64,000 bases of DNA from Candidatus Latescibacterota bacterium (GCA_965248355.1 OZ252098.1:2560001-2624000), one strand, 5' to 3'; numbered from the stretch's first letter, positions 1 to 64,000 are shown. The notes: a model not told the origin generated them from the letters alone. A program made the numbers and translations.

Positions 1-194
1 GGAGCGGCGCATTGAAGTCTTCGAGCTGGCCCGCTGGAGTCCGTGGGAAGGCACGGAACCGCGGCGTCGATACGCCGCCGCCTCGTGCCCTTCGAGGGCC
101 GGCCTTGCCTTCTATATGTAAGGCGCCCCGTCCTTGCCCGCCCGTCTCGCCCCTCCTACCTTCGCCCTTCCACCCCAACGCCTTCCGGCCGGTG

Positions 195-1358
195 ATGGCC
201 CTTCCGAACAGTTTCGAATTCCGCTCTCCGACCCGCGTCGTCCACGGGGCCGGCTCGGTCGCCCGCGTGCCCGAGCTTCTTCCCGAGGGGCAGAAGGTCC
301 TCGTCGTCTCCGACCGGGGTCTGGAGCAGGCCGGCGTGGTCGAGCGCGTCACCTCCACCCTCGACGGCGCCGGCGTCGCCTGGGCCCTGTTCACCGACGT
401 CACCGCCAATCCCGTGGCCCGCAACGTCTCCTCCGGTGCCCGTCTCTACGAGCGCGAGGGCTGCGGGGCCCTCCTCGGCGTCGGCGGCGGCTCTCCCATG
501 GACGTGGCCAAGATGATCGGCGTCGTCGTGCGCCACGGCGGCCGCATCGGCAGCTACCTCGGCTACCAGGACAAGGTCACCCTGGACCTGCCGCCCCTGG
601 TCTGCGCGGCCACCACCTACGGCACCGGCAGCGAGGTGACTCCCTTCGCCGTGCTCACCCACCCGCGCACGCGCAACAAGGAGCCCGTCATCAGCTGGCG
701 CATCGCGCCGCAGGCCGCCGTCCTCGACCCCGAGCTGGCCGTGGCCCTGCCGGCCTCGGTGGGCGGCCCCACGGGAATGGACGCCCTGACCCACGCCCTC
801 GAGTCCTATACCAACCTGATGTCCACGCCCTTCACGGAGGGCCTCGCCCTGGGCGCCATCGAGCTGATCGGCGGCAACCTGCGACGGGCCTGCGCCAACG
901 ACCACGAGCTGGAGGCCACCGGCCACATGCTGATCGCCAGCTGCCTGGCGGGCCTGGCCTTCTCCCAGACGCGCCTCGGCAACGTGCACGCCATGTCCCA
1001 TCCCGTGGGCGCCCGGCACGGAGTTCACCACGGCCTGGCCAATGCCGTGATCCTGCCCCACGTGATGGAGTACAACCTGCAGGCCCGGATCCCCGAGTTC
1101 GCCGCCGTCGCCGCCGCCCTCGGCGAGGATACCGACGGCCACGGCGACTACGAAGCCGCCTGCCTGGCGGTGGAGGCGGTGCGCCGGCTCAACGAGGACC
1201 TCGGCATCCCCGAGCACCTGTGCGACGCCGGCGTCGAGGATCCGGACATCGAGGGCCTGGCGACGGCCGCCATGCGCAGCGGCAACGTCCAGGTGAACCC
1301 GCGCAAGACGACCTTGCCCGAGATGGAAGACCTTTTCCGAAAGGCCTGCGGACCGTGA
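195..1358 (+). CDS. Iron-containing (type III) alcohol dehydrogenase
   Basis: GGGSPMD, TTYGTGSEVT, DALTHALE and HAMSH..HHG metal-binding motifs; ATG at 195 chosen from family N-terminus. Confidence 0.92.
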   Translation: MALPNSFEFRSPTRVVHGAGSVARVPELLPEGQKVLVVSDRGLEQAGVVERVTSTLDGAGVAWALFTDVTANPVARNVSSGARLYEREGCGALLGVGGGSPMDVAKMIGVVVRHGGRIGSYLGYQDKVTLDLPPLVCAATTYGTGSEVTPFAVLTHPRTRNKEPVISWRIAPQAAVLDPELAVALPASVGGPTGMDALTHALESYTNLMSTPFTEGLALGAIELIGGNLRRACANDHELEATGHMLIASCLAGLAFSQTRLGNVHAMSHPVGARHGVHHGLANAVILPHVMEYNLQARIPEFAAVAAALGEDTDGHGDYEAACLAVEAVRRLNEDLGIPEHLCDAGVEDPDIEGLATAAMRSGNVQVNPRKTTLPEMEDLFRKACGP

Positions 1359-1371
1359 ACAAGGAGGAACC

Positions 1372-2628
1372 ATGCCATTCCCCAGGATGATGAAGGTGCG
1401 CCAGCACTTCGAGGCGCCGGAGATCGAGGACATCCCCGGCACCGTGAAGGAGCGCATCGAAGCGCTGAACCTGTCCCGCAAGGTCGCCAGGGGCGACTCG
1501 GTGGCCGTCACCGTGGGCAGCCGCGGCATCAACAACATCGCCGTCATCACCCGGGCGGCGGTGGAGGCCCTGAAGGACCTCGGCGCCGAGCCCTTCATCG
1601 TGCCGGCCATGGGCAGCCACGGCGGCGGCACGGCCGAGGGCCAGCGCGAGATCGTCGAGAGCTACGGGGTGACGGAGGAGTTCGTGGGCTGCCCGATCCG
1701 CTCGACCATGGAGGTCGTCCAGCTCGGCACCGTCGAGGGCGAGGTGCCCGTCTACTTCGACAAGTTCGCCAGCGAGGCCGACCACGTGGTCGTCGCCGGC
1801 CGCGTCAAGCCCCACACCGGGTTCGTGGGCGAGATCGAGTCGGGGCTGCACAAGATGATGCTCATCGGCCTGGGCAAGCACCGGGGCGCCGCCGTCTACC
1901 ACCAGGCGATCGTCCAGTACTCCTTCGACCGCATCATCCGCGCCGTGGGCCAGCAGGTGATCGACAAGGGCCGGGTCCTCTTCGGGCTGGCCATGGTCGA
2001 GAACCAGTACGACCAGACGGCCGAGATCGACGCCGTGCCCCCCGAGCGCTTCGTCGAGCGCGAGAAGGAGCTGCTCCTGCTGGCCAGGCAGTGGATGCCG
2101 CGCCTGCCCTTCGACCAGATCGACCTGCTGGTGGTCGACCGGATGGGCAAGAACATCTCCGGCTCCGGCATGGACACCAACGTCGTGGGCCGCAAGTACT
2201 ACGACCATTGCGCCGCGGCCAAGGAGTTCCCCAAGGTGACGCGCATCTTCGTCCGCGGCCTGACCCCGGAGACCCACGGCAACGCCGCCGGCATCGGCAT
2301 GGCCGAGTACTGCCACCAGCGTCTCGTGGACGCCATGGACGTGAACGCCACGGTCATCAACTGCATGACGGGGAACGCGCCCTCCGGCGCCGCCGTGCCC
2401 GTGCACTTCCCCACCGACCGCGAGTGCCTGGAGCAGGCCCTGTCCACGGTGGGATTCGTGGAGCCTGAGAAGGCCCGCGTCCTGCGGGTCCGCGACACCC
2501 TGCACCTGGGCGAGCTGCTGGTCTCCGAGGCCTGCGCCAGGGAGGTGGCGGCGCGCGCCGACCTGTCCGTGCTGGAAGGACCCGCGGACATGACCTTTGA
2601 CGAGAGGGACGATCTACTGGAATGGTGA
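1372..2628 (+). CDS. Lactate racemase (LarA) superfamily / DUF362-DUF2088-like protein
   Basis: VAVTVGSRGI, VPAMGSHGG, RVKPHT, GLGKH, GKNISGSGMD motifs; AAGGAGG RBS. Confidence 0.75.
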   Translation: MPFPRMMKVRQHFEAPEIEDIPGTVKERIEALNLSRKVARGDSVAVTVGSRGINNIAVITRAAVEALKDLGAEPFIVPAMGSHGGGTAEGQREIVESYGVTEEFVGCPIRSTMEVVQLGTVEGEVPVYFDKFASEADHVVVAGRVKPHTGFVGEIESGLHKMMLIGLGKHRGAAVYHQAIVQYSFDRIIRAVGQQVIDKGRVLFGLAMVENQYDQTAEIDAVPPERFVEREKELLLLARQWMPRLPFDQIDLLVVDRMGKNISGSGMDTNVVGRKYYDHCAAAKEFPKVTRIFVRGLTPETHGNAAGIGMAEYCHQRLVDAMDVNATVINCMTGNAPSGAAVPVHFPTDRECLEQALSTVGFVEPEKARVLRVRDTLHLGELLVSEACAREVAARADLSVLEGPADMTFDERDDLLEW

Positions 2629-3767
2629 GCCCCGGCGAGTACATCGGCATGCCCGTCGTCGAGATCGACACCCCCGCCCTGCTGGTCGATCTCGACGACC
2701 TGGAGTTCAACATCAGGAAGCTCGCCGGCCACTTCGAGGCCGCGGGCAAGCATCTGCGGCCGCACACGAAGTCGCACAAGACCCCGGCCATCGCCCACAT
2801 GCAACTTCAGGCCGGCGCCATCGGCGTCACCTGCGCCAAGGTCGGCGAGGCCGAGGTCATGGCCGAGGCCGGCATCGACGACGTGCTGGTGGCCAACGAG
2901 GTCGTGGGCCGCCGCAAGGTCGAGCGCCTCATGACTCTGGCCCGCCGCTGCGACATCATGGCCGCCGTCGACCACCCCGACAACCTGGCCGACCTCGACG
3001 AGGCCGCCGGCGCCGCCGGGGTCTCGCCGCGAGTCCTGGTGGAGGTCAACATCGGCCACAACCGCTGCGGCGTGCTGTCCAGCTCCGACGAGGCCCTGGA
3101 GCTGTGCCGCGCCGCCCACCGCGCCGAGCACCTGCGCTTCGCCGGCCTCATGGGATACCAGGGTCACATCGTCGCCCTGGAGGACGCCGAGGAGCGCGAG
3201 ACCGGCGCCCGCGAGTGCCTGCAGCGGCTCTCCGACTGCGCCGGCCGGGCGCGGGCCGACGGCCTGTCGCTGGAGATCGTGAGCACCTCGGCCACCGGCG
3301 ACTATTACGTGAGCACCACCTACGACGCCGTCACCGAGGTGCAGGCCGGCTCCTACGCGCTCATGGACGCCGCCTACGGCCGCCTCGGCCTCGGGTTCCG
3401 CAACGCCCTGACCGTGCTCACCACGGTCACCAGCCGGCCCACCCCCGAGCAGGTGATCACCGACGCCGGCCTGAAGGCGGTGACCCCCGAGCACGGCCTC
3501 CCCCTCGTCAAGCTGCCCTCGCGCGATGGCGTGGAGGTCGGCTGGGACCCCCAGGGGCTGCGCCACCTGGAGTGCGAGTCCCTGTCGGAGGAACACGGCC
3601 GCCTGCGCGCCAAGGGAGGGCCCTGCCAGTTGGAGTCCGGCGACGTGATCGAGTTCATCCCCGGCCACGGCTGCACCACCGTGAACCTCTACGACGACCT
3701 CTACGCCGTGCGCGGCGGCCGGCTCGAGGCCGTGTGGCCCGTCGCCGCCCGCGGAAAGGTGCGCTGA
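2622..3767 (+). CDS. DSD1 / D-threonine aldolase-like PLP enzyme (alanine racemase fold)
   Basis: DTPALLVD, LRPHTKSHK (PLP lysine), GYQGH, SEEHG, PGHGC motifs. Confidence 0.88.
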   Translation: MVSPGEYIGMPVVEIDTPALLVDLDDLEFNIRKLAGHFEAAGKHLRPHTKSHKTPAIAHMQLQAGAIGVTCAKVGEAEVMAEAGIDDVLVANEVVGRRKVERLMTLARRCDIMAAVDHPDNLADLDEAAGAAGVSPRVLVEVNIGHNRCGVLSSSDEALELCRAAHRAEHLRFAGLMGYQGHIVALEDAEERETGARECLQRLSDCAGRARADGLSLEIVSTSATGDYYVSTTYDAVTEVQAGSYALMDAAYGRLGLGFRNALTVLTTVTSRPTPEQVITDAGLKAVTPEHGLPLVKLPSRDGVEVGWDPQGLRHLECESLSEEHGRLRAKGGPCQLESGDVIEFIPGHGCTTVNLYDDLYAVRGGRLEAVWPVAARGKVR

Positions 3768-3769
3768 CC

Positions 3770-4888
3770 ATGGCCGCCGTGAAGGCCGCCGTCATGACCG
3801 GCCCCGGGGCGATGGAGATGCGCGAGTTCCCGCGGCCGGCCATCGGCGCCGACGAGATCCTGCTGAAGGTGGAGCGCACCGGCATCTGCGGCTCCGACAA
3901 GCACATGTACGCCGGCCACATGCCGCTGCAGTTCCCCGTCGTCCCCGGCCACGAGCTGGTGGGCGTCATCGAGGAGCTGGGGCCCCGGGCGGCCGACGAG
4001 ATGGCCGTCATCGGCGGCCCCGTCGCCGAGGGCGACCTCGTCACCACCACCCCCAGCTCCCAGGCCTGCGGCCGCTGCTGGTACTGCCTGCACCAGCCCC
4101 AGCGCCCGGCCCTGTGCGCCAACCGCTACGTCCACGGCTTCGTCTCCAGCGACGTGGCCCCGGCGCCGCGGGGCGGCTTCGCCGAGTACATGCACCTGAC
4201 CCGGCGCTCGTGGATCTTCAGGATCCCCGAGGGCCTCTCCGCCGAGATGGCCGTGCTCACCGAGCCCGCCGCCGTGGCCACCCGCGCCGTGGAGCGCGCC
4301 CTGGCGCCGGGGATCCCCCATATCTCCGAAGGTCTGGGCATGGACAAGTCGGTCATCGTCCTCGGCGCCGGCCCCATCGGCCAGCTCGTCATCGCCGCCC
4401 TCGCCCACGTCGGCACCGACTGCATCATCGCCTCCGACCTGAGCCCGTCGCGGCTGACCCTGGCCGAGGCCATGGGCGCCCACCACACGATCGCCGCCGA
4501 CGCCTCCCTCGACGAGCGCCTGGAGCAGGTGAAGGAACTCACCCACGGCGTCGGTCCCGACGTGGTCATCGAGACCGCTGGCGTGCCCGTGGTCTTCAAG
4601 GAGTCCCTCGACTTCGTGCGCCGCGGCGGCATCGTCGTCGAGGTGGGCCACTTCACCGACCCCGGCGGCGTCGAGATCCGCCCGAACCTGGTCTGCTTCA
4701 AGGACCTCGACATCCGCGGCATGTGGGCCTACCCGGCCATGCAGTTCAAGACCGCCCTCTCCTTCCTCAGGAGCACCGGCGCGCCCCTGGACCGCTTCAT
4801 CACCCACACCCTGGGCCTGGACGAGACCGAGAAGGGCATCGAGGTGACGGGCAGCGAGGGCTCGATGAAGGTGGTGGTGGTTCCGTAG
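3770..4888 (+). CDS. Zinc-dependent medium-chain alcohol/polyol dehydrogenase
   Basis: GICGSD, GHE, CGRCWYC...C structural Zn site, GAGPIG Rossmann motif. Confidence 0.92.
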   Translation: MAAVKAAVMTGPGAMEMREFPRPAIGADEILLKVERTGICGSDKHMYAGHMPLQFPVVPGHELVGVIEELGPRAADEMAVIGGPVAEGDLVTTTPSSQACGRCWYCLHQPQRPALCANRYVHGFVSSDVAPAPRGGFAEYMHLTRRSWIFRIPEGLSAEMAVLTEPAAVATRAVERALAPGIPHISEGLGMDKSVIVLGAGPIGQLVIAALAHVGTDCIIASDLSPSRLTLAEAMGAHHTIAADASLDERLEQVKELTHGVGPDVVIETAGVPVVFKESLDFVRRGGIVVEVGHFTDPGGVEIRPNLVCFKDLDIRGMWAYPAMQFKTALSFLRSTGAPLDRFITHTLGLDETEKGIEVTGSEGSMKVVVVP

Positions 4889-4950
4889 TTCGGCAGGCCC
4901 CCGCATGACTTCCTGTAACTGACTGTCTGACAATAGGTCCCATCGAGTCC

Positions 4951-4970
4951 ATGAAGGTGGTGGTGGTTCC
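4951..4970 (+). repeat. Exact 20-bp copy of the Zn-dehydrogenase 3' end (4865-4884)
   Basis: ATGAAGGTGGTGGTGGTTCC occurs at both positions. Confidence 0.9.
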
Positions 4971-5291
4971 ACCTTGGTTCTGTCTCACGGGAGTCACCGG
5001 CCCTTAGCATCTCAACAATGGAGTATTCGTAGGGCTCCTTCCGCAGGAACCCCGTCAACGGGGATTTGGAGGGGTCTCAGCGTGATTCGGCGGCTCCGGA
5101 GCCTCTCTCCGCCCTCAGCGCTGCAGAGTACTTCTTGCGCCTTGCTGGGAAGCCAGGGCTCGGGAGTCGGGCGAGGTCGAGATCGTGGCGCACGACCACC
5201 GCCGCGACCCGAGGTATTTTCTTCCATGCCGGGCCGCACCAAGGGGAGCGGAGCAGAAAACGGGAAATGCAGAGCGGGAAAGGAGTCTCTC

Positions 5292-5975
5292 ATGACCATC
5301 GAATGGATCACCCCAGCCCTGGTCGTCGCCGTCGGGGTCGCCCTCTGGCGGTTGATCCACGCCGAGATCCGCGATCTACGAGGCCGAGATGCGGACCGAG
5401 ATTCGCAGCCTCAACAGCCGCCTCGACCGACACTTGAAAGGGCATGCGTAGCTGCCCTTCTCATCTGCGCCTCTGCTGCCAGCGCCCAGTATCCAACCCT
5501 CGACTATGCGAAGCTCAGCGGGATCGGCAACCGGATCTCCGAGGCAGCCCCGCCGACCGGGAACCCCCGAGGTTTCATCCAGAACGCCGAGGGCGGCCGG
5601 TGTCAGTACGTCCAAGTGGCGACGGCCGAGACCCAGCCGTCGCACTTTTTCCCGCAGGCGCTCGTCGGCTCCGATACCGTCCTGGCCTTCGACGACCCGA
5701 GCTGCATGGCTGCGGCGGACTCCGTCTTCCTGGAGATCAACCAGCGCCAGATCAACCGGGTGCTCGCCCGGTGGTACTCGCTCCCGGATGCCGACTTCGA
5801 GGTCGAGCCGGCCAAGATGGCGAAGCGGTGCGAGTTTCAGACGCAGGGCGGCTGCCTGCAGTCCCGGAAGTACCCGACGAAGTCGATCCTCGTCGAGTAC
5901 TTCCGCAAGAGCGACGGGATCGCCACCGTGGTTCACACCGAAGGCATCGGGGGATGCAAGGAGAGGGGAGAATGA
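5292..5975 (+). CDS. Hypothetical membrane-anchored/secreted Cys-containing protein, possibly two fused remnants
   Basis: GGAAAGGAG RBS before ATG 5292; N-terminal hydrophobic segment and a second signal-like segment (ACVAALLICASAASA). Confidence 0.5.
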   Translation: MTIEWITPALVVAVGVALWRLIHAEIRDLRGRDADRDSQPQQPPRPTLERACVAALLICASAASAQYPTLDYAKLSGIGNRISEAAPPTGNPRGFIQNAEGGRCQYVQVATAETQPSHFFPQALVGSDTVLAFDDPSCMAAADSVFLEINQRQINRVLARWYSLPDADFEVEPAKMAKRCEFQTQGGCLQSRKYPTKSILVEYFRKSDGIATVVHTEGIGGCKERGE

Positions 5976-6208
5976 CAGAAGAGATCAAAGCGGGCGACGT
6001 CGTTGAGCTGCGTAGCGGTGGCCCGCCTATGTCGGTCGAGCTTGTCGAGAGTGGGATCGCCCACTGCGCCTGGATCGACCCGAAGGGCAATGCGAAGCAT
6101 GTGGAGTTTAACGTTGCTGCTCTCAAGGCGGTAGATCCCGAGGCGCGCACGGGAATCGAGTCAGACGATGACGGCTATGAGAGTCCTTTCCGAATGGGAG
6201 GAGACTGA
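5972..6208 (+). CDS. YodC / DUF2158 family small protein
   Basis: KAGDVVELRSGGPPMSV...CAW signature; ATGA overlap with upstream stop. Confidence 0.85.
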   Translation: MTEEIKAGDVVELRSGGPPMSVELVESGIAHCAWIDPKGNAKHVEFNVAALKAVDPEARTGIESDDDGYESPFRMGGD

Positions 6209-6213
6209 TGCCA

Positions 6214-6365
6214 ATGTGGACCTCACGGGGATGCAGTCCAGGACGGCCCTCTCCTTTCTCAGGAGCACCCGCGCTGCCCCTGGACCGCTTCATCACCCAC
6301 ACTGGGCCTGGAGGAGACCGAGAAGGGCATCGAGGTGACGGGGGAAGGTGGTGGTGGTGCCATAG
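6214..6365 (+). repeat. Degenerate copy of the last ~168 bp of the Zn-dehydrogenase gene (4721-4888)
   Basis: Shared blocks CCCCTGGACCGCTTCATCACCCACAC and GAGACCGAGAAGGGCATCGAGGTGACGGG, with indels. Confidence 0.9.
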
Positions 6366-6376
6366 TCTTTGCCTGC

Positions 6377-7802
6377 GGGCAAGTCCCATTTTCAGTTGAA
6401 ACGTAGCCCAGGCTCGAGTGGATGAGTCAGCCCGTCATCGCGAGCTGTTTGAGGCCGAGTTCGGCTTGGAGCGCTTGTCGGAGCATCGGCAGGTGGTGGT
6501 AACCGTTGATCCGGCGCAGGCGAGGTTCGATGTCGAGCAACGCCGTGGCGACCCAGCGGTGACGCTGCGACGAGTTCGTCCAGCGCCGCACGTTGTGCGT
6601 CAACTGCTCCAGGAGACTGTTGACGTTCTCGATACAGTTGGTGGTACGGAAGGAGGCCTTCAGCATCGGCATCAGGCCCAGGCGGTGGAGCGTGAGGGTT
6701 TCTTGCTGGCCTTCCTCCAAGCTGCGCAGGGCCGACTGGTTCATCAACTGCAACCCCGGTTTCAGCGCCTCCAGGGCGGCTTGGGCCTCCTCGTACGTCG
6801 AGTGCCCATACGCCGCTTCCAGCTTTCGACGAACGCCGCCCTGCTCGCTCTTGGGCAGGTACGAGACCACGTTCTGGCGCTTGTGATACTGGCATCGCTG
6901 CACGCAGGCATGGCCCTGGAGCACCGACCGCACTGCCTTGTACAGGCCCTTGCCTCCATCGATCACCACGAGCAGCCCGGCCTCGTATTGCAGGCCCCGC
7001 TCGACCAACTCCGCCAGGAAGCGACGACAGACGCGCTCGTTCTCGGTCGCCGCCTGCACGAAACCCAGAGGGATCTTGTGTCCTTCCACAGTGACGCCCA
7101 GGGCGATGAGGATTTCCTCGTCGGCAAAGCTCTTGCCGTCCAGAAACAGCGCCACCAGGTCGTAGCCTTCCAGGGATCGCTGCTGGAATTCGGCCAGCTT
7201 GCGCGCCGTGCCTTTCACATACCGGCGAGAGACCGAGGAACGGGACAGACCGAAGGCTTGCGGGACGGTCTCGGCGCAGGCCTCGTAGTTGCGCGTGGCC
7301 AGGCCCTTCAGCACCCGCAACAACAGCCCCTGATCCATCTGCCTCGGCGTCTGCAGGGCCTGGTAGGCCTCCAGCGGGACCTCGGTGCCGCGGACCACAT
7401 CGCGCACGCGCGGCACCTCGACCGGCAGTTTCTGATCGCCCAGGTACACCGACCCGGCCTGCGCCCCCCAGCGGCGCAACGCCTGATCCGGCCCCTTGCG
7501 CTGATACCGAGGTCCGGCCAGGGCCTCCACGCCCCGTCGCAGCTCCTCCCCAACCGCCTGCAGCCCCAGGGGGATCAGCAGCTGGATGATCTCGATGCGA
7601 GTCTCCAGATCGTCCATCGACGCGGTGGCTTGGCGGTTCACGGGGCCGATGGTCACGGTCCGTTTGACGCCCCTTTTCCGTGCTTGTAGCTTGCTCATGG
7701 CAGGCTCCTTGGGTTACCGAATACGAGGCTTCTTGGCGATTTCTCGTATCAAACGTAACGATGGGAGCCTGTGTTATTTCAACTAAGATCGGGACAATGC
7801 CC
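6377..7802 (-). mobile_element. IS256-family insertion sequence (element 1)
   Basis: Imperfect terminal IRs GGGCAAGTCCCATTTTCAGTTGAAA / TTTCAACTAAGATCGGGACAATGCCC; no target duplication seen. Confidence 0.85.
6427..7698 (-). CDS. IS256-family DDE transposase
   Basis: LFLDG, VIDGGKG, QRCQYHK, RTTNCIE motifs. Confidence 0.93.
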   Translation of the reverse strand: MSKLQARKRGVKRTVTIGPVNRQATASMDDLETRIEIIQLLIPLGLQAVGEELRRGVEALAGPRYQRKGPDQALRRWGAQAGSVYLGDQKLPVEVPRVRDVVRGTEVPLEAYQALQTPRQMDQGLLLRVLKGLATRNYEACAETVPQAFGLSRSSVSRRYVKGTARKLAEFQQRSLEGYDLVALFLDGKSFADEEILIALGVTVEGHKIPLGFVQAATENERVCRRFLAELVERGLQYEAGLLVVIDGGKGLYKAVRSVLQGHACVQRCQYHKRQNVVSYLPKSEQGGVRRKLEAAYGHSTYEEAQAALEALKPGLQLMNQSALRSLEEGQQETLTLHRLGLMPMLKASFRTTNCIENVNSLLEQLTHNVRRWTNSSQRHRWVATALLDIEPRLRRINGYHHLPMLRQALQAELGLKQLAMTG

Positions 7803-8254
7803 CGTGGCGCGATTAACATAGCGTGTATTTCGGAAGGCCATATGGCGCACGCCTTTCTGGTATTGCACCTCGATGGAATCGAAGGTTCCTGTAGGATGCC
7901 AGGATTCATTGCTCGCTATCTCTCGGCCCTTCGGCATCCAGTAGCCGACGCGAGGCTCGATGAAGATGTACGCCGGGGTGGTCCGCCTCCTGTGCTACCC
8001 CACTGGTGGGGCAATCAGAAATACCTGCGGCGAATCAGCTCGTTTATTGTTCGCTGCAGGTCTGCCAAGAAATTCTCATCAATCGTGTCCGTCCACCAAT
8101 GCGCGATGTCATTCCTGTATTCAGTTAGCTCCAGTAGGGTCTTCTTGCCTGCCACGACTTTGTTGTCGTACCTAATGCTCTTCCCCTGGTACCCCAGATA
8201 CTTCCGTCCCGCCTCTACTAACGATTGCCACAACTGCAAATACTGGAGTCTCTG

Positions 8255-9108
8255 GAACCTATCTCAAAATCACTACACATAACCTTGAGTTCTGATTGCT
8301 GATGATGTACCATTACTGTATGGTTACTCTGACCGACCAGCAATGGGAACGGATCCGTCATCACTTTCCTGAGGAGCATCGCCCCGGGAGCCATCCGGGT
8401 CGTAAACCGATTGCCACCCGTGACGTTCTTGAAGCTGTGCTTTGGATTCTCAATACCGGGGCTCAATGGCATATGTTGCCGCAGTGCTATCCGAACTACA
8501 AAACCGTGCATCGCCGTTTTCAAAATTGGTGTCGTCAAGGGGTGTTACGCGAAGTTCTCGTGGACCTGGCCCAGACTCTTCACGAGCAAGGGGACTTGGA
8601 CGAATCGGAAGCTTTCATTGATGGCATGTTCTCGGCGGCCAAGGGTGGAGGTGCCGATATCGGCCACACCAAGCGAGGCAAGGGCGTACGAGTCATGGGG
8701 ATCGTGGACCGCCATGGGCTTCCCTTGTCGGTGAGCACGCATGCAGCGAACCATCATGAAGTGACGCTGGTTCAGTTGACGTTTGACTTCTACCTGATCG
8801 AAGACAAACCCAAGAACTTGATTGGAGACAAAGCCTACGACAGCGACCCGTTAGATGAGGAGCTGAAGAAAGAAGGGGTCGAGATGATCGCTCCCCATCG
8901 CCAGAACCGAACCAAGAAAAAGACTCAGGACGGACGCCGATTGCGTCGCTATGTGCGGCGTTGGATGGTGGAGAGATTCTTCGCTTGGCTTCAATGGCAG
9001 CGTCGAGTGATCACTCGCTGGGAATTGTATCCGGAGAATTTTCTTGGCTTCGTCCAACTTGCCTCCATCCTGATTTTACTTAAGCAATTTCAATTTTGAG
9101 ATAGGTTC
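8255..9108 (+). mobile_element. IS5-family insertion sequence
   Basis: Perfect 16-bp IRs GAACCTATCTCAAAAT (8255-8270 / 9093-9108); 2-bp TG duplication. Confidence 0.92.
8320..9099 (+). CDS. IS5-family transposase
   Basis: LTDQQW, GAQWHMLP..Y..YKTVHRRF, GDKAYD, RWMVERFFAW motifs. Confidence 0.92.
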   Translation: MVTLTDQQWERIRHHFPEEHRPGSHPGRKPIATRDVLEAVLWILNTGAQWHMLPQCYPNYKTVHRRFQNWCRQGVLREVLVDLAQTLHEQGDLDESEAFIDGMFSAAKGGGADIGHTKRGKGVRVMGIVDRHGLPLSVSTHAANHHEVTLVQLTFDFYLIEDKPKNLIGDKAYDSDPLDEELKKEGVEMIAPHRQNRTKKKTQDGRRLRRYVRRWMVERFFAWLQWQRRVITRWELYPENFLGFVQLASILILLKQFQF

Positions 9109-9378
9109 TGGTAAGCATCGTCCTTGTACTCGTCTCTGTACATCGAATTGACTAGCAACGCCATGTGGGGAGCACCGATGTCCTGTTGCATAGCAGCAAT
9201 AGCCTTGTTTATCTCGGATGCCCTGCTTCTGTATGCTGCGGTATCCATCACCGTCGCTGTGCTTCCCCTCATCGACATAGTAGGTCGCAGCATCTCAACG
9301 AACCGGCCGTCGTCTGTCACAAGGCCATTCTGATCTATGTATTTGCGTATCGGGTCTGACGTCTGCTGACCGGCACGG

Positions 9379-10774
9379 GAGGTCGTGTCAAAAGGTGTGT
9401 AAACGAGATCAGGCGGCCCTCTTGTTCCCTTCCCTGGTAGAGGCGTCCTCTTGGATCGGTTTTCCGTCCTGGTATCTCCGACCGGCGTAGACCGCCGGCA
9501 GGAGCTCGGGCGCGTTGAGCTTGCGGAATCGTGTCTCGGCCACCCTCAGCAGGCGCCAGATGAGGGCGGTGGCCCCCTGGACTCGCTTGTAGCGCTTGCC
9601 CGCGTTGGTCCGCAGACGGACCGAGGCAAAGGGGCTCTCCACCGGGTTCGTCGTTCGCAGATGTTTCCAGTGCGCCTCCGGGAAATCGTAAAACGTGACC
9701 ATGCGATCCCAGTCGCGCTCGAGGGTGGCCGCCGCGGCCGGATAGGCCTCGCCGTAGCGAGCCACGAAGCGATCGCGTCGTCTCTGGGCTTGCTGACGGG
9801 TCTTGGCCGTGGGGATCTGCGTCAGCAGCGCCCGGGCGGCGCCCTGCACGCGCTTGGGCAGGTCGTCGAGGACGTTGAGGATCTTGTGATTCCAGCAGCG
9901 CTGCTGCGCGGCCTCGGGCCAGACCTGGTCGACGGCGCTCCAGATCGGCAGGCCGCCATCGGCCAGCATCAGGCGCGGCGCCGGCAGCCCGCGGTCGCGA
10001 AGATCGCGCAGCACGGCTCGCCACGACTCGGTGGACTCGCGATGGCCGGGCCGTATCGCCAGGATCTCCTTGCGGCCGTCGCTCAGGGCCCCGATGACGA
10101 CCAGCAACGCCGCCTTGTCCTTCTCCAGGCCGGCCTTCACGTAGATGCCGTCGGCCCAGGCGTAGACCAACTCCCGGTCGTCCAGGCGCCGCTGCTGCCA
10201 GGTCTCGAACTGCTCTTCCCACGTGGCCCGCAGACGGGCGATGGACGAGGGCGACAGGGGCGCCCCGTCGCCCAGCAGGCCCCGCAAGGCCAGCTCGAAG
10301 TCGCCCTGCGACAGCCCGTGCAGGTAGAGTTCGGGCAGCAGCCGGGTCACCTCCTGCGTGCGTCGCTGGAACAGCGGCAGGATGCGGCTCTCAAAGCGCT
10401 CCTCCAGGCCTCGAATCCGCGGCCGTCTCACCTCGATGGGGCCCGACATCAGCGCCAGCCGCCGCGGCTTGCCGTAGCCGTTGCGCGAGCCCGGGGCGTC
10501 CACCGCCGACCGGCGCGCATACCGCGTACGCCCGAGCGCTTCGGTCACCTCCTCCTCCAGGATCCGCTGCAGCAGGTCCTGGATCCAGCCCCGGACCCAT
10601 CCTTCCAAGGTCTCCCAGGTGGGCATGGACGCGCGGGGGATCTCCAACATAGATTCCTTCACGGCGACTCTCTCCTTCCAAGCCCGGCGTCATCCGGGCG
10701 GTTTGTGGTGTGCTGCTAAAATAGGAAGGGTAGGGTCGCCTTTTCTCTTTTTCCACACCTTTCGATAGTAGCTC
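9379..10774 (-). mobile_element. IS256-family insertion sequence (element 2, distinct from element 1)
   Basis: 8-bp TSD CGGCACGG at 9371-9378 and 10775-10782; imperfect IRs GAG..AAAGGTGTG. Confidence 0.92.
9409..10662 (-). CDS. IS256-family DDE transposase
   Basis: RNGY, WADGIY, LADGG, QRCWNHK, RTTNPVES motifs. Confidence 0.93.
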   Translation of the reverse strand: MKESMLEIPRASMPTWETLEGWVRGWIQDLLQRILEEEVTEALGRTRYARRSAVDAPGSRNGYGKPRRLALMSGPIEVRRPRIRGLEERFESRILPLFQRRTQEVTRLLPELYLHGLSQGDFELALRGLLGDGAPLSPSSIARLRATWEEQFETWQQRRLDDRELVYAWADGIYVKAGLEKDKAALLVVIGALSDGRKEILAIRPGHRESTESWRAVLRDLRDRGLPAPRLMLADGGLPIWSAVDQVWPEAAQQRCWNHKILNVLDDLPKRVQGAARALLTQIPTAKTRQQAQRRRDRFVARYGEAYPAAAATLERDWDRMVTFYDFPEAHWKHLRTTNPVESPFASVRLRTNAGKRYKRVQGATALIWRLLRVAETRFRKLNAPELLPAVYAGRRYQDGKPIQEDASTREGNKRAA

Positions 10775-11672
10775 CGGCACGGACGCCAGCCAGTATCATG
10801 TTTACCAACTGTTGATTGTTGGGCAGTTCCGGCCACGCTCCGCCAGTGGTTGCCCAAGCAATTATGAACTGCTCGCCTTCCCTACCGCCGATCAATATGG
10901 GTACCTTTTCGCCATCTCGCACGGCTATCTCGTCCGAAATACTGCATTCACCCTTGACCATCTCTACTGGCGTCAACTGGTTAAGCTCCTCGATCACCAA
11001 GAACACCGGTACTCGGCCCTTTTGTTGCGATTTGATCTTCTCTTCGGTCTCCCCGGCCACGTGCCGCAAGCTAGGGCTGATGGCGTAATGCTTACTACTC
11101 GTTGACTTTACGAAGTAGTCCACTAGATTTGACGCGACACACGCTTGAACCGAGGGCGACGCATAAATCGTGTGGTGAGGTTCGTCACCGTTCGGACGGA
11201 AATCGATCCCTGGAAACTCGAAGATTTGTGTTCGGCAATACCCACTGATTGTGCAGCAAAACTCCCTACCTCCCATGCCCTCGTACATTTGCCGCACCCC
11301 AAATAGCGTAAAGTTCGCTTCCGGAGCAGCTGGTTCCAGAGACTTCTGACGGTCCACTACTGGTCGATACTTGCTGGTCATTGTGAATGTACTCCTCTTT
11401 GAGTGGCCATTCCGCCTTCAGGCTTTGCCTGCCGTGCCGCGCAAGTGCAGCAACGGCCACCTGATAGAGGGTTAATGGGCGCGTCCCTTGTTAGCCAACA
11501 ATGCCCCCACTGCCTCCTCGACGGCCTTGCCCTCCGCCTTCTCTCGCAGCCATTTCCGGATCTCCCGCCGGGCGACGGTGACCGTCACCTCGCCCCGATC
11601 TTGGTGTAGCTGGGTCAGCTGCTTGGCCGCCCCCAATGCCGCCACTTCTTCCCCGGCTTCCGACACCCGGAA

Positions 11673-12300
11673 GTATAGGAAAAATGAGGCACCCTTTTGG
11701 ACTCTCGGTCAAGGCGCTGAGCGCACCGCAAGGGTCCGGCAGCTCCCTGAGGATCGTTTTGCCAGTCCTTCGACCGAGCTCGCAGTACAGTTGGTTGCCT
11801 GTGGGCCGGTATCCGGATCAATCGGGGGCCTGAGGGACCGTTGAGGTCACACCCCGCCGTACGCCCGGCGATGGCGACGGGTCGACAAGGCAGGTCAGGC
11901 GGCGAACTCGAACAGTGGCTCAGGCGGGGCCCTCGGCGGGGGCATCGCCGGCAGCCCTACCCCCTCCAGATAGGTCCGGATCGAGGGCGGATCGGTCAGG
12001 GCGGCGATGATTCTCAGGCGACCGCCACAGGCCGTGCATTCGCTGAGGTCGGAGGAAAACACCCGCGCCAGCAGGGTCGCCCAGCGCAGCCGATGGCCGC
12101 AGGAGGCAGCGCTCGCCTCGCCGTCCGCCGCCGCCGGCTCGGCAACCGGCTTGGCCGGCACGATGCGGTCGCGGGCCCGGGGCGCCAGGACCCCGTGGTA
12201 GCGTAGGAGATGAAACCGGGGCGGGGGAACCAGAGCCGCCAGCTTCTCCAGCAGTTTCATCGGAGAGAGCAGGAGATGGCTGGTCCCATCCGACCACGAC
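11673..12300 (-). mobile_element. IS91/ISCR-family remnant (C-terminal transposase fragment 11895-12300 plus oriIS-like end)
   Basis: DGTSHL..SP..LLEKLAALVPPPRFHLLRYHGVLAP and W..LL.RVF..D...C..CGG motifs; TTCCTATAC downstream on the minus strand. Confidence 0.8.
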
Positions 12301-12429
12301 AAAAAGGCGCTTTATTAACGCCTATACGTTCCGTGTCGTGAGGGCATCATCGGGCTTCTGACATTCTGACTGGTGGACAATATTCGCGTCCAGCCGCTTC
12401 TGGCTTCGGGCGCATTGGGCGCCAGGAGC

Positions 12430-14067
12430 TCACAGTTTGTTCGAGGGCCATGCAAAAGGGTGCCGGCCGTCGTGCCCGTACGTGAAGAGCGCTGTCCGCC
12501 TCGGTGACTCAGCCTCCCAGCGGTACGCCCCGTGACAGACCGTTCCTCCCAAAAAGAAGAGAACAGACCCGCGACGCATTGGAATGTGACGGATCGGCGC
12601 GCGCTCGTTGCAGGTCCGCACCGAATGCGGCAAGGGGTAACACGACTTGTGACTGCCCGGCACTACGACGAATCCACCATCGTCGGGCCCGACGTCGGAG
12701 AGCTGCCAGGCGACGTTGATGCCCGACCTCGTGTGCACGCGCCCGTTTGCCATCTCGTAGTGCTTGCCGATGCAGGTCGGGTTGGCGTTCCCCGAGTGCA
12801 GCATCTGCCCGCTCGAGCCTTTGACGTGGCACAGGGCCGTGTTCTGAGTTACCCTGTACCCCGGTCCAATCATCCAGTTCAGGTGCTGGATGAGGGCCGG
12901 ATGCGCCAGCATTTTGAGGAAAGGTGCATTGTGCGGCGCCGGCAGCTGAAGCAAGTCCTTCAGGTCCGGCCGGCCCGTGCCCGAGATCGTCGGCGCCCCG
13001 GGGATGTCGGCAAGCGTCACGTCCCCGCCCAGCTTGTTGTCGCCTACGCCCCGGTACACCAGGCGGTCGAGGTTGGCGTCGATGCCCGCCGCGGCCGCAT
13101 CGACCCAATCATCGTCCATGACGCCCTCGATCAACAGGAAGCCCTGGGTGTCAAACGCCCAGCGCTCGGCATGATCATCTCGGCCTTCGAACTCGAGGGC
13201 CGAGGAGGCCCTCTGCGCCGCGTCGGCATCGTCGGCGGAGGTGAGCCAGGTGGTCGTGCCGTCCGACAGGAGCAGGCGCCGCGAGCCACCGCCCGCCAGC
13301 ACGGTTCGCTCGGCCTCGCCCAGCTCTTCCGCCCATGCGGGCAGGGGCTGCTCGTCCTGCTCGTCAGGTGGCCCCTGTGGCCGAGCCGCGCGCGAGATGA
13401 AATCTACCACGAGCAGCTCGCCGCCATCGCCCTGCGGGCAGACCCCGTGCAGCGTGCTGGCGGCGCACAGCAGCACGTCGCCCGCCGCCAGCGCCGGGCG
13501 CTCGGCGAAGCGGCTGGAGGATGGAAACGGTGGGGCCGGCAGCCCGCTCTTGTGCGAGGAGGGCACGACCACCAGCGGGCACTTGCCTTCTGCGGAGTCC
13601 GTGAGGGCGATGGCCCCCACCAGCCCCTGGCACTGCCGGATGCGGACCTCTTCCCAAGAGCCGCCGGCTCGCGTGAGCGGGGTTCCGTCGGCGTTGCGGC
13701 CATTCCACCCCGCCAGGTTGATGTACGCCCGGTCCAGCGTGTGCGCCCCGCCTGCCAGTGGCAGCGAGGCTTCGTCGTACCCTCCTGCGGCGGCGGCAGG
13801 GACGTGCCTCGCAGGGCCGTCCTGGCGAAAGCCATCGCCGCACAGTTCGCGCACGTAGCGTCCGACGGCGCCGGCCTCGCTGCAGAGATCGCCCAGCCCA
13901 TCGCCGCTGTCGCGGCACGCGGACAGCTCGGCTTGGCTGAGGAGTTGCGGCAGCACGAGGAACCCGAGCGCGTCGAAGGTGAAGTTCTGCTCTATGGTAA
14001 GGATCGATGGCTCGTGCACGTGCGTCGCCTCGTTCCAGTGGTTCACGGTGTAGCTGTCGATGCTCAT
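12430..14067 (-). CDS. Tandem-domain phytanoyl-CoA dioxygenase (PhyH)-family Fe(II)/2OG protein
   Basis: Two repeats of FD..GFL…V(V)PxSHK…HG. Confidence 0.85.
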   Translation of the reverse strand: MSIDSYTVNHWNEATHVHEPSILTIEQNFTFDALGFLVLPQLLSQAELSACRDSGDGLGDLCSEAGAVGRYVRELCGDGFRQDGPARHVPAAAAGGYDEASLPLAGGAHTLDRAYINLAGWNGRNADGTPLTRAGGSWEEVRIRQCQGLVGAIALTDSAEGKCPLVVVPSSHKSGLPAPPFPSSSRFAERPALAAGDVLLCAASTLHGVCPQGDGGELLVVDFISRAARPQGPPDEQDEQPLPAWAEELGEAERTVLAGGGSRRLLLSDGTTTWLTSADDADAAQRASSALEFEGRDDHAERWAFDTQGFLLIEGVMDDDWVDAAAAGIDANLDRLVYRGVGDNKLGGDVTLADIPGAPTISGTGRPDLKDLLQLPAPHNAPFLKMLAHPALIQHLNWMIGPGYRVTQNTALCHVKGSSGQMLHSGNANPTCIGKHYEMANGRVHTRSGINVAWQLSDVGPDDGGFVVVPGSHKSCYPLPHSVRTCNERAPIRHIPMRRGSVLFFLGGTVCHGAYRWEAESPRRTALFTYGHDGRHPFAWPSNKL

Positions 14068-14476
14068 AGTCAGACCTCGATGGATTCTGGAGGGTGGATG
14101 GTGTTTTCTGGCATCATCCGCGGCTATGCTACCTGCCGAAAACATCGCTACGGCGGCAAACTAAACAAATTGCGCGTATCTCACAACTACGGTTCCTATT
14201 GAGTAAACTTCAGGAGTAAGCGGTTGGCGGGCGCCGTACGCACTCCGGTGGCCGGATCTTTCGGGACCCGGCGTAGCGTTGGCCGGCGCGTACCCAGGTG
14301 GCGGGCTTGATCTCGTCCCAGTGTTCGATCTTGGCGGTGCGGATGCACTTGCCATCGAGTACGTAGCTCGGGCGTCCATGCATGGCCCTGCTCTACCGTG
14401 TGGCCGGAGACGTTGACGCCGACCCACCGAACCTGCACGCCGCAAATTCCTCCAGTCACTTCCGTCACCGTGGCCG

Positions 14477-15298
14477 TCACGGCTGGGCCTCCCGCGATTC
14501 GAGTGGCAGAGCGTGGCCGAGGTTGGCGGCGAGCAAGGCCCCTTCGCGGAAGTCCTCAGAGTGGTAGAAGGCCCACAGGGCCGCCTCGATTGTTTCCACC
14601 ACATAGAACCCGCCCCGTATGTCCGGAGGCTGGCGATGCTTGAACGAGCCTTCGGCAATGGCGGCGATCTTCCCCGTCAGCGGCCCTCGCTCCCACAGCC
14701 CCTCTACCGGACAGTAGGAGGGCGAGAGGAGGGTCTTCTTCTCGACGCCCCGCAGCGCGTCGACGAGCAGGCCAGCGTAGTAGCGGCAGGCGTCGACCGC
14801 CTCCTGCGCCCCGTGCGTCGTCCGGGAACTGTCGGCGGCCATGCGGATGGGTCCTTCGGCGTCTCCCGCGAAGTACATCGGCACGGGCGCCAGGCGCATC
14901 AGCGAACCGTTACCGGCGGTCTGTGGGTCGGTGGACCCCGCATAGGAGTCGCCACGCGATTCGAAGCGTGACAACGCTGTCCTCACGGTAGTCCCGATAT
15001 CGAAGCATCGCCCGGTCGAGGAGAGGTATCCCTCCTTCCACCAGCGCACGTACCGCTGCATCTGGTCGGTGGCGTCGAACCCGCCCCGCTCGACCAAACT
15101 TGTAGCCAGACAGAGCGCCATCGACGTGTCGTCCGTCCACTGGCCGGGCCTCAGACCGAAGGGCCCGCCTCCGACCATGTCGTCGATGGGCTCGAACGTG
15201 CCTGGCTGCTCGAACTCCAGCGTCGTTCCCAGCGCATCACCGGCCGCAAGGCCCAGCAGGCAGCCCCGGAAGCGGTCCCGCGTTGAGGGCTCGCTCAT
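14477..15298 (-). pseudogene. ADP-ribosylglycohydrolase, C-terminally truncated
   Basis: GDALG, WTDDT, GNGSLMR, S.TTH motifs; homology ends at AANLG before the expected DxDT motif. Confidence 0.8.
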
Positions 15299-15846
15299 GC
15301 GGCGCCTCCCGTCGATGGCTCGGTCCAGTTGCGGACGTACTCGAACTGCTCAGCCGTTTCGGGCGACTCCGGCCGGCGCCAAGCCTTCTCCACGCCCCGC
15401 CACCACTCGGCGACCTGGGCCAGCGCCTCTTCCCCCGTGCGCCCGTGCCGGACAAGCCAGCAGCCGACCACGGTGCCCGTCCGGCCAATTCCACCCCAGC
15501 AGTGGACATACACGGTCCTACCCTCCTCAAGGGCCGCGTCAATGGCGTCGAGGATTACGGCCATCTCGTGGCGGGCGCGCGGTACCTGCACGTCGCGGAT
15601 GGGATACCGCTTGTGCTCCACCCACAGCCCCAGCCGCGTGGCTTCCTCTACTGCAATCCCGGCGTACGGGGCCAACTCGTGCGGCTCCGTCAGGTCGACG
15701 AAGTGGTCGATGCCGGCGCTCATGAGAGCCCGCAGCTTGTCGGCTGCATCCCCGCGGTTCTTGGCGCCCGGGTACTCGCCCGCCGCGAAGCGACCGGACA
15801 CGACCCAGTAGGTGTTCGAGGGACGGTCGATTCCTGATGTGCTCAT
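15295..15846 (-). CDS. Dual-specificity / protein-tyrosine phosphatase-like protein
   Basis: HCWGGIGRTG CX5R loop; AGEYPG and SPET..Q motifs. Confidence 0.92.
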   Translation of the reverse strand: MSTSGIDRPSNTYWVVSGRFAAGEYPGAKNRGDAADKLRALMSAGIDHFVDLTEPHELAPYAGIAVEEATRLGLWVEHKRYPIRDVQVPRARHEMAVILDAIDAALEEGRTVYVHCWGGIGRTGTVVGCWLVRHGRTGEEALAQVAEWWRGVEKAWRRPESPETAEQFEYVRNWTEPSTGGAA

Positions 15847-15895
15847 GCGGAGATGAACGTAGGAACCCTGGACCCCAAGACCGTCCGTGCGGCTA

Positions 15896-17323
15896 TCACC
15901 AACCGAATTCTGAAGGGTTGCTTACCAGTTTGGACAAGAACTGCCGTGTTTGAGGCGCGAGCCGGTATCCGGAGTTCTTCGCCTGCCATGCGAGCAGTTC
16001 CGAGCTCACACCGAATCGCGAACGGAGTGACCGAGCGGCGTGATCTTCGTTGCCTTCATGATCCGAGAGCATCTGTCCGGCGATCTCGCGGGGTAACAGC
16101 AACTCGGCAGCGAAGGCGCGGGCTCGCTTCTCGACGTGCCTGCCGGTCCTGCCGCCGAGCACCTCAACGAGCGGCAATGAACTCGCGCGATCGACTAGGA
16201 GGTGACAAATCTCGTGCGCCAGCGTCGCTCTTCTTCGGGCAGAGCTCGCAGCGTGTCGAGCGTCCGAGTTCGGCAGCACGGCTGGACCGTGACTCGGTCC
16301 CCAGCACCCGATAGCGTCTATGTCCCCAAGCCCGAGGCCTGCGTCGATGAGCGGCACACTCCACGGCACAAGGATCTGCTCGGGATCGACGCGTCCACCG
16401 CGATGAACGATCTCCGGCTCTCCCCGCAGCCAACTGGCCAGCGTGTATCCCTGCGTGAACGGCGGCTCGTCATGCGTGTCAGCAATCACCGTCAGTGCGT
16501 CTTGGGAGGCGCGGTCCAGTTCTGACTCGTCGGACAACGGTACGCGCCTGAGAGCCTCAAGGATCGGTCTCAAAGTAGTCCGCGGCTGCGGTCCGACCAG
16601 TCGCGCCGCGGCCAAGAGTTCATCGGAGCGAGGCGTGGTCCAGTCACGTTCATCCTCGGAGTAGAAGATCGACTCGACCTCGGCCACAAGCTCCGAGGGG
16701 TACCCGGTGGCAGCTTCGATGACCTTCAGCCGGTTGTGGCTGTCTCGTGCATGCCACGACTGGACCGCCTCGCGCGACCGGGCGTCGGACACCCCATTGA
16801 GCCTCGACGCAATGCAGTCCCCGACTTTGCTCAAGACATCGAGTAGCTCGTGGAACGGGGCCCTCGCCGTCGCTGTCGTCGAGGCCGCCCAGCCGGAGTT
16901 GCCGTCTCTCACGATCCACAGCGGCGGCATCGCTGCTCCCTGCACGGCTTCTGCCAGGTCATGAGTCATGCGGTATGCCTCAAGCTGCTCACGCTCAAGA
17001 TCAGACCCCAGAGGTGAGCCCGACTCGACCGCCATCTCGGCGGCTGCGACCATCCGTGGGACGGTGTCCAGAGCGACGCCGAAGGGAGCCCCGTCCTCGA
17101 TGGCCAGGTACAGCCAAGACTCTGCGAGAAACTCCAGAAGCTCGATCCACGTCCACTCGAAGCCCGTGGCCTCGTCCGAGCCGTGCCAGACCGCCTTGCC
17201 CCGCAGGCTCACCCTAAGGCTTCCTCTAGTCGCGTTGGCCGCTGAAGTCCTCGAGCCTCCGGCTAGCCAGTCCAGCGCGAGTTCGATATCGCCGTCGGAT
17301 GACCGTGCTACCAGTTCATCCAT
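15896..17323 (-). CDS. ImmA/IrrE-family Zn metallopeptidase with long N-terminal domain
   Basis: RRRATLAHEICH (HExxH) and EKRARAFAAELLLP. Confidence 0.88.
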   Translation of the reverse strand: MDELVARSSDGDIELALDWLAGGSRTSAANATRGSLRVSLRGKAVWHGSDEATGFEWTWIELLEFLAESWLYLAIEDGAPFGVALDTVPRMVAAAEMAVESGSPLGSDLEREQLEAYRMTHDLAEAVQGAAMPPLWIVRDGNSGWAASTTATARAPFHELLDVLSKVGDCIASRLNGVSDARSREAVQSWHARDSHNRLKVIEAATGYPSELVAEVESIFYSEDERDWTTPRSDELLAAARLVGPQPRTTLRPILEALRRVPLSDESELDRASQDALTVIADTHDEPPFTQGYTLASWLRGEPEIVHRGGRVDPEQILVPWSVPLIDAGLGLGDIDAIGCWGPSHGPAVLPNSDARHAASSARRRATLAHEICHLLVDRASSLPLVEVLGGRTGRHVEKRARAFAAELLLPREIAGQMLSDHEGNEDHAARSLRSRFGVSSELLAWQAKNSGYRLAPQTRQFLSKLVSNPSEFGW

Positions 17324-17664
17324 CGCCGCACCTCCCTCTCGCATCCCTGCTGATTGGCCCGTTGCAGCAGTTCTTGCTTGATGGCCCTCGCGTTACCAGT
17401 GCGCGGGAATCCCGCTGGGTGCTCGGGAAAACCATGGTACGAGGCTCCTGGGTTGGTCGGCGCAGCACGATAGACGACACCGTCTCGGACCGCGTACAGC
17501 CGCTGAGGGTACGGCCGGTTCCAGAAGCGCCTGCGCGTCGGACAGGTTCACGTCGCGGGACACTTGCCGACACGGTTCGGCCCGACTTCGACGAACCCGG
17601 CATAGTCCTTGTTCCAGTGGTGCTTGCGCTTGGGGTTCTCATCCGGTTCGTAGAGCCACGGCAT
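17308..17664 (-). pseudogene. Small toxin-like ORF (not in ORF track), disrupted
   Basis: Manual translation MPWLYEPDENPKRKHHWNKD…GKCPAT*…PYPQRLYAVRDGVVYRAAPTNPGASYHGFP…W*; TGA at codon 39; overlaps ImmA start. Confidence 0.7.
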
Positions 17665-17684
17665 GTCAGTCTCCCGATCCGCCA

Positions 17685-18759
17685 TCAAGGCCAACGCCGC
17701 TCACCTGCCCACGTCACGCAGCCAACCGGCCTGCGGAACAACGATACGATCTTCCGAGCAATGGTGCGTCGGCTCGCACCGGGCCGACTGGACGACCTCC
17801 GGTCAGAAGTTGCCAGGAGGCGGGTACGCCCCGCAACGGCTGGGCGCCGCATCCTCACCCCTTTGTGTCCCAGGTCGGACTCCAGGCTCAGGGCCCGCGA
17901 TTTCTTCCACGGAAAAGCCGAGAGGAAGAGGACGTCCGGGGTCTTCGCCCGGCCCGCAGCCAGCTCCAGGGGCGGGAAGCGGCGCTTGTTCTCCGGCCGG
18001 GAGCGCAGCTCCCAGTCCAGCTCTCCCACCTCGAGCTGGCCGGCCACGCCGTCCCGGAATCCGCTCACCTCCTCGAAGCCCTCGAAAGGGGCTGCGGAAA
18101 TCGGTGGACCAGGGCCGCCCCGGCTCGAGAACCTGCGTCCGGTAGGCCCACTGCCACGACGCCCGCGGCGACTTGGAGCACCAGGGCCTCGACCATGTCC
18201 GTCACCCTCCACTCGGTGCTCACGGCGAGACCGAAGCCTGCTCGTTGACGCCGCCGGTCCAGGCGGAGGGGAAGGTCCCGCCTCCAGGTCGATCGCCACC
18301 CGGGGCCCCTCGATGTCGGGCACGTAGGTCCCCCAGATCACCCCCGGCGAGTACTTGCGGATCCCCTGCCGGAAGGTGATCGGCTGCGGCTCTCCAGCCT
18401 CGTTGACCGCCGTGTTCCGCCCGAAGACGGCGTTGACCCCTCTCCGCACGGTCAACCGCAGGGTCAGGCGCACCTGGCCGTACCCGGGCCGCGAGACCAT
18501 GGCCGGCATCCGCAAGGTCATCTCGATGGCCGCCTCTTCGGGCGTGTTTCTCACCACCCGAACCTGGCCGCGGCATGTTCCGTGTCGTCCCTGCCAGCCG
18601 GCGGGGACCGCCCCCGGGTCCCGGGGGGTCAGGGAGTTGGGCACCTCGAAGACGTCCCACTCGTTCTCCAGCACCACCCGGTCCGGCCGGCCGTCCCCGT
18701 CCGTGTCCTCCTCGAAAGGCCACGCCGAGTGCCAGGATCAGGGGCGGGATCGCTTTCAT
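17685..18759 (-). pseudogene. Decayed secreted-protein remnant
   Basis: Signal-like MKAIPPLILALGVA, then frame changes (DTDGDGRPDRVVLEN…); no continuous plausible ORF. Confidence 0.35.
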
Positions 18760-18830
18760 CGGTTCCATGGGGCATATACCTTCGACGCCGGTTCGACGCA
18801 GGTCCCATCTTCTCGGGGAAAGGGAAGCAA

Positions 18831-20000
18831 ATGAGCACCGACTCGCCATCCACCTACCGCGCCCCCGCCTTCGCCGACTCCAAGCCCGGGCTCGCCGCCC
18901 CGGGCGCCACGCCGGAGCGGCTGGCCCACCTGCAGGAGCACGGCTTCGTCATCATCACCGACTTCGTCGGCAACCCGTGGATTCCCGTCCTGCGCGAGGC
19001 CGGCCGCCGGATCACCGAGGCCTGCGCCCCGGAGATCGGCTACGACCGCATCGACTGCTCCCGGGGCTACGTGCACCGCGCCGCCGAGGACGATCCGTGG
19101 GCCATCCGCGGCCTCATCCACCCCGCCTTCGGGGAGCCGGACTTCGCCGCCTTCCAGGGCTCGCCCGACTTCCTGGGCTTCATCGAGTCCTGGTGCGACG
19201 GGCTGCAGCACGAGGACCTCGTGCTGGGGGGCCTGCTGCTGTGGTGCAACCCCCGCAAGCGCGAGAACAAGCTCGGCTGGCACCGGGACACGACCTGGTG
19301 GGGAACCGGCAAGCCCTACAGGGCCCAGGGCGGCGACGAGCCGGAGGGGCCCGAGGCCTACTCCGAGGAGGTGGAGAGGAAGCGCTGGAAGGAGATCGTG
19401 GCGGGCAATCTCAAGTCCGTCTCCGAGCGCACCGGCGTGAGCATGTTCCTGGCCCTGGTCGACGAGGAGTGCCACGAGCTGGTGCCCGGCTCCCACAACC
19501 GCTGGCGCACCCCCCTGGAGCACGACGTGCTGCTTCCCAAGGGGATGAAGGAGAAGGGGGTCCCCCACACCCCCAGCTGGAACGGCGAGGATCCCCTGCC
19601 CGGCCAGGTCGCCATCCGCCTCAAGGCCGGCGAGGCCCTCATCCGCAACGGGACCACCATCCACACCGGCCACACCCTCCCCGACCGCGAGCGCAACACC
19701 CTCTCCATCGGCTGGTCCAAGTGGGGCGGCCCCTTCACCGGCGAGCCGACCGCGGCCGACGCCCGCAGCGCCTGGCAGCTCGACCCCGCCGTGCGCGAGG
19801 CCCTGCCCCACGACTGGATGAAGACCGCCTGGGACCGCTGGGCCGAGACCCAGAGGCTCGGCGACTCCCTCGAGGACCGCTACGCCGGCTTCGACATCAA
19901 GGCCATCAAGTCCGGCCAAGTCGTCGGCTGGCGCGGCGAGCTGGAGCGCCAGGCGGCGGCGGCGGGCGAGGCCTGGCAGCCGTTCCAGACGGCGGCGTGA
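18831..20000 (+). CDS. PhyH-family Fe(II)/2OG dioxygenase
   Basis: EHGFVII, WHRD (HxD), VPGSH, distal IHTG. Confidence 0.82.
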   Translation: MSTDSPSTYRAPAFADSKPGLAAPGATPERLAHLQEHGFVIITDFVGNPWIPVLREAGRRITEACAPEIGYDRIDCSRGYVHRAAEDDPWAIRGLIHPAFGEPDFAAFQGSPDFLGFIESWCDGLQHEDLVLGGLLLWCNPRKRENKLGWHRDTTWWGTGKPYRAQGGDEPEGPEAYSEEVERKRWKEIVAGNLKSVSERTGVSMFLALVDEECHELVPGSHNRWRTPLEHDVLLPKGMKEKGVPHTPSWNGEDPLPGQVAIRLKAGEALIRNGTTIHTGHTLPDRERNTLSIGWSKWGGPFTGEPTAADARSAWQLDPAVREALPHDWMKTAWDRWAETQRLGDSLEDRYAGFDIKAIKSGQVVGWRGELERQAAAAGEAWQPFQTAA

Positions 20001-20006
20001 GGGAGC

Positions 20007-21710
20007 ATGAGTGAAACCGTCCCCTTCGGACGCGTCCTCGGCACCGAGCCTTCCACGCCGCTGGCCTTCTGGGTGGCCATAGACAAGGAACGGGTGATAC
20101 AGCTCGACGAGGTCGTCTCCCTCGAGAGGGAGCTGCCCGATTCCAGAGTCGTCCATATCTACGGCATCGTCACCGAGCTACAGGCAAAGCACGAGGGGGC
20201 GCGGTTCGACAGCGATGTGTTCCTGATCGAGGACGGAATCATCCCCGCCGAAGTCACGGAGATCGCCAAGGTCCAGGTCACCCGCTTCGAGCCCGAGTTC
20301 TTCATTCCCCCCCTGCCGGGCCAGATCGTCCGCAAGGCCAAGGGGAAAGAGCGCGACGAGGCCCTGTTCTTCGACGGCATGGTCAAACTGTTGCCCGCAG
20401 GCCTGTCGCGAGAGGACGACCCGGTCTACGCCAACTTCGAGTTCATCGACGGCACCCGCGGTGCCCATGTGAACATCAGCGGCGTCTCCGGCGTCGCCAC
20501 CAAGACGACCTACGCCACCTTCCTGCTCCACGGCATCTTCACCTCGAAAGTCATGGGCGGCGAGGCGGTGAACACCAAGGCCCTGATCTTCAACGTCAAG
20601 GGCGAGGACCTGATGTTCCTCGACCGAGCGAACCGGACTCTGAAGGAAGACCAGGCGAGACGCTACGCCTCCCTCGGCCTGGAGGCGTCGCACTTCCGCA
20701 GCGTCGAGTTCTGGGCGCCGCCGCGAAAGGGGGACAGGAACGCGGCCCCGGCCACGGGAAGCCGGCAGGGAGGGGTGACCTCCTACTTCTGGACGCTGCA
20801 CGAGTTCTGCGAAGAAGAGTTGCTCCCGTACCTGTTCACCGATCCCCAGGACGACCGGCAGCAGTACACCCTGATCGTTCACAACGTGACTTCCAGGCTG
20901 AAGAGCAAGGCCAAGCCACTCGGTGAAGGCGGAGTGCGAATCGAGGAGAGCAGTGCGAGGACCCTGGGCGAGTTGTTCGAGATCGTCATCGGCTACCTGG
21001 AGGATGACGCCACTTCCTCCGAGTGGGCCGGACGCGCCATCGGGGCCGGCACCATCGGTGCCTTCATCCGCCGGCTCTACGGCGCCCGTCCTCACGTGGA
21101 GCACCTGATCCGGGGCGACGTCCCGAACGCCGGCGCTCACAAGATCGAGCAGCAGCAGCAGGTCACGGTCGTGGACATCCACAACCTCAACGACCGGGCC
21201 AAGCGGTTCGTGGTGGGTGTAACCCTCAACAAGGTCTTCGAGGACAAGGAGCGCACCGGCCAGTCGCGCCCGCTTCTGTTCATCATGCTGGACGAGTTGA
21301 ACAAGTACGCCCCGAGGGAAGGGTCCAGCCCCATCAAGGAGATACTTCTGGACGTGGCCGAGCGCGGGCGTTCCCTCGGCATGATCCTGATCGGCGCCCA
21401 GCAGACCGCCAGCGAGGTCGAGCGGCGCATCATCGCCAATTCGTCGATCCGCGTCGTGGGCCGCCTCGACAGCGCCGAGGCCGGCCGCGACGAGTACGGA
21501 TTCCTGCCGGCGGAGCAGCGCCAGCGGGCGACCATCATCAAGCCGGGGACGATGATCCTGACGCAGCCCGAGATCCCCATTCCCCTGGTAATCGAGTTTC
21601 CCTTCCCCGCGTGGGCCACGCGTCCCGACGAGGCTCGGGATCCGCCATCCGCAGACGACGGCGGTCCGGATCCCTTCGAGGGCCTGGAGACGGGGAAGGC
21701 GGACTCTTGA
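20007..21710 (+). CDS. herA: HerA-like ATPase/helicase (FtsK/HerA superfamily)
   Basis: N-terminal HAS-barrel-like region, HVNISGVSGVATKT Walker A, LDELNK Walker B, ERGRSLG and AQQ motifs. Confidence 0.85.
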   Translation: MSETVPFGRVLGTEPSTPLAFWVAIDKERVIQLDEVVSLERELPDSRVVHIYGIVTELQAKHEGARFDSDVFLIEDGIIPAEVTEIAKVQVTRFEPEFFIPPLPGQIVRKAKGKERDEALFFDGMVKLLPAGLSREDDPVYANFEFIDGTRGAHVNISGVSGVATKTTYATFLLHGIFTSKVMGGEAVNTKALIFNVKGEDLMFLDRANRTLKEDQARRYASLGLEASHFRSVEFWAPPRKGDRNAAPATGSRQGGVTSYFWTLHEFCEEELLPYLFTDPQDDRQQYTLIVHNVTSRLKSKAKPLGEGGVRIEESSARTLGELFEIVIGYLEDDATSSEWAGRAIGAGTIGAFIRRLYGARPHVEHLIRGDVPNAGAHKIEQQQQVTVVDIHNLNDRAKRFVVGVTLNKVFEDKERTGQSRPLLFIMLDELNKYAPREGSSPIKEILLDVAERGRSLGMILIGAQQTASEVERRIIANSSIRVVGRLDSAEAGRDEYGFLPAEQRQRATIIKPGTMILTQPEIPIPLVIEFPFPAWATRPDEARDPPSADDGGPDPFEGLETGKADS

Positions 21711-22891
21711 GGATCCTCCACACCGCGGACTGGCACGTCGGCGCCACCCTGCGAGGGCGCAGCCGCGCCGACGAGCACCGGGAGGTCCTGGCCGAGATCG
21801 TGGCCATCGCGGAAGAGCGGGACGTGGATCTCGCGATCGTAGCCGGGGACCTGTTCCACCACGCCGCGCCGGGCCCCGAGTCCGAGCAGATCGTCTACGA
21901 GGCGCTGCTCAAGCTGGCCCGGGATGACCGGCAGGTCGTGCTGGTAGCCGGGAATCACGACAACCCCGCGCGCGTCGAGGCCGTCCGGCCGCTCCTCGGC
22001 ATGGCCGGCATCCACGCCGCCGGACACCCGCGCCGCCGGGATGAGGGCGGGATGGTGAAGATCGAGACCCGGAGCGGTGAGAGGGCGCACGCCGTGCTTC
22101 TGCCCTTCCTCTCCCAGCGCGGTATCGTGAAGGCGGACGACCTGATGTCGGGCGAGGCCGGCGACCACGTGCAGAAGTACGCCGAACGCATCCGGCGCAT
22201 CCTCTCTCACCTGTGTGAGGGTTTCGAGGATGACGCGGTCAACCTGGTAGTCTCCCACCTCACCGTCGTCGGAGGCAGGATGGGCGGCGGCGAGCGGGAA
22301 GCGCACACGATCTTCGACTACCACGTACCTCCCCAGGTCTTCCCGACGAATGCCCACTACACGGCGCTCGGACACCTTCACCGGGAGCAGAAAGTAGCGG
22401 GGGCTGATCGGATCCGGTACTGCGGCGCACCGATCCAGGTCGACTTCTCCGAGGAGCAGAACGATCCCTGTGTGCTGTTGGTCAAGGTGGAAGCCGGGGT
22501 GCCCGCCCGGGTGAAGGAGGAGAAGCTCCGCTCACCCAGGTCCCTTCGCACGCTGTCAGGAACGCGCGACGAACTGATGGAGCAGCTCGGATCCACGGGC
22601 GACGCGTATTTGCGGATTGTGATCGAGGAGAGGCCGTCCCCCGGGCTCGCGGACGAGATGCGGGAAGCCTTCCCGAACGCGGTGGACGTCCGGGTAGTGC
22701 ACGAAGCCGATGAGCCCGACGAAACGGACCCGCTCGACTTCGCCCAAGTCCGCAGGTCACCACGCGACCTGTTTGCGCGGTACCTGGAGCAAAAGGGCGT
22801 GGAGGGCGAGGAGTTGCTGAAGCTGTTCGACCGGCTGCTGGAGGAGCTTGAGGACTCGGACAACGACGACGCGGAGGGGGCGACCGATTAG
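21707..22891 (+). CDS. sbcD: SbcD/Mre11 metallophosphoesterase nuclease
   Basis: TTG start overlapping herA stop; HTADWH, AGDLF, GNHD, LGHLH motifs. Confidence 0.93.
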   Translation: MRILHTADWHVGATLRGRSRADEHREVLAEIVAIAEERDVDLAIVAGDLFHHAAPGPESEQIVYEALLKLARDDRQVVLVAGNHDNPARVEAVRPLLGMAGIHAAGHPRRRDEGGMVKIETRSGERAHAVLLPFLSQRGIVKADDLMSGEAGDHVQKYAERIRRILSHLCEGFEDDAVNLVVSHLTVVGGRMGGGEREAHTIFDYHVPPQVFPTNAHYTALGHLHREQKVAGADRIRYCGAPIQVDFSEEQNDPCVLLVKVEAGVPARVKEEKLRSPRSLRTLSGTRDELMEQLGSTGDAYLRIVIEERPSPGLADEMREAFPNAVDVRVVHEADEPDETDPLDFAQVRRSPRDLFARYLEQKGVEGEELLKLFDRLLEELEDSDNDDAEGATD

Positions 22892-22894
22892 CGC

Positions 22895-25297
22895 ATGCGT
22901 CCGATAGAGCTTGAGATGGAGGGGTTCACCTCCTTCAGAGACCGCACGGTAGTCGACTTCGAAGATGTGGACCTGTTCGTGATCACCGGTCCGACGGGAT
23001 CAGGGAAGTCGAGCGTCATCGACGCCATGATCTTCGCCCTCTACGGATCGATCCCCCGGCTCGACGACCGCCGGGCGGTGGCGCCGGTTATCAGCAGGGG
23101 AATGCTCCAGGCGCGCGTACGGCTCGACTTCATGGTCGGCGGGAAGCGCTACACCGCTGTACGGGTGGTCCGGGCAACGAGGGATGGAGCCACCACGCGC
23201 GAGGCGACCTTGGAAGATGACGCCGGCAACACGCTGACGGCCAGCGACCCCAAGGAATTGACCAAGAGGGTGGAGGAGATCCTCGGCCTGTCCTTCGACC
23301 ACTTTACCAAGTCCGTAGTCCTGCCCCAGGGCGACTTCGCGGAACTCCTGCACGAGCGGCCCGGGGAGAGACAGAAGTTGCTCCAGCGGCTGCTGGGCAC
23401 GGAGCTCTACGGCCGGCTGGCGAGCCTCGCGGGCGCGAGAAGCAAGGAGGCCCAATTCTCCGCTCAACTCCTCGAGAGCGACATAGCACAGGGCCGTGCC
23501 GCTGGAATCACTGCCGAGGCTTTGACGGCGGCGCACCAGAGGGCGGAGGACCTCGAGCGTCTGGTGCTGCGGATAAAGGAGCAACAGCCGGAAATCAAAC
23601 GGCTCGAGAAGAAGCTGGATCTGGCGGCGCAAGAAACGACAAAGGTCCAGGAACGGCTCAGGGTGCTGAGCGAAATCCGCGTACCCGATGGCATCTCCGA
23701 ACTGGCCGAGAGGATAGGGGAGGGGCGCCGCGCTCTCCATCAGGCGAGAGAGGCTCATGACAAGTCCGTGGAGGAGCGACGTCGTATCCAGGAGGACTTG
23801 GAAAAGCTGCGCAAACTAGACGACCTGAGGGACTGGCTGCGCCGCTACGAAGAGTTGGCCAAAGCTCGGAAGAAGGAGGGTGAGGCGTCGTCCCGGCTGA
23901 AAGAAGCGCAGACGGCTCTGGAGATTGTCCAGGCGAAGGCGGAGAAGGCAGGGAAGGAGTTCGAGGATGCCCAAGAGGCCGTGAGCTCGATGGAGGATGA
24001 ACATAGGGCCTATCACCTTGCCGCGGGGCTGACGGCGGGAGACCAATGCCCCGTCTGCCGTCAGCGAGTGGCCGAGCCGCCGTCGCTGCAGGCACCCCGG
24101 GAGATGCAGGAGGTGCACGAGGCCCTCGAAAGGGTGAGGGAAAGCCGGCAGCTTGCTGACGCCAAGCTCGATGATGCCCAGTACGCAGTAGCCGCGGAGG
24201 AGCGCAGCTTCAAGGAGGCGGAAGAGCAGGTCAGGGCTTTGGAGGAGGAGTTGAAAGATGCGGATCCCCGCGAGGACCTTGAAGCTGCCTTGGAAGAAGT
24301 TCTGACAGCCGACCAACTGTTGCTGGAGGCGAACAGAAGGGAGAAGGAAGCCGGCGTCCGGTTGCGCAAGGCCGAGAGGGTTGTCAAGGCGCTGGAAGAG
24401 GATGAGAGGACGGCGTGGGAGGAGTACGACAGGCAAAGAGACCTGCTCGCAGGGATGCAGCCGCCCCCCGCCCAACGCGAGGAACTATGGGTGGCGTGGA
24501 GTGATTTGGTCCGCTGGGTGAGGGAGCAGGAGCGAGAGCAACGCGACCTCCTCGAAGAGGGAAGGAAGGAGCGGGAGGAGACGGAGTCCGCCCTCGCGGA
24601 GATCCGGCAATCGATCGCCGGGTGGTGTGGCGAGACCGGTGTCACCGTGGCCGACGGTGAGGAGCCGCTGACGGCGTGCCGCGTCGAGATGGGCAGGCAG
24701 GCAGGGGAGATCGAACGGATCGAGCACTCCCTGCAGGAGATTGAGCGGAAGCAGGGAGAGTTGAAGCGGCTGCAGCAGGAGGGCAGGGTCGCGGGGGAAC
24801 TCGCACGGCACCTCGACGCGCGCAACTTCGAGCGCTGGCTGATGGCACAGGTGTTGAAGCAGTTCTCCGCTGGGGCCAGCAGGGAACTGCTCAAGTTGTC
24901 GAGGGGTTCCTACTCCCTGGATCTGGACGGGAACAACAACTTCGTCGTGGTGGATCACCGCAACGCCGACGAGCGCGGTCCCGTGAAGACGCTCTCCGGG
25001 GGCGAGACCTTCCAGGCCTCCCTGTCGCTGGCCCTTGCCCTCTCGGAGCATCTCACGAACTTGGCGGTGGGCGGCGCGGCCAGGCTGGAGGCCCTCTTCC
25101 TGGACGAGGGATTCGGCACCCTGGACACGGATACGGACACCCTGGACGCTGTCATATCGGCCCTCGAGGAACTCGCTTCATACGGGAAGATGGTCGGAAT
25201 CGTGACCCACGTGCAGGAGCTGGCCGAGCGCATCCCCGTTCGCTACGAGGTGACCAAGGAAGGGAACCGGTCGTCCATAAGGAGGGTCGAGGCGTGA
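22895..25297 (+). CDS. sbcC: SbcC/Rad50 SMC-like ATPase
   Basis: GPTGSGKS, LPQGDF Q-loop, coiled coil with CPVC zinc hook, LSGGE, LDEGFG. Confidence 0.93.
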   Translation: MRPIELEMEGFTSFRDRTVVDFEDVDLFVITGPTGSGKSSVIDAMIFALYGSIPRLDDRRAVAPVISRGMLQARVRLDFMVGGKRYTAVRVVRATRDGATTREATLEDDAGNTLTASDPKELTKRVEEILGLSFDHFTKSVVLPQGDFAELLHERPGERQKLLQRLLGTELYGRLASLAGARSKEAQFSAQLLESDIAQGRAAGITAEALTAAHQRAEDLERLVLRIKEQQPEIKRLEKKLDLAAQETTKVQERLRVLSEIRVPDGISELAERIGEGRRALHQAREAHDKSVEERRRIQEDLEKLRKLDDLRDWLRRYEELAKARKKEGEASSRLKEAQTALEIVQAKAEKAGKEFEDAQEAVSSMEDEHRAYHLAAGLTAGDQCPVCRQRVAEPPSLQAPREMQEVHEALERVRESRQLADAKLDDAQYAVAAEERSFKEAEEQVRALEEELKDADPREDLEAALEEVLTADQLLLEANRREKEAGVRLRKAERVVKALEEDERTAWEEYDRQRDLLAGMQPPPAQREELWVAWSDLVRWVREQEREQRDLLEEGRKEREETESALAEIRQSIAGWCGETGVTVADGEEPLTACRVEMGRQAGEIERIEHSLQEIERKQGELKRLQQEGRVAGELARHLDARNFERWLMAQVLKQFSAGASRELLKLSRGSYSLDLDGNNNFVVVDHRNADERGPVKTLSGGETFQASLSLALALSEHLTNLAVGGAARLEALFLDEGFGTLDTDTDTLDAVISALEELASYGKMVGIVTHVQELAERIPVRYEVTKEGNRSSIRRVEA

Positions 25298-26241
25298 AGA
25301 TCGCCGTCGAGTCCTGGGCCCCGGAGTACGGCTCCCTGGTCGATTCTGGTGAGATGGAGGAGGCGGAGGCTCCAACGGACGTGGAGGTCGAGATGCCGGC
25401 CGGCGAGTGGCGGCCCCTGTCGCCCTCCCCGGAGACCCCGAAGCCCGCCGCCATCCACTTCGTGGACGGCGTGCGGCGCATCGACGCCCGTGTGTGGATC
25501 ACACACGACGACGGGATGACCCGGTTGGGGATCTGCGCGTCCTACGCTGCGGGCGTGGTGCGATGTGGGCAGCGTGCAGAGGTTATCGACGCCCAAGTGC
25601 GCCGGCAGCTGGTGTCGACGGCGGGCGCCCCCGCCCTCGTCACGAGGGCCGGCCGGTTCGAGCCCTGCGCCGCCGCAAAGGATGCCATCGACGAGTTGCT
25701 CATCGCATTGCAGGGACAGCTTGGCCAGCTGGAGGTCCAGGTGGCCGCCCGCAACGTCCCGGACGATGCCCTCCTCGTGCTCGATGGCCCGGTGAGCCGC
25801 GGGCGCCACCAGATCCCCGGCGCCCTCGGATACGTGAAGACGCACCAGGTCCGGTATCTTCCGGCCAGTCTCTCGGAGGTGGTCTCAGGACTGAAGCCGG
25901 GAGAGAGGACCCCGATCTTCCTGACCCAGACGACGTGGAGCCGGTACTCGTGGTACCTGAGGCTGCCCGGCGGCGAAGGGCATCCCTGGTCGGGCGTGGT
26001 CCGATGCGAGGCATCGGCCGAGGGAGAGGTGGGGAAGTTCCGGAGGCTGGCCGATCAGTCCGCGGCGGTCCTGCCCGCCTATGCCTCGGAGCGCCACAAG
26101 GAGCCGCGGGCCCCGCAGAACCTGTACCCGATCTCAACGCTCGAGCGGGAGCTGCGGCGGCGGCTCGGCGACGTGGCCTACGTGCACCGGGAATTGAGGC
26201 GTAGCGCCCTCCCCTTCACTGGAGAGCCGCCCTATGGATGA
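25294..26241 (+). CDS. nurA: NurA-like nuclease
   Basis: FVDGVRR, LDGP, GYVKTH, SWYLRL, PRAPQNLYP..LE..L motifs; operon context. Confidence 0.75.
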   Translation: MKIAVESWAPEYGSLVDSGEMEEAEAPTDVEVEMPAGEWRPLSPSPETPKPAAIHFVDGVRRIDARVWITHDDGMTRLGICASYAAGVVRCGQRAEVIDAQVRRQLVSTAGAPALVTRAGRFEPCAAAKDAIDELLIALQGQLGQLEVQVAARNVPDDALLVLDGPVSRGRHQIPGALGYVKTHQVRYLPASLSEVVSGLKPGERTPIFLTQTTWSRYSWYLRLPGGEGHPWSGVVRCEASAEGEVGKFRRLADQSAAVLPAYASERHKEPRAPQNLYPISTLERELRRRLGDVAYVHRELRRSALPFTGEPPYG

Positions 26242-27084
26242 CATACCGCACGGAGCACAGGCATCTGAGGAAACGCCGGCCAGCGCTTGGGAACGCGATG
26301 CGGCCAAGCGTGCTCTGGATGACCTGTTCAGTATCGCTTGCAGGTACAAGGCAACCAAGGCATACAAGGAATTGGTGGATTTCGTGGCCAGATTCCGGTT
26401 CTACTCACCGTTCAACGCCCTGCTGATCCACGTTCAGAAACCGGGAGCGACTTTCGTTGCTCCGGCCCATCGGTGGCGTGACAAGTACAAGAGAGAAGTA
26501 ATGCCTGGTGCACAGCCGATCGTGATTCTGCAGCCGATGGGACCGGTGATGTTCGTCTTTGACGTCAGCCAGACCGAACCGACAGAGGATGCTCCTCGGC
26601 TGCCGGCAGAAGGCACCAATCCGTTCCTGACGAGCGGTGGAACCATCGGCTGTGGACTCCCGCGGGCTATCGAGAATGGAAAACGGGACGGAGTCCGCAC
26701 AAGCCGTGTCGCCCTCGGCTCTCAAGGGGCCGGTTTAATCAGTGTCTACTCAGGGAATGGAATCTCACAGGAGTTCCAATCTGGATACGACAGCGACAGA
26801 GTGCCGATCTATGTCAAAGTTCCGGTCAGATACGATCTCGTGGTCAATAAGGAACACGGCCCGGAGGAACAGTATGTCACCATCGCTCACGAACTCGCAC
26901 ACCTGTATTGTGGGCACCTTGGCTCGCCTAGTCCCAAGTGGTGGCCCGATCGACGCGGTTTGGCAAAGCCGAAGTTCCCTCCATCAGTCTTGAGCTCGTC
27001 ATGAAGACCGCCGGACTCATCGAGTCCATGACGAAACGGTCGTTGAAGCCGCGGCGAGACGAGTCCTCGCAGGGGCGTAGGTGA
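26234..27084 (+). pseudogene. ArdC-like N-terminal domain plus zincin (HExxH) protein with internal deletion/frameshift
   Basis: YSPFNALLI..Q.PGATFVA..W and AHELAHLYCGH; plausible C-terminus (ISLELVMKTAGLIESM…*) lies in another frame ending 27084. Confidence 0.7.
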
Positions 27085-27127
27085 TGCGGCGCGCCGGCGG
27101 CTGCTGAGGAAGGGAGGGAACCTCGTG

Positions 27128-27496
27128 ATGGCGAAACCCATCGGGTCGCAGCTGGACCAACTGCGGCTGCTGAAGGACGGCTGGCTCGAGGGGGAAGGGC
27201 TGTCACCAACCGAGACCGGTCTCGATTGGCTGCAAGACGCCTTCGACCGGCATTTGCCGGGCGACGCGCCGCTTCCGCACCTCTACCCGACGGAGACGGG
27301 AGGCGTTCAGGCCGAGTGGTCCATAGGTCCGAAGGAAATCACCTTCGAGTTGAATCTCGTTACCCATTCGGGCGCGTGGCACACGCTCGACACGGAGACC
27401 GGGGAGGTGGAGGAACGGATACTCAACGGTGACGACAGCAGTGACTGGAAGTGGCTGGCGCGCCGGATCGAGGCCATGTTGGCGGACGAAGGATGA
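27128..27496 (+). CDS. Hypothetical protein
   Basis: GGAGG RBS; protein-like composition (LKDGWLEG…PHLYPT..GGVQAEW). Confidence 0.6.
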   Translation: MAKPIGSQLDQLRLLKDGWLEGEGLSPTETGLDWLQDAFDRHLPGDAPLPHLYPTETGGVQAEWSIGPKEITFELNLVTHSGAWHTLDTETGEVEERILNGDDSSDWKWLARRIEAMLADEG

Positions 27497-27576
27497 GACC
27501 GCGCACCGGATGCTGGCGGCTTGATCGCGGCCGGCAGTTTCCCATGGACCCTGTCTGACACTTGGCGATGCGCCCC

Positions 27577-27620
27577 AAACACAACAAAGGGCCGGCACCC
27601 CTCGCGGGGCGCCGGCCCTT
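27577..27620 (-). terminator. Intrinsic terminator downstream of hsp20
   Basis: AAGGGCCGGCACCCC / GGGGCGCCGGCCCTT hairpin followed by a U-rich tail on the minus strand. Confidence 0.75.
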
Positions 27621-27662
27621 CTCCTCACCGCCTGCCTTCGGCGGCCGTCCTGCGGTCGATCG

Positions 27663-28109
27663 TCAGGCGCTGACCTTGACCTCGATCTGCTTCGGCTTGG
27701 CCTCCTCGGCCTTGGGCACGGTCACCGAGAGGACGCCGTCCTTGTAGGTGGCCGCCACCGCCTCGGTGTCGACGGCGGCGGGCAGGTCGAAGGTGCGGGT
27801 GAAGGTGCCGTGGGCCCGCTCCACGCGGTGCGCGCCTCCCTCCTTCGACTCCTTCTCCCGGTGGCGCTGACCCTTGATCATCAGTCGGCCGTCGACCACG
27901 GTGATCTCGAGATCCTCTTTCCCGATGCCGGGGAGATCGGCGTGGATCAGGAACTCGTGGTCCGTCTCCCTGATGTCCACGGAGGGGCGCCAGACCGTCC
28001 CTTCTCCGTTGGTCGCGCCCTCATCCTTGGGCCACAGGTCGTCGAACAGCCGGTCGACGTCCCTGCGCAGGCTGAAGAGCTCACGGGGCTGCCAGCGAAC
28101 GAGTGCCAT
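27663..28109 (-). CDS. Hsp20 / alpha-crystallin small heat-shock protein
   Basis: WRPSVDI, ADLPG, ER..G.F.R.F.LP, A.YKDGVL; AGGAGG RBS. Confidence 0.95.
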   Translation of the reverse strand: MALVRWQPRELFSLRRDVDRLFDDLWPKDEGATNGEGTVWRPSVDIRETDHEFLIHADLPGIGKEDLEITVVDGRLMIKGQRHREKESKEGGAHRVERAHGTFTRTFDLPAAVDTEAVAATYKDGVLSVTVPKAEEAKPKQIEVKVSA

Positions 28110-28180
28110 TTCATTTCCTCCTGTCTTGGATCGGGGCATCCGCCCCGACCGCGGTGGGTTTGGTTGGCGACGACTCAGAG

Positions 28181-28196
28181 TGCAAAAGCCGTACCA
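28181..28196 (-). promoter_or_regulatory. Sigma54 -24/-12 promoter of hsp20
   Basis: TGGTAC-GGCTT-TTGCA on minus strand ~70 bp upstream of ATG. Confidence 0.7.
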
Positions 28197-28310
28197 CCGG
28201 CGCATCTCCCGGGATTTCGCCGCGCGACGGGAGAGGAAAGTGCTGAAATGGCAGATCGGACGACGATAAATGGCTGACAGACAGGCCTCTGACTGCCGAT
28301 AGGGCAGGAT

Positions 28311-29366
28311 TCAGGGGCGGCCTGACTCCGGGCTCTCGGGATTGCTGAGGGATTTCTGCCGGCGCCGGTGAGCCAGTTCGCGCATGTCCACGGCGGTGTC
28401 GAACTCGCCGACGATCTCGGTGCCCAGGATCTCCTCGAGCACGTCCTCGAGGGTGACCAGGCCGGCCAGACCCCCGTACTCGTTGATCGCCATCACCAGG
28501 TGCTGCCGCGTCTCCAGCAGGCGCCGCAGCAGCCGGTCGGCGGTCAGCGTCTCGGCGACGAAGTCCACGGGCCGCATCATCTCCTCGAGGGTGCGGCCCC
28601 ACTCTCCCTCGGCCATGGCCGCGAGCAGGTCCTGCCGGTGCACCATGCCCACCACGTCGTCGCTGTCGCTGTCGTACACGGGCACGCGGCCGTGGTTCAG
28701 GGACTGCACCGAGTCGCGCACCTCGCCGACGGTGGAGGCCACGGCCAGGGAGAACACCACCGTGCGCGGGGTCATGATGTCGCGCACCATCGTCGCCTCG
28801 AGGCCGAGGACGTTCTCGATGACGGCGGCCTCGTCGGCGTCGATGGCGCCTTCCTTGTGGCCGAGGCGGGCCATGACCAGCAGCTCTTCCTCGGAGACGC
28901 CGGGGGAACCCGGGTCCCGGGCGATGAGCCGCGTGACCTGTCCGGTGAGCCAGATGAGGGGTCGGAAGAGCCAAACCATGGCCAGCAGGGGGCGAGCCAC
29001 GGGGCCCGCCAGGCCGCGGCTGTAGACGACGCCCGCGGTCTTGGGGATCACCTCGGAGAACAGGAGAATCGCCAGGGTGAAGGCGGCGGAGAACAGCCAG
29101 AGGCGGTCGTCGCCGAAGACGACGACGTAGGCCGCGCCCGCCCAGGCCGCTCCGGCGGTGTTGGCGATGGTGTTCAGGGACAGGATGGCGGCGATGGGGC
29201 GGGCCACCTGCTCGCGCAGCGCGCGCAGGATGCGCCCCGTCTTCTTGCCGGCCTCGGCCATGGCTTCCACGTGGCCGACGGGCACGGAGTAGAGGACCGC
29301 TTCGAAGAGCGAGCACATGGCCGAAAAGCCGACGGCCAGGGCGACGGCCAGGACCAGCTCCGTCAT
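28311..29366 (-). CDS. CNNM/DUF21 plus CBS domain (hemolysin/CorC-like) protein
   Basis: SLFEA, ILSLNTIAN, SEVIPK, IMTPR, NEYGG..GLVTLED. Confidence 0.92.
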   Translation of the reverse strand: MTELVLAVALAVGFSAMCSLFEAVLYSVPVGHVEAMAEAGKKTGRILRALREQVARPIAAILSLNTIANTAGAAWAGAAYVVVFGDDRLWLFSAAFTLAILLFSEVIPKTAGVVYSRGLAGPVARPLLAMVWLFRPLIWLTGQVTRLIARDPGSPGVSEEELLVMARLGHKEGAIDADEAAVIENVLGLEATMVRDIMTPRTVVFSLAVASTVGEVRDSVQSLNHGRVPVYDSDSDDVVGMVHRQDLLAAMAEGEWGRTLEEMMRPVDFVAETLTADRLLRRLLETRQHLVMAINEYGGLAGLVTLEDVLEEILGTEIVGEFDTAVDMRELAHRRRQKSLSNPESPESGRP

Positions 29367-29449
29367 GGAGAGCCTCCAGGTGAGGGGACCCGCGGCGGCG
29401 GGATGGCCGGACGCGGGGCGCAGCTAGGATACAGCGAGGGTGAGGGCGG

Positions 29450-31087
29450 TCACAATTGATCCCACCCGAGGGCTGGGTCGGCGTACACGAAACGGCCGCC
29501 CACCATGGTCGCCGAGACCGGCAGGGAGGCCAGGTCCATGGGGTCCACGGCGAAGGGGTCCTCGGCCAGGACCACGAGGTCGGCGAGCCGGCCCGGGGCC
29601 AGCGACCCGAGGCGGTCCTCCACGCCGCCGGCGAAGGCCGCCCCCCGGGTGAAGCCGCGCACCGCCTCGGCCACGGACAGCCTCTGCCGCGGCTGCCAGC
29701 CAGCGGGGCCCGGAGAGCCGTCCGCCCGGCGGCGGGTGACCGCGGCGTGGAGGCCGGCCAGCGGCGGGATCGGCTCCACCGGCGTGTCGGAGCCGAAGGC
29801 CAGCACCGCCCCGGCCCGCCGCAGCGACTCGAAGGCGTAGGCCCAGGGCGCCCGCTCACGGCCCCAGAACCGGTCCACCATGGGGTAGTCGCTGGTGGCG
29901 TGAACCGGCTGCACCGAGGCCACCACTTGCAGCTCCGCGAAGCGGGGGATGTCTTCCGGGTCGATGACCTGCGCGTGCTCGATGCGGTGCCGCAGCCGTC
30001 TGGTGCCGGCTTCCTTCTCGGCGGCCCTGGCCAGGGCCAGCGCGTCCAGGGCCTCGCGGTTGGCGCGGTCCCCGATGGCGTGGACGAAGCAGGCGAGGCC
30101 GTGCCGGCTGGCCCGGGTCACGGTCTCGCGCAGCTCCTCCGGCGGCATGAGGGGCATGCCGAGGTTGCCGGGCTCGTTCTCGTAGGGGGCCAGCATCCAG
30201 GCCGTTCGCGGCCCCAGGGCGCCGTCGGCGAAGAGCTTGATGCCGCCGATCCACAGCATGTCGTCGCCGAAGCCGGAGCGCAGACCGGTGCCGATGGCCT
30301 CGTCCAGCCGGCTCGCCGGGATCGACTTGCAGACGCGGAGTCCCTCGTGGCCGCGCTCGCGCAGGATCTGCCAGGCCCGCAGCGCCCGGATGCCGTCGAG
30401 GTCGTGCACGCCCGTCAGGCCGCAGCGCCGGGCCGCGGGCAGGGCGGCGGCCATGGCGGCGGCGGCCTGCTCCGCCGTCACCTCCGGCAGGTGGGCGGCC
30501 ACCAGGCCCGAGGCCTCCTCGAGGAAGACCCCCGTGGGCTCGCCGGCGCCGTCGCGGACCACGGTGCCGCCGGGAGGATCCTGGGTCCGCCGGGTCACCC
30601 CCGCCGCGCCCAGGGCCAGGGTGTTCGCCCAGGAGGCGTGTCCGCTCTTGGCGGTGAGGAAGACGGGGTGATCGGGCGCGGCGCGGTCCAGGAGGTGGCG
30701 GGTGGGCAGCTCGCCGGAGCCCCAGCGGTTGTGGTTCCAGCCGTGGCCGAGGATCCACTCGCCGGGTGGGGTCGAGGCGGCCCGCTCGCGGACGGCGTCC
30801 AGCACGTCCTGCAGCCGCGGGAGGTCGGCGTCGATGCGGGTCAGGCCGAGGGCGAAGCCCTCGAAGTGGAGGTGGGCGTCCACCAGGCCCGGCAGCACGC
30901 AGGCGCCCTCGAGGGAGATCCGGCGCGCGGCGGCGGGCGCCGCGGCCAGGACCTCGTCGTCGGTGCCGGTTGCGGCGATGCGCCCGCCCCGGATCCACAG
31001 GGCCGAGGCCCGCGGCCGGCCGGCCTGAAGGGTGTGCACCCGGCCGCCGCTGAGGACGAGATCGCCGTGGTCGCAGGGGTCTTGCAT
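29450..31087 (-). CDS. Amidohydrolase-3 (YtcJ-like)
   Basis: PGLVDAHLH, KLFADG, HAIGD, RIEHAQ, GSD motifs. Confidence 0.92.
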   Translation of the reverse strand: MQDPCDHGDLVLSGGRVHTLQAGRPRASALWIRGGRIAATGTDDEVLAAAPAAARRISLEGACVLPGLVDAHLHFEGFALGLTRIDADLPRLQDVLDAVRERAASTPPGEWILGHGWNHNRWGSGELPTRHLLDRAAPDHPVFLTAKSGHASWANTLALGAAGVTRRTQDPPGGTVVRDGAGEPTGVFLEEASGLVAAHLPEVTAEQAAAAMAAALPAARRCGLTGVHDLDGIRALRAWQILRERGHEGLRVCKSIPASRLDEAIGTGLRSGFGDDMLWIGGIKLFADGALGPRTAWMLAPYENEPGNLGMPLMPPEELRETVTRASRHGLACFVHAIGDRANREALDALALARAAEKEAGTRRLRHRIEHAQVIDPEDIPRFAELQVVASVQPVHATSDYPMVDRFWGRERAPWAYAFESLRRAGAVLAFGSDTPVEPIPPLAGLHAAVTRRRADGSPGPAGWQPRQRLSVAEAVRGFTRGAAFAGGVEDRLGSLAPGRLADLVVLAEDPFAVDPMDLASLPVSATMVGGRFVYADPALGWDQL

Positions 31088-31165
31088 CGGCTCTCCGGTG
31101 GTCGTGCCTATCTTAAGCGGTGAAGCTCGCCGCCTCCGCCGACCAAATCAACGATCGATCGCGCC

Positions 31166-32602
31166 GTGAACGATACCCAGTCGCTGGCCACCCGCACCCT
31201 GCGGGGCCTGTTCTGGACCGGCAGCGCCTTCGTCCTCCAGATCGCCACCACCCTGGTGTTCTACCGCCTCCTCGGGGCCGAGCGCATGGGCGGGTTCGAG
31301 TGGGCCCTGCTGCTGGTGATGCTCGTCGCCCTGCTCTGCGACCTCGGCCTGGGCAGCGCCCTCGTGCAGGACCGCGAGGCCGGCGACGAGCACTTCGACG
31401 CCGCCTTCTGGACCTGCCTGGCCTTCGGCTCGGCCATGACCGCCCTGGTCCTGGTCCTGGCTCCGTCCCTGGCCGGCTGGCTCTCCCGGGCGGAGACGGC
31501 GAACTTCGAATCGATCCTGTCGCGGCTTGTCCTGCTCGTCCCCTTCGCCTCGGTCTCCGGCGTCTTCCGGGCCCGCCTGCAGCGGGACCTGCGCTGGCGC
31601 GCCATGGCCGCCGCCGAGATCGCCGCCTCCTTCGTCCACGCCGCCCTCTCCTTCTCCCTGCTCGCCGCCGGCCACGGGGTCATGAGCGTCGTCTACGGCG
31701 CCCTGGCGCGCGAGGTCGTCCTGCTCGCCGGGCTGGCCGTGGCCGCCCGCTGGCTGCCCCGTCCGGCCCTGCGCCCCTCGGCCCTGCGGCGCATCGCCGC
31801 CTTCGGCCTCAACCTCACCGGCTCGCGCTGCCTCCAGTACCTCAACAGCAACCTCCCCCGACTGTTCATCTACCCCCTTCTCGGGGAGGCGGCCATGGGC
31901 CACTTCAGCTTCGCCTACCGCCTCACCCTGCTGCCGCTGGTGCGTCTCTCCACCGTCATCACCCGGGTGTTCTTCCCCACCTTCTCGGCCATCCAGAAGG
32001 ACACGTCCCTGCTGCGCCGGGCCTACCTGCGCTCGGTGCAGTCCATGGCCCTGGGATACTGGCCGGTCCTCGCCGCTCTCGCCCTGCTCGCCGAGCCGGT
32101 GGTCGCCGTGACCCGGCCCGACATGGCCCCGGCCGTCTGGCCCCTGCGCCTGCTGGCCCTGGCCACGCTCGTCAAGGCGGCGGGCACCGGCGTGGGATCC
32201 GTCTTCCTCGCCTGCGGACGCGCCAACTGGGCCCTGTACTGGGCCCTGCTGAGCTTCGCCGTCCTGGTGCCCACCCTCTACGGGGCTGTCGGCTACGGCG
32301 TCACCGGGGTCGGCGCCGCGATCCTGCTGACCTCCTTGTTGTTCCTGGCCCTCTCCCAGCACCTGGCCAACCGGCTCCTGGAGATGGGCTTCGCCGATTA
32401 CCTGGCGGTGCTCTGGCGGCCGGGTCTGGTGGCCGGCTCGGTGGCCCTGGCGCTGGCCGCGGCCTCGCCTTGGCGGCCTGCGGCGCCGCTGGAGGCCTGC
32501 ATCGCCGGGGGGTTGGCGGCCGCCCTGGGCGGGCTGGCCGGCGCCCGCCTCTTCGCCTGGACCGAGCTGACCGGCCTCTGGCGCAGCGCCCGCGGGGACT
32601 AG
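31166..32602 (+). CDS. Wzx-like polysaccharide flippase (PST family)
   Basis: Many transmembrane segments; [10 protein letters not shown] and RVFFPTFS motifs. Confidence 0.85.
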
Positions 32603-32702
32603 GCGCCGGTCTTTCCATTGTCTGGCGGGGCCAGTACCTTTTCGGCAGCAAGATCGCCTCTGGCCGCGTAGCGGCCGCCCTTCACCAGGAGCAGTCAAGC
32701 AG

Positions 32703-33608
32703 ATGGATCCCCAGAGCGGCAACGGCCAGGCCACCGGCACCCTCCGGCTCAAGACCGGGTTGGCGGAGATGCTCAAGGGCGGCGTCATCATGGACGTCAC
32801 CGACAAGGACCAGGCCCGCATCGCCGAGGACGCCGGCGCCGTTGCGGTCATGGCCCTCGAGCGGGTGCCCGCCGACATCCGCAAGGAGGGCGGCGTGGCG
32901 CGCATGGCCAGCATCGCCAAGATCCGCCAGATCATGGAGTCGGTGAGCATTCCGGTCATGGCCAAGTGCCGCATCGGCCACTTCGCCGAGGCCCAGATCC
33001 TGCAGGCCCTCGGTGTCGACTACGTCGACGAGAGCGAGGTCCTCACCCCGGCCGACGAGCACTTCCACGTGGACAAGTTCGCCTTCGACGTGCCCTTCGT
33101 CTGCGGCTGCCGCGACCTGGGCGAGGCCCTGCGCCGCATCGGCGAGGGGGCGGCCATGATCCGCACCAAGGGCGAGGCCGGCTCCGGCAACATCGTCGAG
33201 GCCGTGCGCCACATGCGCGCCGTCATGGACGGCGTCCGCCGCCTCACCCACCTGGCCCCGGAGCAGATGATGACCGAGGCCAAGGAGCTGGGCGCGCCCT
33301 GCGAGCTGGTCCGCATGGTGGCCGAGACCGGCCAGGTGCCGGTGCCCAACTTCTCGGCCGGCGGCATCGCCACGCCCGCCGACGCCTCGCTGATGATGCA
33401 GCTCGGCGCCGAGTCGGTCTTCGTCGGCTCCGGCATCTTCAAGTCCAGCGACCCGAAGAACCGCGCCGAGGCGATCGTCCGGGCGACGACGAACTACCAG
33501 GATCCCGACATCCTCGTGCAGGTCTCCGAGCAGCTCGGCGAAGCCATGCCGGGGATCGAGATGGAGACTCTCGCCGAGAGCGAGAAGCTGCAGTCGCGGG
33601 GCTGGTAG
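32703..33608 (+). CDS. pdxS: Pyridoxal 5'-phosphate synthase lyase subunit
   Basis: [37 protein letters not shown]. Confidence 0.97.
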
Positions 33609-33648
33609 GCATCACCGGACCCCGCCGCTGGCGTCTCCTTTTTCTGCT

Positions 33649-34287
33649 GTGAGCGGAGAGGCGGGACCCGCCGTCGGGGTGCTGGCCCTGCAGGGCGACT
33701 TCGAGGCCCACGCCCGGACCCTGCGGGGCCTGGGCGCCCGCTGCCCGGCGGTGCGCAAGGCCGATCAGCTGGAGGGCCTGGACGGCCTCGTCATCCCCGG
33801 GGGCGAGAGCACCACCCTCATCAAGCTCATGGACGCCTTCGGCTTCTGGGAGCCGCTGGGCGCCTTCGTCACCTCCGGCCGCCCGGTCTTCGGCACCTGC
33901 GCCGGGGCCATCGTGCTGGCCTCGGAGGTCCTCAACCCGCGGCAGCGCTGTCTCGGCGCCGTGGACATCACCGTCGAGCGCAACAGCTACGGGCGCCAGC
34001 GCGACAGCTTCGAGGGCGCCGGCCCCTTCCGGCCGCGCTCCGGCGGCGAGCTGGAGATCGAGATGGTCTTCATCCGCGCTCCCCGCATCACGCGGCTGGG
34101 CGCCGGCGTCGAGCCGCTGGCCGAGTGCCGCGGCGACACGGTGGTGGCCCGCCAGGGGAGCCTGCTGGTGGCCACCTTTCACCCCGAGCTCAGCGCCGGG
34201 GCGCACGTGCACCGCTATTTCCTGGAGATGACGGCCGAGGCCGCCGGAGGCTGCAGCGCTAGAACCGGAAGGCCACCCTCGCCGTGA
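33649..34287 (+). CDS. pdxT: PLP synthase glutaminase subunit
   Basis: GVLALQG, PGGESTT, GTCAG, FHPE. Confidence 0.96.
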   Translation: MSGEAGPAVGVLALQGDFEAHARTLRGLGARCPAVRKADQLEGLDGLVIPGGESTTLIKLMDAFGFWEPLGAFVTSGRPVFGTCAGAIVLASEVLNPRQRCLGAVDITVERNSYGRQRDSFEGAGPFRPRSGGELEIEMVFIRAPRITRLGAGVEPLAECRGDTVVARQGSLLVATFHPELSAGAHVHRYFLEMTAEAAGGCSARTGRPPSP

Positions 34288-34804
34288 ACCGGTTGATGCC
34301 GATGGAGTCGTCGGAGAAGATGAAGTCGCGCTGGTACTGCAGCCCCAGGCTCAGGTGGTCGGTGAGCAGGACCTCGGCGCCCACGCCGGGGGCGATGCCG
34401 AAGTTGGTGTCGCCCTCACTGGGGGCGTAGAGCTCGGCGTCGAGGCTGAGGTGGTAGTTGAAGGGGTCGTACTCGAAGATGTTGCGCACCCCGGCGCTGA
34501 AGAGGCTGGTCTCCTGGTCCTGGATGAAGGCGTAGCCGGCGTGGACGCCGAGCCAGTCCTCCCGGCGCCACCCGACGTTGAGGCCATACATCAGGTCGGT
34601 CTCGGTCTCCGAACCCTCGGACTCGACCATGGCGGCCCCGAGGAAGGGCTCCACGAACCACACCCCCGGGGTCCCCGCGAAGCGGTACCCGCCCTTGCCG
34701 ATCTCGCTGCCCTCGGGCCCGTCGGTGCGTCCCGGGGACGGGTCCGCCGCGAAGGCGCTCGCCGCCCACAGGGTCGCCGCTGCCGCTGCGGTCCAGGCTC
34801 TCAT
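34259..34804 (-). CDS. Outer-membrane beta-barrel protein
   Basis: Signal peptide, alternating beta strands, C-terminal Phe. Confidence 0.75.
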   Translation of the reverse strand: MRAWTAAAAATLWAASAFAADPSPGRTDGPEGSEIGKGGYRFAGTPGVWFVEPFLGAAMVESEGSETETDLMYGLNVGWRREDWLGVHAGYAFIQDQETSLFSAGVRNIFEYDPFNYHLSLDAELYAPSEGDTNFGIAPGVGAEVLLTDHLSLGLQYQRDFIFSDDSIGINRFTARVAFRF

Positions 34805-34815
34805 TCCCCCACCTC

Positions 34816-35421
34816 CTAGAGGCCGATGGCCCTCTTCTTGAAGGCCTTGGTGATCTCCTTGTGGTCGGTCCACAGGATCACGCTGGTCTCGATGTCGGTC
34901 AGCTCGAAGGTCGCCTTGTAGTAGACCACCTTGTCCTTGCCCACCTGCTGGATCGTCGAGGTGATCACCAGGCCGAGCAGGTACTCGGCGGCCTGCTGCC
35001 GGCCCGGGCCCTTGGCCTGGGACGGGTCGACGTACCCGGAGCCCTGGTACTCGTACTCCCTGGCGATCTCCCGGCGCGCCGCCTTGTCCAGGAAGGTGAA
35101 CTCGCCGCTGTTGATGAGCGCCGTCTTCACGTGGTCGTACAGGGCCTGCAGGTCGATGTGCTCGGTGGTGCGGTTCCTCGGCGTCTCCAGGATGATCGTC
35201 GGATCGCCGTCGAGGGCGTCACGCTCCTTCCAGGCCTGCAGGGAGGCGACGATCTTCCTGGCCACCAGCTGCATGTCGTTCTGGTTCCAGTCGTCGTCGA
35301 GCATGACGATCTCTTCGGGGTCGGTGTAGGTCCCCTGGGTGAAGGCCCGGGGGCCGGCGCACGCCGACAGTCCGGCCGCGGCCAGGGCCGCGGCGCTCAA
35401 CATCGCGATTCGCTTGATCAT
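34816..35421 (-). CDS. LpoB-family penicillin-binding protein activator lipoprotein
   Basis: Lipobox LSAC; NRTTEHID; LTDIET..ILW motifs. Confidence 0.8.
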   Translation of the reverse strand: MIKRIAMLSAAALAAAGLSACAGPRAFTQGTYTDPEEIVMLDDDWNQNDMQLVARKIVASLQAWKERDALDGDPTIILETPRNRTTEHIDLQALYDHVKTALINSGEFTFLDKAARREIAREYEYQGSGYVDPSQAKGPGRQQAAEYLLGLVITSTIQQVGKDKVVYYKATFELTDIETSVILWTDHKEITKAFKKRAIGL

Positions 35422-35426
35422 TCCTT

Positions 35427-36263
35427 TCACTCCCACTCGCACTCGAAGTGCGAACGTTCCATGTGCCAGCGGTTGGCGAGCATCGCATCCTGCCGGTGCA
35501 GGACCTGCAGCGAGCAGAACCGCTGCAGGGAGCTGGCCGGGTAATCGAAGCGGAACTCCTGCACCCCCTTGCGGTCGGCCTCGGGGATGTCCGCCTCGGT
35601 GTAGATGTTCGGCCGCGTCGAGGTGAAGACCAGGGCGCGCTTGGCCCCGTGCTCCTTCAGCGGCACACGCGCCACGAAACTGACGCGCCGCACCTGTTTC
35701 GGCAACAGCAGGTCGGTGTTGTCCACCGCCGTGCCGCGGAGCCCCGCCTGGGCGAGGACGTCGCTCAGGCTGCCGAAGAACACGCGCTCGCGCTCGCCGT
35801 CGGGGATGATCAGGTAGAGGTAGGCCCGGTGCGCCTGGCTGGAGACCGCCGCGCCGCCGAGTCCCTCGAAGTCCATGTGGATGGCCAGGTCCAGGGAGCG
35901 GTTCGGCGGCAGGGCGTGCAGCGAGATGGCCTGGATGACCTTCTCGGAGACCCCCTCCTTCTTGAGACCCACCATCCCGTGGACCGAGGCGTCGCAGGCG
36001 CAGCGGCGCTCCTCGAGCATCTTGAGGATCATGGCCTCGCTGAACTTCGCCTCGGTGAGGGAGACCACGTCGCCCAGGCTCATGGGCAGCTGGTCGGAGC
36101 GCTCGTAGAGCGGCGGCAGCTTGCCGCCCTCCCAGTCGACGATGTTGAAGACGTACCCCGGCGGCAGGGTGCGGCCGCCGCCGGCGGGGCCGGCCTTCTG
36201 GGCCGGGGCGGGTCCGGCGGCGAGCAGCAGCAGGGCCGCAGCGGCGGTGAGAATTCCCGTCAT
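35427..36263 (-). CDS. Secreted hypothetical protein
   Basis: Signal peptide; operonic spacing between neighbours. Confidence 0.7.
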   Translation of the reverse strand: MTGILTAAAALLLLAAGPAPAQKAGPAGGGRTLPPGYVFNIVDWEGGKLPPLYERSDQLPMSLGDVVSLTEAKFSEAMILKMLEERRCACDASVHGMVGLKKEGVSEKVIQAISLHALPPNRSLDLAIHMDFEGLGGAAVSSQAHRAYLYLIIPDGERERVFFGSLSDVLAQAGLRGTAVDNTDLLLPKQVRRVSFVARVPLKEHGAKRALVFTSTRPNIYTEADIPEADRKGVQEFRFDYPASSLQRFCSLQVLHRQDAMLANRWHMERSHFECEWE

Positions 36264-36285
36264 CGTTCGGTCGATCCTTCCTTCT

Positions 36286-37662
36286 TCAGCGGAAGCTGCG
36301 CCAGCTGAGGAATACGGGGTGTCCGCCGCTGACCTGCACGCCGGTGAACTCGTGCCGGTCGACGACACCGCCTTGTGCATTGATAAACTCCAGAGCCACC
36401 TCCTGCGTTCCCGGCGGCATCTGGATGCGTGCCATCCAGATGGTCCGGGGCAGGGAGAGCCAGCTGCGGGTGTCGGCCGCCTCGGTGCCGACGCCGAAGA
36501 GGTTGATCAGGGCCCCGAGGACCTCGCTCTCCTCCTCCGCCGCCTCCTTGGCCAGCCACTTGGCCAGGGCGCGGGCCACCGTGCGCCGCAGGATGACGTC
36601 CTCCTTGTCGCGCAGGGTGCGCCCGGCGATGGCATCGAGGTCCTGCACCAGCCAGCCGCGGGCCTCCGCGTCCCCGGCCCGCAGGCGCACGCCGCTGACG
36701 TCGCTGGGGGCCTGCTCGTACACGGGCAGGGCCACCCGCAGCCAGTACTCCACCTTGCCCTCGTAGCCGTAATGGTAGTGCCGGACGGCCTGGTCGGAGA
36801 GGGTCCAGACCTTCTTGAGGCTGCCCTCCTCCAGGATCGGCACGTTGATCTCGCTCTGTCCCTTGCGCCCGACGAAGCCGGCCTCGGCGAAGACGGTCAC
36901 CGTCCGGGGCGCCAGGGGCGGCGCCCCGGAGGCCTCGGGATCCAGCTTCCAGCGGTCCCGCAGCTCCGTCCACTCCGGCTCGAAGCCCAGCTCCCCGGTG
37001 GCGCGGCGCAGGTCGGCGGCCAGGGGGGGCGGCGGCGCCAGGCCGAAGGCGTCCTCGTAGGCGGCGTAGCCCTTGACCGCGTCGCGGTAGGAGATGTAGG
37101 CGTCGTTGACCTCGCCCCCGGCTTCGTAGAACAGGCCGGTGAGGTACTGCAGGAAGGCGTCGTTGGCGTAGCTCAGCTCGTACTCGGCGGCCTCGGCGAA
37201 GTCGGAGAGGCGCAGGTTCGCCTTGCGGCATTCCACCAGGGCGCCCTGGTGGTCGCCGAGATAGTGGTAGTTCAGGGCCCGGTAGTAGTGGATGAGGACG
37301 CGCTCGAACTCCTCGCCCGAGTAGGCGCGGATGGCGTCGTTGGTGAGCAGGGCCGCCACCTCGCGGCTGATGGAGCGCGTGTAGTGCCGGTCGATCAGCT
37401 TCTCGGCCTGCTCGAACTGGCCGTTGGAGCCCGTGTAGTCGCCGGCGTAGTGGAGGATCAGCCCCTTCTCCAGCCGGTAGAGGAGCATGTTGGTGTCGCC
37501 CACCGGCTTGTCCAGCTTGCGCAGCGCCCCTTCCCAGTCGCGGCTCTGCATGCTCGCCAGGCTCTTGCCCATGGCGCCCGAGTAGCCGGCGGCGCAGCCG
37601 GCCGCCACGGCCGCCAGGAGCAGGACCACGCCCGCCCGCATCCAAGACCCCCGTCCCTTCAT
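36286..37662 (-). CDS. COG3014-like TPR lipoprotein
   Basis: Lipobox AAGC; Y.GE..E…ALNY; ADTRSWLSLP. Confidence 0.8.
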   Translation of the reverse strand: MKGRGSWMRAGVVLLLAAVAAGCAAGYSGAMGKSLASMQSRDWEGALRKLDKPVGDTNMLLYRLEKGLILHYAGDYTGSNGQFEQAEKLIDRHYTRSISREVAALLTNDAIRAYSGEEFERVLIHYYRALNYHYLGDHQGALVECRKANLRLSDFAEAAEYELSYANDAFLQYLTGLFYEAGGEVNDAYISYRDAVKGYAAYEDAFGLAPPPPLAADLRRATGELGFEPEWTELRDRWKLDPEASGAPPLAPRTVTVFAEAGFVGRKGQSEINVPILEEGSLKKVWTLSDQAVRHYHYGYEGKVEYWLRVALPVYEQAPSDVSGVRLRAGDAEARGWLVQDLDAIAGRTLRDKEDVILRRTVARALAKWLAKEAAEEESEVLGALINLFGVGTEAADTRSWLSLPRTIWMARIQMPPGTQEVALEFINAQGGVVDRHEFTGVQVSGGHPVFLSWRSFR

Positions 37663-37779
37663 CCCTGATCCGGCCTCATGCCGGCGTCCGTATCGCAGGT
37701 GTGCACACGTCGTTAGGATGCCCTGCCGTGGGGTGACGTTCCCTGGGGCGGCTCGGCCGCCGCCTGCTCCACGGAGATC

Positions 37780-37888
37780 TCGACGCCCGGGACCGGATCG
37801 GCAGGGCCGCGATCACGGCGCGCGACGTGGGCGTGTCGTCGAGGTTGGCGTGGGCCTGGCCGCCGGGCCAGCTCAGTCTGATGCGCAT
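37780..37888 (-). pseudogene. N-terminal remnant of a cyclophilin-like-fold protein
   Basis: AAGGAG RBS, MRIRLSW…ANLDDTPTSRAVIAALP, then similarity is lost. Confidence 0.45.
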
Positions 37889-37991
37889 TCCCTTCTCCTT
37901 TCGGGCCGGTGGGTAATCTCGCCCCGCCGCCGGCCGCGCCGCCAGTGAGGTATCTGGCGGCCCCCCTCCGGCGCCGCTACCATTGCCGGCC

Positions 37992-39047
37992 ATGACCTCC
38001 ATCGACCCCGTGGTCACCGCCGTCGTCGGCTACGGGTACGCCGGCCGCTGCTTCCACTCCTACCTGGTCCGTCTCGCCGAGCCCGGGCTGTCCCTGAAGG
38101 GCGTCGTCTCCAGCCGCCCCGAGGCGCGCCGGGAGATCGCCGCCGGCGCCCTGCGGGCCTGGGAGCGCTTCGAGGAGGTCCTCGCCGACGACGAGGTGGA
38201 GCTGGTGGTGCTGGCCACCCCCAACGACCTGCACGCGCCCCAGACGATCGCCGCCCTGGAGGCGGGCAAGCACGTGGTCACCGACAAGCCCATGAGCCTC
38301 GACGGGGCCGAGGCCGATGGCATGATCGCCGCCGCCGGCCGCGCCGGGCGGCTGCTCTCGGTCTTCCAGAACCGCCGCTGGGACGGCGACTACCTCACCG
38401 TGCGCAAGCTGCTCGCCGAGGGGGCCCTGGGCGACATCGTCTACGCCCAGTTGGCCTGGGGACAGTTCGGGGCGCCGCGCTCCTGGCGGGGGAGGGCGGC
38501 CAGCGGCGGCGGCAAGTTCGTCGACCTCGGCGCCCACATGATCGACCAGGCCCTGCAGCTGGCCCCCGGACCCCTGCAGCGGGTCTACGCCCGGTTCTCC
38601 GACGCCGGCCTGGACAGCGACGTGGAGGATCACGCCCACTGCGTCCTCTCTTTCGGCGGCGGCGCCGAGATCCACGTGGTCACCTCCTCCATCGCCAGGA
38701 TCCCCATGCCGCGCTGGTACGTCCTCGGCACCGCGGGCGCCCTGGTCAAGGAGGGGCTGGATCCGCAGGAGGCGGCCATGGTGGCCGGCGACATCGACTC
38801 GGCGCGGGAGGAGGACCGCGGCCACTGGCCGCGCCTGTGCCGCCACCGGGACGGCCGCCCCGAGGAGAGCGTGATCGAGCCGGTGGCCGGCCGCTGGCGC
38901 AGCTACTACGAGAACGTGGCCGCCGCCATCCGCGGCCGGGAGGAGCTGGCGGTCACGGCGGAGAGCGTCCGCGCCGTCATGGGCGTGATCGACGCCGCCC
39001 GGGAGTCGGCCCGCAGCGGCCGCTCCGTGGAGATCGCCGCCTCTTGA
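37992..39047 (+). CDS. Gfo/Idh/MocA oxidoreductase
   Basis: VGYGYAG, ATPNDLH, DKP, FQNRRWD, DLGAH. Confidence 0.93.
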   Translation: MTSIDPVVTAVVGYGYAGRCFHSYLVRLAEPGLSLKGVVSSRPEARREIAAGALRAWERFEEVLADDEVELVVLATPNDLHAPQTIAALEAGKHVVTDKPMSLDGAEADGMIAAAGRAGRLLSVFQNRRWDGDYLTVRKLLAEGALGDIVYAQLAWGQFGAPRSWRGRAASGGGKFVDLGAHMIDQALQLAPGPLQRVYARFSDAGLDSDVEDHAHCVLSFGGGAEIHVVTSSIARIPMPRWYVLGTAGALVKEGLDPQEAAMVAGDIDSAREEDRGHWPRLCRHRDGRPEESVIEPVAGRWRSYYENVAAAIRGREELAVTAESVRAVMGVIDAARESARSGRSVEIAAS

Positions 39048-39652
39048 GCCGGCGGCACCGGGAGGTCTCCGGCCTGGAGGAGTCCGGCTTCGAGGTCCGC
39101 AGCCGCGACCTCGACATCCCCCTCGAAGAGTACGCCCGCCGGCCCAAGTTCCCCGTCTACCTGGTGCTGGACAACCTGCGCTCCGCCTTCAACGTGGGCG
39201 CCCTCTTCCGCGTCGCCGACACGGCCCGGCTGGCCGGGCTGCTCACCTGCGGCTGCACCGCCCATCCGCCCCATCCCCGCCTGGACAAGACCGCCCTCGG
39301 CAGCCTCGACTACGTGGCCAGCGAGCACTTCGCCACGACCGAGGAGGCCCTGCAGCGGCTGCGGGACGGCGGCGTTCCGGTGTGGGCCCTGGAGACGACG
39401 TCGCGCAGCCGCCACTACGTCCGCGCCAGCTACCCGCGCCCGGTGGCCCTGGTCCTCGGCAACGAGGCCCTCGGGGTGCAGCCTTCGGTGCTGGACAGCT
39501 GCGACGAGCTGGTGGAGGTGCCCGTCTTCGGCTTCAAGAACTCCCTCAACGTCGCCGCCGCGGCGGCCGTCGTGGTCTACGAGATCCTGCGCCAGTGGGG
39601 CTACGAGCCCGGGGCGGGGGCGGCGGCCCTGCGCCTCAACAGGTCGAGGTAG
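39044..39652 (+). CDS. SpoU/TrmH-family RNA methyltransferase
   Basis: LDNLRSAFNVG..FR, LGNEALG, SLNVA; start uncertain. Confidence 0.9.
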   Translation: MSRRHREVSGLEESGFEVRSRDLDIPLEEYARRPKFPVYLVLDNLRSAFNVGALFRVADTARLAGLLTCGCTAHPPHPRLDKTALGSLDYVASEHFATTEEALQRLRDGGVPVWALETTSRSRHYVRASYPRPVALVLGNEALGVQPSVLDSCDELVEVPVFGFKNSLNVAAAAAVVVYEILRQWGYEPGAGAAALRLNRSR

Positions 39653-40860
39653 CGGCGGGCGAGTTCGTGGCTGCTGCCGCCCTCGCGGCTGTCGCCGTGG
39701 TCGGGCAGGTCGAGGACGCGCCGGAAGCGGGCCCGGGCGGCTTCCGGATCGCCCAGCTCTTGCAAGGCGATGCCCAGATAGAGGTTGGCCAGCGGCACGT
39801 ACCCTCGGACCGCCTGGGCCTCCCCCTTTTCTCCGAGCCTGTAGGAGAGGCTGTCGGCGGCGGCCAGGGCGCGCACCGCCGCCTGGCGCCGGTGCTGGCG
39901 CTGGGCGTTGCGGCCGATGTAGTAGAGGGCCTCGACGTGGCCTCGCGTGTGGTATCCCGGATCGCCGGCCCGGCTGCGGGCCTCGACCTCCTCGTAGGTC
40001 GCCGTGCCCTCGCGCCAGCGGTCGACGCCGACGAGGGCCCGCCCCACATAGCGGTGGAACAGGGCGTTGGCCGGGTAGCGCCGGTGGAGCTGCTCGAGAT
40101 AGGGGAGGGCGGCGGCGTCGTCCTCCTCGAAGACGCGGTGGATCTGGGCCAGGAAGTAGAGGGCCTCGGCGCGGGCGTAGCGGCCCTCGCGGCCCACCTG
40201 CCGCAGCTGCTCCAGGCCGAGGTCGCGGTCGCCGTCGGGGAGGAACCACATGACCGGCCGCACCACCGGGTGGCGCTTCGGGATCACCTCGGCGAAGTAG
40301 TTGTAGATCCCCTGGCCGAAGAGGATGTCCTTGTTCTCCGGCTCCAGGCGGCGGCTCTTCTCCAGCAGCGGCAGGGAGAGGAGCCCGTCGTGGGCGGCCT
40401 TCAGGAACTGGCGCCGGTCGCCGCGCAGCCGTCCCCGGAAGCCGATGGCGCCGCCCTTGAAGAGGATGGCGTCGAAGTCGTCGGGGTCGGCCTCCAGGCG
40501 CCGGTCGCAGACGTCGATGCAGCGCTGCAGCAGGGCGTAGAACGCCTCGTCGTGGGAGCGGTCCTCCAGGTCGACGAGGACCCGCCACCACGTGACCGAG
40601 GCCAGGAAGAAGTGGCCGAGGGGATGGTCGGGGTCGGCGGCGATGATGCCCTCGAAGTAGCGGTCGGCCTCGTCGAAGCGCAGGCTGTAGATGAGGTCGA
40701 TGCCGGCCTGGATGCGCGGATCTGCGGGACCGCGCAGGGTGAAGGGCGCGTCCGGGGCCGGCTGGGCCTCGGCCACGGTCCGGGGCGCCGGCAGGAAGAG
40801 GACCGCCCCCAGGGCCAGGGCCACGACGGTCCGGGCGCGGCGGATTGCGGCCCTCCGCAT
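39601..40860 (-). CDS. Secreted TPR-repeat protein
   Basis: Signal peptide and helical TPR-like repeats; convergent overlap with the methyltransferase gene. Confidence 0.8.
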   Translation of the reverse strand: MRRAAIRRARTVVALALGAVLFLPAPRTVAEAQPAPDAPFTLRGPADPRIQAGIDLIYSLRFDEADRYFEGIIAADPDHPLGHFFLASVTWWRVLVDLEDRSHDEAFYALLQRCIDVCDRRLEADPDDFDAILFKGGAIGFRGRLRGDRRQFLKAAHDGLLSLPLLEKSRRLEPENKDILFGQGIYNYFAEVIPKRHPVVRPVMWFLPDGDRDLGLEQLRQVGREGRYARAEALYFLAQIHRVFEEDDAAALPYLEQLHRRYPANALFHRYVGRALVGVDRWREGTATYEEVEARSRAGDPGYHTRGHVEALYYIGRNAQRQHRRQAAVRALAAADSLSYRLGEKGEAQAVRGYVPLANLYLGIALQELGDPEAARARFRRVLDLPDHGDSREGGSSHELARRYLDLLRRRAAAPAPGS

Positions 40861-40959
40861 CAGTCCGCTTGTTATGCCGGTTCGGCTCACGGGCGGCGGA
40901 ACGCCCGGGGCCGGCGGGAGTCCATGGAGGCGGGAAACATCATGGAGAAAGAGTAAGAC

Positions 40960-42351
40960 ATGGCTCCGATGAGCATCGACCACGACGTCATCGTCATCGG
41001 CGGCGGCTCGGCCGGGTACGCGGCGGCGCGCACGGCCCGCGACGAGGGCGCCGACGTGGCCATCGTCGACCCCGGACCGCTGGGGGGCCTGTGCATCCTG
41101 CGCGGCTGCATGCCGAGCAAGACCGTGCTGCGCTCCTCGGACGTGATGTCCCTCATCCGCCGGGCCCCGGAGTTCGGCCTGTCGGCGCCGGAGCCGGAAG
41201 CCGACCTGGAAGCGATCATCGACCGCAAGGACCGCCTGATCCGGGAGTTCGCCGGGTACCGCGTCGAGCAGTTGCGCGGCTTCAGCCTCTACGAGGCGCC
41301 GGCGCGCTTCACCGGCCCCGGCGAGATCGAGGTCGCCGGCCGCCGCCTGCGGGCCCGCAGCTTCGTGATCGCCACCGGGTCCGCCATCAGCGGCCCCCCG
41401 ATCCCCGGCCTGGAGGAGGCGGGCTTCATCACCTCCGACGACGCTCTCGACCTGCGCGACCTGCCCGCGTCGATGGTCGTCCTCGGCGGCGGCCCCATCG
41501 CCTGCGAGCTGGCCCAGTTCTACTGCCGCCTCGGCGTGGCCACGGTGATGATCCAGCGCAGCGGGCACATCCTCTCCCAGACCGACGAGGACCTGGCCCG
41601 CCCCGTGGAGGCCCGCTTCCGCGAGGAGGGGATGGAGCTCTACACCGGCACGAAGCTGCACCGCCTCGAGCGCGCCAACGGCGTCGCCACGGCCCACTTC
41701 AGCCACGGGGGGGAGGAACGGACCGCTTCGGGCGAGGTCGTCTTCCAGGCCCTGGGCCGGCGGCCGAACACCGATGGGCTCGGGCTGGACGCCGCCGGCG
41801 TGCAGGTGGACCGCCGCGTCCTGGTCGACGACGCCATGCGCACGAGCCAGCCCCACATCTTCGCCGCCGGCGACGTCAACGGCCTCCACGAGATCGTCCA
41901 CATCGCCGTGCTCCAGGGCGAGGCGGCGGGCTACAACGCCGTCCACCTGCAGGCCGAGCCGCGGCGCGTCGACTCCCGCCTCGACATGGCCGTCACCTTC
42001 ACCGACCCCCCGGTGGCCACCCTCGGCCGACTGGAGAGGCAGTGCCGGGCCGAGGGCGTCCCCCATCTCGCGGCCAGCTACCCCTTCGACGACCACGGCA
42101 AGTCCATGACCCTGGGCGAGCTGCACGGCCACGCCAAGATCCTGTGCGATCCCGCCACCGGCGAGATCCTCGGCGCCGGCATCGTCGGACCGGAGGCCGG
42201 CGAGCTGATCCACGAGCTGGCCGCGGTCATGTACTTCCGCGGCACCGTGCGCCAACTGATGGAGATCCCCCACTACCACCCGACCCTGGCCGAGATCCTC
42301 ACGTACCCCGCCGAGGAGCTGTCCGGACAACTCCAGGGAGCCCAAGGATGA
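40960..42351 (+). CDS. Class I pyridine nucleotide-disulfide oxidoreductase (dihydrolipoamide dehydrogenase-like)
   Basis: GGGSAG, GGLCILRGCMPSK redox disulfide, HPTLAE. Confidence 0.9.
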   Translation: MAPMSIDHDVIVIGGGSAGYAAARTARDEGADVAIVDPGPLGGLCILRGCMPSKTVLRSSDVMSLIRRAPEFGLSAPEPEADLEAIIDRKDRLIREFAGYRVEQLRGFSLYEAPARFTGPGEIEVAGRRLRARSFVIATGSAISGPPIPGLEEAGFITSDDALDLRDLPASMVVLGGGPIACELAQFYCRLGVATVMIQRSGHILSQTDEDLARPVEARFREEGMELYTGTKLHRLERANGVATAHFSHGGEERTASGEVVFQALGRRPNTDGLGLDAAGVQVDRRVLVDDAMRTSQPHIFAAGDVNGLHEIVHIAVLQGEAAGYNAVHLQAEPRRVDSRLDMAVTFTDPPVATLGRLERQCRAEGVPHLAASYPFDDHGKSMTLGELHGHAKILCDPATGEILGAGIVGPEAGELIHELAAVMYFRGTVRQLMEIPHYHPTLAEILTYPAEELSGQLQGAQG

Positions 42352-42564
42352 AGATCCGCGGAGGACATGGACCGGGCCATCGCCTTCTACCGGGACAGGA
42401 GATGCGGTGGGCGGAGTTCGCCGCCGGCAACACGACCCTGGTCGTCAACGATCCGGGGGGCCTCGGTGTGGGCATCGAGCCCCATCTGCCATCTCGCCTG
42501 CATCGAGGACCCGGACGGCAACCACGTCTGGCTCCACCAGCGCAAGGACGGCACCTTCGGCTGA
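42348..42564 (+). pseudogene. VOC/glyoxalase remnant
   Basis: DMDRAIAFYRD…WAEF…(frame change) IEDPDGNHVWLHQ. Confidence 0.65.
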
Positions 42565-42616
42565 TCCATTGAAGGCACGCCCTTGGCCCTATTTCGTATA
42601 TTAGGCGAGGATTCAA

Positions 42617-43039
42617 ATGGCGAAAACCCGACCACGTCATCAACTCACCCACAACGAGCTTAGAGCATTGGCTTCCAAAGTCCGCTATGAGGGAAGCGGC
42701 GAGCACAAGGTAGAGCGTTGGTGGGGAGGCCTGCCTGAAGGGAGGCAGATGCCTGGAGGGGGAGTAGGAAGGCCTTGGAAGGAGAGCACTTCGATCTGTC
42801 CTCTCGTTGACCTATCTGGAAAAAAGCGAGCTACGAAGATGCTCCGGAAGGCGATCATCAATCGTCAATTCGAGTTCCTGGAGAGAGATAGGGACTTCCC
42901 TTCAAAGGTCTGGTACGAGGATGGGGAAGGCACACTTTGGAGTGGAAGTTGCTTCAACGGAGAAAGAGGAGAGTATAAGGGATGGCCCCTGACGCCTTCG
43001 GAGAAGCAGGCGTTCAAGAGGAAGATGAGAATCCCTTGA
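42617..43039 (+). CDS. Small basic toxin-like hypothetical protein
   Basis: YEGSGEHK…CP…FPSKVW…YKGWP; similar pattern to the 17308-17664 remnant. Confidence 0.75.
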   Translation: MAKTRPRHQLTHNELRALASKVRYEGSGEHKVERWWGGLPEGRQMPGGGVGRPWKESTSICPLVDLSGKKRATKMLRKAIINRQFEFLERDRDFPSKVWYEDGEGTLWSGSCFNGERGEYKGWPLTPSEKQAFKRKMRIP

Positions 43040-44304
43040 GGTTCGAGAAGGAGTGGGTTGATTGCGGCCCCAATAAGTCCAAAGAGGAATTAGCCACTCT
43101 CTGCTATCTCCAGATTTGGCTTGGGAGCAACAACACATGCAGGTTCCTTGATGCAGAGGGAAGATATGAGTGGCTGCTTATGCCAGCTGTCAACCTTGCT
43201 GAAGGCCTCGCATTGGATTGGTGGAGCATCTTCGGGAAAAGGGACTACGAGCACAGCCTACTACTACTTCACAGACGTGGCTACCTAGTCCCGGATCTTG
43301 TTCTTGATTTTGATGGATCCCGATTCAGGATCTCCAACAGAGGAGGATCTTGGCCGGAGGAAGTGCATTTCTATCCATGTGATCCAGTGTACCTTTCTGA
43401 AGAAGAGTTCAGATCGACCCTTTCTGGTTTCATTGAAGACGTCGCGTCTCGTCTTCGGAGCAAAGGAATAGAGGACTCCACAACAGCTTCCAGGTGGAGC
43501 AAGATAGAGGAGTCTCTAGGAGACCTGACACAAACCCTCTTCTGCGAAGCAGCGGGAGCTCTTGAGCTTGATCCCTATTTCATCTCCGAGGCTGATGAGC
43601 GATTCATCGAAGGCATGGTCGAGCTGTTCCGCGAGAGGGAACCGTTGATCGAGTTCCTTTCGGGCCTCTCGGATCATTCTTCGAATCGAAGGCGGATCAA
43701 GGACTGGATTGGCCAGATGGATGCCCGATCCAGGGAAGAGTCAGAGCTACCCGGTCTTCGAGAGATTGCTGAACAAGTGGGAGCCTATTTGGGTGGTTGT
43801 GCTCCAGATCGACCTTGGGCAATCGGGTATCGTGCGGCCAAAGAGTTCCGAAGCCTTTTCAGGGGATCTACGGCTTTCTATAAGGAAAAATCGGGTTTCT
43901 CTTTCCAAGATTTGTCCAGCCGCCTGGGTTCTCCTGAGTTTACGGCTGTGGATTCAGACCCTCTTCCCGGCATTTTCGCTATGGGCTCTTCCGGAGAGGG
44001 AACCCCCCGGGTCCATTTGCGCAAACGGGCCTCTCAGGAGGACCAGAATTTCGACTTTGCCAGAGCTGTGGGTTACGTGGCCTGCTTTCCTGACTCTTCA
44101 AGATTCGTGATCAATAACCTGCATCGTTCAAACCGGCAGGCAGTTACTCGAGCCTTTGCCGCGGAGTTGCTGGCTCCGGGAGAGATCGTCTCGGGCATGC
44201 ATGAGGAAGGCCATGATCCCTATCTCATTGCCGATCGTCTCGGCGTGCCAACCCAGGTCGTACAGCACCAGTTGGAGAACAGCCGCCGGATAGCTGCGGT
44301 TTAG
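43036..44304 (+). CDS. ImmA/IrrE-like protein lacking HExxH
   Basis: RAFAAELLAP and LGVPTQVVQHQLEN tail; FDFARAVG in place of the HExxH; TTG start overlapping upstream TGA. Confidence 0.8.
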   Translation: MRFEKEWVDCGPNKSKEELATLCYLQIWLGSNNTCRFLDAEGRYEWLLMPAVNLAEGLALDWWSIFGKRDYEHSLLLLHRRGYLVPDLVLDFDGSRFRISNRGGSWPEEVHFYPCDPVYLSEEEFRSTLSGFIEDVASRLRSKGIEDSTTASRWSKIEESLGDLTQTLFCEAAGALELDPYFISEADERFIEGMVELFREREPLIEFLSGLSDHSSNRRRIKDWIGQMDARSREESELPGLREIAEQVGAYLGGCAPDRPWAIGYRAAKEFRSLFRGSTAFYKEKSGFSFQDLSSRLGSPEFTAVDSDPLPGIFAMGSSGEGTPRVHLRKRASQEDQNFDFARAVGYVACFPDSSRFVINNLHRSNRQAVTRAFAAELLAPGEIVSGMHEEGHDPYLIADRLGVPTQVVQHQLENSRRIAAV

Positions 44305-44962
44305 ATCGAGAACCGCTCCGTGTACAGAGTACAGAGGCGTTCGATGAACGCGTCGTAGTGGAGTGGATCCCCGACCTGGGGAGCGGGAAGCGAAGTCAGA
44401 AGGCCAGCACGTTCCAAGTTCACGTTGTCGAGGTCGACGGCGACAACCGCCTTCGCCTCCAGACCGTATCCCGTGTCCGGTCTCTGCGAGACCGCCCTCA
44501 TCTGATCGATGCAGTGCTCGACGAGTGCCTTGGGATCCCGATGCTTGGTAGTTCCTTCGCGGAGAGGGGATTTGAACGTGGAGGATCCATTCACAATCAG
44601 GATTCCACCTGCGATCGCAGATGAGCTGTACCGATGCACGTGCTCGTGGTGGGCTTCGAAGTCCCGCTTCCGGTTCTTCACGGCCTTGCGATGTTCCGTC
44701 ATCACGGCTTTGTGCTCGATGGCGATCCGAACGGTGGACGTGGGCGCTTGCCGCATCTCTCCATCGGACACGGCCTGCCTGTCGACGTTCCAGGCCGAAG
44801 TGCCCTGAAGCAGGTTGAAATTGAAGCTGAAGACCAGGTCCCCCGCTGCTGCCTGCGAGCGAATCACCGGACACCGAGACAGCAGGTCTCCCACGACGCT
44901 GCAACTCAGGGATACCCCTCGGACCGGAGATGGCGCACGAAATTGTCGATACCGGCAAGCAT
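44301..44962 (-). pseudogene. Putative type II restriction endonuclease, frameshifted near the 5' end
   Basis: ATG 44962 gives MLAGIDNFVRHLRSEGYP*; main frame has IAIEHK (ExK); directly follows the methyltransferase. Confidence 0.6.
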
Positions 44963-44966
44963 GCGC

Positions 44967-45932
44967 CTATTCGATCGGGCCCAGCCTCAGCTGCTGGGAC
45001 TGCAGCCGCGTCCTGGCGATCTCGAAGTAGTTCTCGCACACCTCGACGCCGACACTGTTTCGCCCCCAGGCTCTGGCCGCCAGGTTCGTGGTCCCCGTGC
45101 CGGTGAAGGGATCCAGCACCGTGTCACCGACGAAGGAGAACATCCGGACGAGACGTTCGGCCAGGTCCGATGGAAATGGCGCCGGGTGGTTCCGCGTGGA
45201 GGCGCCGGGCATGGTCCATATCTGCTGGTACCACTTCTTGTGACGATCCTGCGGAATCACTGAGAGCAGGCGAGCCGCCGCCCCGGGTTGTCGATAGCCT
45301 CCCGGCTTGCGCTGGAAGAGGATGAACTCCATGTCGTTTTTCACGACGGCGTTGGGTTCGTACGGCTTCCCGAGGAAGCCGCTTCCATTCTCCACCTCCA
45401 GGCGGGCGTTGGCGATCTTGTGCCAGATGATCGGAGTGAGGTTGTCGAAGCCCAGGGCCCTGCAACGTTCCTGTATGCTCGAGTGCAGAGGATAGACCAC
45501 ATGGCGCCCGTGCTTCTTTCGCGATAGACAGACATCGCCCACCACGACCACGAGACGCCCGCCGGGGACCAGCACTCTGAGAGCCTCGGACCAGACTTTG
45601 TCCAGCTCATCCAGGAACGAGTCGTAGTTCGAGACGCTGCCGAGCTGGCCGTCCGCCTCGTCGTACTCCTTCAGGGTCCAGTACGGCGGTGAGGTGACCA
45701 AGAGGTGGATGCTGTCGTCGGCGAGGAACCCCAGACTCCTCGCGTCGGCGTTGTGAAGCTCGTGGAAGGTCTCCACCGATTGGCTCGCGGACTCCGCCAA
45801 CCGGCCAAGGGAGGGTTCTCTGGCGATCAGAGGGATCGCCTTCTGGCCGTGTTCGTCCAGTAATTGCCGGATGACGTCCGGCACCAGGTCGCCAAGGCTC
45901 TTCTCATCGGTCAGAGAGCCCATGGCGGCCAC
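44967..45932 (-). CDS. Beta-class amino DNA methyltransferase (probably m4C)
   Basis: TSPPY motif IV precedes HPAPFP and VLDPFTGTGTT motif I. Confidence 0.93.
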   Translation of the reverse strand: MAAMGSLTDEKSLGDLVPDVIRQLLDEHGQKAIPLIAREPSLGRLAESASQSVETFHELHNADARSLGFLADDSIHLLVTSPPYWTLKEYDEADGQLGSVSNYDSFLDELDKVWSEALRVLVPGGRLVVVVGDVCLSRKKHGRHVVYPLHSSIQERCRALGFDNLTPIIWHKIANARLEVENGSGFLGKPYEPNAVVKNDMEFILFQRKPGGYRQPGAAARLLSVIPQDRHKKWYQQIWTMPGASTRNHPAPFPSDLAERLVRMFSFVGDTVLDPFTGTGTTNLAARAWGRNSVGVEVCENYFEIARTRLQSQQLRLGPIE

Positions 45933-46123
45933 GGGCCGCCGTGCTTCGGTCGCGCGATGTGCCGTGGTCAGTCCCTCCGGGGGGGTTGGCGGGAAGGTGG
46001 CGCGAACCTAGGGAGCGGGGACATCCCGGGCAACCCTGCAGTCGACCGCTTGTGAGCTAACGGTGAGGGATCCCGCGGACGGGTCTTGGGGAGCCGATCT
46101 CAGGCCCCGGCCGGAGCCGCCCC

Positions 46124-47437
46124 TCAGTCGTAGTACTCCTGCCCGAGGTGGGTGATCAGCTCCTCGCCCTGCAGGAAGCGGAGCGTGTTCTTCAGCTTCA
46201 TCAGCTGGATGAAGATGTCGTGCTCCGGGTACAGCTCGGGCGCCGTCTGGGGGCTCTTGAAGTAGAAGCTGAGCCACTCCTGCACACCCTTCCACCCGGC
46301 CCGCTGGGCCAGGTCGGTGAGCAGCACCAGGTCGAGCACCAGGGGCGCGGCGAGGATCGAGTCGCGGCACAGGAAGTCGACCTTGATCTGCATGGGGTAC
46401 CCCAGCCACCCGAAGATGTCGATGTTGTCCCAGCCCTCCTTCTCGTCGCCCCGCGGAGGGTAGTAGTTGATCCTCACCTTGTGGTAGATGTCGCCGTAGA
46501 GCCGCTCGTTGAGGTGGGGCTGGAGGATGTGCTCCAGCACGCCGAGCTTGCTCTCCTCCTTGGTGCGGAAGGAGTAGGGGTCGTCCAGGATCTCGCCGTC
46601 CCGGTTGCCGAGGATGTTGGTGGAGAACCAGCCGCGCAGACCGAGGCTGCGCGCCTTCAGGCCCGGCGCCAGGATCGTCTTCATCAGGGTCTGGCCGGTC
46701 TTGAAGTCCTTGCCCATGATCGGCAGCCCGCGGTCCTCGGCCAGCGCCACCAGGGCCGGCGTGTCCACGGTCAGGTTCGGGGCGCCGTTGAGGTAGGGGA
46801 CGCCCTCCAGCAGGGCCGCGTACGCGTAGATCATGCTCGGGGCGATGCCGGGGTCGTCGTTCTTGAGCCCGGCCTCGAAGGCCACGAGGCTGTCGTGCAC
46901 GGGTCCGGCCTCCAGGAAGATCTCCGTGCTCCCGCACCAGATCATCACCAGCCGGTCGCAGCCGTTGTCGGAGCGGAAGCGCTGGATGTCCTCGCGCGCC
47001 TGCTGCGCCAGGTCCCACTTGCCGCCGGACTGCTTCACGTGGGAGCCATCGAGGCGGCGCACGTAGCTCCGGTCGAAGACCGCCTTCATGGGCTTGATCT
47101 CCGACAGCGGCCCCCGCAGCTGCTCCAGCATGCGGTCGTCGAGCACGCCGGCGGCGGCGGCGGCCGTGTAGGCGTCGTCGGGGAAGACGTCCCAGCCGCC
47201 GAAGCACAGCTGGTCCAGCCCGGCCAGGGGGACGAAGTCCTTGACCAGGGGCGAGCGGTTGTCGGTGCGCTTGCCGAGCCGGATCGTGCCCATCTGGGTC
47301 AGGGAGCCCACCGGCTCGCCCAGGCCGGCCTTGATCGCCTCCACGCCGGCGACGAAGGTGGTGGCCACGGCCCCCATGCCCGGCATGAGCACGCCGAGCC
47401 GGCCGGCGGGGTCCTGGATCGACTCGGGTCGTTTCAT
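46124..47437 (-). CDS. ino1: myo-Inositol-1-phosphate synthase
   Basis: GMGAVAT, WCGSTE, NGAP, GKDFKTGQT, NILGNRDG, DSILAAP. Confidence 0.95.
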   Translation of the reverse strand: MKRPESIQDPAGRLGVLMPGMGAVATTFVAGVEAIKAGLGEPVGSLTQMGTIRLGKRTDNRSPLVKDFVPLAGLDQLCFGGWDVFPDDAYTAAAAAGVLDDRMLEQLRGPLSEIKPMKAVFDRSYVRRLDGSHVKQSGGKWDLAQQAREDIQRFRSDNGCDRLVMIWCGSTEIFLEAGPVHDSLVAFEAGLKNDDPGIAPSMIYAYAALLEGVPYLNGAPNLTVDTPALVALAEDRGLPIMGKDFKTGQTLMKTILAPGLKARSLGLRGWFSTNILGNRDGEILDDPYSFRTKEESKLGVLEHILQPHLNERLYGDIYHKVRINYYPPRGDEKEGWDNIDIFGWLGYPMQIKVDFLCRDSILAAPLVLDLVLLTDLAQRAGWKGVQEWLSFYFKSPQTAPELYPEHDIFIQLMKLKNTLRFLQGEELITHLGQEYYD

Positions 47438-47526
47438 GTTGCAGCTCCTGTTCGTCCAAGGGGAGATTCGGCGATGCGGGCCGCACTCGCCGCCACCCAA
47501 CCTAGGCCTTTCGTTCCATTACACAA

Positions 47527-47563
47527 ATCGATACTTTCTATGGAAATCATAGATCAAATCTAT
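47527..47563. promoter_or_regulatory. Two LysR-type T-N11-A boxes in the ino1/LysR divergent region
   Basis: ATCGATACTTTCTAT (47527-47541) and dyad ATAGATCAAATCTAT (47549-47563) in an AT-rich spacer. Confidence 0.7.
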
Positions 47564-47571
47564 CGTCTCCC

Positions 47572-48492
47572 ATGAACCTCCAGCATCTCCGCTACTTCCT
47601 CGCGGCGGTCCGCGGCAGCGGCTTCACCCAGGCCGCCCGCGACCTGCACGTGACCCAGCCCACCGTGTCCAGCGCCATCGCCGAGCTCGAGCAGAGCCTG
47701 GGCGTGCGTCTCTTCCACCGGGGGCGCCAGGTGGAGCTGACCGCCGAGGGCCGCCGGCTCGTCGACTTCGCCGTGCGCATCGACGACCTCGTCGACGAGG
47801 CCCGGGAGAGCGTCGGCGCCGGCGAGCCGGGACCGGGAGACGGATTCCGCTTCGGGGCCATCGACGCCGCCGTCATCTACCTGCTGCCCGAGGTGCTGCG
47901 CGGCTACGTGGCCGCCCACCCGCGGGTGGAGCTGGCCATCGAGGTGGGGCCCTCGTCCCGCCATCTGGTGGAGGAGGTGCTGGCCAACCGCTCGGAGTTC
48001 GCCGTCATCTCCCTGCCCTTCGAGGACCCGCGGCTGCGCACGCTGCCCGTGCTGCGCGACGAGATGCCCCTCGTCGTCGGCGCCGGCCATCCCTTCGCCC
48101 GGCGCGGGCGGGTCCCCCTCGACGAGGTCGGGCGCGAGCCCCTCATCCTGTTCCAGCCCGACTCGGTGTCGCGCCGCATCGTCGACGAGGGTCTCGCCGA
48201 GGCCGGGGTGACTCCCCGGGCGGCCATGGAGATGGGCAGCCCCGAGGCCATGCGCAAGCTCGTCGAGGCCGGCATCGGCATCTCCTTCCTGCCGCGCATG
48301 GCCGTGGCCGAGTCCCTGGGCAGCGGCGCCCTGTGCGAGGTCAAGGTCCCGGGGCTGGTCCTGTCGCGCCAGATCGGCCTCGCCTGGCGGCGGGGCCGCT
48401 GGTTCGGACCCGCGGTGCGCGCCTTGGTGGAGGGCTTCCTCGAGACCTACGGGATGGTCGACGAGTGGAGGTCCGCCGCGGCCTCGGCCTGA
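47572..48492 (+). CDS. LysR-family transcriptional regulator
   Basis: FTQAARDLHVTQPTVS..I..LE HTH plus substrate-binding domain. Confidence 0.95.
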   Translation: MNLQHLRYFLAAVRGSGFTQAARDLHVTQPTVSSAIAELEQSLGVRLFHRGRQVELTAEGRRLVDFAVRIDDLVDEARESVGAGEPGPGDGFRFGAIDAAVIYLLPEVLRGYVAAHPRVELAIEVGPSSRHLVEEVLANRSEFAVISLPFEDPRLRTLPVLRDEMPLVVGAGHPFARRGRVPLDEVGREPLILFQPDSVSRRIVDEGLAEAGVTPRAAMEMGSPEAMRKLVEAGIGISFLPRMAVAESLGSGALCEVKVPGLVLSRQIGLAWRRGRWFGPAVRALVEGFLETYGMVDEWRSAAASA

Positions 48493-48540
48493 GCGGAAGC
48501 GGCCGCGGTCTCGGCGGCGGCGGGAGGGTCCGTCCGCCGT

Positions 48541-48641
48541 CGCCTGACGGAGGCGCGTCCGCCCTCAGGTGGAGGAGGCGGGACCGGCAGCCCCCGCCGC
48601 CTGACGGAGGAGCGTCTCCGCCCTCAGGAAGAGGCGGGACC
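48541..48641. repeat. Two imperfect ~45-bp direct repeats with internal dyad
   Basis: CGCCTGACGGAGG…TCCGCCCTCAGG…GAGGCGGGACC at 48541-48585 and 48598-48641. Confidence 0.75.
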
Positions 48642-49193
48642 GTGGGGCGGGGCGCCGCCCGGGGGCAGGTCCAGCCGCAGCGTCGGACCCTCCACCGGCG
48701 CCTGCGCGTCCCCGGCGGATTCCGCCTCCAACAGGGAGCCGGCGCGCTCCACCAGCTCCACCACGTCGGCGCCGAGGAAGACCGGATGCCGGGCGGCGAC
48801 GCTCTGCAGCCGCTGGCGGCTGCGCCGCCACAGCCGCCGCCGGCCGCGGGGATTGCCGGCGTACCACTTGATCAGCGCCGCCGCCAGCTGGATCAGCCCC
48901 TGGAGATAGGTCCGCGTCGTCTCCTCGGACGTGGCCCGCCAGGCCGCTTCCCACTGTTCGTGGGACTCCCACCAGTAGGCGTGGTTGAAGAGGTCGGCGC
49001 CGAGCAGGTACGCCGGATGGGTGGCCCAGTTGTCCCTGGTCAGGGGGCCGCTGGCCGGCTCGGGCGCGGCGTCGCTGTGGCCGCGCGGGTCGGTGCGCGG
49101 GTGGGGGGTCACACCCGGCACGTGGCGGTAGGGGGGGAAGGGCGGGCCCGGCGCGTAGCGGCCGAGGCCCGGGTCGAAGGGTCGGGGCGGCAC
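48624..49193 (-). CDS. DUF309 domain protein
   Basis: LFN..YWWESHEQWE..W, LQGLIQLAAA. Confidence 0.85.
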   Translation of the reverse strand: MPPRPFDPGLGRYAPGPPFPPYRHVPGVTPHPRTDPRGHSDAAPEPASGPLTRDNWATHPAYLLGADLFNHAYWWESHEQWEAAWRATSEETTRTYLQGLIQLAAALIKWYAGNPRGRRRLWRRSRQRLQSVAARHPVFLGADVVELVERAGSLLEAESAGDAQAPVEGPTLRLDLPPGGAPPHGPASS

Positions 49194-49199
49194 CCGGCT

Positions 49200-50234
49200 T
49201 CAGGCCCAGGCGGCCGCCGGGGCCATGGGCGCCGCGGCCTCCTCCAGGCTGGCGGCCAGTTCCCGGAGGCGGGCCTCCAGCTCGGGGACCGAGCGGCAGG
49301 CGCTGAGCTCGGCCCGCAGCCGGGCGGCCCCTCGCAGCTCCCGGAAGTACCCGGCGTAGTGGCGCCGCAGGCCGATGAGGGCCTCGCGCTCATCGGAGCG
49401 CTCGACGCTGAGCCGCAGGTGCCGCAGACACAGCTCGGCCCGCTGCCGGGGCGTCGGCGGCGGCAGGAGACGGCCCGTGCGCAGGTAGTGGCGGATCTCG
49501 GCGAAGATCCAGGGATGGCGGATGGCGGCGCGCCCGATCATGACCGCGTCGCACCCGGTCTCGCGGAAGGCGGCCGCCGCGCTCTCGGGGCCGGTGACGT
49601 CGCCGTTGAGGATCACGGGGATCTCCACCGCCTCCTTGATGCGCGGGATCCAGCTGTAGTCGACCTCCCCCTTGTGCCCCTGGGCGCGGGTGCGGCAGTG
49701 GACGGCCAGGGCTTCGACCCCCTCGTCGACGAGCATGCGCGCCACCTCGACGATGCGGATGCTGGCCGCGTCCCAGCCCAGGCGGGTCTTGACGGTCACG
49801 GGCAGGTGGGTGGCCCCCTTCACCCGGCGCACGACCTGCCGCATCTGCGGCAGGTCCCGCAGCAGGCCGGCCCCGGCGCCGCGCAGGGCCACGTTGCTCA
49901 CCCAGCAGCCGCAGTTGATGTCGATCAGGTCGGGGCCGCGGCCGGTGGCGATCCGGGCCGCCTCCTCCATGGACAGCTCGGAGGCGCCGTAGATCTGGAT
50001 CCCCAGGGGGCGCTCGGCGTCGGTGAAGTCGAGCTTGTGGAAGGTGCGCCGGGGGCCGTCGGGCGCCTCCCGCACCAGGCCCTCGGCATTGACGAACTCG
50101 GTGTAGACCACATCGGCCCCCCGCTGCCGGCACAGGAGGCGGAAGGCGGGCCCGGAGACATCCTCCATGGGCGCCAGCAGCAGGCCGGGGTGAGCCCGGA
50201 CAGGACCGATCTCGAGAGGATGATCGACGGACAA
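49200..50234 (-). CDS. dusB: tRNA-dihydrouridine synthase B
   Basis: LAPM, DINCGC, VTVKTRLGW, NGDV, VMIGR. Confidence 0.9.
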   Translation of the reverse strand: MSVDHPLEIGPVRAHPGLLLAPMEDVSGPAFRLLCRQRGADVVYTEFVNAEGLVREAPDGPRRTFHKLDFTDAERPLGIQIYGASELSMEEAARIATGRGPDLIDINCGCWVSNVALRGAGAGLLRDLPQMRQVVRRVKGATHLPVTVKTRLGWDAASIRIVEVARMLVDEGVEALAVHCRTRAQGHKGEVDYSWIPRIKEAVEIPVILNGDVTGPESAAAAFRETGCDAVMIGRAAIRHPWIFAEIRHYLRTGRLLPPPTPRQRAELCLRHLRLSVERSDEREALIGLRRHYAGYFRELRGAARLRAELSACRSVPELEARLRELAASLEEAAAPMAPAAAWA

Positions 50235-50307
50235 GGGGTCCCCGGGACGCGGGTGAAACGACTCTCCTGCAACGGCTTGATAAGCTACGGACCGGACCCG
50301 GCGGGGG

Positions 50308-50616
50308 CTACAGAAGCGATCCCCGGGCGGTGATCTTGTCCATGATCCGCACCTCCCGGCGGCGGATCATGGGACGCAGGTCGTCGACGATCCTCAGCCA
50401 CTCGGGGCTGCCGTAGTAGGCCTCGACGGCCTTCTCCCGCGCCTTCCGGCTCGGGAAGGCGCGCATCCAGGCGAACTCGTCCTCCCGGTCCGTTTTCCAG
50501 GCGGCGACGAAGGTCACGCCGTACTTGCTCATGAATCGGCGGGCCCGGCGGAACTGGCGGACGAAGGCGGGCCTCATGCCGGGGTGCAGGCGGTAGATGC
50601 GCAACTCGTAGATCAT
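50308..50616 (-). CDS. NIPSNAP-family protein
   Basis: MIYELRIY…Y.SPEW; ATGA overlap with upstream gene. Confidence 0.85.
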   Translation of the reverse strand: MIYELRIYRLHPGMRPAFVRQFRRARRFMSKYGVTFVAAWKTDREDEFAWMRAFPSRKAREKAVEAYYGSPEWLRIVDDLRPMIRRREVRIMDKITARGSLL

Positions 50617-51197
50617 GGCTCTCTCCTCGGGTGCAGGCCGGAGGGGGTGATGACGGCGTCCACGGGGACGTCGTGGTCCTCGGTGGGGACCCGGTCGACG
50701 AAGAACTCGTCGTAGATGAGACCGATCCTGACGCCGCCGGCCAGGTCCGCGAGGAAGCCGTCGTAGTAGCCGCCGCCGCGGCCGATGCGGTAGCCGCGGC
50801 GGTCGAAGAGCAGCCCCGGGACGAGGACGAGATCGGCGGCCGGATCGACGAAGGTCGGGCTCGCGGGCTGCAGCAGGCCCAGGGGCCCGCGGGAGAGCTC
50901 CTCCAGTCCGTCGATCTCGGCGTGCCGCAGCGGCTCTCGGCGGCCGGCCACGACCGGGACCAGCACGCGCTTGCCCTGGTCCCGGGCGGCGTCGACGAGG
51001 GCGTGGGTATCGACCTCCCGGGGCAGGCTGCTGACGTAGGTGTGCAGGGTCCGCGATCGGTCCCAGGCCGGGGATCCCAGCACCCGCCGGGCGATGCGGC
51101 CGCTCCCGGCGGCCAGGTGGCCGGAGGGCAGGTCGTCGAGGCGGCGGAGGGCCTCGCGGCGCCGGCGCGCCTTCTGCCGAGGAATCGGGTCGTCCAT
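50613..51197 (-). CDS. 5-formyltetrahydrofolate cyclo-ligase
   Basis: VPGLLFDRRGYRIGRGGGYYD and HDVPVD. Confidence 0.93.
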   Translation of the reverse strand: MDDPIPRQKARRRREALRRLDDLPSGHLAAGSGRIARRVLGSPAWDRSRTLHTYVSSLPREVDTHALVDAARDQGKRVLVPVVAGRREPLRHAEIDGLEELSRGPLGLLQPASPTFVDPAADLVLVPGLLFDRRGYRIGRGGGYYDGFLADLAGGVRIGLIYDEFFVDRVPTEDHDVPVDAVITPSGLHPRREP

Positions 51198-51331
51198 GGC
51201 GGGACGCAAGGTCGGCGCTTCCCCGGCTGTCAACCGGCCGGCGGCCCCCGGGTCTCGATGTGTGGACGCCCCGGCGGCCAATGGGTAGATTCGGTAACTT
51301 CTCTGCAGCCAATCGATTCGACCGAACCCCC

Positions 51332-52105
51332 ATGACCGTCAGCACACGGCCCGCCCCGGCCGCCCAGAGCCCCGACGACGGGGCCCTTCAGCGCCGCCTG
51401 CGGGATTCGGGTCCCCTGCCCCGGCACGTGGCCATCATCATGGACGGAGACCGGCGCTGGGCCAAGGAACGGGGCCTCAAGCTGACCGAGGGCCACCGCC
51501 ACGCCCGCGAGTCGGTGCGCGACATCGTGCGCGCCTGCGGCCAGCTGGAGCTCGAGGTCCTCACCCTGTACACCTTCTCCAGCGAGAACTGGAACCGGCC
51601 CCGCCACGAGGTCCGCGCCCTCATGTACTGGCTGGAGGAGTCCCTGCGCCAGGAGACGCCCGAGCTGCACGACAACCAGGTGCGCCTCAACGCCGTGGGC
51701 CGCCTCGACGGCCTGCCCGCGCGGGTGCGCCAAGCTCTGCGCGAAGCCCTCGAGGAGACCGCCGGAAACACCGGCCTCATCCTCAACCTGGCCCTCAACT
51801 ACGGCGGCCGCGCCGAGCTCGTCGACGCCTGCCGCCGGCTGGCCCGGCGCGTGCGCGACGGCGGCCTCGAGGCCGACGAGATCGACGAGGAGGTCCTCTC
51901 CGACGCCCTCTACACCGGCGGCCTGCCCGATCCCGACCTGCTGATCCGCTGCAGCGGCGAGATGCGGCTGAGCAACTTCCTCCCCTGGCAGATGGTCTAC
52001 ACCGAGATCTGGTTCACCCCCGTGTTCTGGCCCGACTTCCGGCGCCACCACCTCTACGAGGCGATTCGCGCCTTCCAGCAGCGGCAGCGGCGCTTCGGCG
52101 TGTGA
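51332..52105 (+). CDS. uppS: Undecaprenyl diphosphate synthase (cis-prenyltransferase)
   Basis: HVAIIMDG.RRWA, FSSENW, NYGGR, R.SGE.RLSNF. Confidence 0.95.
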   Translation: MTVSTRPAPAAQSPDDGALQRRLRDSGPLPRHVAIIMDGDRRWAKERGLKLTEGHRHARESVRDIVRACGQLELEVLTLYTFSSENWNRPRHEVRALMYWLEESLRQETPELHDNQVRLNAVGRLDGLPARVRQALREALEETAGNTGLILNLALNYGGRAELVDACRRLARRVRDGGLEADEIDEEVLSDALYTGGLPDPDLLIRCSGEMRLSNFLPWQMVYTEIWFTPVFWPDFRRHHLYEAIRAFQQRQRRFGV

Positions 52106-52108
52106 TCC

Positions 52109-52921
52109 GTGAGTCCGGAAGACCGCTCCCTGGCCCGCCGCACCCTGTCGGCCTGCGTCTTCGTGCCGGCCGTGCTGGCCGCCCTCTGGGCCGGGGGCTG
52201 GGCCCTGTTCGCCCTCGTGGTCCTGGTGGTCGGCCGCGGCACCTGGGAGTTGCTGCACATGGCGCGGCGGGCGGGGCACCGGCCGGCGGTCGGCGTCGGC
52301 GTGGCCCTGGCCCTGGCCTGGTGCCTCTACCTGCAGGTGCGCGGCGCCGACGGGGGGCTGGCCCTGGTGATGATGGGCGGCGTGGTCCTGGCCCTGGCCG
52401 CGGCCCTGCGCCGGGGGGTGGAGGGATTCCTCGCCAACGCCATGATCACCCTCGGGGGCCTGCTGTACGTGGCCGTGCTCGGATCCACGCCGCTGCTGCT
52501 GGCGCCGCGGCTGGGGCCGGAGGCGGGATGGATGATGATCGCCCTCTTCGCCTGCATCTGGCTGACGGACGCGGCCGCCTTCCTGGGGGGCCGGCGGTGG
52601 GGCCGGCGGCGGCTGGCGCCGACGATCAGTCCGGGCAAGACGGTGGCCGGCTGCGTCTGCGGCCTCGCCGGGGGTCTGGTGCCGCTGCTGCTGTGGCCCC
52701 AGCTGCCCTCATGGTCGCTGCCGGAGCTCGGCGGCCTGTTCCTCGTCGTCTCGCTGGGCGGACAGCTCGGTGACGTGGTCGAGTCGGCGATCAAGCGCGA
52801 CCTGGGGGTCAAGGACGCGCCGGTGCTGATCCCGGGACATGGTGGCATGCTCGACCGCTTCGACTCCTACCTGTTCGCCTTCCCCCTCGCCTACGCCTAC
52901 ACCGTCGTCTTCAGGAGCTGA
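52109..52921 (+). CDS. cdsA: Phosphatidate cytidylyltransferase
   Basis: ISPGKT, GD..ES..KR..GVKD….PGHGG.LDRFD. Confidence 0.95.
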   Translation: MSPEDRSLARRTLSACVFVPAVLAALWAGGWALFALVVLVVGRGTWELLHMARRAGHRPAVGVGVALALAWCLYLQVRGADGGLALVMMGGVVLALAAALRRGVEGFLANAMITLGGLLYVAVLGSTPLLLAPRLGPEAGWMMIALFACIWLTDAAAFLGGRRWGRRRLAPTISPGKTVAGCVCGLAGGLVPLLLWPQLPSWSLPELGGLFLVVSLGGQLGDVVESAIKRDLGVKDAPVLIPGHGGMLDRFDSYLFAFPLAYAYTVVFRS

Positions 52922-52928
52922 TCTCCCC

Positions 52929-54254
52929 TTGCTGGCATCCATCCTCGACGGACTCGTCGCCCTCTCCTGGTTCCTCATCGCCCTCGGCGTCCTCGTCTTC
53001 GTCCACGAGCTCGGCCACTTCCTGGTGGCCAAGCGCGCCGGCATCCGGGTGGAGCGCTTCTCCCTCGGCTATCCGCCGAAGATGGTCGGCTTCACCTACG
53101 GGGAAACGGAGTACTGCATCTCCTGGATCCCCTTCGGCGGCTACGTGAAGGTGGCGGGCATGGCCGACGTGGGGACCGACGACGCGACCGGCGAGCCGTG
53201 GGAGTTCCCCTCCAAGTCCCTGCCGGTGCGCATGGCGGTCATCGCCGCCGGCCCCCTGATGAACTTCCTCTTCGCCTTCGCCGTCTTCGTCGTCGTCTAC
53301 GGCGGCTTCGGCATGGACACGGTGGAGTCGACCATCATCGCCCCCGCCGAGGGCTCGGTGGCCGAGACCGCGGGCCTGCGGCGCGGCGACGTCGTCCTCG
53401 CCGTCGACGGCGAGGACGTGGACAATGCCCACGAGCTGCTGGAGGGACTCAAGCGGGCTTCCATCTCCGGCGCCGTGCTCTCCGTCGAGCGCGGCGGCGG
53501 CCTGCTCGACATCGACCTGCCGCCCAAGCCGGACGGGGCCTACGGCCTGACCGTGCTGCTGCCGCCTCGGGTCGGCAGCACCGAGCCCGGCACCCCGGCC
53601 GCCGGGCTGGGTCTGCAGCGGGGCGATCTGATCACCACCGTCGACGGCCGGCCGGTGGCCACCTGGTCCGGCATGCGCGAGCTGATCAGCGCCCGTCCCG
53701 GCGAGCCGATCGAGCTGCAGTGGGAGCGCGGCGGCCGCCTCATGACCTCCATGATCACGCCCGAGGAGCGCATGGACGGGGAGGAGCGCATCGGCATCAT
53801 CGGCATCCGCCACCACCAGTCGGGCTCGGTCCGCGTCGGCTGGTGGCAGGCGGTGAAGATCGGCGCCTACAGCGTCTACTCCTCCTCCTCGCTGATCCTC
53901 GACTTCCTCGGCAGCATCTTCGAGGACCGCCGCTACAAGGAGCTGGGCGGCCCCATCCGGATCGCCATCATGGCCGACGACACGGCCGACATGGGGCTGC
54001 GCTACTTCCTGCAGTTCCTCGCCCTGCTCAGCGTCAACCTCGCCGTGCTCAACCTCCTGCCCATCCCCGTCCTCGACGGCGGCCACCTCGCCTTCCTGGC
54101 CCTGGAGGGGATCCTCCGCCGCCCGCCTTCGGTGCGCCAGCGGGAGCTGGCCCAGCAGGTCGGCCTGGTCATCATCCTCTTCATCATGGTCATGGTCACC
54201 TTCAACGACCTCAATCAGTTCGTCCTGCACCACGTCGTGGACCTCTTCCAGTAG
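52929..54254 (+). CDS. rseP: RIP metalloprotease RseP with two PDZ domains
   Basis: HELGH, AGP.MN, NLLPIPVLDGG. Confidence 0.95.
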   Translation: MLASILDGLVALSWFLIALGVLVFVHELGHFLVAKRAGIRVERFSLGYPPKMVGFTYGETEYCISWIPFGGYVKVAGMADVGTDDATGEPWEFPSKSLPVRMAVIAAGPLMNFLFAFAVFVVVYGGFGMDTVESTIIAPAEGSVAETAGLRRGDVVLAVDGEDVDNAHELLEGLKRASISGAVLSVERGGGLLDIDLPPKPDGAYGLTVLLPPRVGSTEPGTPAAGLGLQRGDLITTVDGRPVATWSGMRELISARPGEPIELQWERGGRLMTSMITPEERMDGEERIGIIGIRHHQSGSVRVGWWQAVKIGAYSVYSSSSLILDFLGSIFEDRRYKELGGPIRIAIMADDTADMGLRYFLQFLALLSVNLAVLNLLPIPVLDGGHLAFLALEGILRRPPSVRQRELAQQVGLVIILFIMVMVTFNDLNQFVLHHVVDLFQ

Positions 54255-54272
54255 GTCGCCGCGGGGTCGGGG

Positions 54273-55418
54273 GTGTCCGATCGGCAGGCGCTGACCCGGT
54301 TCGCCCGCCAGGAGGCGGGGCGCCAGGGCTTCGACCTGTTCGGGGTGACGCCGGCCGATCCCCTGGCCGGCGCCGAGTTCTACGCGCGCTGGGTGGCCCT
54401 CGGGTTCGCCGGGGAGATGTCCTGGCTGGAGCGCAACCTCGAGCGCCGCGCCGACCCCCGGCGGCGGCTGCCGGGGGCGCGCAGCGTCATCTGCCTCGGC
54501 ATGCACTACGATCCTCCGGCCGCCGCGCCGGAGTCCGGGCCGGTCCCCGGCCGGCCCCGGGGACAGATCGCGCGCTACGCCCGGGGAGACGACTACCACG
54601 GCCTGATCGAGGGGCGGCTGAAGGCTCTGTGGGAGGCCCTGCGGGTCCACGCCGGCGGCGGCGAGGGCCGCTGGTCCGTGGACACGGCGCCGGTCCTCGA
54701 GCGCGAGCTGGCCGCCCGCGCCGGCCTGGGCTGGTGGGGCAAGAACACGTGCCTCATCAACCGCCGGGCCGGCTCGTACTTCTTCCTCGCCGAGATCGTC
54801 ACCACCCTCGAGCTGACCGCCGATACGCCCGAGGTCGACCACTGCGGCTCCTGCACCCTCTGCCTCGAGGCCTGCCCCACCGGCGCCTTTCCCGAAGCCT
54901 ACGTCCTCGACGCGCGGCGCTGCATCTCCTACCTGACGATCGAGCTGAAGGAGACCATTCCGGCGGAGCTGCGCGACGGCGTCGGCGACTGGGTGCTGGG
55001 CTGCGACATCTGCCAGGAGGTCTGCCCGTGGAACCGGCGCGCCCCGGCCACGGGGGAGGAGGCCTTCCACGCCCGGGAAGGTCTCGATCCGGTGGACCTG
55101 GTGGAGTTGCTGGGCCTGGACCGGGAGGCCTTCAACGAGCGCTTCCGCCGCAACCCGGCCAAGCGCCCGAAGCGCCGCGGCCTGCTGCGCAACGCCGCCG
55201 TCTGCCTCGGCAACGCCGGCGACCGCCGGGTGGTGCCGCACCTGGCGCGGGCCCTGGCGCAGGAGGAGGAGCCCCTGGTGCGGGCCCACGTGGCCTGGGC
55301 CCTGGGCAAGCTGGGGGGAGAGGGGGCGAAGGAGGCGCTGCGGGCGGCCCGGGGCCAGGAGACCGACGCCGAGGTGCTGGAGGAGATCGAGGCGGCGCTG
55401 GAGGCGGCGGCCCCCTGA
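54273..55418 (+). CDS. queG: Epoxyqueuosine reductase with C-terminal HEAT-like repeat
   Basis: YARGDDYH, CGSCTLCLEACP, CISYLTIE, GCDICQEVCPWN. Confidence 0.95.
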   Translation: MSDRQALTRFARQEAGRQGFDLFGVTPADPLAGAEFYARWVALGFAGEMSWLERNLERRADPRRRLPGARSVICLGMHYDPPAAAPESGPVPGRPRGQIARYARGDDYHGLIEGRLKALWEALRVHAGGGEGRWSVDTAPVLERELAARAGLGWWGKNTCLINRRAGSYFFLAEIVTTLELTADTPEVDHCGSCTLCLEACPTGAFPEAYVLDARRCISYLTIELKETIPAELRDGVGDWVLGCDICQEVCPWNRRAPATGEEAFHAREGLDPVDLVELLGLDREAFNERFRRNPAKRPKRRGLLRNAAVCLGNAGDRRVVPHLARALAQEEEPLVRAHVAWALGKLGGEGAKEALRAARGQETDAEVLEEIEAALEAAAP

Positions 55419-55424
55419 CCAGCG

Positions 55425-56702
55425 TCAGCTCCGCGCCACCCGGTCGACCTCGGTCTCCCCCTCCGAGCGGGCGATGACGGCGGCCCCGCAGGAGTCGCTG
55501 AAGACGTTGACCACCGTGCGGTACATGTCCAGGGGCCGGTCGATGGCCAGCATGGCCCCCACGATGAGGGCCACCTGCGGCCCGGTGAGGTTCACCGCCT
55601 CGAGGACGATGAAGATCACCACGAGGCCGGCCGAGGGCACGGCCGCCGCGCCGATGGAGGCGAGCAGGGCGGTGACCACGATCAGCGCCTGTTGCTCGAA
55701 GCCCATGGCCACGCCCATCACCTGGGCGATGAACAGGACTCCCGCGCATTCGTAGAGGGCCGTGCCGTCCATGTTGACGGTGGCGCCCATGGGCAGCACG
55801 AAGGAGGTCACGCGGTTGGAGACGCCCACCTTGTTCTCCACGGCGTCGATGGTCACCGGCAGGGTGGCCCCCGACGAGCTGGTGGAGAAGGCCATGCACA
55901 TGGGCTCCACCATGTTGCGGAAGTGGATCCTCGGATCGATGCCGCCGAGGAACCTCAGCACCAGGGGCAGGACGACGAAGAGGTGGAAGGTCAGGCCCAG
56001 GCACAGGACCAGGGCGTAGAGGCCCAGGGCCTTGAAGGAGGAGAGTCCGGTGGTCCCCACGAGGGTGAGGATGAGGGAGAACACGCCGATGGGGGCCACC
56101 CAGCGGATGATGCCCGAGGTGAGCCGCATCATCGTCTCGAAGGCCGAGGCGGCGAGGCTCGCCAGGGGGTCGCGGTGGCGCGCCGGCAGGCCGGCGATGC
56201 TGAGGCCCACGAGGAGGGCGAAGAAGATGATGGAGAGCATCCGGGCCTCGGCGGCGGCCTCGACGATGTTGGCGGGGACGACGTCGAGGATCAGGTCGAC
56301 GGGCGAGGTGACCACGGTGAGGTCGGGCAGCTGCCGGGTCTCGGCGCCTCCGAGGTCGGCGCCGACGCCGGGCCTGATCAGGTTGACCAGGACCAGCCCG
56401 GTGAGGACGGCGAGGAAGCTGGTGAGCAGGTAGTAGCCGAGGGTCTTGCCGAAGAGCCGCCCCAGGCCGGCGCCCCCCACCGAGGCGACGCCGGAGACGA
56501 TGGAGGTCAGCACCAGGGGCACGATGACCATCTTGAGCAGCTTGATGAAGAGCTGCCCGATCCACCCCAGCTCCGCGGCCAGGGCCTGACCTCCGGCGAG
56601 ACCGGCCAGGATGCCCAGGACCATGGCCAGGGCGACCTGCCAGTGCAGCCGGCGGTACCAGGCCGGCTTCGCCGCGGCGCTTCCGGGGACCGGGCCGGTC
56701 AA
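55425..56702 (-). CDS. Dicarboxylate/amino acid:cation symporter (DAACS)
   Basis: FSTSSSGATLP, GATVNMDG, DRPLDMYRT..N. Confidence 0.95.
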   Translation of the reverse strand: MTGPVPGSAAAKPAWYRRLHWQVALAMVLGILAGLAGGQALAAELGWIGQLFIKLLKMVIVPLVLTSIVSGVASVGGAGLGRLFGKTLGYYLLTSFLAVLTGLVLVNLIRPGVGADLGGAETRQLPDLTVVTSPVDLILDVVPANIVEAAAEARMLSIIFFALLVGLSIAGLPARHRDPLASLAASAFETMMRLTSGIIRWVAPIGVFSLILTLVGTTGLSSFKALGLYALVLCLGLTFHLFVVLPLVLRFLGGIDPRIHFRNMVEPMCMAFSTSSSGATLPVTIDAVENKVGVSNRVTSFVLPMGATVNMDGTALYECAGVLFIAQVMGVAMGFEQQALIVVTALLASIGAAAVPSAGLVVIFIVLEAVNLTGPQVALIVGAMLAIDRPLDMYRTVVNVFSDSCGAAVIARSEGETEVDRVARS

Positions 56703-57463
56703 TCCTCTAGAGCGTTGAGCTGGTCGCGAAGCTCGGCGGCCCGCTCGAACTCCTCGCGGGAGACCGCCGTCTCCAGCTCCTGCCGGAGGCGCTCCTTCTC
56801 GCTCAGCGGCCGGCGGCCGCTGAGTTCCTCCACGAGCTCGTCGATGGCCTGCACCGAGCGCTCGCGCTCGGAGTGGAACTCCTCGGAGTCCACGTCATCC
56901 AGATCCTCGATCTTCTGCCGCGCCCTGCACAGGCGGCCGATGGCGCGGTCGAAGTCCTCCTCATCCACCGCGAGCATGGCCTGCGCCGTGGCGTCGATGC
57001 GCAGGACATAGGGCCACCACTTCTCGAGGTTGTTGCGGTCGTCCTCGTGGGCGGCGTAGCGGTTGACGAAGCGGAACAGGGCCATGTTGCGCTCGGTGTC
57101 GCGCACGACGCGGCGGTACTCCTTGATCTGCAGCAGGAAGACGTAGCGCCCGTAGATGCGGGCGCTCTCGTCGAACAGCTCCTTGCAGACCTCCCGGTCG
57201 AGGCGGAAGTCGTCGTCGCTGCCCCCGTGGCTGGAGCGGTGGTCCTCGAGGGCCGCCGTGAAGTGATCGAGGGCGAAGTCGTTGTCGTGCGGCCGGCGGC
57301 CGTCCGGACGGCCGTCGAGGTTGAGCTGAAGGATGCCCTGGAAGGCGCCTTGGTCGACTCGCACCTGGATCTTGGCCACCCCGTCGGCGCCCTCGATCTT
57401 GCGCACGTTCGACTCGGGATCGTAATCCCAGGCGTCGAGCAGTTCGGTGATGTCTGCGCTCAT
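56699..57463 (-). CDS. Hypothetical protein with C-terminal UvrB/UvrC motif
   Basis: AVSREEFERAAELRD; GRPDG.RPH. Confidence 0.8.
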   Translation of the reverse strand: MSADITELLDAWDYDPESNVRKIEGADGVAKIQVRVDQGAFQGILQLNLDGRPDGRRPHDNDFALDHFTAALEDHRSSHGGSDDDFRLDREVCKELFDESARIYGRYVFLLQIKEYRRVVRDTERNMALFRFVNRYAAHEDDRNNLEKWWPYVLRIDATAQAMLAVDEEDFDRAIGRLCRARQKIEDLDDVDSEEFHSERERSVQAIDELVEELSGRRPLSEKERLRQELETAVSREEFERAAELRDQLNALED

Positions 57464-57565
57464 GGCGATCCCGTCCCTTCGCGGACCCGGGCTAGGTTAT
57501 CCCGGCCCTCTGTCAGTGTCAATCAGCCCGCCGGCTGCCAGGGCCTTGACCGAAGGGGCAGTACC

Positions 57566-57607
57566 GACATATTTGTTTCTCGGGACATTTATCAAGACAT
57601 ATTTGTC
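57566..57607. promoter_or_regulatory. GACA-N4-TGTC operator pair upstream of the activator gene
   Basis: GACATATTTGTT (57566) and GACATATTTGTC (57596), 30-bp period. Confidence 0.7.
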
Positions 57608-57621
57608 TCTTCTCCGAGGAG

Positions 57622-59196
<1,575 letters not shown>

Positions 59197-59222
59197 GCCG
59201 GGCTCAGTGCCCCGAGGCGAAC

Positions 59223-59372
59223 TACAAAATTGTCTCTCGCGAAGTCAACAAAGACAATTACGTCGGCTTCCGGTTTCCAGACAGAAACTCTGAAGGTCGA
59301 CGCAACTCTATTGTTAACAACCTCTTGGGAGGGTAGTTCCGGTCGTCCCCCGGGCCTGGTATCAGGTTTGCT
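59223..59372 (+). promoter_or_regulatory. Sigma54 promoter of amtB with upstream activator sites and IHF-like site
   Basis: TACAAAATTGTC (59223), GACAATTACGTC (59253), TAACAACCTCTTG (59315), TGGTAT-CAGGT-TTGCT (59357-59372). Confidence 0.8.
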
Positions 59373-59422
59373 TAGGGCTCGGGCTGACAGCCTCACACCC
59401 CCCACGGAGGAAGGAACGGCCC

Positions 59423-60763
59423 ATGTACCAACGCTGGCGTCTCCTGCTGCGACTGCTGCCCGCGGCGGTCCTGCTCGGAGCAACGACACCGGTCCACGCG
59501 CAGGAGATCACGTCCATGGACGGATTCCGGAGCATGCCTCTGGTCTACCCGAAGTTCGTGGTCGACAACCTGTGGATCCTGATCGCGGCGGCCCTGGTCT
59601 TCGTCATGCACCTGGGCTTCGCCACCCTGGAGTCGGGTCTGACCCGGCAGAAGAACACGGTGAACATCCTGTTCAAGAACGTGTTCATCATCTGCGCCGG
59701 CATCATCACCTATGCCCTGACCGGCTTCAACACCATGTACCCCGGCGACTTCAACGGCTTCCTGGCCATCCTCGGGCCGATCGGCTTCAGCGACGAGGTG
59801 GCCAACCTGACCGCCGCCTACAACAACTACACCTACTGGGCGGACTTCATCTTCCAGGCCATGTTCGCCGCCACGGCGGCCACCATCGTCTCCGGCGCGG
59901 TGGCCGAGCGCGTCAAGCTCAACGGCTTCATGCTCTACGCCGCGATCCTGGTCGCCTTCTGCTACCCGGTGGCCGGCTCCTGGAAGTGGGGCGGCGGCTG
60001 GCTCGACGGCCTGGGCTTCTACGACTTCGCCGGCTCGTCCATCGTCCACGCCTTCGGCGGGTTCTCGGCCCTGGCCGCGGTCCTCGTCCTCGGGCCGCGC
60101 ATCGGCAAGTACACCCCCGACGGCCAGGTGCGGCCGATCCTCGGCCACAGCATGCCCCTGGCCACGATCGGCGTCTTCCTGCTCTGGCTCGGCTGGTTCG
60201 GGTTCAACGGCGGCTCGGTCCTCAGCGCCGACCCGGGCGCCGTCGCCCTGGTCTTCGTCACCACCTCGCTGGCCGCCGCCGCCGGGGGGCTGGCCTCGAT
60301 CTTCACCTCCATGGCCTACCTGAAGAAGCCCGACATCACCATGGCCCTCAACGGCATCCTGGCCGGGCTCGTGGGCATCACGGCGGGAGCCGACTCGGTG
60401 ACCTGGGTGGGGGCCATCCTCATCGGCCTGATCGCCGGCGTCATCGTCGTGTTCTCCATCGTCCTCATCGACCGCCTGCGCGTCGACGACCCGGTGGGCG
60501 CCATCTCCGTGCACGGCGTCTGCGGCCTCTGGGGCACCATCGCCGTGGGCCTGTTCAGCACCAACCCCGAGCACACCGTGGGCGTCCAGGTCCTGGGCAC
60601 CCTGTCCTACGCCTTGTTCGCCTTCGTCGCCTCCTTCGTGCTGGCCACCCTGATCAAGCACACCCTGGGCTTCCGCGTCAGCGCCGAGGAGGAGGACGAG
60701 GGGCTCGACCTGGGCGAGCACGGCCAGCCGGCCTACGCCGACTTCCAGTACATCGCCAACTGA
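59423..60763 (+). CDS. amtB: Ammonium transporter
   Basis: FQAMFA, DFAGSSIVH, GWFGFNGGS, DDPVGAISVHG. Confidence 0.97.
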   Translation: MYQRWRLLLRLLPAAVLLGATTPVHAQEITSMDGFRSMPLVYPKFVVDNLWILIAAALVFVMHLGFATLESGLTRQKNTVNILFKNVFIICAGIITYALTGFNTMYPGDFNGFLAILGPIGFSDEVANLTAAYNNYTYWADFIFQAMFAATAATIVSGAVAERVKLNGFMLYAAILVAFCYPVAGSWKWGGGWLDGLGFYDFAGSSIVHAFGGFSALAAVLVLGPRIGKYTPDGQVRPILGHSMPLATIGVFLLWLGWFGFNGGSVLSADPGAVALVFVTTSLAAAAGGLASIFTSMAYLKKPDITMALNGILAGLVGITAGADSVTWVGAILIGLIAGVIVVFSIVLIDRLRVDDPVGAISVHGVCGLWGTIAVGLFSTNPEHTVGVQVLGTLSYALFAFVASFVLATLIKHTLGFRVSAEEEDEGLDLGEHGQPAYADFQYIAN

Positions 60764-60785
60764 GCGACGACAGAGGAGAGAGAAG

Positions 60786-61124
60786 ATGGTCAAGATCGAA
60801 GCGTTTCTGCGCCCGGCGTCGCTGGAGAAGGTCCAGCAGGCCCTGGCGGAGGTCGGCATCGCCGGCCTGTCCGTGCTGGAGGTCCGGGGCTTCGGCCGCC
60901 AGCGCGGACACCGGGAGGTCTACCGCGGCGCCGAATACACCTTAGACTTCGTGCCCAAGATCAAGGTGGAGGTGGCGGTCCGGGAGGTCGACCAGCAGCA
61001 GGCCGTGGACGCCATCGTCGAGGCCTCCAAGACCGGCCACACCGGCGACGGCAAGGTCTTCGTCGTTCCCGTGCAGGAAGCCGTCAGGGTGCGCACCGGA
61101 GAGACCGGCGACAGCGCCCTGTAG
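60786..61124 (+). CDS. glnK: PII nitrogen regulator
   Basis: GFGRQRG..EVYRGAEY, GDGKVF, RTGE; adjacent to amtB. Confidence 0.95.
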   Translation: MVKIEAFLRPASLEKVQQALAEVGIAGLSVLEVRGFGRQRGHREVYRGAEYTLDFVPKIKVEVAVREVDQQQAVDAIVEASKTGHTGDGKVFVVPVQEAVRVRTGETGDSAL

Positions 61125-61159
61125 CCCCCACCACACACCAACCGGAAGGAACGGAGATC

Positions 61160-61813
61160 ATGCGCATCCGTACCCTCACCCGCACCCTCGCCGCCCTCGC
61201 CGCCCTCGCCGCGGCGGGCCTGGCCGGCCCCGCCCAGGCGGAGATCGGCCTGGGGGCCGACGTGGTCAGCCGCTACGTCTGGCGCGGTACCGACTTCGGC
61301 AACGCCGTCAGCGTGCAGCCGGGCATCGCTTTTTCGGGGGAGGCCTTGGAGATCGGCGCCTGGTCCTCGTGGGCGATCCACGGCGGCGGCGACAACGAGA
61401 ACGATCTCTACGTCTCCTACTCGGCCGGCCCGCTCTCCGTGACGGTGACCGACTACTACTACCCCGTCAGCGCGCCGGCGGACTTCTTCAACTACTCCGA
61501 CGAGGACGGGATCCACATCCTCGAGGCGTCGGCGGCGGCGGACCTCGGCATGGCCAGCGTCATGGCGGCCTTCAACTTCCTCGGCGACTCGGACAATTCT
61601 TTCTGGGTGGAGGCCTCGATCCCGCTGGCGGCCCTCTCCGGCGACGTCGAGGTCGGCCTCACCGTGGGCGCCGGCAACGGCGTCTACACCACCGACGGCG
61701 ATCCGGGGGTAGCGAGCGTCTCCCTGGACGTCTCGGACGGCGACTACTTCGGCTCCTACATCCTCAACCCCGAGGCGGAGATCAGCTTCCTCGTCATCGG
61801 ACGCAGCTTTTGA
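61160..61813 (+). CDS. TorF-like putative porin
   Basis: Signal peptide, SRYVWRG, ENDLY, DYYYP, C-terminal Phe. Confidence 0.75.
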
Positions 61814-61958
61814 AAAAGACCTCCTCCCGGGCTGCGGGCCCCCGGGCGCGGCCTCTTCCGCCGCGGCCCCGGTGGCCCGCCCGGGGACGGAGCCCTATCG
61901 TTTTCCGGTTTCTCAAGGGAAACCCCCTTCCGCCCAATCCCCTGTAAGGAGGACAGGA

Positions 61959-63425
61959 ATGGCAAAGACCAAGACCGCAGCCAGGAAGTCCACGGCGCCG
62001 CCGGCCCCCTCGGGCCGGTCCGTCGTCGCCCAGGCCAAGCGCGATGGCGTGCAGATGGTCGACTTCAAGTTCGTCGACTTCCCCGGTACCTGGCAGCACT
62101 TCTCGATCCCGGCCGACAAGTTCGAGGCCGACATGTTCGAGGAAGGCCTCGGGTTCGACGGCTCCAGCATCCGCGGCTGGCAGGCGATCAACGAGTCGGA
62201 CATGCTCGTCATGCCCGATCCGTCGACGGCCTTCATGGACCCCTTCAGCCAGCACAAGACGCTCTCCCTCATCTGCGACATCGTCGACCCGATCACGCGC
62301 GAGGACTACGGCCGGGACCCGCGCAACGTCGCCCGCAGGGCCGACGCGTACCTCAAGTCGACGGGTCTGGCCGACACGGCCTACTTCGGCCCGGAGGCCG
62401 AGTTCTTCGTCTTCGACAGCATCCAGTACGACCAGAACGCCCACTCCGGGTACTACTTCATCGACTCCGTGGAGGGGCGCTGGAACTCGGGCGCCGCCGA
62501 GGAGCCCGGCAACCTGGGCTACAAGCCGCCTTACAAGGGGGGGTACTTCCCGGTGCCGCCCCACGACACGCAGCAGGATCTCCGCTCGGAGATGGTCCTC
62601 ACCATGATCGACTGCGGCCTCGACATCGAGCTGCAGCACCACGAGGTGGGCACCGCCGGGCAGGGGGAGATCGACATCAAGTACTGCCCCATGATCCAGT
62701 GCGGCGACGCCATGATGATCTACAAGTACGTGGTGAAGAACGTGGCCCGGAAGCACGGCAAGACGGCGACCTTCATGCCCAAGCCGCTCTTCGAGGACAA
62801 CGGCACCGGCATGCACTGCCACCAGAGCCTGTGGAAGGGCGGCAACCCCCTGTTCGCGGGCAACGGCTACGCAGGGCTGAGCGATACCGCCCTCTACTAC
62901 ATCGGCGGGATCCTCCATCACGCCCGCGCCATCCTGGCCTGGACCAACCCGACGACGAACTCCTACCGGCGTCTGGTGCCCGGGTACGAGGCGCCCGTCA
63001 ACCTGGCCTACAGCCAGCGCAACCGCTCGGCCGCGGTGCGCATCCCCATGTACTCGGCCAGCCCCAAGGCCAAGCGCGTCGAGTTCCGCTGCCCCGACCC
63101 GAGCTGCAACATCTACCTGGCCATGTCGGCCATGCTCATGGCGGGCCTCGACGGCATCCAGAACAAGATCGATCCGGGCGAGCCCATGGATAAGGACATC
63201 TACGACCTGGAGCCCGAGGAACGCGCCTCCGTGCCGCTGACGCCGGCGTCGCTGGAGGAGGCGATCCAGGCCCTGGAGGAGGACCACGAGTTCCTGCTCA
63301 AGGGCGACGTCTTCACCGAGGACGTGATCCAGGCGTGGATCAAGTACAAGATGGAGGAGGAGGTCGACGCCATCCGCGTGCGTCCGCACCCGTACGAGTT
63401 CGCTCTGTACTACGACATGGTCTGA
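61959..63425 (+). CDS. glnA: Type I glutamine synthetase
   Basis: FDGSSI, HHEV, FMPKP…NGTGMH, PGYEAP, DIYDL adenylylation site. Confidence 0.97.
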
Positions 63426-63484
63426 GGCACCGCAGCCGCGCGGTCCGGTCCGGCCGGCGCGGCCGTCACCGCCAGTCGACACCT

Positions 63485-63522
63485 GGGGAGGTCCCCGAAG
63501 CAACGGGGATCTCCCCTTCTTC
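63485..63522 (+). terminator. Hairpin/terminator after glnA
   Basis: GGGGAGGTCCCCG / CGGGGATCTCCCC followed by TTCTTC. Confidence 0.65.
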
Positions 63523-63544
63523 ATGGCCGGCCTATATTCCCGGC

Positions 63545-64000
63545 ATGTCATCCGACGCAGCAGCGCTCGTCATCGGGACCCGCGGCAGCCCCCTGGCCAT
63601 GAGGCAGGCCGGCCTCGTGCGGGAGGCCCTGGCGGCGAGCTTCGGCGACGACCTGCCGACCCAGGTGCGGGTGGTGCGCACCCAGGGCGACGTGGACCGC
63701 CGCTCCCTGGCGCAGATCGGCGGCCAGGGCGTGTTCACCGCGGCGCTGGAGCGGGCCCTGCTCGACGGCCGCGTCGACCTGGCCGTCCACAGCCTGAAGG
63801 ACCTGCCCACCGCCATGGACCCGCGCCTGCGGCTGGCCGCCGTGCCCGAGCGCGAGGACGTGCGCGACGTCCTCGTCAGCCGCGGCGGGGCCGGCCTGGA
63901 GGATCTGCCCGAAGGGGCTTCGGTGGCCACCGGCAGCGCCCGCCGCCGCGCCCAGCTGGCCGCGGCGCGGCCCGACCTGACCTTCGTCGACCTGCGGGGC
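63545..64000 (+). CDS. hemC: Hydroxymethylbilane synthase (runs off the window end)
   Basis: IGTRGSPLA..Q, T.GD, G.F…E, AVHSLKDLP, REDVRD, TGSARR. Confidence 0.95.
   Translation, partial: MSSDAAALVIGTRGSPLAMRQAGLVREALAASFGDDLPTQVRVVRTQGDVDRRSLAQIGGQGVFTAALERALLDGRVDLAVHSLKDLPTAMDPRLRLAAVPEREDVRDVLVSRGGAGLEDLPEGASVATGSARRRAQLAAARPDLTFVDLRG

Follow-up and report, generated by a model that had tools for sequence, protein, structure and literature searches.

A pair of genes in which a small open reading frame (ORF) overlaps the start of a gene for an ImmA/IrrE-like protein raises the question of whether its two occurrences in one stretch of bacterial DNA belong to a single system, and what such a system could do. 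The window, by which we mean the whole 64,000-nucleotide stretch from Candidatus Latescibacterota bacterium (GCA_965248355.1 OZ252098.1:2560001-2624000), carries the pair at two loci, for which a preliminary description had proposed an undescribed toxin-antitoxin (TA) or anti-phage system. ImmA-type Zn-peptidase antitoxins form a hub of the TA and defence network, in which infection sensing and toxin release are not understood. The analysis suggests that both loci probably represent a single family of two-gene modules, translationally coupled and of the TA or abortive-defence type. In design they come closest to RosmerTA, and they appear to be an unnamed branch of the Rosmer TA defence family.

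Gene layout and the broken small gene of copy 1

The features of the two loci are as follows.

42617..43039, plus strand: intact small gene of copy 2, encoding 140 aa; a candidate toxin from the clade-2 small family
42982..44304, plus strand: large gene of copy 2, encoding 440 aa; an N-terminal domain specific to the family (approximately aa 1-335), then an M78-like domain without the zinc motif
43999..44274, plus strand: copy 2 Peptidase_M78-like domain, aa 340-431 (Pfam PF06114, E 7.3e-8)
44059..44076, plus strand: ARAVGY of copy 2, at the position of the M78 HExxH (aligned by hhalign with the HEICH columns of copy 1)
17308..17664, minus strand: copy 1 small gene, broken (pseudogene, clade-1 small family); two stop-to-stop pieces in one frame
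17548..17550, minus strand: in-frame TGA at which the 5' piece of this small gene stops
15896..17344, minus strand: intact large gene of copy 1, encoding 482 aa; N-terminal domain (approximately aa 1-340) and M78 peptidase domain with HEICH
15989..16249, minus strand: copy 1 Peptidase_M78 domain, aa 366-452 (Pfam E 8.2e-11)
16202..16216, minus strand: HEICH zinc-binding motif of copy 1

The small and large genes of copy 2 overlap by 58 nt, and the large gene of copy 1 overlaps the end of its small gene by 37 nt or 16 nt, depending on whether the ATG at 17344 or at 17323 is used. A GAGGA sequence lies 5-6 nt upstream of the ATG of the copy 2 small gene, for which a promoter scan of the upstream region returned no sites, and a search for repeats around the copy 2 island gave none that was convincing. 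The same type of module is present at both loci, as had been proposed, and copy 2 is intact and presumably functional, but the small gene of copy 1 is broken.

The frame of the copy 1 small gene is interrupted by the TGA, and both pieces match the HMM of intact relatives (E 1.1e-33 and 9.8e-19). Compared to intact homologues of 129 aa, 11 codons are missing and some 13 more (NLSDAQALLEPAVP) appear in another frame only; at the DNA level, comparison with the intact relative L001 reveals a 1-nt and a 32-nt deletion. Recoding of the TGA, e.g., as selenocysteine, could be ruled out, since intact relatives have ordinary codons here and 33 nt are also missing from the window. The intact copy 1 small ORF of the preliminary description does not therefore exist, and its motif string had been stitched from two frames; the 'A..LL helix' lay in the second of them, which is why the ORF was missing from the ORF track. 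Copy 1 is an orphan large gene whose small gene was lost, and the latter should be labelled as a pseudogene in annotation.

Both copies are found among conflict genes: copy 2 is adjoined by a Type II methylase, and LmuB-like and HerA-like ATPases are encoded near copy 1. Among 119 ORFs that flank the related loci, 17 match PADLOC models at E <= 1e-8, and these come from 15 of 39 loci, a proportion that stands without a control set. The phosphatase (15295-15846) and ADP-ribosylglycohydrolase (14477-15298) beside copy 1, which had been counted towards this setting, are not conserved partners; just 3 of 41 loci have homologues of them, which are on the opposite strand, and both were ruled out as components. 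The lack of an XRE-HTH gene beside either copy, noted in the preliminary description, was confirmed, as no HTH family was found either in the two large proteins or among the ORFs flanking them at 17688-18677, 42367-42561, and 44304-44894, and neither Pfam nor NCBIfam detected a DNA-binding domain in the large or small window proteins.

Two clades of large proteins and their exchangeable partners

The by-eye alignment of the two large proteins held up in profile-profile comparison, in which they are homologous from end to end (Prob 99.5%, E 3.8e-23, 385 columns). The homology persists in the N-terminal ~330 aa when the peptidase part is left out (Prob 98.35%, E 1.1e-14), whereas column-shuffled controls gave E-values of 0.097-0.82 in 10 of 10 cases. 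Among the 1069 six-frame segments of the window, each large-family HMM retrieves only the other copy (E 3.2e-6 and 4.1e-10), and a third M78 ORF (26234-27004) was ruled out as a third copy because neither HMM matches it at E <= 1. Both proteins end in the Peptidase_M78 domain, through which the family profile also matches IrrE (3dte, E 2.2e-5) and CapP (7t5t, E 0.0079). The N-terminal domain has no relative in Pfam, PDB, or the Atlas, where no match reached 0.9. Neither large protein was matched in 50,697 phage records, and the NCBIfam spr1629 model scored 36.6 bits, below its cut-off of 335.

The preliminary description had overlooked that the copy 2 protein has ARAVGY in place of HEICH of copy 1. 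The family divides into two deep clades. Clade 1 keeps HExxH, which occurs in 33 of 40 related loci, the remaining seven being fragmentary ORFs, whereas none of 61 clade-2 members has it at this site and the zinc motif is replaced throughout by [FL]ARA[VI]GD. The label 'ImmA/IrrE metallo-endopeptidase' on clade-2 proteins is thus probably wrong as to activity. Two sister clades with what is predicted to be the same toxin-binding N-terminal domain, one with and the other without the zinc site, constitute a natural experiment that could separate binding from proteolysis.

Relatives of the large family exchange the upstream gene. On a Rhizobium etli plasmid, the upstream gene encodes the TumE toxin (PF20126, E 9.1e-7), which has been validated experimentally according to PMC10584680, and the large-family member carries a fused wHTH (PF25212/ArsR); in Azospirillum, an unrelated gene of 262 aa precedes the large gene.

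Small proteins, their adjacency to the large gene and a predicted complex

Such an exchange of partners would also be expected if the small ORFs of the two copies were unrelated and merely occupied the same slot beside a promiscuous partner, with motifs that are convergent or due to chance. Pairwise BLASTP is compatible with this view, giving no significant match (best E 2.1), as are the HMM-to-sequence E-values for the window copy (0.013-0.17) and a first comparison by hhalign with smaller family profiles, whose result (E 0.004, Prob 8.5%) was no better than that of the best shuffle (0.0042). With larger profiles, however, the two families share a co-linear core of 92 columns (E 5.8e-5, Prob 65.6%); none of 200 column shuffles was as good, and the reversed alignment gave E 0.17. 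An 80-aa protein from a Massilia plasmid bridges the clade-1 profile (E 1.6e-6, best background 0.83) and the clade-2 profile (E 0.011, best background 0.58). Moreover, the copy 2 small ORF is the top non-self match of the clade-1 profile among the 1069 six-frame segments, and the predicted secondary-structure elements follow in the same order across the aligned core. Independent origins of the two small ORFs are therefore distinctly unlikely, although the evidence of homology that the sequences offer is modest. A circular permutation, suggested by a secondary HMMER alignment of the clade-1 C-terminal helices to the clade-2 N-terminus, was not favored by the larger profiles, which prefer the co-linear arrangement. 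The shared ordered motifs thus stand, except for the 'A..LL helix' of copy 1.

Positions conserved throughout the small family comprise a Tyr, Lys-His, Cys-Pro, and Y[HK]G[FWY]P. The copy 2 protein and its nine relatives follow the pattern Y.GS.EHK..RWWGGLP ... CP ... FP..VW ... G.YKGWP, and clade-1 proteins conserve H15, H88, K14, K34, and C35, which are compatible with many chemistries. Few polar residues are common to both clades; H88 of clade 1, for instance, corresponds to K in clade 2. The small proteins match no family in Pfam, NCBIfam, PADLOC, or PHROGs, with no Pfam family at E <= 1 for either window ORF, and a search of PDB sequences with the family profile returned spurious TPR and ribosomal matches only. 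An RNase-like protein of the BECR fold had been expected, for which Foldseek offers no support in either the PDB or the viral structure library: the confident model (pLDDT 90.1) has no PDB or BFVD match at E <= 0.001 (best PDB E 0.69), a second model (pLDDT 63.3) reaches E 0.38 at best, and the RelE, HigB, and CdiA-CT matches have TM-scores of 0.2-0.6 and probabilities of at most 0.35. Ntox50/DUF6972 was also set aside, as its Atlas score of 0.77-0.78 is at the level of a lead only and there is no HMM match to PF15542 or PF22319. The predicted models would fit a new alpha+beta family and, within the overall reading given above, probably one of candidate toxins.

With 306 clusters at 50% identity (E <= 0.001), the small family extends over Actinomycetota, Planctomycetota, Myxococcota, Pseudomonadota, and sponge-associated metagenome-assembled genomes (MAGs). 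It thereby adds an uncharacterised and fairly widespread group of small proteins with a confidently predicted fold but without structural match. In 40 of the 41 genome loci collected with the clade-1 small-protein profile, the small gene is followed immediately by the large gene in the same orientation; the remaining locus is cut off by the end of its contig. Clade-1 pairs also occur on plasmids of Thiodictyon and Agrobacterium SJ003. For clade 2, 68 large homologues were found and their neighbourhoods were viewed on four plasmid records, where the small gene is directly upstream of the large gene on both plasmids carrying a clade-2 small gene. The conserved adjacency predicted in the preliminary description is thereby shown for these loci. 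The two genes evolve together, as pairwise distances of the small and large proteins are correlated across 26 loci (r 0.95, reached in 0 of 2000 permutations). Purifying selection acts on the small gene, whose median dN/dS is 0.15 (58 of 66 pairs).

Decay of the pair is only weakly asymmetric: the small gene is broken beside an intact large gene in five loci and the window, the reverse holds in three, and both genes are broken in six, in loci that are mostly from MAGs and may hold assembly errors. The asymmetry was dropped as evidence of toxicity because five loci and the window against three is too weak a difference, and the loci with an intact small gene beside a broken large gene even weigh against a toxin, since an active toxin should not outlive the loss of its antitoxin.

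A complex was predicted for the cognate intact pair of the relative L001 (large protein 91% identical) rather than for the window pairs, with an ipSAE of 0.85 compared to 0.01 for the best of three controls. Among solved complexes, 116 of 157 attain this ipSAE mark, compared with 2 of 215 mismatched pairs, although these counts hold only roughly here because author-built alignments were used. At least 95% of contacts are common to the runs, with a partner pLDDT of at least 87, and since no like complex has been solved, the prediction is unlikely to reproduce a known structure. All contacts of the large chain fall within residues 35-219, and those of the small chain include the conserved K14/H15 and G89-P91. 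The prediction is consistent with the earlier proposal of control by the large N-terminal domain, which is predicted to hold the small protein.

Mechanistic reading and relation to known systems

In the TA-type reading, the upstream small gene would encode the effector, a candidate toxin, and the downstream large protein would be its neutraliser and probable sensor. The family-specific N-terminal domain of ~330 aa could wrap the small protein, while the C-terminal ImmA/IrrE (M78) module could act as the switch. Because clade 1 keeps HExxH, proteolysis is probably a part of release or regulation in this clade, whereas in clade 2, with its zinc motif replaced, neutralisation would have to depend on binding only, the M78 fold being retained as a scaffold. 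Toxicity, its neutralisation, the trigger, and phage defence are what we infer from this architecture. More tentatively, and with rather less than even confidence, the N-terminal domain could be a new hub antitoxin and sensor that clasps and silences several unrelated toxins, with the M78 module as trigger in the form of an active protease in one clade and a dead scaffold in the other, the small proteins as a toxin fold without solved or viral counterpart, and copy 2 as a working, uncatalogued, peptidase-dead Rosmer-like defence.

Two other assignments of roles were weighed against this TA-type reading. The pair could be a regulatory switch controlling genes of a mobile element or island, with the small protein serving the ImmA-like protein as a harmless ligand, adaptor, or substrate. 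M78 proteins are indeed described as best known for being anti-repressor proteases, as for ImmR in the case of ImmA and DdrO in that of IrrE (Makarova 2009; PMC10440598), no toxic domain can be recognised in the small protein, and both the three loci that retain the small gene beside a broken large one and the wHTH fused to some relatives would suit such a role. However, the window proteins lack a detectable DNA-binding domain, clade 2 without the zinc motif cannot cleave a substrate, a relative has the validated toxin TumE in place of the small protein, and the predicted interface lies at the N-terminal domain and not at the peptidase cleft, all of which make a regulatory switch unlikely. Exchanging the roles, so that the large protein is the effector and the small one its inhibitor or immunity protein, appears very unlikely. 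The tight binding predicted for the small protein and the listing of COG2856 as a predicted toxin (Makarova 2009) would agree with it, but the orphan intact large genes of the window and five other loci are incompatible with a strictly required inhibitor, and clade-2 large proteins lack the catalytic motif. Furthermore, ImmA-domain proteins have been confirmed as antitoxins in RosmerTA, as reported in PMC10440598, and the partner of the large-family member in R. etli is the toxin TumE.

Among known systems, the only compact structural resemblance of the small proteins is to CdiA-CT of Cupriavidus taiwanensis in the CdiA-CT/CdiI complex (PDB 5T87; PMC9111745). Chain 5t87_G aligns to the clade-1 model with a TM-score (target) of 0.60 and an rmsd of 3.1 over 70 columns, and 5t87_F is also touched by the clade-2 model, a likeness that is not significant and serves as a lead only because of its Foldseek E-values of 2.1-2.2 and probabilities of 0.14-0.35. 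No match to barnase, EndoU, colicin, or RelE among the BECR toxins stands out. The ImmA/ImmR and IrrE/DdrO systems have the same peptidase domain but differ from the window modules, which have no XRE or other HTH beside or inside their proteins, a small non-HTH protein as partner and, in clade 2, no catalytic motif. With TumE-TumA, the link is that TumE fills the small-gene slot before the wHTH-fused large-family member of R. etli; PF20126 is not matched by the window small ORFs or, at E <= 10, by any of 38 clade-1 relatives, and the TumA antitoxins of which PMC10584680 gives an account are far smaller than the large protein. The hyperpromiscuous hub antitoxin domain Panacea (PanA) likewise combines one partner domain with several unrelated upstream genes (PMC10440598), and a similar variety is seen here in the two related small families, the 80-aa core-only form, TumE, and the 262-aa protein, although the domains differ and the likeness is conceptual. 

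RosmerTA (RmrT/RmrA; NetFlax hub node D25) is the closest relative in design, which qualifies the proposal that the system is undescribed: the small proteins match no PADLOC model, but the architecture is of the RosmerTA class and the peptidase domain of copy 1 is matched by 13 PADLOC RmrA models (best E 2.7e-10). These matches cover only aa 341-473 of copy 1 against positions 181-308 of the 394-position model, leaving RmrA unmatched in its N-terminal half, which is often an HTH and is replaced here by the unrelated ~330-aa domain. No RmrA model matches the copy 2 large protein, and six RefSeq accessions of plasmid members were absent from two NetFlax supplementary files. With regard to the HExxH that characterizes RosmerTA, copy 1 has HEICH, whereas copy 2 has the M78 signature (E 7.3e-8) but ARAVGY at this site. 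COG2856-Xre modules were linked to RelE and PIN toxins and to mobile elements by Makarova (2009), and ImmA-type Zn-peptidase antitoxins with variable toxins, 58% of them in toxin-first order, provide a precedent (PMC10440598; Millman preprint). As far as these sources describe it, RosmerTA consists of two adjacent co-oriented genes for a variable toxin and a larger M78 antitoxin, often with the toxin first and in a defence-island setting, and the window modules, with their candidate toxin and putative antitoxin, have the same gene arrangement.

Layout of the two modules and their surroundings

The module occurs twice in the window, each time as a small gene for a candidate toxin followed by a large gene whose product carries a C-terminal ImmA/IrrE (M78) domain. 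In copy 2, a 140-aa ORF overlaps the start of a 440-aa ORF, as the preliminary description had claimed; the small ORF end and the large ORF start share 58 nt, and GAGGA stands 5-6 nt 5' of the small-gene ATG. The G+C content of this module is 53-54%, compared to 68% for the window, and the drop coincides with the module start, right after a 65-aa ORF without a family. Next to copy 2 are a 197-aa ORF, which may encode a restriction endonuclease, and a gene for a Type II N6/N4 methylase.

Features of the copy 2 locus
42617..43039, plus strand: copy 2 small ORF, 140 aa
42982..44304, plus strand: copy 2 large ORF, 440 aa
44200-44214: HEEGH string in the copy 2 large protein
44301-44894: 197-aa ORF, convergent with copy 2 and adjacent to the methylase; no Pfam/PADLOC family
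44967-45932: Type II methylase (MTase_II, E 4.2e-61)

Copy 1, on the minus strand, sits in a lower-G+C stretch together with two Mutator transposases, HerA-like and LmuB-like ATPases, and a DSP-phosphatase/ADP-ribosylglycohydrolase pair. The G+C content falls to 0.53-0.65 in the stretch where the genes at 6427-12302 lie, and copy 1 is found at the edge of this accessory region. The phosphatase/glycohydrolase pair, directly downstream of copy 1, is a separate two-gene module, and homologues of the pair lie near the module on the opposite strand in three related loci (L004, L014, and L016). A second conflict cluster at 20007-27004 may be a Lamassu-like system that includes a peptidase; its M78 ORF was considered as a third copy and rejected, being matched by neither large-family HMM. 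Around the related loci, the two nearest ORFs per side were picked (138, of which 19 were dropped for a size limit and 119 scanned), and 17 of the 119, in 15 of 39 loci, match PADLOC models at E <= 1e-8, a raw count without background control.

Features of the copy 1 locus
6427-7698 and 9409-10662: Mutator-family transposase genes
11895-12302: Y2_Tnp fragment
14477-15846: DSP-PTPase phosphatase (PF22785/PF22784) and ADP-ribosylglycohydrolase (PF03747, E 7.9e-67), overlapping by 4 nt
15896..17344, minus strand: copy 1 large ORF, 482 aa, intact
17685-18677: 330-aa ORF just upstream of the broken small gene; third-position G+C 0.80; no Pfam/PADLOC family
18582-20000: PhyH-like gene neighbouring copy 1
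20007-21710: HerA-like ATPase
22895-25297: LmuB-like SMC ATPase (PADLOC LmuB, E 5.7e-33)
25294-26241: 315-aa ORF without a family
26234-27004: 256-aa ORF with an M78 motif (PF06114, E 5.4e-6; C-terminal part of PADLOC RT_III-A, E 8.2e-10)

The small ORF that the preliminary description had placed in copy 1 proved not to be open. A TGA at 17548-17550 cuts its frame, which ends at 17308, into the stop-to-stop pieces 17548..17700 and 17308..17547; 11 residues are missing compared to intact 129-aa relatives in an alignment with the related protein P0011 and 13 others, and the stretch NLSDAQALLEPAVP is readable only in another frame, 17393..17638. At the DNA level, the window sequence aligned to the intact gene of the related locus L001 has two gaps, one of 1 nt and one of net 32 nt. 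Because the ORF is broken across frames, the motif list of the preliminary description for copy 1 had been stitched from two of them, and because it is not open, the ORF track held no entry for it. In L018, a related MAG locus, the 5' half of the same small gene has been lost differently, with the counterpart of window 17525-18730 absent and the large gene intact.

The copy 1 module and the PhyH-like gene share 92-95% nucleotide identity with MAGs labelled Latescibacterota and Gemmatimonadaceae (near-identical stretches: window 15885-20003, L001 4299-7816, and L018 4674-7635), which points to recent transfer or a binning error. On a Latescibacterota-labelled MAG contig, a copy 1-like module is accompanied by a gene whose product is 81% identical to the copy 2 large protein. 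The stretch of the 330-aa ORF is absent from L018 and different in L001.

Homology between the two copies

The large proteins of the two copies are linked by BLASTP over the C-terminal 50 residues only (E 3e-5), and Peptidase_M78 is recognized in both (E 7.3e-8 and 8.2e-11). Alignment of the family profiles by hhalign (61 versus 32 sequences) extends the relationship to 385 columns, covering residues 16-435 and 17-459, with a Prob of 99.5% and an E of 3.8e-23. It stands when the peptidase part is removed (residues 1-335 versus 1-360, Prob 98.35%, E 1.1e-14; residues 1-270 versus 1-290, E 1.7e-9), for which all ten column-shuffle controls gave E values of 0.097-0.82. Among 1069 six-frame segments of the window, each large-family HMM matches only the other copy. 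The end-to-end homology read by eye in the preliminary description is thus borne out by profile alignment. The N-terminal ~330 residues have no match in Pfam, PDB sequences, or Atlas; what the large protein does match among PDB sequences, IrrE and CapP, is confined to the M78 part.

A tree of 100 large proteins separates two clades, with an SH-aLRT of 100 on both sides; copy 1 belongs to clade 1 and copy 2 to clade 2. Of 40 clade-1 large ORFs, 33 have HExxH and the other 7 are fragmentary; all 61 clade-2 sequences have [FL]ARA[VI]GD or similar at this position, which reads ARAVGY in copy 2. A HEEGH string ~45 residues after the lost zinc motif is found in 5 of the 61 clade-2 proteins, namely that of the window and its four closest relatives; it is unconserved and probably fortuitous.

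The relationship between the small proteins is more distant. BLASTP found nothing between them; a first hhalign comparison (9 versus 38 sequences) gave an E of 0.004 and a Prob of 8.5%, and the clade-1 HMM placed the copy 2 ORF at the top of the non-self segments, yet at an E of 0.17. With larger profiles (8 versus 157 sequences), hhalign aligned 92 co-linear columns (E 5.8e-5, Prob 65.6%), a value that none of 200 column shuffles reached (best 0.0042; reversed alignment 0.17). The ordered motifs noticed earlier by eye are exactly those within these columns. A bridge is provided by a Massilia plasmid protein of 80 aa encoded upstream of a family member; it is matched by the clade-1 profile at E 1.6e-6 (best background 0.83) and by the clade-2 profile at E 0.011 (best background 0.58). 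In both small-protein models, the predicted secondary structure of the aligned core runs in the same order of helix, three strands, and helix. We conclude with moderate confidence that the small proteins of both copies are homologous in their core. HMMER also reports a second, weaker stretch, in which clade-1 residues ~101-129 (C-terminal helices, ...RRWMNW) meet clade-2 residues ~4-40 (N-terminal helix, RWW motif); it may reflect a permutation, an internal repeat, or chance, and hhalign favours the co-linear alignment over it.

Conservation, predicted fold, and predicted complex of the pair

A word-indexed search gives 98 relatives for the clade-1 small family, and in a set of 1.84 billion representatives the family has 306 clusters at E <= 0.001. 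Scanning one genome per species with this family yielded 41 loci, many of them in sponge-associated Acidimicrobiia MAGs. A full-family large gene lies directly 3' on the same strand in 40 of the 41, so that the adjacency expected earlier is consistently kept; the exception, L024, ends at a contig end.

State of the pair in the 41 loci
Small intact, large intact: 27
Small intact, large broken: 3
Small broken, large broken: 6
Small broken, large intact: 5 (the window would be the sixth)

Pairwise protein distances of the small and large proteins are correlated (r 0.95, 26 loci; 0 of 2000 permutations), and the small gene, with a median dN/dS of 0.15 (58 of 66 pairs from 12 loci; 8 pairs dropped with dS out of range), is under purifying selection. 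Clade-1 pairs are also carried by Thiodictyon pTs417 and Agrobacterium SJ003 pAt. The clade-2 small family is rarer, with 9 matches in the indexed search compared to 68 for its large partner; among plasmid records, its gene lies directly upstream of the large gene on Agrobacterium pAt2 and on Tistrella pTM2, where it is unannotated. A basal clade-2 large protein encoded on a plasmid of Rhizobium etli carries a wHTH fused at its N-terminus (PF25212, E 7.3e-10; ArsR HTH_5, E 2e-5), which is shared by another family member, P0313, and the gene upstream encodes a TumE toxin (PF20126, E 9.1e-7). TumE toxins stop the growth of E. coli, and their partners neutralise them (PMC10584680). In Azospirillum, the upstream slot is held by an unrelated 262-aa gene.

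The small proteins match no family in the four libraries searched, except for a Thiodictyon plasmid member (L046 3094-3495) of clade 1, which weakly matches PADLOC NsnC over its C-terminal 65 positions (E 1.2e-4), a match absent in five other small proteins scanned. At another locus, L029, the module is flanked by an NsnB/AriA-like ATPase. The small-protein core may also be part of another candidate defence system. For clade 1, the model is confident (pLDDT 90.1, pTM 0.85), with the order beta-beta-alpha-beta-beta-beta-beta-alpha-alpha, and Foldseek found nothing for it at E <= 0.001 in PDB (best 0.69) or BFVD (best 0.1). The clade-2 model is weak (pLDDT 63.3; best PDB E 0.38). Both models touch PDB 5T87, identified as a CdiA-CT toxin (PMC9111745), at an E of about 2, the clade-1 model with a target TM of 0.60 and an rmsd of 3.1 over 70 columns; this predicted resemblance is a lead, not a match. 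Among 157 clade-1 small proteins, C35 is invariant, and P91 (154), Y5 and H15 (152 each), H88 (150), K14 (145), and K34 (138) are widely kept; H88 is replaced by Lys in clade 2. The conserved positions of the small proteins comprise Tyr, Lys-His, Cys-Pro, and Y[HK]G[FW]P.

The complex was predicted for the cognate intact pair of L001, encoded at 6001-6387 and 6354-7802, whose large protein is 91% identical to that of copy 1, using family alignments. The score was 0.85 (0.84, 0.85, and 0.86 in three runs), compared to 0.01 for the best of three controls; of the 157 solved complexes used for calibration, 116 attain that mark, as do 2 of the 215 mismatched pairs, counts that are only rough here because the alignments were custom-made. 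At least 95% of contacts are common to the runs, and the partner pLDDT is at least 87. All confident large-chain contacts fall within residues 35-219, the N-terminal domain, and cover the conserved W53/W66/G138 region common to both clades; small-chain contacts include residues 14-15, 27-33, 77-83, and 89-91. As no like complex has been solved, the predictor is unlikely to have reproduced a known structure. The model supports binding between the small and large proteins in this relative of copy 1.

Relation to known toxin-antitoxin systems

Taken together, a conserved Rosmer-like two-gene module is real and is present twice in the window in two anciently diverged forms. Copy 2 is intact and peptidase-dead, and in copy 1 a peptidase that looks active accompanies a small gene that is dead. 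That the small gene acts as a toxin is inferred, as is any role of the module in defence.

The preliminary description had proposed a candidate undescribed system, which is only partly right: the design is that of RosmerTA, the known pair of RmrT toxin and RmrA Zn-peptidase antitoxin. Six RefSeq accessions of plasmid members are absent from two NetFlax supplementary files. In the NetFlax account, RosmerTA is a hub node of ImmA antitoxins combined with many toxins; the toxin comes first in 58%, and a small N-terminal HTH is frequent (PMC10440598). Makarova et al. 2009 associated COG2856-Xre fusions with toxins of the RelE and PIN kinds. Thirteen PADLOC RmrA models match the copy 1 large protein (best E 2.7e-10), covering only residues 341-473 against positions 181-308 of 394, and none match that of copy 2. 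A canonical RmrA-like gene adjoins a decayed module copy at L014 7075-8271, where 12 RmrA models match nearly full-length (best E 4.9e-23). In contrast to RosmerTA, the window modules have another N-terminal domain and no HTH, one clade is without the zinc motif, and the toxins are uncatalogued; full-length membership therefore failed. By analogy, the two modules would work like a Rosmer-type system while standing outside full-length RosmerTA membership.
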